64,000 nucleotides of DNA from Paraspadella gotoi (taxonomy: Eukaryota > Animalia > Chaetognatha). This document shows positions 1-64,000 of this stretch, in pieces. The notes beneath the pieces were generated by a model, which saw only the letters and a list, made by a program, of their open reading frames with translations, was not told the DNA's origin and searched no databases. The DNA is taken from the NCBI GenBank assembly GCA_051294375.1, contig CM119265.1, positions 22,712,591 through 22,776,590 on the forward strand. The letters are read 5' to 3'. Position 1 is the first letter of the stretch; each line of letters opens with the position of its first letter. Both the position numbers and the translations under genes were made by a program.

Positions 1-3000
1 GCGGAATCAGATTCTCTCCTCGGGAACTCCGGGAACGATCGCTTACCGACGCTCATCCACCGACATTCAATCCGAAGATCGATCGCGAGAAAGCCAGCCA
101 TCGCCCCGGCCGCCGGAGACCGATGCCAAAGCTGGAATGCTGTCTTCCATGTCTTCTGTTTCGGAAACGTCGAGTCTCTCTTCGGTGGCGCCGGATTTGC
201 CGTCCTTGTCGAATCCACTAAAGCTCTATCAAGAGGCGAGCCCTATGACCAGTAGCATCTACGGGAGCCTCGATCACGATCACCGGGAGGACCTGCTGCA
301 AAAGGGCGCCCTGGGTGCGGAACAAAACTTCGGATTAAAGCCTCAAGCCTTAACGACTTCCGCGAGTCATTATTCGGTAGAACAATTCGAGATGGTCGCC
401 AGCGGCGCCGACACCGGATTAGGATCTTTGGGTGGAACTTCTACTCAACCCACGTCGCCCGTCGGTGACGAATCCTTGTTCCGACCGATCAAGGAAGATT
501 CCATCGATTTACCTTCGCCGAGTTTATCTCGCGCGACGACAATCGATTCCATCTCCGACACTTTCTCCCTTCTGGATGAAGTCGAGTTTCCGCCCCCTTC
601 AACCATGCCTCCTTGTCCCAGCGGACTGTACGGTTCCCTTCTCACGCAATCCTTTGGCCCACAGGGTCGAACCAATACGGTTTCTTCGGCTTTTGGGACT
701 TTAATAGGAAAAGGTGCCTTTGGCTTAGGGGCCAGCCCGATGGCGCACGAAGTTCCAAACTCTGGTACTCAACCAAAGTGTCCCGAAAGTGTATCTCTAG
801 CCTCTCACGGTAGCCGCCGATCATCCAGCGAAGCCAGACAATGTTTGTTGGAAGTAAATCACCTTGCGCTTTCAGAGATGGATCTTTTCAGCGGAGTTTG
901 GGTTCTCGTCGATGAAGCCGAGGACGAAGAATTGGACGATATTCCCGACGAGCTCTGTTTTGCCCGAGGATCTGGCAAAGGGATCGATTTTGTCATCCGA
1001 AAAGACTATGGCAAGTTTTTAAAGGATCAATGCCAACTGACTCTCCGCGTGGAACGAAATCTCGAAGGCGCTATTTCCCACTCGGTTCCTGATTTCAACG
1101 TCGCCGGCGAATTGTCTTCTGTTCACTGCTCCTTAGACGTGGCGCAATATCAGCTTATCCGCGGCATCCTCGATCACAATCTAGGCGAGCAGTTCACGCC
1201 TCTCGCCGTCCCCGCCGACTGTCGCTTGCACGATCCGGTCGCGGTCCTCGGTCCCGGTTCATCCGTCTACAAATCCATTTCGATCGCGATCGATTTGACC
1301 AACGTCGACATCGAATTGTTGATTTGTCACGAGACTGAAGACGACCCTCAACCTATTTCATTGGCTCTCATGCATTTGGTTCGATCGCGACTATCGTATG
1401 AATCTTATTCGGATTCTTCGAAGGATGTCGATCTCGTCTCACAGCAGATCCAGATGTTCGACACCCGGTACCGGGACGAAGCGGTCAACAACCGACCCAA
1501 CGTTTTCACTTCCGTTTTACGTCCGAGAGAGGGAACCAAAGCGAATAACGGCCAAGGCTCGGAAGGTACATTGCAAATGGAAATTCATTACCGATCAACC
1601 AAAGACGTTTCTCGATTCACGATATTGTTAAACAACATGAGGCTGATGGGAATATTTGATTGGCTCTTCGCCGTTTACGATTTCATCTTGACGAAATCCG
1701 AGAATCCATTTTATGACACCGATGGACAAATGAAAGTCGAGAAGCCAGCTCCCGCGCCTTCGAAACTTCCTCAAGGTGTGGTCTCGAAGACGACGCTGGA
1801 TTCTTCCAAATCTAAATCTCTTCCCCAAACCGAAACACCTTTTGAACTAAAATTAAACATCACAGAAACTGACTTCGTTGTGCTGGAAAGGCAAGATAAA
1901 CACGACACTTACGCCGTGATCCTGAAAACGACGGCGGTTCTTAATCATCGCCCTCATCACACTGAACGTCCTCTGTCGTGCAGCTTGCAAAGCATCGAGG
2001 TTTTCTCTTGTTCCTTGGGAGCCGAGTCCGATACTGAGTTATCCATCGTGGATCCCATTACCATTACTATGGAAATGTCGCGCAACACCGCCGCCAACTA
2101 TGGCGCTCAAATGGGTCTCCTGGCAGCAACGGAAAATTGTCCAGCTCCGGCTTCTCTCGACATTGCCGTGCACCAGAATCTTCAATTTCGGCTTTCTTAT
2201 TTTGACATCAAACTTTTTTTAGCTATTGCTAATTCTCTCCCGGCGCAAACCTCTTCCGCCGACTCAAAACGAAATTCGGACGCGCCCCTCCCCCCTTGCG
2301 CCAATGCTACGGCCACCTATCGAAGCAAATATCCTTCTTCTCACGTCTCTCGACTCAAAGAGTTTGGCTATTCGGAGGAGGACGTGTTTCGCGCTTTAGA
2401 GGCTTGCAATGGAAATCTGCAAGAGTCTTCCATCTGGCTGCTCGACAACGCCAATCTCCGTTCGTCATCATCGCCGTCAGATTCGGATCAAAAGTTGAGC
2501 GAGTCTAGCAACGGATCCAATCTTTCCGAAATCAAATTCCGATGCTCTTACGTCTGCGTCGTTTTGATCGACGATTGTCAGGATATCGACATTCCCCTTG
2601 CAGAGATTTCGCTCAACAATGTAGACATCGAATATCGGATCTTGGACGTCTCAACCGCACGCGGTTCCGCCACAATCGCCGTCGACTACTACAACCGTCC
2701 TCTCAGTGGATGGGAGCCTTTCGTCGAACCGTGGAAGGCCCGATTTTCTTTAACGCGATCGTTCAAGGCCCGCGATAGTAATTGTTTTAAGTCGAGGGTA
2801 GAGGTACTCTCTGACGACATACTTAATCTGAATCTGACTTCTTGCTTTGTCGATTTGTACCAAGACACTTTTAAGCGATGGACGGAAGACTTTTACGGTC
2901 TCCTCAAGCGCTCCGACATCTTTCCGACGACCTATTCTTCCTCAGAAACGCCGATGGACACCGGAAGCGGGGTTTCAGGCCTTCGGCGCCGAATTCCTTT

Positions 3001-6000
3001 TGTTCCATTCGTTCTCCGTAACAAAACCGGCGTTCATCTTTGGTTCGCCACGATCACTTGCGCCCCCGACAAACTCGCCCCTACCTCGGGCGGCCTTACC
3101 TTTCGACCAGAATTCGTCAACACGGGCGAGTGGCGAAAAGTTGCGCCGGACCAAGAGTTTTCCTTTTCTTTCGAGGATCGTGCCAAACAACGCCATCGCA
3201 ACACTCGCGAGCTGCGCGTTCACCAGGTCGTGGTGCAGGTGCGAGGCTGGAACCACGTTACGCCCGTTTCCGTTGACAAAGTCGGCACCTTCTTTCGTGT
3301 CGCGCGAGTCAAGCAGCCGGAAACGCGACTCCTCGACGTCGGCGCCTCCATGACCAACGGCGCCATCCTTGACTCCCAAGTCATCGTTTTCGACGTGACG
3401 CTGGAAGGCGCCGCCAAGAAAGTCATCACTGTCCGGAGCGATTTGCGCGTGACCAACCGACTTGGTGACGAGATTGAGATCATGCTGGACAAAGGGCAGA
3501 TCGAGCGCGGCGTCACCACCCGCGGCATCCTGCCCACCAAAGTTCTGAGACTTGCCCACGGCGACACTCTCCCCATTCCCTTGCCCTACACCTCGGCCAA
3601 GATGTGGGTTCGTCCCGTGAGCTGGATGGTTGATTTCTGCAATCCTTCCGTCTTCTGGCGGAGGCTCAAACCCAACGAGATCACGGACCTTCAACTCAAG
3701 TGCAACGCGATCATGAAGGAGGGAGACGCCGATGCCGGCGACTCTGCGGCCTACAGGTAAAACTATTAATTAAACAGAAGCCTTTGCAGTTTATTATTAA
3801 TAATTTAGAGCTAGACGGCTTAAAGCAGGTTACGGGAAATAAAATATAGAAATTGATTATTAGGTAAAAAATATTAGTTTATACGTATAAGGTAGGCACA
3901 TTTATATATACTTATAACAATTTATTTTGTTTACAGATTCTGTGTGGCTGTGAGAAAAGAAAACTTCTCGTCAGACCTCTTTGATCATCGCGGTAAAGGG
4001 AACAAAAAATCCGACATGAGCCGAAGCAACAGCGAAGGTGTTTTGAATTATCTTGAGAAATGTTAAACTGAAGTAAATTTTTAATTTTCTTTTTTCTTTT
4101 CTTTCCAGGCAAAAGCCTTTCCCGCCAAGGTGACGGCACCATGAGTCGCAGTAACAGCGGCCATGTCCGTCAGGTCAATGCCCCGACGGCCGCCTCCAGG
4201 GCGCGAACCGCGGACATCAACTCTCTCCAGTCGGGCCACCATCTAGTCCTCGTGCCCACCATCGTCTTCACGAACCTCCTCCCGTGCGAGCTAAACTACT
4301 ACGTCCGGCCGACGAACGTCCGCGGCCGCGCATCGCCGGGCGAGTCCTGCCCGCTCCGCACGGTAGACCTTAACGTCACCCTGGAACTCGGGATTCAATT
4401 AGAAAACTTTCCTACCTGCAAAGAGTTGCACATTCCTCCTGGCACCTCCGACTACCGCGTCATGATTCGCCTCTTCGACGTTAACAACCGTCAGCTCGAG
4501 CTCATGGTGCGCATCAAGGCCCGCAAGGGCGGCGCCCTTAAGCTCTTCGTCTCGGCACCTTATTGGCTCATCAACAAAAGCGGTCTCCCTTTAGTCTTCA
4601 AGCAAGACGGCGCCAAGGTCATCGCTGCCGGGCAGACTGAGGCGCACGAGGCGGCGAGGAGCGTTGCGCCGCTTCTGTTTTCTTTCACCGATCGTGAGGC
4701 GCACAGGTGAGTGAAGCTGGTTTTCTTTTCCATTTTTTCCATCCTTTCTCTATTTTTTCCCCCCTTTTTCTTAAGCATAGTTAATTTTTATATTTAACAC
4801 ATTCGTTTACATTTTTCAGTCTATGTTCGATGCGGCTCGGCCGCGCTCTCGGTTCCCAAGAAGAGGGCTCGACATCATGGTGTCAGCGGTTCACCATCGA
4901 TAGAGGAATCGGCGTCCGCCAAGTGGGTCTCCACTTCGCCGACAACAGACCTCCTCACATGTACAACATCGGCATCGAAGTTCGCCAGGGAAGAGGCAGA
5001 TATCGGTAAGAGAAAAATTCATTTTAAAATAAATAATATAATATGATTTTTTTTTAGCATATCCACGTTTAATGCCTTTTTTCTCACTTTTAACGTCGTA
5101 TTTTCTTTTTCTCATTTTCTGAAAAATGATTATGAATTTTTTTTTCCCAGCGACACAATCTTCGTCTCCTTTTCTCCTCGCTTTATGCTCGACAACCGCT
5201 CGTCCCACCGCCTCGCTTTCCTCCAGAAGCACCTCGTGCCCTCCAACGCGGGATCCTCTAAACCGCCGGGCAGTCAACCCGTTCCGATCGGACAAGTATC
5301 CGCCCTACCCAACTGCACTCTTCCTTACCACTGGTCCCGCGTCGACGAGTCCCAGCTGCTCTGCATTCGTCAGCTTGAAGTGCTTCACTGCAACTGGTCT
5401 GGCGGTTTTAAGATCGACAAAGTTGACTCTTTCCACGTTAACATGCGCGGAGAGAGCAACGTCTGCATCTTTCTCCGAGTGGAGGTGCTCCTCCAGGGCG
5501 CCACCTTCCACATTGTCTTCACTGACGCCGATCAGATGCCGCCACCGTTTCGCATCGACAATTTTTCCGAGGTGCAGGTCATGTATTACCAAACTAACGC
5601 AGCGGACGGTTATCGCACGATGATCAAGCCATGGACCTCTGTTGACTACGCTTGGGACGAGCCTACCTTGTTGCCGCACATGACTTGCTACGTGACCGGG
5701 GGGACGTCCGCTACCTACAATCTTAACTCTCTCGGAGACGGCGACCAACTCTGCTACGAAAACTTCATCTACATCACGTTTCAAGCGACGTTCGATCAAA
5801 GGAGCTCTTGGGCGGGACAAGACCCGAGGTCGGCCCGTCAGGCTGAGTTGCCCCAGCGCGTCGTCGAGTTTGACAAGAATCTCGTTCTCGACGTCGTCAA
5901 CGGGCGCGTTGTCCTCGCCCCCAAGGAGATCGGCAAGCGTTCGCAGTTGTGGCGCATGGACGCCAAGGGTCTTCTCATCCACGAGGGGTCGTCGCCGCCG

Positions 6001-8914
6001 AGGAACCCTCGGCGGCCGGGATCCTTCGCTTCGGGTTCTCCATCTTCGAAGCAGTCATGCTTTGTACTTGACATTGCAGACACCGCGGTCCAGGTGCGGG
6101 ATTTTTTTTAATTTATACTTATTATATACTTAATAATTACTTATTAATTTGTATTTTATTCCTGGTATTCTGATACTTATGATGAGCGGCGTGATCATGA
6201 CGAGAGTTTATGTCCAAAACTTATCATTTTCCTTATTTCAGCCGAGTCGTCAAACGCCTCTCACAATCCGTCGCCCGGAGAATCGACGCGCCTCGACTCA
6301 GACGTGGCACTTTACGGACGATGGACGCCTCCGCCTTAAAAGCGTCGGCGTGCAAAATCTCGTCGTCCAGGTATGCGAAGCCGAAACGCGTGGCATCCGC
6401 GCCGGCGCCCCGGCCGTCCTCGGCCCGATCTTGCGGGGCTCTCACGCTCCGAAAAGCATCCCTCCTGAGATGAACATCGGGCGGGAGCGGATGCGGCCCG
6501 GCTCAGGCTTTCTCGCCGTACGTATCATCCCCGACGGCCCGACGCGGGTGCTGCAAATCACCGACATCCGCAACCGCAGCACCGTCGCTGCGCCGCTGCC
6601 GTTGTCCACGAGCGTCTCGAGTCCCGAAGGATGGCTCGCCGTCGACGAGGAGCTCACGCTGAAGATGGCCAAGAGAAAGAGACGGCCGCAGAGCGAGTTG
6701 CCAGCCACTACATACTTCGTCGACTTGGCTAATGAGATCAACGAATACAACTTGGTGAGAGGAGAGAAAATCGCCGGTTGGTGATTAAGAATAAAACTAT
6801 GTTTTATCACTTTTCTAAAAGCTTTAAAAATATCGTTCAAAAAGCAATTGCCAATTAATATTTATTAAATGTGCCCCTTTTTTAGATCATTGGCCTCACC
6901 AGCGGCATCGGGGTTTCCATCGTAGATTCGTCAGAGAAAGTGGCTGAAGAGTTGGTCTACTTGACGGTTGTCAATATTGAAGTCGATTACCTCTACAACT
7001 CCACTGGCCAGTTCCTTGAACTCAAGGTCGGCAACATCCAGGTGGACAATCAGATCCTTGGGTCCCAGCGTCCAGTCCTGCTGCGTGTCACTCCTGCTGA
7101 CTCTAAGACGGTCAAGGATGAAAGTGTTTCTCCCGATGCGGCGGAGGCGTCGGAAAGTTTCGGCATGGAACCCATCACTTCCAGCATCACCACCGCCATT
7201 CAGATCGTAGCGCAGAAACAGCACGCGCCGATCCATCGCCCGCTCCAAAATGTCGAGATCTATAACAACCTCACCATCTCTATCAAAAGACTCACCGTAC
7301 AGCTTGAAGAAAAACTCCTCTGGCGCGTCTTGGGGTTTATGGGATTAGGCGGCGGAGGCGCAGCCGCGACGAACGCCAACCAGGATGCCGACTATGACGA
7401 GGCCGATCTTAACGCCCAAGTGCAAGCGGCCACGTCTGCTCAAGCCAAACGGTACTACTTTGGTCAGATCAAAGTCATAACCTCGAGGATCAAACTGTCG
7501 ATGCTGACGTCGCACAAGTTACCTCCGGACCTCCTGGCCATCAAGGAATATTGGAACATCCCCATGGTCAAGTTCGAGGACGCCCAGGTCGACCTCGATC
7601 CTTTCATCCGCGTCCATCCCTTCGAAACCTCCGCCTTTCTCCGCGACTCAATTTTCAAACACTACGAGGACGAACTCAAGTCGCAGGCGGCCAAGATTCT
7701 CGGATCCATCGATTTTCTCGGAAATCCGCTTGGGCTTTTCAACGATATCACGGATGGATTATCCGGGCTAGGTTAGGCTGGGGTATTTTCTTTTATAATT
7801 TGTAAATTTTTGGTTTACTATCCCAGTCAGTTTCTTAATTAATTTACTATTCTATCACACGTTTTCTTGTTTAATACGTGTTATTTCAATTTCTATTTTC
7901 CCCTCACCTTCCTTGCAGTAAAGCACGGGAACGTCGGTGGTTTGTTCACCAACGTGACCCACGGCGTCTCCGATTCGGCGGCCAAAGTTACCGGATCTTT
8001 GTCCGACGGGTTGGGGATGGTTGTTATGGACGACAAACACATGGAGATTCGGGAGAACATTCGACGAACGAGGGGCACGGGAACCGGGGAGCATCTAATG
8101 GCGGGCATCAAAGGTTTAGGTGAGTCGAGAGAGAGTAAGAAAGAAAAATACAAATGGCAAGGCAATCATGATTGGCCATCTTTTTCCCACAGGATTCGGG
8201 ATCATGTCGGGAGTGACGTCGGTCATCACGCAAACCTACGAAGGCGCCTCCAAGGAAGGCGTCGAGGGATTTATCACCGGCTTCGGAAAAGGAGTCATCG
8301 GCACCGTTACAAAACCCGCTCTCGGAATCCTGGACTTCGCCACTGGCGCCGCCTCCGCCATTCGCGACCAATCCCGCGGCGGGCTGCACCACGCTCTCTC
8401 CACGGCTGTGGTCCGCCCGCCGCGTGTTTGCCACGGTCCCGGCGGTCTGCTCCCCCGCTACTCTCTCGATGCCGCCCGGGGGCAACTCTATCTCCACGTA
8501 CTTAACGAATACGATTACGGCGAAACGTACGTGTCCCACGAGGAACTCCGCGGCCCTCCCGACAACGTATCCGCCCTCGTCTCCTCGGATCACGTTTACG
8601 TGTTGCGCAAGTCGAGGAGCGGAGCCGGTTCGGACCGGCCCGTGCTGCAAATTTCCTACGCCGAGCTCTACCAGTGCTCCTATCTGGCTCGTGACAACCG
8701 CCATTACATCCATCTCGTGCTGAGGACCGTGCGGTCGGAAAACTCGACCCGCGCCTCCGAGCACAACCGTCAGCAGATTCGCTGCGAGACGCAGAACAAA
8801 GCGCAGGCCGTCGTGCATCAGATCAACTACGCAAAAACCCTTTTTGAAGAAAAACAACTCATGCTGATGCCGATACCCAACGATAGCGAAGATAACGAAT
8901 TTATCGTGGACTAA
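1..8914 (+). CDS. VPS13D: Vacuolar protein sorting 13D, 3' portion (5' end outside window); multi-exon
   Basis: The frame is open from base 2. It contains a UBA domain (LKEFGYSEEDVFRALEACNGNLQESSIWLL), VPS13 motifs (LIDDCQDIDIPLAE, DYYNRPLSGWEPFVEPW, SAPYWLINKSGLPL), the VPS13D ricin-like segment (KRSQLWRM) and a C-terminal ATG2_C/PH region (KILGSIDFLGNPLGL). GT-AG exons approx. 1-3756, 3938-3991, 4109-4707, 4820-5005, 5151-6093, 6242-6776, 6886-7770, 7919-8119, 8193-8914. Confidence 0.95.
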
Positions 8915-9276
8915 AAATTGTTTTTTCTTTTTGGACTTGTTCATTTTTATTCTTTTTTTTTTTACATAAATATTTTTGTGCCTCTTGCCGATAATTAAAA
9001 AAACCGCCTCAATAATGCAAATTTTCTAGTCTTCATAAAGAAAAATTAATGTATTTGAACAAAACCTTAATTTGTCGAGGTTGATTCGCTATTTCCGAAT
9101 AATGCGGTTCGTTACTTTCGAGGATTCTCGTAGTAATTGGTGCTAGTATTAGTTTTATAGAGTAATCGAGATTTTTTTTTTTTTTTGTTGCTTTTTTGAT
9201 TGTAGCCCGCTCATTATTTCTCGTTGCTATCGTCGTCGTATATTTTATTCGTTTCAGGTCGTTTCTCCTATAATAA

Positions 9277-10546
9277 ATGACATTTGAAACAATGTCTGTT
9301 TTTCAAGACAAACGCGCCCAAACGTTGTGGATGGGCGACTTGGAGCCTGAGATGGATGAGAGCTTCATCGCCACCGCCTTTCTGCTCATCCACGAACCGG
9401 TGCGTTCTTTGGTGATAATTTATTCGCACAAGGCGTTCTCCTCTCCCCAACCCCCCCCTTTTGCTCAGATCGTGGCCGTGAGGATCATCAAGAACCGGTT
9501 AACCGGAGACCCGGCCGGTTACTGCTTTGTCGAATTCGCCGACGAGGAGGCCGCGCAGAGGGCGCTGCTTAGACTTAATGGGAAACCCATTCCGGGGAAT
9601 CTCCATCCTCCGCGGAGGTTTAAACTCAATCCCTCCATTAAACCGGAACCCGGGTAAAGATCGTCCAGAAATTCTTTAAAGTCGGCAACATTTAAACGTT
9701 CCCTTCCGAGACAATTCGATTTTATTTTGATAGGGAAGAATTTTCGATCTTCGTTGGCGACTTGACCGACGACGTGGACGACTATGATTTGTACAAGACG
9801 TTCAAAGATCGATTCCCATCCACGAGAGGTCAGTCGAGGAAATTGAATCTATTTTGGTCAACGCGACCTTTTCATCCTTTTAACATTTTTTTACCAGGGG
9901 CGAAGGTTGTCTTGGAGAGCAACGGCGACAGTCGGGGATTCGGCTTCGTTCGCTTTGGATCTCAACACGAACAGATCGCCGCCTTGAGGGACATGCAGTA
10001 TCACACGGGACTCGGCGGACGAGCCATTCGGGTCTCTAGCGCCATGCCCAAGAGACCCTGGCCGGGGACGAGCAGCCCGAGTATGAGCAATCTCACTTCG
10101 CCTCTCGGGCCTTTGCCTCATTCGGTGATTTAGCTTTAGTGTCTCTCTGTTCCAGTCGGTTTTTAATATTCTTGGGTTAATTTTTTTAGTTAGACCACAA
10201 ACCCATAATTTTCTAGGCGTCCCCTTCGCCCATAAGTTCCGGTTCGACCTCTCCCGACACCGGCATCAAGGAGCAACTTCAGTCCCAATGGCAACAGCAA
10301 TGGGTCAACTACTATCAGCAATGGCAGCAGTTTTATCTGAATCAAGCTCAGTGGGCCCAGTGGAGCCAAAATCAAGAGGCGAATAAGAAAGCCAACGACG
10401 CAGTCGTCCAGATGTCGGAGGAAGACGATTTGTTGTCCTTTGACGTAGAGTCCTCCAATCGGCTCAAGCTAAAGATCAGCCAAGATTTCGACGACGAGAT
10501 GCACGATTCTCAGTGGTTCTCGGATTTACTTCGATTTCCCTGCTGA
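9277..10546 (+). CDS. TRNAU1AP: tRNA selenocysteine 1-associated protein 1 (SECp43), two RRMs plus Q/W/Y-rich tail
   Basis: RRM1 [16 protein letters not shown]...AGYCFVEF; RRM2 [14 protein letters not shown]...SRGFGFVRF...[10 protein letters not shown]; C-terminal [10 protein letters not shown]...FDVESSN...[13 protein letters not shown]. Five exons, TGA at 10544-10546. Confidence 0.92.
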
Positions 10547-10809
10547 TATTCGTTGCTCGCCTGGTTTTCATAAAACTACTGGGTTTTATTTTAAAAATTT
10601 AGTTGCATTTTCGATATCTAGATTAATACTGTTTTTAGCGCTATGTGCAATTAATTTTCATACTTGATTAAATTTACCGCGGTGAACGATACTGATTGAA
10701 TTTTATTTGCGACACTTTGTTTACAGAGTCAGTATGATCAGTCGTTATCCGAAATTGATCATGTTTTGCCGCGTTTCATAAAAAAATATTTATTTTTCAA
10801 AACCCCAAA

Positions 10810-11736
10810 ATGGCTGCCACCGTGGCTCAACAGCAAAACGAGGGTTTCGAGACGATCAAGTATCAGGATTGCGACCTAAAAATCGAGCCCCTCATGGCCA
10901 ACGGCAACGGACATCCGGGCTCTTTGGAACTCTTGAAACCAATTCAGACCAAGTTGGAACCTGGCACTGTCAAAAGCGAGCTCAAAAATGGCAAATGCTA
11001 CTTTTGCCAGGACTGTGGCAAAACATTCAAGGAAGCAGGCAACCTTCGTCGACACAAAGATACCGTTCACGAAAAGCTGAAAAACTTTAACTGCCAGGAT
11101 TGCGGCAAGTCCTTCGGGGAAGCTGGCAACCTTCGGCGGCACAGAGAGACGGTCCACGAGAAAGTGAAAAACTTTTACTGCAAAGACTGCGGCAAGGCCT
11201 TCGGCGAGTGCGGCAACCTCCGCCGGCATAAGGCCACCGTTCACGACAAAATGAAAAACTACTTTTGTCAAGATTGCGGCAAAGCTTTTTCCGAAAGGGG
11301 AAACTTGAAGCGTCACGCCGACACCGTTCATTCCGGCAACAAATCAGCGGCTGCGCTCAAGAAGGCGGCAGCCTCGGCGGCAAAGGCGACGACGACGACG
11401 TCCTCGGCGACCCCGGTCTCATCTGTCTCCATCTCCGCGGTTCCGGTCCCCGTCTCTCTCCCGCCCGTTACCACCTACGCCGAAGTGAATCAACATCATC
11501 CACAACAACTGAATCACCTGGTGCCGCCCCCTCCGCCCCCGCAAATCCAGCCCTTGCAGGGAGATTCGGCGCAATATTGCACGGTCACGACAATCATTCC
11601 AGTGGTCACCTGTCTACCCAGTCAGCAACATCCTCAATCTCTAACTCATCCTCAGGTTTTGACTCATCACCCGCATCACCCGACCCTTACTCATCATCCT
11701 CATCCTCAAATCATACAACCCCATGCACATATGTAG
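10810..11736 (+). CDS. Intronless C2H2 zinc-finger protein: four near-identical 29-aa fingers plus Pro/Gln/His-rich tail
   Basis: Four repeats of C-x2-C-GKxFxExGNLxRH-x4-H with EK(L/V)KNF/DKMKNY linkers; AATAAA follows the stop at about 11776. Confidence 0.9.
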   Translation: MAATVAQQQNEGFETIKYQDCDLKIEPLMANGNGHPGSLELLKPIQTKLEPGTVKSELKNGKCYFCQDCGKTFKEAGNLRRHKDTVHEKLKNFNCQDCGKSFGEAGNLRRHRETVHEKVKNFYCKDCGKAFGECGNLRRHKATVHDKMKNYFCQDCGKAFSERGNLKRHADTVHSGNKSAAALKKAAASAAKATTTTSSATPVSSVSISAVPVPVSLPPVTTYAEVNQHHPQQLNHLVPPPPPPQIQPLQGDSAQYCTVTTIIPVVTCLPSQQHPQSLTHPQVLTHHPHHPTLTHHPHPQIIQPHAHM

Positions 11737-12395
11737 CCGCTTATAGTTATTTATGTTTTATTATTTTCGTGTGTAAATAAAAAAAAAAATTTCTTCTGAT
11801 GTTCTGGTTTTTATTTTTTTAAACTTGTGTGCGACTTGTTTCACGATTGGTTCCGTATGATTTAGGTCTTTATCCGTTCAAACCGAACGACCCCATGCCC
11901 ACATTTCCATTTTCTGAAAAATTGAAAAAGAATATGATACGATTTTGGAAGGGATCTTTCTATTGAAATGCAAACCAAATTCTTCCTTGATAACGGTACC
12001 AGCTTTTAAAAAAAAACTAATCTCTTTAATTGAGAAAAAAATTAGCACTATATTGATTTTCGATTCCAATAATTTCGATGACAAAATTTGTCATTTATTA
12101 TGATAATGCCCTTCTGGTTCTTTCGCTTTTTATATCAACCGGAGGCTCTACAAATCCTCATGCATATTTTTTTATTACTTTGGAGTTTTTGAGTAACCAC
12201 CCTAGAAACTTTTCCGAGAAAAAATTTTGATTAATTTGTTAGGAGCTAGAAAATACTGTGATGTATAGAATGACACGAAATTACTTTTATTTAAAAATAA
12301 AATAAAATTGAATGCCCAGTTTTATTCAGCATGGTTTTACATCATTTATGATTTCGCCGATGTTCCATTCACATTCTATATAGGTAAAAGGGAAA

Positions 12396-13796
12396 ATGAC
12401 GAGCTCAATTGTCTTCCGACTTTTAAATGGGACTCTTGCATTCGGAACCCGTCGCTCTTTTTACGTCCGCAGCCGACTTCCGTTAGCTCATTCCCTTAAA
12501 GCCTCGAGTCCATCCAGAGTTTTCATTCTCGCTCCCGCCTGTGGATGGCGTTGTTACGCCGACGACGGACCCGGAAAAGGCACTCGAGACTCCGGCGTCA
12601 AGTCCCCGTCAAAAAATAAATCTAAGCGAAGGAAGAAAAACGCCGGAACGCGGTTGGCGGGAGAGTGGAATGTCGCTCAGCTTCCGTCCCTGGCCGATGA
12701 TGCCGACGTCGCCGCCGCCGCTCGAGAGGTGGCACAATCAGTCCCCGGCGACGCTGAACTAATCGAAAACGAATTGCTCCGTCACTTGCGCGGTGGACGC
12801 GAATCGAGTCCGGAACCCCTGACGATCGCGAACGATGCCGACCCAAGCCCTGAAATGGCCGGTACTGCCGAGTCCGGAGCTGACTCTATCCCTGTTCCTT
12901 CCGTCCTCGACATCCTCGGCTCGATATCCTATGATGAAGAAAGCCGGAAGCATCGGTCGCAACAGAGAAAAAAGACGAAATCGCCCCCGCCGTTGGAGGA
13001 ATCGAGGCAATCGCAGCGTCTGGACGAATTGTCAGAGTTTAAAGCATTGACCGAACAGGATTTACTGAGAACGGAAGTTATTTTCACCAAAAGTCGAAAT
13101 CGAAAGGGTTTTACCCCAAAATCTCGAGGTTTAGACATCGCTCCTGTTGATCAGAGCTTTGGCGAGGATTTAGCCAGCTTGGAGGCGGCGTTATCCGAAC
13201 TGGATGATTCGAGATGGGAAAGGCGTGGAGATGTGTTGAGGGGGAATCGTCGAACCAGAAAGCACTTTGATAAACCAAGAGATCACGCCTCGCCAGTTTT
13301 CTCTCCAATGCTCAAAGCTGACGGAAGCAGGAAAGTTGGCTTGAGAATTTTTACCCAACCCCAACCCAACGAAGAAGACGTGTCCCTTTTTTACGATGGA
13401 TTGGACGAATCTTTTCGTTGGAAGGAGTCCTTTTACGACCGTCTTCAGGAGCAGGAGGCCGCGATCACCAACGACCGGCTCCCAACCAACGGTTTTCGCG
13501 AAGCGATTCGTCTCACGGAGCGAGGCGAGCTCTGGGAGTTGCCCATCGATAATGAGAAAAACATCGGCGCCGAGGAAGACGTTCCCTTTCACGAGCACGT
13601 CTTCATAGGTCGGCTCACGACCGACTTTCCCAAAGTCGGCCCTATTCGCAACTTCATCGACTTGGTCTGCGACGGACTCTCTAAAAATCCTTACATGTCA
13701 GTGGAGGAGAAGCGAGGCTTCATTCAGTGGTACAGGGATTATTTCGACGAGAAGGGCCTCTTGAGCGCGGAAGGCGAAGAGCGGGCGAACATGTGA
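12396..13796 (+). CDS. MRPS31: Mitochondrial small-subunit ribosomal protein S31 (mS31), intronless
   Basis: Arg/Ser-rich N-terminal presequence and the conserved C-terminus NGFREAIRLTERGELWELPIDNE...FHEHVF...FPKVGPIRNFIDLVCDGLSKNPYMSVEEK...WYRDYF. Confidence 0.92.
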   Translation: MTSSIVFRLLNGTLAFGTRRSFYVRSRLPLAHSLKASSPSRVFILAPACGWRCYADDGPGKGTRDSGVKSPSKNKSKRRKKNAGTRLAGEWNVAQLPSLADDADVAAAAREVAQSVPGDAELIENELLRHLRGGRESSPEPLTIANDADPSPEMAGTAESGADSIPVPSVLDILGSISYDEESRKHRSQQRKKTKSPPPLEESRQSQRLDELSEFKALTEQDLLRTEVIFTKSRNRKGFTPKSRGLDIAPVDQSFGEDLASLEAALSELDDSRWERRGDVLRGNRRTRKHFDKPRDHASPVFSPMLKADGSRKVGLRIFTQPQPNEEDVSLFYDGLDESFRWKESFYDRLQEQEAAITNDRLPTNGFREAIRLTERGELWELPIDNEKNIGAEEDVPFHEHVFIGRLTTDFPKVGPIRNFIDLVCDGLSKNPYMSVEEKRGFIQWYRDYFDEKGLLSAEGEERANM

Positions 13797-13844
13797 CGAG
13801 TGAACGATAAACTTTCTCTGTTTTTCCTTTTTGTTGGTCTCATC

Positions 13845-14557
13845 TAGAGTTACGATAACCGTTAACAGTTAACGGTTATTAACGGTTAAAAATTATTTTA
13901 ACCTAACCGTTAATATATTTATTTTAACGGTTAAATTCGGTTAATTTTTAAATATGATTTTTTTTATTTTTTGGTATAAAATCTTTGATTTTTTGAAAGA
14001 AAAGTAATTTTTTCTTGTCCTCTCTTATTCTCCTTATGGCTTATGAAAAAATAAAAACAAAAAACAAGCGTTCAAGAAACTAACATCAAGAAAAATAATG
14101 AAGAGATATAACGAAAGAGAAAGAGAAAGAGAGAGAAAGAAAAGATAAAACATAGAATTAGAATTACATTGTGGTTTTTCTTTCTTTGTCCTTTTATATA
14201 TTTTTATTATGCTATGAGGTAAAAGAAAAAGTTTTGTAAGTAAGATTTATCACGATGCATTATCTGATTAGCTAAATTATCATAGGTATTAGGTAGATTC
14301 AAAATAGTTTGCTCAAATCAATTTTTAATTTACTAACTAAAATATGTACCTATCTATCTGAAATAGAAGATAAAAAAGATTCAGGAGCAAGAGTTAAAGA
14401 TAAAATACCATTAAATACTTTAGTTTGATTTAAATAATAATATTTTAAATTTAAAGTAAAATTTTAAAATTAACCGATTTTAACGGTTAACCGTTAAAAA
14501 TATTAGTTTTAACGGTTAAGCTAAATTTTTCTAAAATTAACGGTTATCGGAACCCTA
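13845..14557. mobile_element. Non-autonomous hAT-type DNA transposon (MITE), 713 bp
   Basis: Terminal inverted repeats TAGAGTTACGATAACCGTTAA (left) and TAGGGTTCCGATAACCGTTAA (reverse complement of right end). Perfect 8-bp TSD GTCTCATC at 13837-13844 and 14558-14565. Multiple subterminal TAACGGTT/AACCGTTA motifs and an AT-rich non-coding interior. Confidence 0.92.
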
Positions 14558-14580
14558 GTCTCATCGTTGGCGATTTGAAT

Positions 14581-14591
14581 ATATTATCCAG
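14581..14591 (+). promoter_or_regulatory. Putative trans-splice acceptor 8 nt upstream of the ZMPSTE24 ATG (example of a recurring site)
   Basis: ATATTATCCAG|GTAAAATAATG. Similar unpaired Y-rich AG sites lie before TRNAU1AP (9257), ZF (10726), MRPS31 (12383), CHCHD2 (27132), P4HA (27980), ILF2 (31422), ABCB1 (39907), GMF (44590) and FCF1 (57400). Confidence 0.5.
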
Positions 14592-14599
14592 GTAAAATA

Positions 14600-17500
14600 A
14601 TGGTCGAGATGGAAAAGGATTCCGAAGCGGACGTATCAGCCGTGCGCTGGAGAGCTCCATGTGATGATATCGATGAACTACTTTCTGACTATATGCCTTC
14701 AATGGATATTTTTCGATGCGTCTTTATTTTTATGTGGATCATGTACGTTTGGGAAACTTACCTGAGCTACAGACAACGACGAGTCTACCAAACGACTACT
14801 GCGATTCCCGCTGTATTGGAAGGTCAGATCGATGACGAAACTTTCCAAAAGGCCCGAGCTTACAGCCTTGATAAGTCGAATTTCGGATTTTGGAACGGGC
14901 TTTACGGGTGAGTTTCGAGATAACTGGATATTAATGGACGTTTCACCAAACTAGCGTTCTTTCACTAATGCGGTGCTGATTTCTATTTCAGTCAGATCGA
15001 AACCTCCCTCATCCTCATCTTCGACGGCATTCCATTCCTCTGGCGCATCTCTACCGACGTCCTCGCCCACTTCGATTACACCGCCGAACACGAGATTCTC
15101 CTTTCGCTCGTATTCACGCTCATCGCTTCTCTCTATTCCACCGTCACGGGTCTCCCCTGGTCGCTCTATTCGACTTTCGTGCTGGAGGAACGTCACGGAT
15201 TCAACAAACAGACGCTGCCTTTCTACGTCAAGGATAAGTTCAAGAAGTTCCTGCTTTTCCAAGCCATAGGTCTTCCAATTATGGCCTTGCTGTTGTTAAT
15301 CATCAAGGCGGGTGGTGATTACTTCTTCATCTACGCCTGGCTCTTCGTCCTCATCACCACCTTGTTTATGATGACCGTGTATCCCGACTTCATTGCCCCG
15401 CTTTTCGATCGCTACGATCCACTTCCGGAGAGCTCTCTCAAAACGAAGATTGAGAACCTGGTGGGCGACTCTGACGATATTTTCCCACTTTTTTTTTCTT
15501 TTTATTTTTATAGTTTTTATTTTATCCAACAGGCGGCTTCGATCGAATTTCCATTGACCAAACTTTACGTAGTCGATGGCAGCACCCGATCCAGTCACAG
15601 CAACGCCTACTTTTACGGATTCTTTAACAACAAAAGGATCGTCCTCTTCGATACGTTGATGGAGAGCTACGTGCCGCCGCCCAAGCCGCGGAAGGATGAG
15701 GCTCAGGAGCAAAGTGAAGATGGAAAAGAGGAGACGGAGCAGAAGATGGAGCAGGAGACGGAGCACGTGACGGAGCAGGAGACGGAGCACGTGACGGAGC
15801 AGGAGATGGATCTCAAATACGGCAGTGACGAGGGAGAAAACAAGAACGGTAATTTTAATCCTCAGTTACGGCCTGTATGTTCGTCATTTATTCTTTATAT
15901 ATATATATTCTATTAAAACAAAAGAAAGCGCTCCTCTCGTAAACGCTTAAATTCGAAGTTCTTTCCCAGTCTGCGAAAATAACAAAAGAGTCACGAAGAT
16001 TAAGTCGCATTAAATTTTGGGTCATGTGATCGTTTTTTAAGGTGATCACGTGACTTCACTAGTATGAGATATTTGCTCCTTAAAAATGCTCATAACTCGG
16101 GTAATTCTTTATTAATTAAGTTCATATTTTAGGTTAACTAATAAAGCTTTTTTTGCCGAAAGTTAGTAGGGAATTCGAATCATTTTAATGAGAGTACAGG
16201 TATTTGGTAATTGCGATACAGATTTTCTTTAAGGTACCATTTGAAGGTTTCACAACTTTCAGGTCACTTTATAATATTATTATAAACTTTGTTCCTTTTC
16301 CCTACCACTACCAGAGTTAAACAACGAAACTACGAAGAAAGAAAAGAAAAAACTAGGATGCACAGACGATGAGGTTGTCGCCGTTTTGGGTCACGAGTTG
16401 GGTCATTGGTATCATAATCACGTCGCCAAACACATTGTTGCTTCACAGGTAAAAAAAATATTCGTTTAGGCTTTCCTGTTTTTGTACCAAAACATTTAAA
16501 AACAAATTGAAAAGATTTTTTTATCTCGCCAGACGGGCAAATGACCGAGTTGGGCGAGATATTAATTCGTTTCTGCTTCTTTTGACCGTAGTCGTCGTCG
16601 TCGTTACGCTGTTTTAATATTGAAAATAGCTCAAGTGTGTAACCATAGGAAGCTGAAAATTTAGATATAGCTTTTCTTCATTGAGGTCTTTTAAATTGTT
16701 ATGTTTCATATTCCGGCATTCATTTGATTGTTTTATTTACAAAACAATTTTTATATATATAGATGCAGCGACTGTCCAGCAGCTGTGCAGTTTCTTTTTT
16801 TCTCTCTCTCTTTTAATTATATGTCACTCTTTTTTTTCATCGCAGCTTCTTCTGATTGGTCTGAAAACAAGTTTGCTTTGCAGCGGCTGTCCAGCTTATC
16901 TTTTTCTTTCTCTCTCTCTTTCTCTCTCACTCATACACACATTTGTTTCTTTTATTTACAATGAATGACTCATCGTTTCAGTGAATGTTTATCATCGCTT
17001 CAGTGAGTGATTATTATCGCCTCTGTGAATGATTATTATCGCATCAATGAATGATTAATAATCATTGATTCTATCATGTCGCTCCTCTCCACCACGTAGT
17101 TGCTCTTTTGTTCCAGATGTCGTGTTGTCCACAAGAAAGGACAAAAGAAAAAACGGAAAAGCAGGTCCTCCTGCTCTTCCTCCTCCTCCTCTTCCTCCTC
17201 TCAGATACTAGCTCAGGGAAAGCAACGCCACGAAATCACTTTTTTTGTTCACGACTTGTCGTTCACAGGTTTGATATTTTGATATTTTGATATTTTTGAA
17301 ATTTTTGAAATTTTTTAATTATTTTTGGAAATAATTTGATATACGGAAATTCTTTTCCCTTCCGAGATTTGTTTCATTCAGTTTGGGGTGAATCTCGAGT
17401 CGGTTTCGGTTTATGTCAAAGATGTCCGAGCTCGCAAACCGAAATCGAGCCCGCGTAAAAGCGGTCAAAAGCGAGCGAGCGGGCCCGGAAATGGGTCTGA

Positions 17501-20500
17501 CTCCGGAGCCGCCCGACGTTTTAGGGGCCTGTCTCCGCCTCCTCCACCTCCCGTAACGGCCTCTGTTCTCCCGGGGTGAACATGCCGCTAGGGCGCCGCC
17601 GAGGTCCGCGACCCGCCGCTGGGTTTTCCCTGGTGGGCTCGAGGCCGGGTGCACCGACTTATCATCGGCGTATGGTGGTAGGGGAGAGGACGTGGTGCAT
17701 TCGCCTAAAAGGACTCGGCTCTTAGCGGGAAACGAATCAATTGGCATGATACAGGGGATTCGCCTTTTTTCAGCAGCAGTGGAGGAGTTTCAACGTTCCT
17801 GCGTCGGATATGGCTTCGTGGCAACGGTGAGTTGATGTTCTCTTATTTTGTGATTTTGCCTTTTTGGCATACATTAGTGAAATTTTTTCGATTATTTTCG
17901 CTCCACCAATTCGACTTTGTCTGTTTTTTTGTTTTTATCCTCGCCGCTCTTGTTACTGGAGCAACTACGTGGTGGAGAGGAGCGACATGATAGAATTTAT
18001 GGTTCCAAATGGAACCGGGATTCTTCATGGCTCCTCTCCACCACGTGGTCTCCCGCCGTCCACCCCTGACGCCACCGGTGGTGGAGGGCGGCTTCGGGGT
18101 TTTTTTTGTCTCTTTGGTTGCGCTTATCTAATCAGTTTTTTTCTTTTCTTTTTCATGTACGATGTTCATGGCTCCTGGAATTTCACTTTTATCTCCGCAT
18201 CAACCTTCTACTGCTGCTGCTGATTCGTTTCCAGTGATCAAGTCCGCGCTTTTGCGCCAGAGGCTTGTCATGCTAACCCGGCTCTTCCTAAGTCGGGATA
18301 TGGAGTTGATTCTTCTCAATCAACATCTGCAAATGTTGTTGCACCGGACGATGATTTATCTGGTTCAGAGGAAGGCGAACTCTCATCCACTTCTGATGCT
18401 CCAGTGGGATTTGAGACTTTTATTCCCAACGCAAGACTGCATCAGTTCCTTCGGAGTGGGTGTGTCAGCAATGGAAGGAGCTGCGTTCTGTTGGTTCTTC
18501 CGGGACGCTCGCCAAGGGTTGGGAGCCCGGTCAACGCAGATCTATTTATGCTCGATGGGTTGATGGATCTTCCCCTGCTGTCTTTGGACCTCCCATGAAG
18601 GATACTTGTGTCTCTGCACAATTTGATGCCGTTTCCAAGGACGCAAATCGGCCTGCTCTTTTCAAGCAGCTCCTCGCTCTATGAGAGATGCAGGGGCCGT
18701 AGCTCATTCTGTCTTCACACTGCAGAAGGCCTGAAATTTATCATTGCGTCTCTCAAAGCTTCTGGCGCAGATCCGAACTGATTTTGGATTTGGAGACTTT
18801 GGCTGCTCCCTCAAGGATGCAGCTTCAATGTCGGCGTTTTCTTTTAATTCGCTTTGGCTGAATCTCGGCGTCTGGTGTGCAGTCTTCTCCGAAGGAGCTT
18901 AAAGCTACACTGACGGATTCCCCTCCTTCTGTGGATTTTTATTTTGGGAATCGATCGACGGAGGTTTCTGCGGCTATCCATTCCTCTCTTTTCAAGGCTC
19001 AAGCTTTTCGCCCCAGAAATAATGCAGCTCCGCGGAAGAGATTTGCTAAGTCCAGGGGTTCCTACAAGCCTTATCGCAAGTCCGCGTCCTTTAGCGTTCG
19101 GGAAAGGGGGATGGGGCGGCGTCGAAGGACTCCAAATGACTTCCTTGACGCCCCCTCGGCCGTCGCCTCGTCCGGCCCTTTGGACATCAAGACCATGGAT
19201 CTGTCCCAGGACTCGATTTTGTCTTCTCCGGCCCGTCTTCCCACTTCCCGGTGGGAGGGCGCTTGCAACACTTCGTCCCTTTTTGGGCGGATTTGGTCGG
19301 ACAGGATTCTCCTTTCTACAAACGTGAAAGGATTCCTCATTGCAGGAGCGAACAGGATTCCTACCAGGATGCCTCTCCCTTCGGACGAGACCCCTTCTTT
19401 TGGGGACAGGGACTCCTCATCGACGACGAGATAGCGGCAGCTTTGGAAAAGGGTGCCGTGGAGGAGGTGGAGCCTTCTCCGGGGTATTATTCCAAGATTT
19501 TTCTGGTTCCCAAAAAAGATGGGGGATGGAGGCCGATTCTAAATTTGAAGAAGCTCAACAAGTCCTTCATTGTCCCTCCTTACTTCCGGATGGAAGGTTG
19601 TCAAGATGTTCGGAAGATGGTTCTTCCGGGGGACTGGGCGTCGTCTATCGATCTTCGCGACGCCTATCTCCATTGCCTCTTCATGTGGATCATCGCAAGT
19701 TTTGCGGTTCATTTGGAGAGGGCGCGTTTATCAGTACAAGTCCTTCCTTTCGGTTTGGCAACCGGTCCCTGGCTATTCACCAAGACGACACGCCCGTTAG
19801 TCGCCTGGCTCCGCAAGAGGGGCATCAGGTGCCTTTTCTACATAGACGATATTCTGATACTGGGGACCTCGCAAGAGGAGTGTCTGGTGAACACTCTCAC
19901 AGCTCTTCGACTCTTGAAGGATGCGGGTTTCATCATCCATCCCAAGAAGTCAAGTTTGGTTCCGACGCAAGTTTTTCAGTTCTTGGGTCTCCAATGGGAC
20001 GGGGCGCTTCATCGAGTTGCCTCCCTTGGACGAAGATTTTGTCACTTCGCGAGATGGCCGCCTCTCTCCTGCTAGAGCCCACTCCATCAGCCCTTCAGGT
20101 TCTTCGCCTGCTGGGTCTTGCGACCGCAGCCTCTTTGGCAGTCCCGCTCATTCGTTGCAGAGCGGCAAGGATTCAACGCGACGTCAATCGTGTCTACTCC
20201 ACGGAGAAGGATCTGGGGAAGACAGTCCTTCTTTCGGAGGCGGCGAGAGTGGAGCTACGTTGGATGTCAAAGCTCGAGATCCAGGATTGCTTTGCTCCGA
20301 TCGCCGATGTTCTCCCGGATTCTTGCACGGCGGAAGTGACGACGGATGCCTCCCAGGAGGGTTGGGGCTTCCTGTTTCGCGGGCTCTTCACCGGGGGATT
20401 TGGGAAGTTGTGGATGCCCATCTCCATATAACTGTGAAGGAGTTCATGGTCCTGCTCAAGTTCCTGCGTTCCTTCGGTCAGCAGATCCAGGGCTGCAATC

Positions 20501-23500
20501 TTTTGTGGAAGACCGACAGCTTAGTGTCTCTGGTTTGTCTCCGCCGCTCCTGCAGCCGCTCACAGGATCTTCACGAAGTTGTCAGGGATTCTCTCCTTCT
20601 GGCTCAGTCTCTGCAGATCACAATTGTGGGGACGCACATTTCATCGGAGGAGAATTTGATCGCGGATGCAGCATCACGCGGAAGAGCAGTTCAGGATTGG
20701 CATCTCTCTCCCCAAGTTTTTCGACGGATTTCGACGCGTCTGGGTTTGCCCCAGATAGATCTGTTTGCGACGGCGCTCTCCCGTCAAGTTCCTCGCTACT
20801 TCTCTTGGAAGATGGAGGAGGATTCTCTCGGACTGGATGCCCTCAGTCAAGTTTGGATTTTCGACAGGGCTTACGTGTTTCCCCCTCTCCCATTGATCCC
20901 GAAGGTGATCCTCAAGTTGAGGGAGGCCCAGGGGGAGTTTCTTCTGGTGACGCCCTTTTGGCCAGCCCAGAAGTGGTTTCCGCTGTTGTTGACTCTTCGG
21001 TGTTGGAGGTTTTTCGTCTCCCGTGGTCTCGTCGATTGTGTTGGACAAAGCCACGGATGCTCCTCCCAAGCTCTCGGATCGCCTCAAGTTGGTCGTCTGG
21101 AGGATTATAGGAGGGCGCACGGTCTCCAAGACCTCAACAACTCAGCTTTTTCACTCATCTCCGACAGCTGGAGGGGATCTACAGGATCCCGTTACGACAG
21201 GGTCTGGCGATGTTTTGACTCCTTCCTTCAGCGTAGGGGCCTTCGAGGACATCAGGCCGCTTGAAGGACGTTCTCGAGTATCTCGCTCATCTCAGCGACG
21301 ACGGTCTGTCTTATAGCACAGTGAATTTGCACAGATCGGCAATCTCCGCAACTTTGCCTCATGTGGATGGTTCTCCAGTGGGTCAACATCCTTTGGTCTG
21401 CCGTTTGCTGAAGGGTGTCTTCCAAAACGCCCTCCTTCGCGCAGGATGTTCCCGGCTTGGAGTGTCGCCGCAGTTCTCGAGTTTTTGATACTTCGCCTCT
21501 ACCTATTTCTCCGGCTCATGTTTTGAGGAGTACAATTTTCCTCCTTGCCATGGCCTCTGCAAGAAGGCCTCAGAGTTTTTTCGCTTCGTTGTGGACCTGG
21601 TCACATGGATTTGGCTGCTGACCATGTTCGTTTTGTGCCTTCCAACTGTCCAAGACTGATAGTTTTCGTCGTCTTGGTCCTGCTTTTCGTTTGGATAGAC
21701 TGCATGGCTCAAGTCGTTGCCCAGTCTCAGCTTTGGTTTTTGGCTTCGTGTTCGTCAGGATTTGCGACCACAGCACGATTTCCTCTTTACTTCTCCATCG
21801 CCTCCTTATGGTCCATTATCTCTCCAACGTTTTTCATCGATTCTCAAGTCGATCTTTAGAGATGCGGACATCAACGCGCCCCCTGGCTCGACACGCGCTA
21901 TGGCTGTTTCGGAAGCTTTTGCCAAGGGCGTGGATCTGGACGTCATTCTACGTGCAGGGGATTGGTCTGGAGCACAGACCTTCTTCCGTTTTTACTGTCG
22001 GGAGTCGGCGTGGAGTCTCTCTCAGATGGGTCTTGTGGACTGAGTGATTTCGTGGCGTTCGCTTTCGCTGAGCTAGTATCTGAGAGGAGGAAGAGCAGGA
22101 GGAGGAAGAGCAGGAGGATCCTGCTTTTCCGTTTTTCTTTTGTCCTTTCTTGTGGACAACACGACATCTGGAACAAAAGAGCAACTACGTGGTGGAGAGG
22201 AGCCATGAAGAATCCCGGTTCCATTTGGAACCATAAATTTTTTGAAACACATGTAAAACATTACCTGAGATCGAAAAATCAAAAATTCGCTTGGCCAATT
22301 TTCCGTTCTATCGATTTATAATGCGATAAGATGCAAAAAATCGAAAAAAATAACAAATTTAAAGATAAAATAAAAGTTGTTAGAATTATTAATTTTAGTA
22401 AAATATAGCTAAATCAAGTATTTAAAACTGTTTTCAACTAAATAAATGTAAAAAACTTGTATTAATTAATGATTAAATATTATTAACATATTGCATTTTT
22501 TGTAAAAAAATACAAAAAATTGTAAACAATAAGAAAGATGGTTAATCAGAGAGTTTTAATCAAATATATATGAAATAAGGAGATATATAACTGTTTTCAT
22601 TTGTAAAAATTTACTTTATTAATTTTTAATTAATACATGAAGTTTTACATTTTTTAAACCACAAAAAATAAAGCAAAATAAACTAAGGCGATCAGGAAAT
22701 TAATAAATTTATGGATTTAGTCAAAGGGTATTTCCAACTCTCATAATATAAACAAAAAGAATAATAAATTGTAAGACATTGTCCTGTTAAAAAAATTCCT
22801 CTGAGGCAAGAGAGGTTTTGTTTATGATACAAAAGACATCAGGCCCTTTCACCCTCGCTGGCTACCTTACACTATTGATGCCCAGAAATCAAGTCTGATA
22901 TTTTTTTTTCTTCCATTTTATTGATTTTAAGATGAGAACAGTGAGGTTTATTTTTTTATATTTACAAAATATATTGTTTGTAAATGTTAAAAACTGTTTT
23001 ATTATTTTTTTCATCATATTCTTCTGTCATCGTCTATTCATGAGATACTAATGGTGCTAAATAATAAAAAGTGCTTTATTGTATCCTTTTGAATTCTGAT
23101 CAGAGCTATCCTTAGCAAGGGATATGATTATAAAAAATATTTATGAAATAAAATAAATTTAATAATAAAAAAATAATTTTTCATTGGGTGAACAAATTCT
23201 GCTAACAAGAGAGTGCTTTGGATGGATTGATATATGCCATTTTATCAAGTCTTGAATGTGTAGGGGTAGCTGTACAAAGAGTATTGTATAAAGCACCAAC
23301 GGTTGGCCAACACAGAGATCTGGGATGGGGAAATTAGGGAAGCTGGCAAAGACAGTTTTGATATGCTTTCTTTTTAGGCACAATATTGGTAGCCGGGACC
23401 AGGGCTTAAAACATAACCAACTGCAAACCGCCAGAGAGCAACAATTTGTTGATTAATGTAACTATATTGTCGGGAATGGGCATCAGAGGCAGAAGATACA

Positions 23501-26500
23501 ATTGAATATGAAGAAAATATTTTGCATTGAGTTGACGCATTTTCTTACTGACTCACAAATAAGGATAAAACATAAAAATATGGTTAAGAATACAAACAAG
23601 CTGTCTTAAAACCGTTGGACGTCAGAGGCAACTGTCCCTGACTAGTAAAAAATGCTTTACATAAAAAATAATCAGGTAATTTTCCCGAGTTTAGTTTTTT
23701 TAATCGTCATCGTGTTCTTTCTCTCGAAAAATGGGGCAAATTAAGACGCCGATAACCAATTCACGGCCGTCAGAACAAACGGCAATACAATTTAGGGTTA
23801 TATTTATTTATATTTATTGTTAAAAATTAATTCCTATTAAAAATACTGGAGGTTTTTTAAAACACTGTTAGTTTTTTAAGATTAAGTATTTTTAATCTCA
23901 GGTTATTATATTTTTACCTTAAAAATCAAACTGATTAATTTCATTTGCATGTATAAACTTAACATCCTCATCGCCAAAATATTTGTTTATAAATAAACTG
24001 ACCAACTAGTTCCATATTCTTAACATCCTTGTTATACAGACTAAAATGAGCTAACAAATTGTTAAAAGAAATTAATTGAGGTTTAGGAAAATGGTCATAA
24101 AATATCCTTTGAACTAAAATTAATTTTGCTAAACAAATTGTAGTAGTTGTCATTATTGTTATTATAAATTGTACTCATTTTTAACAGAGTAGTTCTTATT
24201 TTAAATGATTTTACCAATATTTTATTAGAATTTTTTCATTTTGATAAAAAAAAATTAGATCGGCCAGAGCGATCTAAGGGAGGGAGAATGGTAATGGGTA
24301 AGGCTTATGGTAAGTCAACTAATATTTTTTTGGTAAAGATTATTATAAGCTGTATAAAGTTTAATGTAGCTACTAACAGCTTTTATAAGCTTTAAATTGG
24401 ATTTTGACTGCATTATGTGGCTTGATACTTATTTTCTATTTTGCTTAATTTTTAGTAATTTTTATGAAAATACTTAACTTTTAAAATTATTCAATATTTA
24501 TTTAAACAGATTTTTTTACATTTTTATGGATGAAAACGGGTTTAAATTCTTTGTTTAAGCTATATTTCACTAACAAAAGTGAACTTAACCAGCTTTCTTT
24601 GATATCAAATTTTGCCATTTTTTTCAATTTTTTTGCATCAAATTGCTTTATAAAATCGATAAAACGGAAAAATTGAGCGAGCGAATTTTTATTTTTTTCA
24701 TCTTGGGGAATAGTATTATATCAAATACAAAAAATTAAGGGGGCACAAGAGGTCATATATCATATCTTGTATTTATGCTCCGCGCTAGTAGATATCCTCG
24801 TTGTTTCCACCAGGTAAATCTGGCCGACCAATGTAAATCAGTCACCACCTTCGCGGGAGCCGGCACAACTGGTGGGATGAACAGTTGCCAATGGGTGGAG
24901 TTAACAGCGTCAACGTGCTCCAAGCGATCCTGACGAGATCTTCCAGGATCTCGAACAGACGTCAAAAGCTTTTTAGTATACGTCGACGACCTATCTTTGA
25001 CGCGAAATCGCCAGAGGACATGGCCCAGAGACTCCGCGACCTCCTCCAAAGGTGCAGAGATGAAAATGTCGTCCTCAAATGGACCAAAAGTGTCCATATT
25101 ACGAAAAAGAGGATATCAAGATCTTAGGATTCAGCATCTCCATAAAGCAAACTGATGCCACAAAAAGCAAAACTCAAAGCAGTTGAGGTCAAGCTGATAA
25201 CGCTCAAAACACAAAAAGAGCTAAGAGCAATCGCTCGCCTCACTCCAATTATTACAGATGTTTTAGCACATCGCTTTTCATACATTGCCCAGCCCCTCCA
25301 CGCACTCACTCTCCTGGACAAAAAAGATTTCAAACTGTCGAGAAACACCATTGCAATGCTGCAACATTAATCAGCGAAATAAAATCGTCGCCGGGATGAA
25401 ATTTTTCTAAACGATGCCAGGATAAAACATGTCTTACAGGATATACGCTGACGCCAGCACAAGCGCAATGGGTGGTCTCATCACCGCACGGCCGACGGCG
25501 CGAATATCCANNNNNNNNNNNNNNNNNNNNNNNNNNNNNNNNNNNNNNNNNNNNNNNNNNNNNNNNNNNNNNNNNNNNNNNNNNNNNNNNNNNNNNNNNN
25601 NNNNNNNNNNTGGCGAGATCACTATACTTTTAAGATTTTTAGTCGGATCTATAATTAATAATTAATCTATAATTCACTTTGTCGGTCCGCCCCCTCAATA
25701 TTGTCGGGCACTCACTTATATCATGTCAGAACATCAAATTATGCAAAAAATCGATGTCCGTCCGTCCGTCCGTCCGTCCGTCCCACCTTAGCAAAAAACA
25801 CCAATTACTCGTGATTGGATGGATGGATTGGAATGAAATTTTGTATGTGGGTAGGGAAGTGTGTGATTGAGCTGTATATGAAGTTCCGATGGAATCGTCC
25901 GAGTGGAAATGAGTTTAAATGGAAAAAAAAAATTTCACTATTTGATCACCAATTATTCATGAGTGGATAGGGCGATTTCCTTGAAATTTTGTATTTGGGT
26001 AGAAAAGTGTGTGATTAAACTGGAAATCAAGTTTCGATGGAATCGTTGTTAGAGGGTGATTGTTGTGACATGAATCAAATAGACAATGTTTAATAATAAC
26101 ATGCATCGGCAAGTTCCGAGTCTTTGAGATTGTCCATGATATTGTCTCCCACATCGTTTGAGTGGAAATGAGTTTAAATGGAAAAAACAAAGAACCTATT
26201 TCACTAATTGATTGCTTCTTTTTCTTTTTCTTTTAAATGTAATGCAAGATGAATAAATTAATCAAATAATTAATCAGTTAATTAATCAATTAGTCAATTA
26301 ATTAATCAATAATTAATTAATCAGTCAATTAATCAATCAAAACAAACATTTCTGATCAAATTAATGAAATTAATTATTAATTAATTAAATAATTAATTAA
26401 TTACCGATAATGATCGTGGGCAAATCCGACATTATTAGACCGATTCGGGAATGAGAAATTCGATGGTCTAATTTTTTTCTAATTTCTAACATCTCGTCTT

Positions 26501-26945
26501 GTCCTCAACTCTAAATGCTGCAATAAGATTAAATGATAAGTTTGGCTTTTCCACGGCCCAGATTAACATCCTCCTCCGCTTTTTCGTCTTTGGCGTCCTT
26601 CTCAACGAGCAACGCCTCTACAATGCCTTCGGCTTCTACGACTCCCGTCCGATCTACATCGGCCTCATCATCATCTTTCAGTTCATCTTCGCTCCTTTCA
26701 ACGAGCTCACTCATTTCGTCCAAACCGTCATCAGTCGCCGATTCGAGTTCCAGGCCGACGAGTTCGCCGTCGGTCTAGGCAAGGGCCAACTGCTCATAAC
26801 GGCGCTGCTCAAGTTACACAAGGACAACTTGTCTTTTCCCGTCGACGACAGTTACTACTCGACCTGGCACTATTCCCATCCGCCCCTGCTAGAGCGATTG
26901 GCCGTCTTAAAGGATCGCATCAAGGCGAAAAAGAAGGCGGAATAA
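14600..26945 (+). CDS. ZMPSTE24: CAAX prenyl protease 1 (Ste24/ZMPSTE24) zinc metalloprotease, with a 10-kb TE-filled last intron
   Basis: Motifs [65 protein letters not shown] (GHELGHW about 16390), [24 protein letters not shown]. Exons approx. 14600-14907, 14992-15460, 15533-15848, 16315-16448, 26563-26945. Confidence 0.96.
16521..16680 (+). mobile_element. 5' end of a DINE-1/HINE-like (Helentron-associated) element
   Basis: A T-run is followed by the short inverted repeat TATCTCGCC...GGCGAGATA, a (GTC)4 microsatellite at 16591-16602, and a DINE-1-like core (CATAGGAAGCTGAAAATTTAG). The 3' end was not located. Confidence 0.5.
16960..17066. repeat. Degenerate ~21-bp tandem repeat (GTGAATGATTATTATCGCTTCA-like), about 5 copies
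   Basis: Visible tandem units immediately left of the DIRS insertion site. Confidence 0.7.
17959..18046 (+). repeat. DIRS internal complementary region (ICR), 88 bp
   Basis: The first half is the reverse complement of the left terminus (17068-17105). The second half is the reverse complement of the right terminus (about 22187-22239). The halves overlap at AAT, the ATT circle junction. Confidence 0.95.
19251..21110 (+). pseudogene. DIRS reverse transcriptase - RNase H - DNA adenine methyltransferase-like ORF, frameshifted
   Basis: RT: [43 protein letters not shown]. RNase H: [31 protein letters not shown]: [29 protein letters not shown]. The motifs are split over several frames. Confidence 0.92.
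21120..22043 (+). pseudogene. DIRS tyrosine recombinase ORF, frameshifted
   Basis: [85 protein letters not shown]. The stop TGA abuts the right ITR. Confidence 0.9.
24760..25510 (+). mobile_element. Degenerate Ty3/Gypsy-like LTR retrotransposon RT/RNase H fragment
   Basis: Broken frames give [16 protein letters not shown] (TACGTCGACGAC about 24979) and RNase H-like [13 protein letters not shown]. The fragment runs into the assembly gap. Confidence 0.65.
25511..25610. other. Assembly gap (100 N)
   Basis: Run of N. Confidence 1.
25611..26478 (+). mobile_element. DINE-1/HINE-like non-autonomous Helentron-type element
   Basis: GGCGAGAT at the gap edge (same as the element at 16521), a (GTCC)n microsatellite at about 25756-25783, two ~145-bp internal tandem units containing TGAAATTTTGTAT(G/T)TGGGTAG, and a 3' hairpin ATTAGACC...GGTCTAAT followed by a T-run. 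Confidence 0.65.
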
Positions 26946-27160
26946 CACTTTAGCTTTCCGACCACACAGATACTCTTACGCTTTTAGTTAGATGATAATG
27001 ATATCTGTTATTTCAAAGTCAGATACAATAGACATTAGACATAGTTGTATCCGTTCCTTTTTTTCATTTATTATTTATCATTTTTTTAGTTTCTTGTCAT
27101 CCCCTCTCCGTTGAATATTTTTTTTTTTACAGTCGCTTTATCTTCTAAACTATCGTCATC

Positions 27161-27832
27161 ATGCCGCGTGGTCGTAGCGGTGGCGGTCGAAGTTGGGGCG
27201 GTGGATCGCGGTCGCCATCCCCTGCTCCGCCCCCACGTGCGGCTCCTCGTGCCGCGCCCCCTCCCCCACCGCCTCCTCCTCAGCCTGCCGCGGCGGCGCC
27301 CAAGTCTCCCGGCCTTTTCGGCCAGATGGCGGCCACTGCGGGCGGCGTCGCCGTCGGTTCCGCAGTCGGTCACGTCATCGGTCACGCGATGACCGGCGGT
27401 GGAAATCAACAACAGGCGCCCGCTCAGGCGCCGCCCGCCGAAGCGCCGGCGCCGCTTTACGCGAGCCCGAACCAACAAATGATGGCAGGTGAGTTTGGTC
27501 GCCTTGTAAAGTTCAGACGACCATGATGATGCTCTTTTTATCTCCCAAATCAGAGAGATATTATGTTTATTATTATTATTTTTATTTTATTTTTTATTAT
27601 TATTTTATTATGTTGTTACTGAAGCAAGGAACCTCGACGCAGTTGACAATCTCTTGAAATTTTTTTCTCAGGTGGAGGAACCCAACCGGCCGGCGGTGGC
27701 TCTTTGGAAAATTCTCCGTGTGCGGATCATTTGAAGCAACTGCTGCTGTGCACTCAGTCTCAGTCTGACATTAGTTATTGTTCCAATATTAGCGAAGCCT
27801 TAAAAGAGTGCAGAGCTTATTACGGCGTGTGA
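27161..27832 (+). CDS. CHCHD2: CHCHD2/CHCHD10-family mitochondrial twin CX9C protein
   Basis: MPRGRS...[31 protein letters not shown]. Exon 2 (27672-27832) encodes [11 protein letters not shown]...[11 protein letters not shown] (twin CX9C). Confidence 0.95.
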
Positions 27833-27999
27833 AAAGACTATTTTGTTCAATCAAAATTGGGGAAATAGTCTTATTAAAAATTACACGGTGCCAATAATAC
27901 AGAGGAACGACGTCGGTAAAGCCGAGCTCGTTTTCTCTGGCAGTGATTTTACAGTCGTTAGTTTATTCCGTATTCGACAGTTAAAATTAAAAAAAAAAA

Positions 28000-30940
28000 A
28001 TGGTTACGTTAGCGTCTAAAACGCTTTTGATGTCGTTGGCCATTCTGCCGTACTTGCTGCAAACTCGAATCCCTTGTGCTCGCGCCGAGTTTTTCTCGGC
28101 CCTGGAGGAAATGAGGAGTTTGCTGGACGCGCAGGAAGTCTTCGCCACGAACCTCGACGATTACGTCAAAAGAGAGGAGGCGAAGATGGAGAAGGTCAAG
28201 GATTTTTTGGAGAAGATGGAGAACCGGTTCGGGGGACCGCAGGTGCGGGGAATGGGGATATCTGATGAGGGAAACGTGCTAAATTCAATTCAATAGTCTT
28301 CTTTATCTTCAGTCGTTTCGTTTAAATTCAGAATTACGTACTAGTTTAGTTTTTTATACTTTTATATTTTTGATTATAACTAATATTTTTGATTAGGCCT
28401 ATAGTTATAGCTTTTGCTCGTTTAAGTTTAAAATTGAATGAACGAGCTAAATTGTTTTCAGGGTCCTGAGATCGATGCAATTTCGTCGATTCGCGCGGAC
28501 TCGACGAGTTTAATCAGAAATCCCCTCAACGCCTTTCTCCTCATCAAGTATCTTTCGAAAGATTGGAAAGACGTTGCGAGTGAGAGTGATCGATCATCAC
28601 CAGAAATTTGTCCCAAGAAAAACCGGATCCATTTTATTAGCCATTTATTTCCTCATGTCAGACACGATGTTTTCGAACGGCGGAGAAGATTTTTTGAAGA
28701 AGTTGAAGAACGAGTCTTTGCACGTTCCCGACTTCGAGGATTACAAGGGAGCCGTCGAAGCCATCATGCGTCTTCAAGAGACGTACAGGATCGACGCCAA
28801 GAGTTTCGCTGACGGCCGACTCGGCGGAATTTCAGTAATTTTGTATTTTTACTCATATTTTTATTTATTTTGCCTTAAAAATAAAATAAGGGATGATTAT
28901 TTAATATGAAAATTTTAATTTTAAGTCAACATCCGGTATGACGGCCGCCGACTGTTTTAATTTCGGGAGGTCCGCGTATTTGGATCATAATTGGGTCCTG
29001 ACGGGTAGGTTTTTGCCCTCCTATAGTTTTTGCCCTCCTATAGTGTTTGCGAACCATATGTACTAAAATTTTGAAACTTGTTTTTGTTAGTGTCCTGGAT
29101 GAGGGAGGCGCTCTCTAGAGAAAAGGCCAAAGCGCAGCCTGAGAAACCTTTCATTTCTGATATTCTCGACCATTTATCTTATGCAACTTCGAAGACGGGA
29201 AATTTTCGTGGTATATCACTTTTACTTTTTACTTTTTACGCGTACTTTTTTATGTCATGCCTTTTATTCAAAAATGCATAGACATGAGAATATAACACTT
29301 TCCCTTTTAGGCGCGTTGAGCTGGGCCGAGGATCTCTACGAAGTCAACCCCGTCCACGAAAGAGTCGAGGGATACTTGACCTACTTTAAAAACGCGCTTC
29401 GCGACCAAGCCGCTAGTCACGGATTTCGCGGTGACCTGGGAGACGAAAGCGTCGCCGTGTGAGTTTTTGACAATTTTGTGATTACTGATTAGCGATTTTG
29501 TTTCAAACCTTAATTTTTTTCCTTGACAGAATTCCAGAAAGCACGGGCATCTTCGACAGAACTTACTGGTATGAACGACGAAATTACCAAGCGCTTTGTC
29601 GCGGGGACAAGGTGAGGATTTTCTGAACGGTTCGAACATCTTAGGATATAACTCGCGTTTAATATTAAGATGACCAAATAATTGGTCAATAATTGATCAA
29701 TTTTAAACTTTAGGCCGCCTTGAAGTTAACCCCGAAGAGGGCGAAGAAACTTTACTGCGAATATTATGACGGAAAAGACCCGCGGCTGCTGATTTCTCCG
29801 AGTTAGTCTTTGCGATGAATTCGATCCATCGATGCAAACCTTTTGTTTTTCATTTATTTCACTTTTTCGCAGTCAAAAAGGAAATCGTTTTCGATCGACC
29901 GCGTCTCGTCGTCTTCCACGACGTCATCAGCGACGCTGAGATCGACGACGTCTTGGGTCATGTGGGCGGAAGGCTTCGTCGTGCCACGGCGAGGAACGCG
30001 CGGTCGGGCCAGTTCGAACCCGCTGATTACAGGATAAGGTGTGGCGGAGATCGAGGATACCAAAAATAATCTTGATTTAAGTAAATTATTTTAATTAAAA
30101 CTATTACAGCAAGTCTGCTTGGCTCCCGCCGTCGACGTCGGTAGCCGTCAAGAGAATTTTCGAGAGGGTGGAAGCGCTAACCAACCTCGACATGGAATTC
30201 TCAGAGGATTTTCAGGCATGGACTTTCATAAATAGCTATTTGCTTGCGAAATTAGCTTTGGTTTTTAGCAACTAGAAAGGAACAGGGCAACAAACTATGG
30301 GTTAGCCCTGGTTAATTTGGTTTGGCAGGTAAACAACTACGGGATTGGCGGCATGTACGATCCTCACTACGATTTTTCCCGCGATCACGAGGAGGCCTAC
30401 AAGACGGCCTTCGGGGAAGAGCGAGGCAATCGTATCGCCACTGTGCTCTTTTATTTGAGGTCCGATATCGTTGCTTTATTAATTTCTATACTTAATATCC
30501 GCAATAATTTATTTCTTCTTATTATTATTTTACAGTGATGTCGAAGAAGGCGGCGCTACTGTTTTTCCAACTGTCGGTGCCGCTGTCAAACCAATCAAGG
30601 GTTCCGCCGTCTTCTGGTCAGTTAATTGATCGCTCGGGCTTGCGATTTAAAAAAGGATTTTTTTCTCTGGACAACTTGTCCTTTTTTTCTCTTTGCCTTA
30701 TTTCACCAACGGGTGTATCCTACAGCCTATCCTATGCTTCTTCTACTCAGAAACCGCGAGAGTTACAAGTCTGTCATTTTTAGGTACAATCTGCTTCCGT
30801 CGGGCGAGGGAGACCTGGAGACGCGCCACGCGGGCTGCCCGGTCCTCGTCGGCTCTAAATGGGTCGCCAATTTTTGGATTCACGAAGGGGGTCAGGCCTT
30901 CCGAAGGCCGTGCCGACAGCGCAGAAACGCCAGGACGTGA
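28000..30940 (+). CDS. P4HA: Prolyl 4-hydroxylase alpha subunit (collagen P4H), about 13 exons
   Basis: Signal peptide then AEFFSALEEM; NPLNAFLLIK; GAVEAIMRLQETY; YRISKSAWL; QVNNYGIGGMYDPHYDF; GNRIATVLFYLSDVEEGGATVF; TRHAGCPVLVGSKWVANFW (Fe ligands H-x-D...H and the 2-OG Lys are present). Confidence 0.95.
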
Positions 30941-31484
30941 CGAGCTTAATCCTTTGGAGAGGCGCATTAACTAGCGTCTGATCTATATACGCATCTGTGT
31001 CGTATTTCCTGGAATAAATTCTCATCGTTAGTGCAATTAACCGAACCGGCCTTACATCAAATTCTAACCGATTATTTTTTGTCGCGTGGCGCAATTTAGC
31101 TCACGTCTTCAAGTATTATACCTTTCTACATTTATGGTTTTATAATTGACTTATGATAGCCATAGACTCCATTGCTGTTTATTTTTACTGTTTAATTCCC
31201 TGGATCGATAAATTCGGTCTAAGTTTTTTGAATGTTTGAATCTTCGTTTTTTTCGATTTGCTTACTCTGCATTATTAAAAAAAATTTCCTTTCACATTAT
31301 GGATCACGATACCGCCCGCTGTGAGATTTGGTGCTACTACTACTGTATGAAATTATCTATGTTCTGTCGTTATTGCCGCTATGTTACAGCTAATAGCTTT
31401 GGATTTTCTTTTTGTCTTCCAGATATCTTCGCATTAATTTTTATACATACAACACTTTCGCTCGGACCATTTTTCATATTAACA

Positions 31485-33515
<2,031 letters not shown>

Positions 33516-33717
33516 ATCAAATGTTTTGGCCGTTTTTTTTTTTTGTTTTTTTTTTGTTTTGCCGATGCAACCATTTCCCCCCCCCCATCTTCCCCCCCAA
33601 TTTCATTCCTCCGCTTTTATAGGTTTTAAGAACAGATTTCACAGATTGTAGTACAGAATTATCCTCTCCAGTTTCAAGAGATTTTCCTTCAGATGTAGTA
33701 ATAAGAACTTCAGTTCA

Positions 33718-33719
<2 letters not shown>

Positions 33720-33765
<46 letters not shown>
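33720..33765. repeat. (TAT)n microsatellite
   Basis: About 15 perfect units in the ILF2-HMGCS spacer. Confidence 0.95.
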
Positions 33766-33766
<1 letters not shown>

Positions 33767-33931
33767 CTCATTTTTTTTTCTTTCGTACAATTTGTTTTGT
33801 ACTAGAGCCCGAATCATTTAATTTGTTTCTTATTTTTGACCTTATTTAGTAAAATAGCTAAACGGATGTAAAAACGAGGAACGGTCAAAACTTGAGCCAT
33901 TTAAAAAAAAAAAAACCTCAAGTGGCTTACT

Positions 33932-36319
33932 ATGCCGTGCAACGGAGTTCGCCCGCCCGAGGCCGGCGGCGACGTGAGCCCCGACGTCGTCCGCCCGCGC
34001 GATGTCGGGCTGCACGCGATGGAGATTTATTTCCCGCCCTATTTCGTTGATCAGGCCGAGTTGGAGCAGTTTGACGGGGTGTCGACGGGGAAGTACACAA
34101 TTGGTGAGACTTGTGAATAGGGGAATAAGTGGGGACTTGGGAAGTGGGAATTGAAGAAAGACGGTTTTCAAAACAACTCCCGCATACTAAGGCCAAGCGT
34201 AAAGAATAAAACAAATAATTTTTTTGGCTTAAAAAAAAAAAAATTAAAAAGCTGTCTTAAATTTGCGTAAGGTTTATTATCTTGTTTATTCTACCCCCTT
34301 CCCATCTAAGGCTTGGGTCAAAAAGCCATGGGATTCACCGGCGACCATGAGGACGTGAACTCGATGAGTCTCACGGTCGTTCACAATCTCCTGGAGAAAC
34401 ATAGCGTGGAAGCGGCGGACATTGGGTGGATGGGAGTCGGGACGGAAACGATTTTAGGCGAGACAACGCGATTTTGTAAAGAATCTTTGAAATTTACTCA
34501 AGTTTTCGATTTTCTCTTTAGACAAGAGTAAATCGACAAAGTCCGTCTTGATGAGCGTCCTCGCCGAATCGGGCAACTCCGATGTCGAGGGAGTCGACTT
34601 CAAGAACGCCTGTTACGGCGGCACCGCCGCCCTCTTTTCCGCCATCGATTGGGTTGAGAGTTCGTCTTGGGACGGACGCTTCGCACTCGTCGTTGCCGCC
34701 GACAACGCCGTCTACGCCAAAGGCGCCGCTCGGCCGACGGGCGGCGCCGGCGCCATCGCCATGCTCGTCGGGCCGAACGCTCCGTTGGCCCTCGAACGTG
34801 GAACGCGCTCGTCCCACGTCGAACACGCCTTCGATTTCTTCAAACCCGATCTTCAGGTGGGGGTTGAGGGGGAATAGAGATTAGGGTGACGGAGGGAGCT
34901 GGCGCAGGATGCTGAAAAATTGTGGAATATTTTTCTGGGAAAGCTCGATAGTTGAATTAAGGATTAAGGGCGCTAATCAGATTGAAATTAGTCGATTTAC
35001 TTGACGCTCAGCCATAAAATTGATTGTTTGTTAATTCGGATAATTGAGAAGAATCGAAAAAAAAGAAGAAAGAAAAATAAAAAGTTAACCAGAAATGATT
35101 AACGATTTTCCCCTCGATTTCCCTTTCAGTCAGAGTATCCGAGCGTGGACGGAAAACTCAGCATACAGTGTTACTTTAACGCCTTGGACACTTGTTATCG
35201 AACCTTCAAACGGAAATTCCGCGCTCGGCAAAAATCCACTTCCAGCGATTGTTGCGAATTCAATCTCGACGCCGCCGACGCCTTCGTCTTTCACACCCCC
35301 TTCTGCAAAATCGTTCAAAAGTCACTGGGCCGATTGGCTCTCAACGATTTTCTGCAAGATTCGGTGATTGCGAGGCACGGTCGTTGAGAGACTCGGTTAT
35401 TAAATAAATATATCTTGCGTGTGAAAACAATGAAATTAAATTTTTCATCTCAGGAATCGTCCGTGAAATCTCGTTATGCCGACTTGGAGCCTTTCCGAGA
35501 TATCAAGTTGGAAGAGTCTTACTTGGACAAAAATCTCGAGAAGGCTTTGCTCAAATCTAGTCGCGAACTGTTCGAACAAAAGACGGAGCCCTCTTTGTTC
35601 TTGGCCAAGCTTGTCGGCAATATGTACACACCCAGGTGGGGCGGTCAACTACTCTTTTTACTTCGTTTTAAGTTTTTTGAATATTAAACAATATTTAAAA
35701 ATCCTACTACGTAGCGTTTACGGTGGACTCGTGTCTTATCTTCTCGACAAAACTCCCACAGAATTGACGAATTGTCGGGTCGTTATGTTCTCTTATGGAT
35801 CAGGTACTTTTTTATAGTTTTCTTGTTTGTTTATTCATCTAATTAATTCCGAGAAAAATTTTGAACTTTTTTCTTCGTTTTTGTTAAGGTCTCGCCTCTT
35901 CTATGTACTCTTTGAAAGTTACTGAAGACGGTTCCGTCGGTACGAATCATCACAAGTTATATTTTTCATTTGTTTACATTTTTGTTTTACATAAAATTTA
36001 ATTGATCCCGAAAGGTTCTCCCCTGGACAAACTGTTGCGAGGTATAAGGGACGTTCCCGAAAAGCTTGACGGACGATTAAAGGTATAGACCACTGGAAAT
36101 GTCATTGAAGGACTTTATTTCTATTCAACTCTTTTCTTTCATTAGATATCACCTTCACGATTCACTGAAATTCTCCAACGACGAGAAGACAATTATCACA
36201 CGGCGCCCTTCACCCCCGAGTCGGCGCCGACGGACTTGGCGCCCGGCGCCTATTATCTCGAGGGGATCGATGCCATGAGGCGTCGACGCTACGCGAGACG
36301 CGCGCCGCTCGTCACATGA
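33932..36319 (+). CDS. HMGCS1: Hydroxymethylglutaryl-CoA synthase (cytosolic type)
   Basis: [32 protein letters not shown], catalytic [58 protein letters not shown]. One GC-AG intron at 34458-34521. Confidence 0.96.
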
Positions 36320-37194
36320 ATCTATAGGAGGATGGTATATCTGTATGAGAATGGTTACCCTGATTATTCATAACATCGGTTAATATAGGTTCAGTGGAGA
36401 ATTAACTTGACTTACTTAGTGGTTTGAAGGCTACTTGACAAGCTTCTTGGTTGGTTTCTTGGTAAGACTAATGAGCTAGAGAGTACGGTTTGCAATGTAT
36501 TCAAGTATAGACCTGTGAAAGGATAGCAATTACATGTTATTATCTTAATGACTGCTAAACCTAAGTGTTGAGCTAGCAAGGATCCTTGTAATCCTAGCTT
36601 TGTAAAGGATAATTCTTTAAGAATATATCTTTCTTACTGAACATAAAAAAATCAGCTGGAATTACAAGAATAATTAAAGTTGTAAACTAGCAATTATGAT
36701 AATTAAATCATTATTTATTTAGCTATTAATTGAACCACAAACAAACATGATGATTTATCAATGTAAAAATATTAATATGGCAATAGAACAAAAATTTATC
36801 AAAACTTAATGAATGCATATGTGATTTAGGAACTCAATCCCATTTGAAATAATCCACAAATTAATCTGCTACAAATCCATTTTCTGTTCTTTGGTTATAG
36901 TTGTTCTTGCTTGGGGTCGGCGCTCCCTATGTTGGATTTCGATCGTCAGATCTAAAAGACTCCATTGCGGAGGTTATTATCTGTGGTGGTGGTTTTGGCA
37001 CGACTTACTGAGACTGGTGTTTTTTATTTTCGAATTCGTTGACTTTTATTGTTGTCTTTTTTTTTTAATTTATAGATGAAACGAATAAAAATGTTACGAA
37101 TATCTAGCTAAACAGAAAATTGATCAAAGGGATAAGATGGAACAAAAACTGGTATCCTGATTTCCTTTAAATCGACCATTTGTCTCCTGTCGTC

Positions 37195-39400
37195 ATGTCA
37201 TTCTTCCGTGATTTTTCGTCGATGACGCCGTCGCGGTCCGCTCCCTCGAAAATCGATGTCGCCCCGCTCTCCGTCGACTCGGCCGTGGACGTGACCACGC
37301 CCAAAAAGGCCTCCTGGCCAGAGAGAAGCCTCTACGCGGGCCAGGACGGCGAGTCTCCGCCATTCTCCTCGCCCGACACTTCCACTCCGCCCATGAGGGA
37401 GGGCGGATCCTTGGAGACTGGCGCGGGTGGTTCGTCGGATGAGAGTCGGTCGAGTCCTTTTCAACGAGAGTCGAGGAACGTCTCGTTCGATGGAATACCC
37501 GACATACCCTCCGCGGTTTTGGAAGGTATTAAATTACATCCTTAAATGGACCCTTGATCTGGTGTTAATTAAATTTGTATTTTTTCTTCTCAGATGACGA
37601 GGATTCGCTCTTCGCTTCCGATAATTATTATTCGAAACCCGAGTATTTCTGCGACGGATCCGCTGAAGAGCTGGAGACTCTTATCGACGATTACAAAGGA
37701 AAGATCCAAGCCATCGTCTCCATCAGCACGAGTGACTCTAGCTCCTCCAGCCGTCGACGCCACTCGGACGCCAGCGTCGCCGCGGCCAAAGCTCTCTGGT
37801 CCGAAAAGAAGCAGGACTTGGTGTCCAAACTCGTTCAGCTTCGAATTCGACAGCAAGATTTGAAGGAGAACCCCAATCTGGAGGATCTGGAGCATCGAAA
37901 AATTTTGGGCCATAAGTTTCGCAGGTTCAAAATCTGGGGTTGTGAATGTGACTTTTTTATATTGATGATGCTTTCGACTTTTTCAGACGAGATCCGTCAA
38001 CTGCGACCCTGGCTAGTTTGATAGAGAAAGGGGAGGAGCCCATTGCCAAGCTGTACTGCGAACAATGTTTGGCGATCATCTGGCGTCTCCTACAGTCGTG
38101 GCAGAGGTTAATTGGCGATTGAGAAGGATCGAGCGAGATTGCTTTGTCTAAATAAACATTAAACTAAACATTAAAAAACAGGTGCGTGTGTTGTGGCTAC
38201 GCGTGCCACACTTCTTGCTTGAATCGCGTAGTTCGCACGTGCGTGGCTTCGCGGCTTCGGCCGGCCACTGACACCGCCGCCATCACAACCTCGTCGTCGT
38301 TGTTCGCTCAACTCGCCTCCATTGTCCTCACCGATATCGCCCCCGAAAAGGGATTGGCAAACCAAAACTACAAGTTAGCGTGATCTATTGATCAATGACT
38401 TCCTGAAAACGCACTAGCGAATCCACTTTTTTCTCGTTAAAATTCAGAAATATATTTTTTCTACTTTTTTTAGGTGCCATGAATGCAAACACCCGATAAA
38501 TTTTGGCTCGTCTGCTTCTGAAGAGCCGCGACTCTGCGACTATTCCGGCCTTTACTTTTGCTATCGATGTCACTGGAACGACGAAATGGTCACACCGGCC
38601 AGAATCCTTCATAACTGGTGGGTTTGGCGGAATAAGTAAATGTTTTTATGGTTTAAATATTTTAGTTTAGTAATTATTAATTTCGTTGTGTTAGGGATTT
38701 CGAACCTCGCCTCGTTTCGCGATCGTCTCGACAGTTCATCCGCCTGGTTTTCGATCGTCCTTTCATAAGGGTCAACGACATTAATCCAATGCTGTTCAGG
38801 TAAGCAGAACTTGAATTAAACATATTACCTTTTATCTATGCAAACTAAGTAACTATTCTCTCCCTCGCATCAGCTTCGTGACAGAGTTAGATCGCGTAAA
38901 GACGATGCGCGAAGAAATCCTGATCATGAAGCGCTACTTCACCACCTGCAAAAAGGCGCTGGAGTCGAAGCTTCTCCTTCGCCTTCGTCACCGCCAACAC
39001 TTCGTCGAGAACTCGGACATGTTCTCCCTTCAGGACCTCGTCGACGTCCACGAAAAGGGGTTGGAGGAGGAGATCGCGGAGATTCACGCCGCCTACACCC
39101 GCCATATCTGCAAAGAGTGCGAGCTCTGCAGAGCCAAGGGTAAAACCTGTTTCCTTTGCCGTTGAAAAGAAACTGGGAAAATGATTTTTTTTAAATTTTG
39201 CCACAGGATTCCTCTGCGAACACTGCCAGAGCGAAGAAGTGATTTTTCCTTTCGGGGTCGACGTGACCGTGTGCCCGCGATGCGCCAACGTCTTTCATCG
39301 CCTCTGTTTCCGGCGAAACGAGGGGGAGTGTCGTCGATGCGACCGAATTGAGGAGAGAAAGAGGAGGCGGTCCACGACCGACCCCGTCGTGGTCGAGTGA
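37195..39400 (+). CDS. DEF8: DEF8 homolog (C1 domain plus Rubicon-homology zinc domain)
   Basis: LVSKLVQLRIR, C1 domain (GHKF...YCEQC..IIW...CVCCGYACHTSC), EKGLANQNYKCHEC, RLCDYSGLYFCYRCHWND..TPARILHNWDF, CELCRAKGFLCEHC. The start codon is approximate. Confidence 0.9.
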
Positions 39401-39946
39401 ACCCGAGGGAGAAAAAAATGGTTTCGCTCACTTGAATAAATTAGTATTTTGCGAAGCGTGGAACAACAATAACGACAACATTCTTGCGTCCACAGAAGCT
39501 AGTAATTTACGTTCGTTTGGGTTATTGCTTGCACCTGTACAGATTCCAAAAAATTTTTCTTGGCAGACGTAGGTACTAATATGTGAGTATTATTTTTTAC
39601 AGTCCTCGCTTTGTCAGTTATTTCTCTTTTTTTTTCGATAAGTGTGAATCTGTACATGTTGATGCGACATTTGTATTTACCGATAATGAGGGGCGTTAGA
39701 CGCATGACCAATGTTATTTATATCCAAATTCTAACTTTTACGTGCCTTTTTATGCTTGATTTACATCGCCTTTTATATCTCACTGAATTGATTTTATTAT
39801 TGTATGTATAATCGCAATTGTCATTGCTTCATATTTTATTTATGAGATGAAAATAAAAACGTTTAAAAATTGTTCGAAACGAAAAGCGGAATTTTTTTAC
39901 ATGACAGTCTGATCGGAACAGAGGAGAAAATGAGAGGTTTTTCGTT

Positions 39947-42900
39947 ATGAATAAAAAAATGAACAGTCCGTCAATTCCAGAAAAAGAATTTTCGTCGGTG
40001 GAAAGCGGGAAATGTTCGGAGGAGGGAAGCCGGTCCGAGTCTCCACTCGTTTCTCGATCGACGGGGGAAAAAACTCGGCGGAAGAATTACGGCGCTTTAG
40101 ATAATTGGATCAAAAAGCAATCTGGCCAACATCCTTTCCTTAACTTCTTTATTCGATCGCTGGATTTTTTGACGGGCAAAACGTTCAAAAATATGACGGA
40201 ACAAAACTCGATGTCGGTCGATTCTTCCCGACCCCGAAAATTTAACGGGGAGTCCCTCTCCGTGGAGAGATTGACCGAAAAAGATCCGGGATCTCCGAGG
40301 AGAGTGACTTGGACGAAACTCTTTCTCAGCGCCGATCGCTGGGACTTTTTCTTCGTGGCCCTCGGTACTCTGGGCGCAATCATTAATGGAGGCTCGTTCC
40401 CTTTATTTCTCTACGTGTTCGGATCGATGAACGGCGTTTTGTCGACGAACAACAACAACAGTGGAATCTCTGATTCGAGCGAGCGACCGATTTTGGCCGC
40501 CATGTCGTTTCAGGCTAAATTGACGAGCGCCATCGGGGTGGTCGTCGCCGTCTCTTCCGCCTCGCAAATCGCATTCTGGAGGGCGTCGGCCGAACGTCAA
40601 ACTCGTCGTCTTCGCGTTACCGCTTTTCGCTCCCTGCTTCACCGTCGAATGGCCTATTTCGACGCTCACGGCGCCGGGCAACTCTGCCACGCCCTTGCGT
40701 CGGGAGCACGGGCCGTCAGAGACGCGCTCGGCGACAAGCCCGCAATCGTCGTCATGTCCGTTGCCACTGCCATCGGCGGTTTTGCCTTGGCTTTCATCGA
40801 GAGCTGGAAATTGACACTAACGATGCTGGCGTTCTCACCGCTCATGGTTTTTTCCTCTTGGGCCGTCTCCCGCTTTTCTGCGGGGCTGCAGAGCGCGGAG
40901 GAGGTGGCCTTGGGAGCTGCAGCCGCCGTCGCCGAAGAGGCTCTTTCTGGTGTTCGCACCGTCCGCGCCCACAACGCCGCCGAGCTGGAAGAGTCGAAAT
41001 ACTCGGCCATATTAATGTCGACGGAACGACTCGGCGTCAGTCGTGCTTTTCTCTCCGGCATCGGTCTCGGCGCCGACAATCTGGCGCTCTACGTCGGCTA
41101 TGCCCTCGGCTTCTGGTACGGCACTAAATTGGCTGTCGAAGAGCGCGGTTTCGGCGACGAACGCTTTCTCCGAGTCTTTTTCGGCGTCATGAGCGGCGCC
41201 GTTTCCGTGGGGCAGGCGTTGCCGCGTCTGGCGGAGATCGATTCTTGCAGAGTCGCGGCTTTTCGTCTTTTTGAGATGATCGAGGAAGATGAGCAGCAGA
41301 TGGAAAAAAGTCAATCGTCGCTTCTATCATCGGAAGAAATAGAAGAAAACGGAGAGTATTTAGTTGAATTTCGCGGAGTCTCCTTCGCTTATCCGCAGAA
41401 CCCGGAACTCCTTGTCCTAGATGACTTTCACCTTCGACTCAAACTTGGTCAGACTTTGGCTTTGGTCGGCTGCTCCGGCTGTGGGAAAACGACGGCGCTG
41501 GAGCTCCTGCTCCGCTTCTACGATCCCTGCCGGGGCAGTCTGCTCTTCGAGGGACGCGACGTGAGGAGTTTCGATCTAAAAAACCTTCGGCGTCGAATGG
41601 GCTTCGTCTCGCAACACCCCGCCCTCTTTTCTTTTTCCGTTCTGGAAAACGTGAAGATTGGGGATCCGTCAGCCAGCAACGCGGCAGCGGTGCTCGCTTG
41701 CCGCCTTGCCAACGCCGACGGATTTGTGGCCCGCCTGCCCGACGAGTACGATACGCCGGTGGGAGATAGAGGGGGCGCTCTTTTAAGCGGCGGGCAAAAA
41801 CAGAGACTGGCCATCGCGAGAGCGCTGCTGCGCCAGCCGACGTTGATGTTGCTCGACGAAGCCACCAGCGCGTTGGACAGTCTCAGCGAAGGTGCTGTCA
41901 GAACGACCTTGGATGGTTATGCTAAGGGGAGCGACGACGATGACAAGAAATCCACCATAGTGGTCGCCCACTCCCTCGCCACCGTCGCTCATGCCGACGC
42001 CATCGCTTGGATGGAGGACGGAAAGATCGTCGAGACGGGCACGTACGACTCTTTGATGTCCGACGAGAAATCCCGTTTTCGCCGCATGATGGCGCTGCAA
42101 AAAAGGAGTTCAGCGTTGCCAGAGGTCGCGGATCCAGACGCCCCGACGGACGCCGGCGATTCGAAGTCGCGCGCGTCTTTATCTCGACGATCGAGTCGGT
42201 TGCGCCGCTCGACGCGTCTCGACTCTCGCTTCGCCTCGTTCAAACTCTCTTCCCCGCGGATCCGTCGACGGACGACGGCAACGAGTTTTCCTTCTGCGTC
42301 GTCTTCCGTGGACTCGATTGAAGACGAAGAGGATCTCTCCTCGATTTCGCGTCTCCCCGACGTCGGCGTTCTCGACCTGTTAAGACTCAACGCTCCAGAG
42401 GCGCCTTATTTGGCGCTCGGGTGTCTGGCCAGCGTATTAATCGGCGCCGTGCAACCCTGCTACGCCGTTCTATTTGCGCGAAACATGAACTTGTTGGCCA
42501 ACCCGCCCGAACATGCCCTGCGCGAGGCGACCGTCTTCGCCCTCGTTTTTTGCGCCGTTGGTTTCGCCGACTTCGTTTTCCATGCTCTTCAAGGGTTCGC
42601 GTTTGGCGTCAGCGGCCAGGCGCTGGTTAACCGCGTTCGACGTCGCTTTTTTCTGTCGGCGCTTCGTCGGAACGCTGCGTGGTTCGATCGGACAGAGAAC
42701 AGCGTCGCGCGGTTGACCTCTCGTTTGACGAGCGACTGCGCCCTCATTCAAGGCCTGACCGGCGTTCGACTGGGCCGTTTCGTTGAGGTGACGGCCAATG
42801 CGGGGCTGGCTCTTTTTCTCGCCCTATATTTTGGCTGGAGGCTGGCCTTATTTCTTTTCGTCACTTTTCCCCTTTTGGCACTTGGCGGATATTTAGAGTT

Positions 42901-44140
42901 CCGTTCTCCTTACGAAGCGGAAGACGACGACGATGTCAGCGAGGAGGAGCGGAAGGTCTCCTCGGTGGTGTCCGAGTCGATCGCCAATATTCGAACGGTC
43001 GTCGCTTTCGGTCAGGAAGACTCCTGCGCAGACGATTTCGAAACGTCCTTGGCCGCAGCGTCGACGAGAGAATCCAAGCGTCGGTTCCTCCACTCTCTCT
43101 GCTTCGCCTACTCGCAGTCGGCCTACCTCTTCGTGGAGGCGGCGGGTTTCGTCTTCGCCGCTTGGCTCCTCGAGTCAGGATTCACCGATTACCTCGGCGT
43201 CGTTACCGTCTTCGCCGTCGTCGTCTTCAGCTCCCAATCTTTGTCCGACGCGTTGACGACGGTGCCCGATTACGCCGAAGCCAAGTCGGCCGCCGTTCGA
43301 GTCCTCTCCTTCTTGGACGAACCCGGCGTAGAAGATTCTTCGCAACGACCGGAAGCGGATTTCGCTCCTCCCCGCCCACCCGAGGATAAGATCCTCGCCC
43401 CCGCCGAAGCCTTTTCCTTTCGCTCCGTCCACTTTCGATATCCGAGTCGCGAAAGAGTCGTCGTCCTTCGCGACTTCGACCTCGATCTTCCCGTCGGCGA
43501 GACTCTCGCCCTCGTCGGCGCCTCGGGATCCGGGAAAAGCACGGTAGCTCACCTGCTCGAGCGTTTCTACGACATTGACGATGGGGTCGTCAGATTTCTT
43601 GAAGAGGACGTCGCCGAACTCCCTCTCGGATCCCTCCGCCGCGACATTGCCTACGCGTCGCAAGAGGCCGATCTTTTCGCCGGTAGCTTTCGCGACAATA
43701 TCGTTTATGGGATGGTGAAGGAGCATGACGAAGACAGATTGATCGAGTCGGCAAAAAGCGCTCTCATTCACGACTTTATCTGCGGTTTTCCCCAGGGATA
43801 CGACGCCTCTGTAGGTCCCAAGGGCGGCTCCCTCTCTGGCGGGCAGAGGCAACGTGTTGCCTTAGCTCGTGCTCTCTACCGACGAGCCAAACTGTTAATT
43901 CTGGACGAAGCGACGAGCGCTTTGGACGCGAACGCTGAGGCCCGCGTCCTCGAAAACGTGTTGATGACGGCGAAGCGTCGTCGGACGGCCGTGCTTCTCA
44001 TCGCCCACAAATTGACGACCGTCTCGAGGGCAGATCGCGTCGCTGTCCTTCACAGAGGCCGAATCGTGGAGGTCGGGGATCACGAGGCGCTAATGGCGAA
44101 GGATGGGATGTACTTCAATCTTTTCAAGTCGCAAACTTGA
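39947..44140 (+). CDS. ABCB1: ABCB1/P-glycoprotein-type full ABC transporter (TMD-NBD-TMD-NBD), single ORF
   Basis: 1397-aa ORF with two NBDs: Walker A GCSGCGKTT and GASGSGKST, signatures LSGGQKQR and LSGGQRQR, Walker B LLDEATSALD and ILDEATSALD. Ser/Arg-rich linker. Exact orthology is uncertain. Confidence 0.92.
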   Translation: MNKKMNSPSIPEKEFSSVESGKCSEEGSRSESPLVSRSTGEKTRRKNYGALDNWIKKQSGQHPFLNFFIRSLDFLTGKTFKNMTEQNSMSVDSSRPRKFNGESLSVERLTEKDPGSPRRVTWTKLFLSADRWDFFFVALGTLGAIINGGSFPLFLYVFGSMNGVLSTNNNNSGISDSSERPILAAMSFQAKLTSAIGVVVAVSSASQIAFWRASAERQTRRLRVTAFRSLLHRRMAYFDAHGAGQLCHALASGARAVRDALGDKPAIVVMSVATAIGGFALAFIESWKLTLTMLAFSPLMVFSSWAVSRFSAGLQSAEEVALGAAAAVAEEALSGVRTVRAHNAAELEESKYSAILMSTERLGVSRAFLSGIGLGADNLALYVGYALGFWYGTKLAVEERGFGDERFLRVFFGVMSGAVSVGQALPRLAEIDSCRVAAFRLFEMIEEDEQQMEKSQSSLLSSEEIEENGEYLVEFRGVSFAYPQNPELLVLDDFHLRLKLGQTLALVGCSGCGKTTALELLLRFYDPCRGSLLFEGRDVRSFDLKNLRRRMGFVSQHPALFSFSVLENVKIGDPSASNAAAVLACRLANADGFVARLPDEYDTPVGDRGGALLSGGQKQRLAIARALLRQPTLMLLDEATSALDSLSEGAVRTTLDGYAKGSDDDDKKSTIVVAHSLATVAHADAIAWMEDGKIVETGTYDSLMSDEKSRFRRMMALQKRSSALPEVADPDAPTDAGDSKSRASLSRRSSRLRRSTRLDSRFASFKLSSPRIRRRTTATSFPSASSSVDSIEDEEDLSSISRLPDVGVLDLLRLNAPEAPYLALGCLASVLIGAVQPCYAVLFARNMNLLANPPEHALREATVFALVFCAVGFADFVFHALQGFAFGVSGQALVNRVRRRFFLSALRRNAAWFDRTENSVARLTSRLTSDCALIQGLTGVRLGRFVEVTANAGLALFLALYFGWRLALFLFVTFPLLALGGYLEFRSPYEAEDDDDVSEEERKVSSVVSESIANIRTVVAFGQEDSCADDFETSLAAASTRESKRRFLHSLCFAYSQSAYLFVEAAGFVFAAWLLESGFTDYLGVVTVFAVVVFSSQSLSDALTTVPDYAEAKSAAVRVLSFLDEPGVEDSSQRPEADFAPPRPPEDKILAPAEAFSFRSVHFRYPSRERVVVLRDFDLDLPVGETLALVGASGSGKSTVAHLLERFYDIDDGVVRFLEEDVAELPLGSLRRDIAYASQEADLFAGSFRDNIVYGMVKEHDEDRLIESAKSALIHDFICGFPQGYDASVGPKGGSLSGGQRQRVALARALYRRAKLLILDEATSALDANAEARVLENVLMTAKRRRTAVLLIAHKLTTVSRADRVAVLHRGRIVEVGDHEALMAKDGMYFNLFKSQT

Positions 44141-44606
44141 TTTGCAAAAAAAAACCAAAAACAAAAAAACACTGGTGGGAGTAATTACTAATTAGAAAAA
44201 TAAAACAAGGCTTTACACCTGATATTTGTCGACGTTTGATGTCTTTATCAATTGCCTTTGTCTTTTACTGTCTGAGAATCTTGATTTATATATCTGTGAT
44301 TTTTTTTACTATTTCTATCACGTTTTTATACCTCACGTATTGTTCTGGTTGATCCTTTATACACAGCGAAATTATTTTTTTCGGTATACTATAAAATTAT
44401 ATTATCTGTTTTGTTATCTCGTTACACTTTCCATCATTCCAAAGATCAAAGGTTTTTATACTCTAGATTTTTATATCTATTTTTAAGGTTTTGAACTTAA
44501 ACTAACGCTCACAATTTTCACGAATGATCATCGCTCGATAGGAAACAAAATACTACAAAAGTATTTCAAAAAAAACTTTTGTCTCTCAAGTTCACTTTGA
44601 AATAAA

Positions 44607-45203
44607 ATGACGACAAATGTTAAAGTTTGCGACGTGGACGAGGAGTTGAAGAAGATTCTAAAAGAGTTTCGGTTTCGAAAGAGCAAGACGAACGCAGCCA
44701 TCATCCTCAAGCTGACGCGGGACGATCTCAAGGTCGTCATCGAGGAAACCATCGAGGATTGTTCCGTGGAGGAAATATGCGATGAACTCCCCGCTCATCA
44801 GCCCAGGTGTGATGAAAGGAGTTATAGTGTATCGTCAGAATTCTCGATGTTGGCTTCTTCTTTATCGCATTCGAAATCTTCATTTCAGGTTCGTTTTGCT
44901 CTCCTACGCCTACACTCACGGAGACGGAAGGGTCTCCTATCCCTTATGCTTCATATTCATCAGTCCTCAAGGCTGTAAACCCGAGTTACAGGTACTAAAT
45001 TTGTAATTGTACAAAATATTGAAACGCGCATGCGACTAAGCTCTTTAGTTGAAAATAGCGAATTCAATTCTTCCCAGATGATGTACGCGGGCACTAAGAA
45101 CAATTTGGCGAATGAAATCGAAGCGTCAAAAGTATTCGAGATTCGCAACACGGAAGAATTCACCGAGGAATGGCTCAAAGAAAAACTCATGTTCTTCCGG
45201 TGA
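44607..45203 (+). CDS. GMF: Glia maturation factor (ADF-H family), 3 exons
   Basis: [29 protein letters not shown]; [47 protein letters not shown]; [14 protein letters not shown]. Confidence 0.96.
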
Positions 45204-46113
45204 TTGCGCTTGCGCGCTTTCTTGGGTTCCGTTCCGCGCAGTCGGTAGTATTCCGTAAGCTCTCCGTCGCTCGGAAAATTTCGTCGACTAACCATAAGAA
45301 CTAGTCCTTCGAATAATTCCTATTTTTATTTCGCTACTGGCGAATGTACAACTTATTCTCGTTCGGATCGAACGAATTTTAGTTATTTAAAAAAAAATTT
45401 AAAATAATTATAAACCAATGGAATGTGCAAAAAGGTGAACGATGCTTTAAATTTTCGGTATGTATAGGTTTTAGTTATTTAAGGGCGTTCTTGGCTGTTT
45501 GGTTATTGTATAACTTGTTAATGCTTTATTACTAATATTTTTAATACAAAATATATCTTGTAATGATATTGCGGTTGTTTTTATAAATTGATTTTTAAAC
45601 AAATCACAATTGGTGTTTGTTGGTCATTGTATACCAGAGTAATTTTAGATGCCTTGTCATAAAACATAATTGCGTGGTAGTTTAAAATTGTTAACATATC
45701 GTACTTTTTTATCAAATTTAAAACCACTTTTAGCAAGAGTGAGGAATTTAGTTAAGCTTGTTACTAGGATCAATTTATTTAATAAACTGAGGCTTGATAA
45801 GTGCATTACATTTATAAAATGATCAAGCTTAATACTCAAACGCGTTCAAAACGAAATGGAACCGTGCGGTTTATTTCGTGATTATTCCAAAGAAATTTCC
45901 CAAGCATTTGAAAGATCTCCGTCACAATAGAGTGGCGTCTTTCTTTTTTCCACGTTAGATCATTCCCAAATGATTCTATCTTTTCCTTTCTCAATACTAT
46001 TTGTTTTTTCACTTTGGTACACAGTAAAAATTTTTTTTACCGTTCGAGATTCAGAAATGCGAGTTAAATAAGTTGAAGGTGACAAAACTTCTTCCCAACG
46101 CTTCGGCAGCAAG

Positions 46114-49100
46114 ATGTCTTTCTTGCAGAGCCTCGTGACTAACGTCAGCAGTTACTTCGGCGACACCAGCGGCACCGCCACCGCGTACGGCGTTAAAAAG
46201 GCGGCGGTGTCGGACTACGCCAAGCACGCCGTCGTCGAACAGGGAGAGTTCATGCGCCTCTACAAGTCGAGTAAGGATTACGAGTGCGTCCTCCAATTGG
46301 GCACGGGCGGAGGAAAGGTTTTTAGGTAAGTTGGAAGCGAAAATATTTAAATAAAAAAGGCCTCGACCATTTCCTTTTTTTCATCGCTAGCCTTTACCGA
46401 CTGACGGACGGAACCGAGGCAGAGAATCTCTATGAAGTCTACAACTCGAAAATGACGCCGTTGATGAGAGATTTAGGAAGTTCTCTCGACAAGGCGATGA
46501 TCCAGAGACTGTGCGACGCCATGCGGACTCACCAGTCGTGGACGACGGCACATTTGGCCGCCCACGCCTCGCTGCAGGTCGGAATTAGGTTTTGTGTATC
46601 TCGAAGTAGTTTTTTTGTAATATTATCCTTATCGTCCTTGCTTCTTAGGAAGCGTTTCGCAATAACCTCATCGTTAGAGAGGTCAACGAACCTGACCCGG
46701 AGAGCCTGGCCACCCCGCTGCACGTCGCCATTCAAGCGGGTCCGCTCAACATTTCGAAAATATATAATTATCAATCGATTCAATTACGATTGTTTGATTA
46801 ATAATTAATTTGATTGGTTCTTCCAGAATCCGTGGAGGTCGTTCGCCTCCTCCTCGCCTTCTCCCACACTCGCCTCGACATCGTCGACGTCAACGGAGAC
46901 ACCGTCTTTCATTACGCCGCCAGAATCGAGACCCCGCTCATCATGGAGCTCCTTTGTCGGTACGTAGTTATCTACTGGTCATCGTTAGTACGACTTCTAT
47001 TTTTTTGCTTTATTATATCGCAACTTATCAATGTAAACAGAACTCGAACTCCCATCATCAATCAAGCCAACGACAAACAAGAGAATCCATTGCACTTGGC
47101 GATCGCTCTCGGACGTCAGGATTTATTGCAAGCCTTGCTGGCGGGTGCGCATTTTTAACCTGGGCGTCTGGCCCTTTTTTTTTTTGTTTTGATCGACATC
47201 GACTCGTTCACACCGCTTCAATTTATCTTTCGACAGGCGGCGCCGATTCCGGTATTCCCGGACCAGAAGGAACCTTTCCTATTCACATCGCCGTCAAAAA
47301 CAAAAGTCTCGATTGCGTCAAGTCTGTCATCAACCGGGATCACCGACAAATCAAGGTTTCCACCTGGAAAATATAACCGACGTTAAACGTAGTTAAAAGC
47401 ACTTCCGGTTTTTAAATATTGGTTATACACAAACTCCTAAAGGCCAAAGACGGGAAGTACGGGGCGACCCCTCTTCATTGGGCGTCAACCAAAGAGATCG
47501 TCGACTACCTCCTCGAACGCGGTGCAGACGTCCACGCCTTCTCCGAAACCACAGAGACGCCCTTGCACATTTTCGCGCGCAAGAATCGCCTCGAGTGCGC
47601 GCTGGTGTTGCTTTCCCGGCGCCCCGACGCAGTGCACCAACGTGGCGCCGACGGAAACACGCCGTTACACTTGGCGGTCTTGGCGGAGTCGCTCGAACTC
47701 GTCCGCGCCATCGTCGTCTTCGGCGCCGATATCAACAAGACGAACGACAAAGGGGAGACGCCTCGCCATCTCGCAGCCACGTTGAAGAGGACCAACGTCG
47801 GTGAGGAGAACTTTATAAAATTCGATGGTTTGTTATTTAGTAAAAGTTAAAAGCAATTTAAAATGTTTTTACAGGCAGCGTCTTGGTTTACACTTTACAC
47901 GCGGTGGGCGGGTCCAGATGTAACGCTTCCATGACGTTTTGTGCCGACGCCTGTCACCACGCTAAACTTTCCAACGGTATTTTTTTTTCCAGCGAAACTT
48001 TGTTGGACTCAAATTCTTGAAGAATCACTGAAACTGTCAACGTCTCCTATTTGTGGCTTGTTTACAAAAATCCTACAAAAATTACCGCTCAACTTAAGGC
48101 GGGCGTCGGATTTCTTTTGTCACTTTAAATCCGTCCCCGTTTTTTTATCTTTCAAGGTTTTACCCCCACCGATGGTCCACACATTCCTCAGCGCCAAGAA
48201 GACCCAGCCTACGACGCACACATCGCCGCCGCCGCCGTCGATCGTCTCAAATCGTCTCTCAGCGGCGCCAAGCGTCTTGACGGAGAGGAGACCGGCGATA
48301 GACTGCTCTGCCTCGACGGCGGCGGCATTCGCGGACTCGTTCTCATTCAGTTGTTACAGGCTCTTCAGGTATCTATCTTGAAAGGTTTTGTGACTTAATC
48401 TATACTATACTATACTATACTATACTAACTAATCTTTTGTGTTTTATCTTCTTCAGAACCGAGTGAATCGACCGATTCAAGACTGCTTTGACTGGATCGC
48501 AGGCACAAGCACGGGAGGCATTTTAGCTTTGGCCCTTTTGGTTGGGAAAACACCCATTGAGGCATTAGGTTGCTGCTTGTCTGTTATTTTGTTAAGTTAA
48601 GTTGTTAAGTTCTAAAGTCATTTTTTTTCATTCTGTTCCTCGATTTTTTTAGGTTTATATTTACGGTTTAAGGACGAAGTCTTCGTCGGCAGAAAACCCT
48701 ACAACGCCGAAAAGCTGGAAAGATTTTTGGCCAAAGAATTCGGAGAGGCTACGACGATGACCACTTTTAAAAGGTGAGTCTTATCTGAACTTCAGACGCG
48801 TCATAATTTAGAAATTATAAAAAAAAACCTCACCCCATTAAACTTTTTCAATCTTCATAGACCGCGCGTGATCGTGACGGCCGTCTTGGGCGATAGAAAA
48901 CCCGCCGAGTTGCATCTCTTTCGAAACTACGATCCTCCCCAACTTCCGGGCGACAAAACCATCCATGTGGTTCTCACACCGGGTAGCGGTAGAACCATAT
49001 GTTAGTTTATTTTATATAGTTTATTAATTTAAAAAACCCCAGGGTCATCGCCATCGAAGGATCCGTTTCAAGCTCCCCCTATTAATCAAGATACGCTGCT

Positions 49101-49816
49101 TTGGAAAGCGGCCAGATCGTCGGGCGCAGCGCCGACCTTTTTCCGTTCGATGGGTCGGTTCCTCGACGGCGGTTTGATGGCGAATAACCCGACGCTCGAT
49201 GCCATCACCGAGATTCACAAGTGCAACGTCGCCAAAAGTGAGGAATAAAAGATTTGGAATGGAAACCGGGTTGGTAAAAAAAAAAATATAAATCCTTCTT
49301 TCCTCGATAATAGAAAGGACGGAGCCCAAGTGCGACGTTCGTCCACTGGGCGTAGTCGTCTCCCTCGGCACCGGACGACCGCCCATCGTCCCCGTCAAAA
49401 CAATAGACGTCTTCATGCCCGAATCCATGTTCAGCTTGGAGACGGCGAAAGCGGTGTTGGGGGCGAAGAACCTGGGCACGTTGCTCGTGGAGCAGGCCAC
49501 CGCTGCTGACGGTGAGGGTTTTTTGGGATTGGGAGGCTGTTGTTATTGAGCCGTGATGGTTGTTTAGAATTGCGGAGGTCTTTTCTTGTCCAAAGGACAA
49601 CCAGTGGACCGAAGTCGCGCCTGGCTCTCCATGATGGGCGTGCCCTTCTTCCGTTTGTCCCCGCGTCTCTCCGAAGACGTTCCCCTCGATACAACCGACG
49701 ATAAACTCCTCATGAAGATAATGTGGGAGACGAAGGCTTACATCCAAGCCAACGCCGACGCCTTCGTCGACATGGCGCTGCTCCTTACAAGGGACCCGTC
49801 CACGCTTTGCGCTTGA
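46114..49816 (+). CDS. PLA2G6: Calcium-independent phospholipase A2 beta (ankyrin repeats plus patatin domain)
   Basis: Multiple ankyrin repeats (TPLHWA, TPLHLAV); patatin motifs [21 protein letters not shown] and [11 protein letters not shown]; about 15 exons. Confidence 0.94.
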
Positions 49817-50367
49817 AATGATGATTGATTTTGGGTCTGACTTATTAACCTAGTACTATTGCTTATTATCATTTTAAAGAAAATCATTAACTAGTAATAT
49901 TGCGTAAATAAATGATTTTTCATTAACGTCGTTAACTTCGGCACAATTTTTTTTTTTTTTTTGCTTTTTCTCTGGGTTGTGACATTAGGATTTCTTTACC
50001 TTTCTTTTTTATTTATGCCAGAGGCATTCCAAGTCTTTCTTTATAGCCTTACTAGTTATATTTAAACTACGATGTTATTTATTTATATTTACCATTGTGT
50101 TCAGTGGTATTTTATTTACCGACGATAATCCTTTACGTGCGAATTAAGACTCAAGACTTTCCCAGGAGAGATTGATTTACTGTAAACCTTTGTACACCTT
50201 TCGATTTCTATCAAAAATAAAATTACTACATAATTTATACAATTACATGTGTTACTAAATTTTTACAAATTACCAGTTTTGTACCAAAGGACAAACTTGT
50301 GATGTCACGCTCGTGCCTTTTCGAATTTTCCCGTAAAGATGCGTGAACTTTCGCGTCAATTCCCGAG

Positions 50368-53300
50368 ATGAAAGGGATGGGAGATACGTTCGGCCACGTG
50401 GAAACCCGCAAGAAACCTTGGGATCCCCCGGAAAGGCTGGACCCTGCGAGGGAGGAAAACAAGATCGTTTTTGCAAAGGTATAAGTCGATTTGTCAATTT
50501 TTTGTTGTTGATTTATTCGTTATTTTTTTATTTAAAAAAATCTCCCATTTGTTCTTAAAACAAAAAAACCGAGGACCAATTGTCTCGACGTAGCCTCTTC
50601 TATTTTCCTCTTCCTCTTCCTTTCAAACCCTCTTCCCCGTTGTTCATTGTTGAAGCTTGGGGCTTTTGTTTTGAGGCAATATGGTCGACATTGACCCGCG
50701 ATAACCCTGGTCGTTTCATACAATTTTAACCCGATAAAAACTGCTACTTATGTGTAAAAGATAAAACATTTCTAAATCTTTTAAACTACAACAATACTAC
50801 AAAAAATCTATGAAACAATTTGTTATATTAACGCTCTCTTTACTCAGGTGGAGATCGATCCCAACTACGAAGACTACCTGACCCAATTAGCGGCTCGAAA
50901 CAAACACTTGCGACGCCTGCGCGCCAAGGACGAGCGTGGCGTAGAGTTGGAGCGAAAGGAGCGCGGCTTCACCATCTACGTCAACGGCGCCAACGCGGAG
51001 AAGCGACGCCCTTCCAGAACGGCCCCGGCGTCCTCGCAGGACTCGGACGTTGTCGATGGTAATCAATAGTTGAGGGGCGGGGGGAGGAAGGAAGTCAATG
51101 TAAGTAAAAAAATTATTTGTAAAGGTGATTTCTTAATTTCTCAGATCCTCGTTGCCAAACGGCACCGGAGAGGCGTCGCGAGCGAACGCCGTTCACTATC
51201 TCCGTGCCGACCCCGCGCTGCAAATGGCGCTGCGACCACGAGGTCGGCATCCGGACGCAGAGCGGAAAGAAGCTGAGAGTTCCGGCCTCGGCCGTTAACC
51301 CCGACGAGGCGGAGGGCGGTGAGAGAGAGGGGGAAGAGGGAGAGGAGGCCGAGGAGGAAGTGAGGGAGATTCGATCTGCGATTAAGCCGGAGGAGAATGA
51401 GGAAGAAGAAGAGGAGCGAGAAGCCGATTCGAAAATCGGTCTCAGTCTCGACGACCTCCGAATCCTTCGTCAGTCGTTGGATCTCGAGTTGAGCATCAAA
51501 CGCGTCATGGATTCCTTCACCGAAGAGATACTCGACGATCAGATCGACGAGGAGATCGATGGTGGGTCGGGATCCAATGTCGCCGTCGTCGGTTCTACTC
51601 GACTGAGGAATTCAACTCTAAAACTTTTAAATGTATTTTCGTGTCAGGATACGAGAGCGACTTTTTGGAAGAATCGACGGAGACGTTGTTCGCGCCTTCC
51701 GGATCCTCGAGTCTTCTCCCCGATTCACTCGTCAACGTCGTCGACGACGAAGTCGTTTTTCTCGAATTCTCTCAATCCGAGTCGTCGGCGCGAAGGCGAA
51801 GCCGCGACCTTGCCACGCCCAGGAAAAAAACACGGGGTAAGTATAGCGAACTGGGTAAGGCTTTGGTTACCGTTAAATCTAATTTCGAGGACCGTGCATT
51901 CCCTTCAGACTCGCTCGAGCCCAACGGCGTCATTTCAACGCTACGCGAAACGCTCGCCATTCACGCGACGACCACCGGCTCACTGGAAGCGATCGCCGAT
52001 TCTGTCAGCGAAAAAGAGGCGTCCTCGGAGATTCAAGGGGAGCCTCTGACTTTACCGTCGCTCGCTTCCAAACCGGAGGGCAGTTGTAGCCTGGACGATC
52101 TTAACCAGTTTCGCGGTGCGTAATGCTTAATTTTCTTTAATGTAGAGAGAGAAATTTTTTGTCATCATCGGCGGATAAAATTTCCCTTTTTCCGTCCCAA
52201 AGGCAAAGAGAGAGAGAGAGGGAGAGGGAGTGCGAGAGCGAGAGCGAGAATATCGATTATTTCCCTCGGCCTTGGCAACGCTATTCAGTATTCATACATA
52301 GTCTGTGGTTTAAATTGTAACATGTAACTTGCGCGGGCGCTGAGAAATATTGATGGACGGGTCTATTTCGAACAAAGAAACCTTTTGTTGCGAAAAATAG
52401 TTTTTCTCCTTTCAAAGCAGAATCGTTTTCGGGAGGAAAGAGAAGAAAAAGCGTCGCCCTTCCCGTCGTCCCTTCCCGACCCGCTACAGCTCGTAAGTCA
52501 ACGTTGTGTAATTATAACTAATATTAACTTATTTGATGTTATTTCGATTGGCTAATCGTAGTGGAAAAGGAAACTCCTTCTGACGGCCATAGGATCGAAG
52601 ACCTCTTGGATGCTATCAACGCTGAAAACGAAACGGCGTCGATCGCTCGCGTTTTGGCGGCGCCCGCTTCGTCATCTTCCGCACCCGATATCCTTCGCGA
52701 CCCATTCAGTCACCGGAGCGCGGCGTTGGCGGCGTCGCCGTCGTCCTCCGACGCCATGGACGACATGCGAGAGACGTCCGCGAGCGCGCCGTTGGAGCGC
52801 CTCGAGGGAGCCGTTCCCGGTAGATGTGAAGTGTCCTCGACGCGTCCATCTTCAGTGGGCGTTAATTCGCAAAGACTTTCCGTCGAAGATAAATTAATTG
52901 ACTCTGAAAAAACGACGGCAACAACAATAACAACCTCTACTACGGCGTCTTCTTTACCCCTTCCTTCCCTCGGCACTTCGCCTCCCTCCAAAGACGGGCC
53001 CAAACCCCTCCCTTCCTCTTCCCCCTCATCCTCCGCCGCCGATGATCCTTTATCGGTTGAAGTCCGAAAGTCTTTGGAGAAGCTCTCGTCGAACGCGACG
53101 CTCGTGCGAGATCGCGTGCTTAAAATGGACGCGTCGCAACAAGTCGTCTTTCTCAAGGTTTTGGAGCGGCTGGAAAAGGCCTTGACTCCGGACGTCGAGG
53201 AGGACGATAAGAACGATGGAGACGACGACAAAGACGTTGAAGCGAAGGACGAGTGGAAGGAATCCTCGACGGCAACGACGACCATGATGACGACCTCCGG

Positions 53301-55576
53301 CGAAGACCTCAACGCCTTGGTGACGACGAAAATCGCCGAGGAAGTCCGACAAAGGTGAGTGTTTGCAGAGAGGGCGGTGAATGGTAAAGAAACAATACAT
53401 AAAAAAAAACTGAAAAGGTGAGAAAGCATCTTTATAAAACTAAATGGATTGTATTTATCGACGCTTTTTTCAATTTTTCTCTCAAGTCACAAGTGTCTTT
53501 CGAGAGATCCGCCATCGCCCCATCAATCCGGCGCCACCATCAGCGTCGATCTTCTTTCGGCTTGGGACGACGGCGAAGAGATGGGTCTGACCGAGATTCA
53601 AGTGTTCGACGCGCGGGGGCGGTGGATCATTCTCAGATCGGACGCTCTTTCCGTGGATGGAGCGGAAAAAACTTCGGGTTTGTGTTGACTTTTAGGTTGC
53701 ATGTATTGTATTTACGTGAGTTGTACTTGTACTTGTACGTGAGTTACCTTTATTTTTCTCTTCCACTGCCATTTATTTTTCAGGTCCCCTGGGAATGCTA
53801 GTTAATCGGCATCACAAGACTACGAAAGACAGAAATATGTGGACGACGCGTTTCTCAAAAACGTGCCCCTGTCCTCGGGTGCAAATCTCTTTGGACGAGC
53901 GGACGTCCAAGCGCGGGGTGTCGCGAATCTCCGTCTGGAATTTCAACGGCGAACGACTCGATAAATGCGTCAAGGATGTGAGAATATTTTATCAGGACGT
54001 CCTTGTGTATGAGGGAATTTTAGAAAAAGGTTTGTTCTCATGAAACTTAACTGATTCCGTTGCATCTCGGTAAATTTTTTATCTCCTTTTTTTAGGATCC
54101 GGAAATCAGATTTTGGATTATGGTAACGACATCCCGGTTCTCGTCGCCAACGGTTGCGGCCGCGACGAAAACGACGACGACAACGACAAAAACGACGACG
54201 ACGTTTCTCGCAGCGCGACCAGGTGAAGCAAATAAAAGAGAAAAGGGAAATCGATATTCGTCTCCACCAAGTTTACTTTTCTGGTTGGGAGAGATAGTGT
54301 TCGTAACAAAGGAAAAAAACTTTAAAAAAAAATAAGAACGTGTTTTGATTTTAGGACGTTGGATTACGTCGACGACGGCGTCGGAAACATTCTTCGACCC
54401 GTCGTTGAGGAGAATCTTGTGGAAGAGAAAACGCGGCAAAAACTCGTTCAAATCGTGGAGGATATCACGGAGGTGAAAAAAGGGGGGGAAAAAATCTCTA
54501 CCTGCAAAGTTGCTACTGTCGTCATTTTACCTGTCGTTTTCATCGCAAAGTTATTATAATTTATTTTCGAACGTTTTACCAGACCGACCCGGTAAACGCC
54601 GTGTCTCCCTTTCCCCCCGTTCCCTCGCCGAAATCTTTGGAAAAACCGGAGAAACCAAAGCTTGAAGAAAAAGTCAAAAAGCCCAAGTCTAAGGCCAAGG
54701 AAAAGTCTCCGGCTAAACTACCGGCCAAGACTCGACCCAAGAAAACTCTCATGGCGAAAAAACCGTCGCCAACGACGAAAAAGAGTTGGACTTTCGGGTT
54801 CAACCTTCACATGAGTCAAGATCCCGTGGAAGAGGCGACTCCGGAAACCGGCCTCGCCGACGGTGTGGAATCGGGTCTGAACGCGGCCCAACGAGGGGCT
54901 GGAGACGACGACGACGACACCAAGGAAGAAATGGAAGAGTCTCTTTTCGATCAACTCAAGAGTCTCAACTTGAAGTCGGAGCAGGAAACCGAGGACGGCG
55001 GAGGTAAGGACAAAGTATGTAGTTAGTTATCATATTTTAATTTACTATTTACTTTCCAAAATCCATTTTTCTTCAAGACATCCGCACCATCCTCCATCCC
55101 TCGGAACCTCTGCTCGAATCCGACGAGGAAAGTCGCATGATCAAGAGTTGGCTGAAGGAGGACGAGCGGATTCCCTTCGACTTTGACGAAGATCCGAAAC
55201 CGAAGACGCAGCGACCGCAGAGCTGGCGGCGAACTCCGGGATTGGGTCCGGGTGAGTCGAATTTGATGGCGGCGGATAGTATAGAGTCGTTATTTTAAGG
55301 ACAAGGTTTTTTTTTTAACAGAAACTAGTTCATCCGGGCACGTCGAAAAGATTCCTGAAGTATCGAAGGATTACTTAAAGTGAGTTCAAAGGGAAACGTT
55401 TAACGATTTTTCGAATTACCCCATAATCGTTTCTTTGCCCGCTGCCCATTTCAGCGTTGAAGAAGTCGAACGGACGGATTCCATCTCTACCATCAGCATG
55501 CGAACTTTCTCGCCGCTTCAGCCGAGTTCCTCGGAGTTATCCATCGACGGTCGCGGGATGACGCCGTGGGGAAAGG

Positions 55577-55647
<71 letters not shown>

Positions 55648-57028
55648 GAGTTTTTAAAATCCTTCCTCATGCTGGGTTCACTCATTTAAAGTAGATCTTT
55701 CTCTTTTCTAGTCGTTCGATCCGCTGGAGTCGTCGTGGAACTCTCTCAACGCCTTTCAGCAAATGCACAGAGGTCAGATCTCCATGGAGATCGACGGTGA
55801 TGTGGTGGACATGATGATGCAGACGAGATACAGGCAGCGCGAGACGCTTTCACCTAGTGAGCCAACAAGTTGACCTTCTATGAATAAGATTGCATTCTCT
55901 GTTGGGCTTTATCTTGTTTATTTTAAACCTTATTCTTGTAGGAGAAGATCCCACGAGAGACGTTCCAATTTCTCCACGTGTCGCCTTTCCTTCCAAAGTC
56001 GACGAGAACATCGTCGAGCCTAACGAACGCGTCGCGTGCGAATTCACCATCCCCGAACTCCCCGTCGGATCCTTTCTCCAAATCAACATCCGATCGACCT
56101 GGGGAGACACCCACTACCTAGGCCTCAACGGGGTCGAGATATTCTCCAGCAGCGGGGATCAGGTAGGATGGGTTGGTGAGGCAAGATCGGGATCGAAGGA
56201 AGACTTCGAAATGTTTTTTTCTTTTGTTCGAAGGTTGAGATTGTCGACGTCTCCGCCGATCCTCCGGACATCAACATTTTGCCCGAATACCACGACGGTG
56301 AGGATAATGTGGGGAAGACTCGGACAAATCCAAAATGTACAAAGAACGCTAATTTTTGAGTGACTCATCTTGAATATCAGATCCCCGCGTCGTGGCCAAT
56401 CTATTCGACGGCGTCAATCGAACAACCGACGACATTCACATGTGGCTCTGTCCATTTACTCCAGGTTAATTTTCCCAGATTTATTACAAATGTAATAAAA
56501 TGTAATAATATAATAATAGTTATTAACTGACTTTGTAAACTCAATCAGGCGAAGATCATGTGATCAGCGTCCAGTTCCGCCAAGCGGAGGAGATCGCCAT
56601 GATTCGTTTTTGGAATTACAACAAGTCCCGTACTTACTCCTTTCGCGGGGCGAGATTCGTCGAGGTTTCTCTCGACGCCGCCCTCATCTTTAAGGGGGAA
56701 ATCGCCAGGGCGCAGGGCGGGGTTATAGGTGAGGGAGAATGGGTAGTTGGGTACTGTGTTTACCGGATAGGACATGGTAGGGATTCCAATCTTTAGCGTC
56801 ACACCTATCGTATTTAAAACGAATTCGCATCTTTTACTAGGAGGGACGGAAGCATTCGGCGACACGATACTCTTCACGATGGATGAGATGATCCTCGAAC
56901 GCGTGGCAGAGAACGACGAAGCCTTTGACGCAGTCGACGAGGATATACCCAATGGTCTCGTGGGACCCTTTGATATGCACTCTGAGGCGCCCCCCCAGTG
57001 GCCCGTCGAGGCGCGGAGCAAGAAGTAG
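50368..57028 (+). CDS. KATNIP: Katanin-interacting protein (KIAA0556) homolog, ciliary; apparently C-terminally shortened
   Basis: YEDYLTQLAARNKHL...ERGFTIYVNGAN; DUF4457-like segments (SAWDDGEEMGLTEIQVFD...ISVWNFN; NIRSTWGDTHYLGLNGVEIFSSSG, ADPPDINILP, DGVNRTTDDIHMWLCPF, MIRFWNYNKSR, AFGDTILFT). The first exon (50368-50478) is inferred from a phase-compatible splice. Confidence 0.85.
55581..55645. repeat. (GA)n microsatellite in a KATNIP intron
   Basis: About 32 GA units directly after the donor GTGCG. Confidence 0.95.
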
Positions 57029-57432
57029 TTTTTAATCGAAAGTTCCTCACTCGTTTGGCAACTGTGATATTAAAAAATAACACTCGGAAATACGTACTGC
57101 GCACTAACCGAATTTCACTTAAACTTTTAGTATTTATTAGTTGAAGGGGCGAGCGTCGAAAGTTTTGTTTTTCTCGTCGCCTCTTTTCGCACAATTATCG
57201 CTCATATTTGTCGAATCAGACCCCCGCGCACGTTTATATTTACAAGCAATGAACTTTGGTCACGATATTTAATATTTATTTATTCATCGAAATCCGTCCA
57301 ATCAGCTTTTTATATATTTTAAACACGTTGAAAACGTCTTACTTCTTTTTATCCCTCGCGATTATTTTTCGCCTTTTAAAAAATAATTTTTGATTTTTAG
57401 TTATTATTTAATCACGTTTTAACTGCGAAACA

Positions 57433-58253
57433 ATGGGTAAAGTTCAACCAAAAAAGTTCGGGGAAATGAAAAAGATGTTGAAATTGACCGACATCAGGAT
57501 AAAGAAAGAGGAGAGACAGAAGAAGCGGCGGAGACGACGAGGAAAGAAAAACGCCGAAGGGTAAGTTGTGGATTCCGTTGGAGGATTGGTAGGTAAACTT
57601 GATTCAATACGATTCTACCGAGTCATTCCCATCTTCTCCAGCGACGACAACGGAAGCTCGCGCATGAAGATTCAATCCATTCCTCAGTCCCGATCATCCA
57701 TGTTCTTCACCTACAACACCAACCTGGGTCCCCCGTTCCACGTCTTGGTCGACACCAACTTTATCAACTTCTCCATCCAAAATAAACTGGACATCTGGCA
57801 GTCGATGATGGACTGCCTCTACGCCAAATGCATCCCTTATATCTCCGACTGCGTCATGGCCGAGATAGAAAAGTTGGGCTCCAAATTCAAGGTGGCCATG
57901 AGGATTGCCAAAGATCCCCGGTTCGAGCGCCTTCCCTGCATGCACAAAGGAACCTACGCCGACGACTGCATCACGCAGAGGGTCACGCAACACAAGTGCT
58001 ACATCGTGGCAACGTGCGACAAGGGTTAGTATATTCTTTAAAGGAAAAAAACCCCAAAAATATATACGTATGTATATGTATATATGTGTATAATATACGT
58101 ATGTATATTATATATTGTATATGTATGCATTTTCTCCTTTCAGATTTGCGGCGCAGAATACGAAAGATTCCTGGCGTTCCCATTATGTACTTGAAGGAGA
58201 GACGCTACACGATCGAGAGAATGCCGGACGCTTACGGGGCGCCGAGGGAATAG
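57433..58253 (+). CDS. FCF1: rRNA-processing PIN-domain nuclease FCF1/Utp24
   Basis: [77 protein letters not shown]; 3 exons. Confidence 0.97.
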
Positions 58254-58486
58254 TTTTAAAATACCTCTTTTGTTGCGCTTGTCTTCCTCGAATTTAGTCC
58301 ATTCGTGTTTCGTTATTGTTTAAACTAAAAAGCATGTTATTTGACAGAAAAACCTTTATTTTGAATTACTCGCGATAATATTACATAGGGAGTTCCTTCT
58401 GCTCAGCTAGCTTGCTTAATGATCGTTATCTCTTGCTAATTTTCCAACGGCTGGAGGGCGGCAACGACGACGACGTGGCTCTCCCA

Positions 58487-60261
58487 ATGTCTTCTTTCGA
58501 ATCGTCCCCGGGTTTTGCCCTCAACGCGATCCGTCGTTTTCGTTCTGAATTCGGCGTCCCATATTATTCGACTCACTCGCGTTCCGCGTTGCCCGAATAT
58601 AGTACCCGTCGGTCGCGGACGTTTTTCTCCGACGAGCGCTTCCGTGAAGATGATTCGCGCAAGCGTCTATGGCCGTGCGCCTCCGACGACGATGCCGCGA
58701 ATGCCGAGCCTTGCACCAAGCGCCGAATTTTTGCCAGATCGACGATCGGCTTTTCCGTTTATCAGATGACACAGAGGGTTTCCATGGCAACGCTGGAACG
58801 CGTCTTTTCGCGTTACGGACACGTGCAGCGCGTTTTAGCCCACCCGAACTCCAATGGTTTGTCTGGTCTGGTCGAGTTCAAAGAAGCTCGCTCGGCGGAG
58901 GAAGCCATGCTCGGTCTGCAGGGAAGATGTATTTATAACGGGTGCTGCCGACTGCAGCTCATGGACGCAGGCGATGGGGATTACGGAAACCAAGAAGCCT
59001 CCTGGGAAGAGCCGACGCATCTTCAACAGGGGCTCATCGATGGAGATTGGGGGCACAAAGAAGGTAGTGGAAGTTGCCCAAGGGGTTTTTTCTGGATCGT
59101 ATTCTATGAAATTGAAGCTTTTTCATCCAGCTCTGCCTGAAAGTTTCGACGAAGGCCACCACTCTGTCCTATTCGTATCGGGTCTAAACGAACACGAAGT
59201 GTCGCCGCACAAGCTCTTTTCCATTTTCGGAATTTACTGCGACGTCGTCAAAGTAAAGATCTTCTTTCACGATAGGACCAGAGCCGTGATTCAGACTGTC
59301 GACCCGTCGCAAGCTGAGACGGCTAGAACATTCTTAGGTCCTGGCTGGTCGGATCGGTTGGTTGGTTACTGCTTAGGTTGATTGATTATTTAGTCCGGTA
59401 TGGCAAAGGGAAGACATGTGTGATGCCCGACATCTCCCGACAGCTGGCGCTCAGGGCTTTGGACCTGCACACTTAACCGGCGTGACCGTGAGGGGAGTAT
59501 CTATGGGCGTTTATCGAAAATCTCTCCAAGTATCATAATTAACAGGTAGTGGACGTCTCCGATCGAGTCGATATAAAAAGCATTTCTTGCAGACGGAGTT
59601 TCGCTTTGGCGGAAAACAATCAAAGTGGTCTACTCGAAATTCCCCGAAATTCAGTTGACGAGAACTGAGGAGACGCTGGCCAAAAACTTTGAGTTCGTCA
59701 GCTATCCTCTTCACCGGTTCAAACCGCCGCTGGGATTCAATAATCTACAGGTGGTCCACTAGTTCATTTGGGTTTTCAATTGGTATATATATATATTTTC
59801 TAGTTTTCGGCCTTTAGATTCCCAAGATTTACTAAGTAGATAGTAAATTTGGCGAGTAAATTCGAGAGAATTTTCGTCTTCCGTTTCCCACCCAGAATAT
59901 AACGGCTCCGTGTTCCACCCTCTTCGTGAGCAACCTTCCCTCCTCGGCGACGGAGTTCGATCTCCAGCGCCTCTTCGACATTCCCGACTCTTTCCGAATC
60001 CCTTCGGACCCATCGTCTCCGTGGCCGTCGTCGTCGTCCGAGTCGTTTACGCCTCCGTCGCGGGTCAAGTCCGTCCGATTCCTCCCTCGAAAGAAGTCGA
60101 TGGCCTTCGTCGCTATGAAGGACGTGCAAAGCGCCTTCGACGCCATCGTCGACGTCCACGCCTCCCAGGCGATGGGCGGCCGCCCCATCATAGTCAATTT
60201 CTCCAAAGTAGAACTGGACGAGTTCAATCGTTCCGGGTGGAGGACGTATTTTCGTTGTTGA
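58487..60261 (+). CDS. Divergent polypyrimidine-tract-binding protein (PTB/hnRNP L family) paralogue with RRM2-RRM4
   Basis: RRM2-like LQGRCIYNGCCRL; RRM3 SVLFVSGLNEHEVSPHKLFSIFGIYCDVVKVKIFF; linker YPLHRFKPP..NNLQNITAPCSTLFVSNLP; RRM4 MAFVAM...MGGRPIIVNFSK. Four exons; the start codon is uncertain. Confidence 0.8.
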
Positions 60262-60525
60262 CTGCCAAGTTTTAGTAGCTAGTAATAGACGTGTGAAATC
60301 AGACATTCATTTGCAGTTAGCGTTCTCTTCTTCGTAGTAGGCTTCGTTTTTTTTTTTTTTTAATTATATTTCGTTACAAGTTATGTTAAATTTACAATTT
60401 AATTTATTAGACAGAATGCTTGTGGAGCTTTACTTTTATAAATTCGACTCTGCCAATAAAAAAACAATGTTGACTCACATTTGTTTGAAATTTTATTAAA
60501 CAAATGATTGACTTCGGCGAGAGAT

Positions 60526-62429
60526 ATGAACCACCGGCCTAAAAGAAAGGATGACTCTTCGACGACGGCGTTGGCTGCCGTCGCCTTCCAGGATCATTTG
60601 GTGCAAAGTCTGTCCTTAGACCTTCCTGGGTCGCACAAGCGACGCAACGCTTCTAGAAAGAGGCAACCTGCTAGAACCAAGGTTTTTTCTTCTATGTGAT
60701 TTACTATTTAATTCGTCAATTATAAGGAGTCACTTTAAAGTTTTAATTCTTCACCTCTTATTCATTTCTGTCGTCATAAATATTAACCTAACATTTATTT
60801 AGGTCGTTTCGTACGAGAAACCATGGTTACAAACGGCGGCGATATCAGGTAAATTTTACAATATTGGACTCATTATGATCGATGGGTTTTCGCGATCCGT
60901 TTCTCTTCGTTAAAGGAGACAAACCGCGCCCCGCGGGAGAATATGTTCTTCCCTCCGACGATCGTAAGCCTCCGACGTTAGCTGAAAAGATGGGACTGGT
61001 TGAGCCGCCCAACGACGTCAATCTTTCTGGTAGGGCAAAATAACAGAAAGCAAGACTTGGTCTTATAATATGATTTATTGTAAAAGACAAACTTCGCCTT
61101 GAAGAGTGTTTTAATTTCTTCCTAAAGAAAAGGAGTGGTCTTCCCTCAAGACACTGGCGACGGAACGCATGGCTTTTGCAACCCCTTGTCCCATTTGCAA
61201 AGAGGACATAGGCGCTCAGGAGCAGCTCCTTCTCAGCTGCTCACACGTCTTTCACCGAAACTGCTTACAGGTTATAAAATAATAAAAATTTGTTAGAGGG
61301 GGATTTTTGTGGGCGATGCCGGCGGGCGCCGGCCGGGCGGGGGATTTGTCGTCGTCTGGTGGTCTAAGTTTCGAATCCCGAATCCTCCTTAGGCTTTCGA
61401 ACGCTTCATGGGGAAGAAAACTTGTCCGCTCTGCCGCGAAGAGCGATACCAGGCCAGGGTGGTGCATGAAGGGACCAAAGGTTACAGAGGCAGATGCGCC
61501 ACCAGGATTCAGGCGGCGTGGAGGGGATACATCGTCAGGTGCTGGTACGCCAAGCTGCGAGAAACTGTTCCTCCCAAGGACGAAAGATTGCGGAAGGCCT
61601 TTTTCGAGAAGCGACTTCACGAAATTACGGATCGCCTGCTCAAATCTGTCAACTACGACGTCAACAAGTGATTAAATTTTGGTCATTTAACCGCAACAGG
61701 TTAATTCACTCTGTCGACGTTATTGGATCGTATTACTGGAAAATGTGGATAAACTTAAAAACTATAACTTAACGAGCAATATTTGTTATATCGTTTTTCA
61801 CTTTATTGCGACGATCGCTTTGAATCAGATTTTTTCTGGCCCAACTTGCTTTTAAACAATCTTTTTATAGCATTAACGATGACTCATTCTCAATCCATTC
61901 AGGTTTCTAGACGAAATCGACGCGAGCCTCGAAGCGAGTCGTCGGGTTTTCCGCGACTTGGACCTGTTGACTGGCGGGACCGCGGAAGAGGAAATCGACT
62001 GGGAAAAAGTTCAGGTGGAGTTATTACTTTTAGAAGCAGATTCGTGTTATAAATTAAGAGCACAGATAAAACGACTTTAAACTTTTTTCTCTACAGATCC
62101 AAGCCCTCGAACGAGAAGTGACCGATTGTCCAATTTGCATTACTCCCCTGAGAGTCGATTTCGAATCCCCGCGTGACGAGGACGAAGACGAAGACGAAAG
62201 GCAACAAATTGAACTGAATGACGTCGCCTTTGACGTCATGGACCCCGATACTCGATTCGGTGACGACTCGAAACGAGAACGAATTCGTTGGAGAACCAAA
62301 ACAACTTGTCTTCTCTCTTGCTCTCACCTTTTTCATAAAAACTGTCTCGAATCTTTCGAAAGGTTTTCGGCGGACGTTCGGCCTGGCTGCCCAATCTGCC
62401 GGTCGCCTTACGCGAAGAAGGTCCTGTAA
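60526..62429 (+). CDS. RNF32: RING finger protein 32 (RING-IQ-RING)
   Basis: ALAAVAFQDHL; EYVL...TLAEKMGLV; RING CPICKE...LLSCSHVFHRNCL...CPLCR; IQ motif ATRIQAAWRGYIVR; second RING CPICITPL...LLSCSHLFHKNCL...CPICRSPY. Confidence 0.92.
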
Positions 62430-62779
62430 TACTATCTGCAGAAAGAAGTTATCTACTAAATACTATGGACTAAAGCGGATACGCGAACACCAGGGTTATT
62501 GTCTTCGGAAAAATACCATTAATTAAAAGGAAGCTGCGCAATCTCCACGAAGGATTTAAAAATTTTGCTCAGATTTGAGTTTATCAGTGCGTTAAGATCT
62601 GGTCTCGACCACAAGATCTGAATGCCTTCGACCCTCATACTTTCGCTTTGAGCCGAAGTTTTATTTTTTATTATCAAACCGAAGTTTTAAGTTTTATGTA
62701 CAAATAATTAACTTCAAAACCTTAATTTAAAAGATGTAAAATTTAAAGCTTCAATCGAGGGGAAAAAGCCAGACGATGT

Positions 62780-62990
62780 GATCTGAAGTTTATTCGTCTT
62801 TTTTCTCCCCTTTTTTCTCTCTCCGCCGTAAATGTGCCGCCTAAAAATAATCGATGTTCTTCCCTCCTACCGGCGCCAAAGCAAAGGCCGTTTCAAGGTT
62901 CTCTCTCTTATCATCGTCATCATCATCATCATCATCATGAAAGCTCTCTCTTTCTTTCTCTCTCTCTCTCTCTCTCTCTCTCCAGAAGTT
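62780..62990. promoter_or_regulatory. Possible promoter or 5' region of the next transcription unit (CT/GA and CAT repeats, GC-rich patch)
   Basis: (CAT)n and (CT)n tracts after RNF32, then about 1 kb of AT-rich sequence ending in TTTCTTATACAG|GCAAATG at 63976-63983. Confidence 0.3.
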
Positions 62991-64000
62991 TCATGATCGG
63001 ATTGACTTGAAATTACGCCTTCAGAATTACCAAAAGAAAGAAAAACAGTTTTTTGTTTCTCTCGTTGCCAACTTTATTTTTCTTCGTTTGCGACAGAACT
63101 TTTTTTTCTTTCTCTCTCGTTCTTTTTTTTAAAGACTCCCTCTCATCTTATTTTCCTTGTTTGTTTACTAACTCACCAAACGAAAGTTGTATTTTGTCGC
63201 GGAGTTGTTTGCCCAAAGTTTTGCTTCCTTCGATCGACCTTTTATAAACTTTTCTTATTCAACTTCCGGAATGGGATAATTTGGAATGTATTATCTTTCG
63301 TTCCCATGTTGAATAGTTTGAACTTTATAAAGTAACATTCCGACTAGAAAAATAATTAAAAGTGACCTAGTGTTTTTTCTGAATTAAAAATTAAAACCTT
63401 GAATGAATCAATTCATTATATTTTTATTAATATTTGCAATTTCGTACCGAGTTTCCTCTGTTACTCGATAGAATTCTTCCTTTCATTTTTTCGCGCCTAC
63501 GCCCTTACATTAATCTCCACTTTCCAACGCATTCTTTCACAAGTCTCACCCGCCCGCTCACTTGGTTTTTTGTGTTCAGGTTTTCTCTTTTCCTTTTGAA
63601 TTCCTATCTTTTTTTTATTTGCCTTTTTTTTTGAAACTTTTCCAAAAAGAGGAAAACTGAGACTTAGTACGGCTGAAGTAGGTAAAAAGTTTTTAACTTG
63701 AATTGAGAGAGGGAGAGCACGCATCACTGATTTTTTACAACGAAGTTAGTTTTCATTGACTATTTTTCTCTCCACAGTTAAAAAAAAATATTTGAAAAAT
63801 CTGAAAAATCTTTTTTCTTTTCATGATAATAATGTCGTATATTTGCATAGAGCTTTTATTGGCGTAAAAATGGTATTTTTTCGATATCCGTCCAATGATT
63901 GTCGTTGTGACTTTTTACAACACATCATTTTTTATTGCATTACTTTATAGCAACGTAATTTTTATTTCTTATACAGGCAAATGAAAGTTAAACCAAATGT

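Follow-up and report, generated by a model that had tools for sequence, protein, structure and literature searches.

Seventeen adjacent, functionally unrelated genes lie head-to-tail on the + strand of the window, by which we mean the whole 64,000-nt stretch of DNA analyzed here, and together they occupy 62 kb (Table 1). We propose, with a probability of roughly 0.7, that transcription of these genes yields one long polycistronic pre-mRNA or a few of them, which spliced-leader (SL) trans-splicing would resolve, and that the host is likely a chaetognath. Shared long messages are likely because spliced transcript contigs cross or reach most of the intergenic gaps that we examined.

Table 1. Features of the window in order of position. 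Presumed names are tentative; those of the TRNAU1AP-like, ILF2-like and PTB/hnRNP-L-like genes were already given in the original prediction.
Feature	Position	Strand	Evidence and remarks	Presumed name
VPS13D, 3' part	1..8914	+	enters from left edge; Pfam VPS13_M, UBA, VPS13_VAB; homologs carry the name VPS13D; open chain of 2635 codons in 9 exons
Acceptor TTTCAG|G, where trans-splicing and the upstream 3' end likely fall	9235..9258	+	contig end 9257, next start 9258
RRM protein	9277..10546	+	Pfam RRM_1; 4 introns removed in X1	TRNAU1AP-like
C2H2 zinc-finger gene, intronless	10810..11736	+	Pfam zf-C2H2; within 4311-nt contig
MRPS31, intronless	12396..13796	+	Pfam MRP-S31, E 8.7e-50; within 4311-nt contig
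MITE-like repeat, inverted ends	13845..14560		fills MRPS31-ZMPSTE24 spacer, a junction counted neither way; inverted arms 13924-13961 and 14453-14490; contig depth up to 1449
ZMPSTE24 / CAAX protease	14600..26945	+	Pfam Peptidase_M48_N, M48
Broken retroelement, inverted terminal repeats	17081..22239	+	Pfam RVT_1; in ZMPSTE24 intron, not a host gene; inverted arms 17081-17223 and 22061-22203 plus internal complementary pieces	DIRS-like
CHCHD2	27161..27832	+	PDB CHCHD2, E 9e-14; candidate acceptor AG 27132
Prolyl 4-hydroxylase alpha (P4HA)	28000..30940	+	Pfam P4Ha_N; candidate acceptor AG 27980; 13 exons, chain of 564 codons, one GC..AG intron
Cis intron, 396 nt, P4HA-ILF2 spacer	31027..31422	+	joint 31026->31423, GT..AG
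DZF protein	31485..33515	+	Pfam DZF_N, DZF_C	ILF2-like
HMG-CoA synthase (HMGCS)	33932..36319	+	Pfam HMG_CoA_synt_N, _C; 8 introns removed
Cis intron, 566 nt, HMGCS-DEF8 spacer	36335..36900	+	joint 36333->36900, GT..AG (cut +1)
Rubicon-homology protein	37195..39400	+	Pfam RH_dom; spliced within 7049-nt contig	DEF8-like
ABCB-type transporter, full-size, intronless	39947..44140	+	Pfam ABC_membrane x2, ABC_tran x2
Cofilin/ADF protein	44607..45203	+	Pfam Cofilin_ADF; best acceptor AG 44487	GMF-like
Ankyrin-patatin phospholipase	46114..49816	+	Pfam Ank, Patatin; 829-codon chain	PLA2G6-like
DUF4457 protein	50368..57028	+	Pfam DUF4457 in three exons	KATNIP-like
FCF1	57433..58253	+	Pfam Fcf1; homologs
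Multi-RRM protein	58487..60261	+	Pfam RRM_1, RRM_8, RRM_5	PTB/hnRNP-L-like
RING + IQ protein	60526..62429	+	Pfam zf-RING_2, IQ	RNF32-like
Possible 18th + gene start	63955..64000	+	pyrimidine tract, ACAG 63976, ATG 63981; 6 codons in window

The shared orientation put forward in the original prediction is confirmed for all 17 genes: 16 have a Pfam match on the + strand, and CHCHD2, the exception, pairs with solved CHCHD2 chains. On the minus strand, none of 150 ORFs reaches a Pfam cut-off (the set comprised all 135 of at least 74 aa and, from the 48 smaller ORFs of the non-coding zones, another 15), one giving a sub-threshold bacterial match; a gene of short exons inside the ~10-kb ZMPSTE24 intron or the 100-N gap could escape this test. 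A home-made two-strand gene finder was dropped in favor of the Pfam test, as it tracked GC content and did not tell the strands apart. The run may extend beyond the window on both sides.

Recomputation of the 16 stop-to-ATG gaps returned the predicted values (362, 263, 659, 803, 215, 167, 544, 416, 875, 546, 466, 910, 551, 404, 233 and 264 nt; median 441), which rest on provisional ATGs picked partly to agree with the earlier ones. To call these spacers "tiny" was an overstatement, with only 3 of 16 below 250 nt. The odds of 1 in 65,536 quoted for the shared orientation left out the number of places looked at: runs of 17 are expected by chance 0.16 times in a genome of 21,072 genes, and 1.1 times at the published P. 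gotoi operon-link rate. Roughly one such run per genome at chaetognath operon rates, together with gaps of 167–910 nt that are large enough for a promoter, speaks for the alternative that these are separately promoted monocistronic genes in a compact region, with or without trans-splicing of their outrons, co-oriented by chance or history, whose contigs merge through 3' UTR or read-through overlap. The presence of AATAAA in 9 of the 16 spacers also fits separate promoters, but the motif is not clearly enriched there (13 occurrences versus 8.0 +/- 2.7 in shuffles, with 60 of 1000 shuffles reaching the observed count). We consider this alternative unlikely, given the transcript evidence below.

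The transcript contigs come from a single sequencing run, X1, which we take to be RNA from its behavior, and they were used at 12 of the 16 junctions, that is, at all except the four located at 49.8–60.5 kb. Two other runs, X2 and X3, contain almost none of the sequence words. Five of the 12 lie inside one contig, at two a GT..AG splice in cis forms the bridge, at three the contig stops on the AG of the next gene or no more than 16 nt from it, and two were counted neither way. The ten junctions that are crossed, bridged or abutted contain no bare stretch longer than ~40 nt, which argues against separate promoters. Within single contigs we find the TRNAU1AP-like, zinc-finger and MRPS31 genes together (4311 nt), the last exon of ZMPSTE24 with CHCHD2 (1433 nt, 3' limit 27970), the DEF8-like gene with ABCB (7049 nt, beginning at 36900 and stopping at 44471), and the GMF-like gene with the PLA2G6-like gene across their 910-nt spacer (4102 nt). 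X1 behaves as spliced RNA: cover is zero over introns of the TRNAU1AP-like gene, the ILF2-like gene (first intron) and the DEF8-like gene, the spacers are covered, and bin depths match the contig depth multiplied by the exon fraction. The last ZMPSTE24 intron, of ~10 kb and with mobile elements and the 100-N gap inside, is spliced as well, since the loose end of a contig matches the exon near 16417–16446. A contig is not a single molecule, so two genes on one contig do not prove one transcript; genes with transcription starts of their own would merge as well if the 3' UTR of one overlapped the 5' region of the next, a point in favor of separate promoters. Contig depth along the run is uneven, from 74 to 486, which is compatible with one promoter or more and favors neither.

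Two observations on cover concern single loci. The ILF2-HMGCS stretch at ~33500–33885, where T-runs occur along with a (TAT)n repeat, is mostly uncovered and is one of the places counted neither way. A reading of P4HA as covered unspliced from 27981 was withdrawn: the two flat bins behind it are equal in exon content (370 and 371 nt), and the hidden-joint count fits a spliced contig.

The ends of the contigs suggest where the messages would be cut. The VPS13D contig (18,612 nt) has the G of AG 9257 as its last base, and the contig after it begins at 9258, with zero overlap and no bridging contig, and a bin depth of 127.6 was reproduced on that basis. This AG (TTTCAG) had been named as a candidate acceptor in advance, and it proved to be both the best acceptor of its spacer and the exact contig break; one end would land on it by chance about once in 362. 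Such an exact end and start requires transcription through the junction, which counts against separate promoters. Three further upstream contigs stop 10, 9 and 16 nt before AG 27980, 31422 and 44487, respectively, the second of these ends being that of the unspliced branch at the P4HA-ILF2 spacer, at 31413. Neither AATAAA nor ATTAAA occurs in the 45 nt before the contig end at any of four ends. The three near-AG ends could be pyrimidine-tract artefacts because T-runs break contigs in X1, as where the GMF-PLA2G6 contig ends near 49971, directly after a T-run. On the downstream side, the start of the GMF-like contig, 44483 by depth arithmetic, falls 5 nt before the exon start and not at it, and the start of the P4HA contig lies in an A-run that the mapping tool skipped.

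Acceptor-like AGs near the ATGs, proposed earlier as a general feature, are modestly enriched. When AGs up to 130 nt from an ATG are scored, the mean best score is 6.07, versus 4.18 +/- 0.70 in shuffles, of which 2 in 1000 reach the observed score; comparison with the reverse strand and with 3' UTR starts gives p ~0.07. At the GMF-like gene, AG 44487 outscores the AG at 44590 chosen previously.

It had also been claimed that these acceptors lack an upstream donor, and this fails at two of them: AG 31422 is paired with donor 31027, and AG 36900 with donor 36335. The proposal of long polycistronic units is partly supported: it keeps its element of shared transcription and loses that of universally unpaired acceptors. 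The first of these introns starts 86 nt past the P4HA stop and ends 62 nt before the ILF2-like ATG; the upstream side of its joint is just 30 nt, so the molecule seen runs from 30997 into the ILF2-like gene. With 30 nt upstream, this joint could instead mark a first exon that is non-coding and separately promoted. The second intron begins 15 nt past the HMGCS stop; its joint is on the HMGCS coding contig and shows a molecule that reaches 36930 from the HMGCS stop. Its acceptor exon is the start of the DEF8-ABCB contig. Scores from a donor matrix did not set the spacer donors in use apart from the others.

The contig starting at 9258 carries no extra 5' letters, and no leader letters were seen among the loose contig ends listed (6 of 51 and 6 of 12); contig assembly may lose leader joints. 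A scan of the window against Rfam returned seven weak matches, none at gathering score, and no leader RNA gene was seen. Inspected by eye, two N-terminally extended FCF1 relatives show nothing resembling a translated chaetognath leader.

The missing leader letters, the two- and three-gene spliced contigs and the two cis-spliced spacers would all suit stable polycistronic mRNAs that are never trans-spliced, with cis removal and leaky scanning or re-initiation, as reported for green algae. We find this quite improbable: a cut exactly at an AG would be left unexplained, and re-initiation is unlikely given the long upstream frames and the four extra ATGs between 36901 and the DEF8 ATG. In relatives, FCF1 sits on contigs of 0.9–1.6 kb, the size of a single mRNA, which is a further point against stable polycistrons and one in favor of separate promoters. 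It is very improbable that DNA in run X1 or transcript-guided assembly joins mimic the transcribed spacers and the adjacency of the genes, for although the RNA status of X1 is a guess, X1 and the window may have the same source and the window holds a 100-N gap, intron cover is zero where tested, all introns and mobile elements are retained in the window, and a contig bridges the intron that contains the sole gap.

Under the proposed trans-splicing of long pre-mRNAs, RNA polymerase II would pass through successive genes, and the spliceosome would attach a capped leader at the AG before each of them. The upstream 3' end would form at this same AG or a few bases before it. In that case there would be no true intercistronic DNA, and what we measure as a gap would be mostly 3' UTR, the pattern of Ciona and Spadella. 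Resolution is likely to be incomplete or slow, which would account for the frequency of spliced contigs with two or three genes. Where the upstream 3' UTR contains a weak donor, this donor may take the acceptor in cis, as at one or two junctions.

Splice leaders and operons are known in chaetognaths (PMC2481426, PMC12460157). Like the window, these operons combine unrelated housekeeping genes on one strand, and the upstream 3' end adjoins the downstream acceptor; in the RPS14-PCNA operon of Spadella cephaloptera the two are three bases apart (PMC2481426). Unlike the window, with at least 17 genes in 62 kb and a putative leader, they are leader-resolved and hold nine genes in the longest case reported, under a 250-bp rule; the word "strand" is absent from the main text of PMC12460157. 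In a published table for a Spadella BAC, which had been chosen for containing an operon, all 14 of the 14 named host genes are on + over ~120 kb, and a second chaetognath region as one-stranded as ours argues against separate promoters. In 19 operons of Ciona intestinalis, the G of the acceptor AG is the last base of the upstream RNA, the base after it is the first of the downstream RNA, and AATAAA is absent at 16 of 18 upstream 3' ends (PMC1488885). The window shares the abutment at AG and the lack of a nearby AATAAA, and unresolved dicistronic RNA is found in Ciona; by contrast, Ciona operons mostly hold two genes and at most six or seven, exact abutment in the window occurs at one junction only (9257|9258), and the VPS13D of the window rejects a tunicate placement.

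The SL2-type operons of Caenorhabditis and those of Macrostomum also consist of co-oriented conserved genes with gaps below 1 kb, but their intercistronic DNA measures ~100 nt and their gene number does not exceed eight or nine (PMC8629364, PMC7986045). In the window the corresponding distance is 0 nt at 9257|9258 and at most 16 nt at three other junctions, and multi-gene spliced contigs, rare in those animals, are the rule. Trypanosomatids arrange about 8000 genes in about 150 polycistrons genome-wide. Their clusters resemble the window in forming long one-strand runs of functionally unrelated genes (17 over 62 kb here), whereas their genes are nearly intron-free and those of the window, which covers 62 kb only, are intron-rich. 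Our literature search, which took in few subscription papers, turned up no report of directional gene clusters from any animal.

Leader-resolved operons in animals are known, but they are short, with two to nine genes; if the run is one unit, its 17 genes would make it about double the length, in genes, of any animal operon in the literature we found. Together with the overlooked one-strand chaetognath BAC, the run suggests that some animals come near the trypanosome mode of genome organization, in which control moves from promoters to RNA processing. A broader idea, which we hold only tentatively and regard as possible though doubtful, is that trypanosome-like directional clusters build chaetognath chromosomes: tens of intron-rich genes over 60–120 kb or more would share few promoters and be cut by leader addition, the 250-bp rule would have split such clusters into short operons, and the window would be a unit of 17-plus genes. 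Junctions with zero intercistronic sequence also make a question raised in Ciona testable, namely whether the trans-splicing cut creates the upstream 3' end and, if so, whether neighbors are mutually exclusive per molecule.

The likely phylum is suggested by VPS13D. In a fixed-topology AU test, run with 2000 replicates, below the program's advice, it fits best as the sister group of Lophotrochozoa (0.96). Positions with Ecdysozoa (0.13) and as sister group of Protostomia (0.11) also pass, and the 11 other places, all deuterostome ones included, are rejected. As judged from this sequence, VPS13D would be that of a protostome outside Lophotrochozoa, fitting a chaetognath, in a single-gene tree built without chaetognaths, gastrotrichs, gnathostomulids, scalidophorans and others. 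Homologue searches with FCF1, VPS13D and MRPS31 returned no named chaetognath protein among their matches, those of MRPS31 being two fish proteins only. A metagenome scan with a close FCF1 relative found three distant loci of 50–67% identity.

We propose that the 17-gene run is transcribed as a single long polycistronic unit or a few of them, which spliced-leader trans-splicing would resolve at acceptor AGs, where upstream 3′ ends would form, with partial resolution and occasional cis capture; we give this reading a probability of about 0.72. Polycistronic RNA would be cut by trans-splicing of the leader at the AG preceding each gene, the upstream 3′ end would form at, or just before, that AG, resolution would be incomplete, and a cis donor would now and then capture the acceptor of the downstream gene. 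The case for an operon-like run rests on RNA and not on orientation or AGs. At 10 of the 12 mapped junctions (spacers between neighbouring genes), contigs assembled from the sequencing run X1 cross the spacer, bridge it or abut the next AG, which supports in part the original prediction of a giant trans-spliced operon.

The sequence confirms that all 17 host genes (1–62,429) lie on the + strand. Sixteen have Pfam matches on that strand and the remaining one, CHCHD2, matches solved CHCHD2 chains; the names TRNAU1AP, ILF2, DEF8, GMF, PLA2G6, KATNIP, PTB-like and RNF32 are finer than the Pfam family and are assumed here or follow the original prediction. On the minus strand, none of 150 ORFs (all 135 of at least 74 aa and 15 of the 48 shorter ones in non-coding zones) reached the Pfam cut-off. 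Gene spans occupy 54.8 of the 62.4 kb, and introns are short (median 82 nt, n = 47), the exception being the last ZMPSTE24 intron. The 16 stop-to-ATG gaps originally listed are reproduced, but 'tiny' is too strong a word for them, with a median of 441 nt and only 3 of 16 below 250 nt. The odds of 1 in 65,536 quoted for the shared orientation overstate the surprise: a genome of 21,072 genes should hold 0.16 runs of 17 co-oriented genes if orientations were independent, or 1.1 given the published Paraspadella gotoi operon-link rate, and since many windows are scanned some such runs are bound to appear. Measured against shuffles, acceptor-like AGs before ATGs show a modest enrichment (2 of 1000 reach the observed value), which is not clear when the reverse strand or 3′ UTRs serve as the comparison (p ~0.07).

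X1 contains 0.84 of the words of positions 5001–15000. Its RNA status is the software's guess, and it behaves as spliced RNA, with GT..AG introns removed. For TRNAU1AP, ILF2 and DEF8, each bin has the depth given by its exon fraction multiplied by the contig depth, so the introns there are without cover; the flat depth across P4HA is not taken as a sign of unspliced RNA. X1 is one run from one study, possibly from the same source as the window, and its contigs were mapped on 26400–46399 and 8800–14700. Twelve of the 16 junctions lie in these two stretches, the other four right of 49.8 kb. Five of the 12 junctions each fall inside one spliced contig and at two others the bridge is a cis splice (see table), contigs across genes being no proof of single molecules, strand or level. 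The upstream side of the P4HA–ILF2 joint is only 30 nt long and may be a first exon private to ILF2. Repeats obscure the contig path at two junctions (MRPS31–ZMPSTE24 and ILF2–HMGCS).

Spliced contigs, cis splices and retroelement of the gene run
Feature	Position	Strand	Detail
TRNAU1AP–ZF–MRPS31 contig			4311-nt X1 contig; spans two junctions
ZMPSTE24–CHCHD2 contig			1433-nt X1 contig
DEF8–ABCB contig			7049-nt X1 contig
GMF–PLA2G6 contig			4102-nt X1 contig
Cis splice, P4HA–ILF2	31027–31422		86 nt after P4HA stop to 62 nt before ILF2 ATG
Cis splice, HMGCS–DEF8	36335–36900		15 nt after HMGCS stop to start base of DEF8–ABCB contig
Broken retroelement	17081–22239	+ (sense within ZMPSTE24 intron)	reverse transcriptase, inverted terminal repeats, internal complementary pieces

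At 3 of the 12 junctions, contigs break at or near the AG of the next gene. The sharpest datum of the analysis is the abutment between VPS13D and TRNAU1AP, where an 18,612-nt contig has the G of TTTCAG at 9257 as its last base and the following contig begins with its first letter at 9258, with zero overlap; bin depth there is fully accounted for, leaving no room for a bridging contig. This AG, the first example in the original prediction, is also the top-scoring acceptor of the 362-nt spacer. If a 5′ UTR intron were removed in cis here, the contig would be expected to fork at a donor further upstream and not to end at the AG. In 19 Ciona operons, the upstream poly(A) is added to the G of the acceptor AG, the leader joins the base right after it, and upstream 3′ ends mostly lack AATAAA (Satou et al.; PMC1488885); in Spadella, there are three bases between the RPS14 poly(A) site and the PCNA acceptor (PMC2481426). 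In the window, neither AATAAA nor ATTAAA occurs within 45 nt of the contig end at 9257 or of three other upstream contig ends. Those three lie 10, 9 and 16 nt before AGs 27980, 31422 and 44487, respectively, which is weaker evidence than 9257/9258 because T-runs break contigs in X1. By calculation, the GMF–PLA2G6 contig ends near 49971, just beyond a T-run; the P4HA contig starts in an A-run skipped by the mapping software, and that of GMF begins 5 nt upstream of the exon.

No leader letters were seen in X1 among the loose contig ends viewed (6 of 51 and 6 of 12) or on the contig at 9258. A leader joint would tie each gene, by a short link of low depth, to a hub common to thousands of genes, and assembly may prune such a link. 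On this reading the run would operate as Ciona and Spadella operons do; full membership would also take a leader and a single promoter. One promoter common to all 17 genes seems unlikely. The unit may extend past the window edges, since the 10,363 nt of the VPS13D contig lying outside exceed what the 2,070–2,380 upstream codons of its homologs need. The spacer at 62430–63980, the longest (1.55 kb), carries CT microsatellites and several strong AG tracts; judging by sequence, the AG and ATG at 63976–63981 may open an eighteenth co-oriented gene, or the spacer is a candidate promoter or unit boundary. A 24,984-nt X1 contig touches both mapped stretches, probably via a repeat, and very long contigs elsewhere in the X1 transcriptome may be more multi-gene units.

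Trans-splicing affects nearly half of P. gotoi genes; 18% lie in operons (defined as <250 bp between genes), the longest operon has nine genes, and no leader is specific to operons (PMC12460157). The published operon list may already contain such runs in pieces. The largest operons reported have nine genes in Macrostomum and eight in C. elegans (PMC8629364), and six or seven in Ciona (PMC7986045). The Spadella authors remarked on more clustered same-orientation genes; Table S5 for their 158-kb BAC, a biased sample because it was selected for carrying an operon, has 24 rows (19 +, 4 − and 1 without orientation), with all 14 named host genes on +, three of the − rows labelled transposon and the fourth unlabelled beneath such a row (PMC2481426). 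The kind of system is already known; what is new is the length, and a hint that long one-strand runs characterise the phylum. Genome-wide directional clusters are doubtful, and a literature search at the level of listings and the opening lines of abstracts found no report of them in an animal.

FCF1 has its closest relatives at 91–94% and its best named match, Lingula, at 81%; the best VPS13D matches are Owenia, Capitella, Lineus, Branchiostoma and Lingula, at 39–45%. In a FastTree of 39 VPS13D rows (38 of 120 matches listed, chosen to cover a range of phyla), the window branches as sister to a group of annelids, nemerteans, brachiopods and molluscs (0.994), the support for that group without the window being 0.949. 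Among 14 fixed placements (20 rows, 2000 replicates), the AU confidence set comprises sister to Lophotrochozoa (0.96), with Ecdysozoa (0.13) and sister to Protostomia (0.11); the laxer SH test does not reject placements inside Lophotrochozoa. Chaetognaths sit in this same region (PMC12460157), where gastrotrichs, gnathostomulids and scalidophorans, absent from the tree, could sit too; we regard a chaetognath as the likely source.

The last ZMPSTE24 intron houses the broken retroelement, which we take to be DIRS-like, and a 100-N gap. The Spadella BAC table also includes a tyrosine recombinase (PMC2481426). A GC-richer stretch at 24800–25510, adjoining the 100-N gap at 25511–25610, has short + strand ORFs and resembles another retroelement remnant; it gave no Pfam match at 1e-5. 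A MITE-like repeat with TTAACGGTT-rich inverted ends (13845–14560) fills the MRPS31–ZMPSTE24 spacer and is plentiful among X1 contigs, at depths of up to 1449. Inside the HMGCS spacer intron lies a repeat of depth 244, other copies of which carry internal deletions; the intron may owe its origin to the splicing out of an insertion at the junction. Within the ZMPSTE24 coding sequence, the RNA contig is broken at a 12-nt tandem repeat (15717–15822), and the GC..AG intron of P4HA at 30216–30328 is required by the 564-codon frame. The ABCB-type transporter (39947–44140) is full-size and intronless among intron-rich neighbours, possibly a retrocopy inserted in a transcribed run where it could do without its own promoter; ZF and MRPS31 also lack introns. 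The VPS13D exon at 2–3756, at >3.7 kb, is unusually long beside the ~100–200 nt exons elsewhere in the window.
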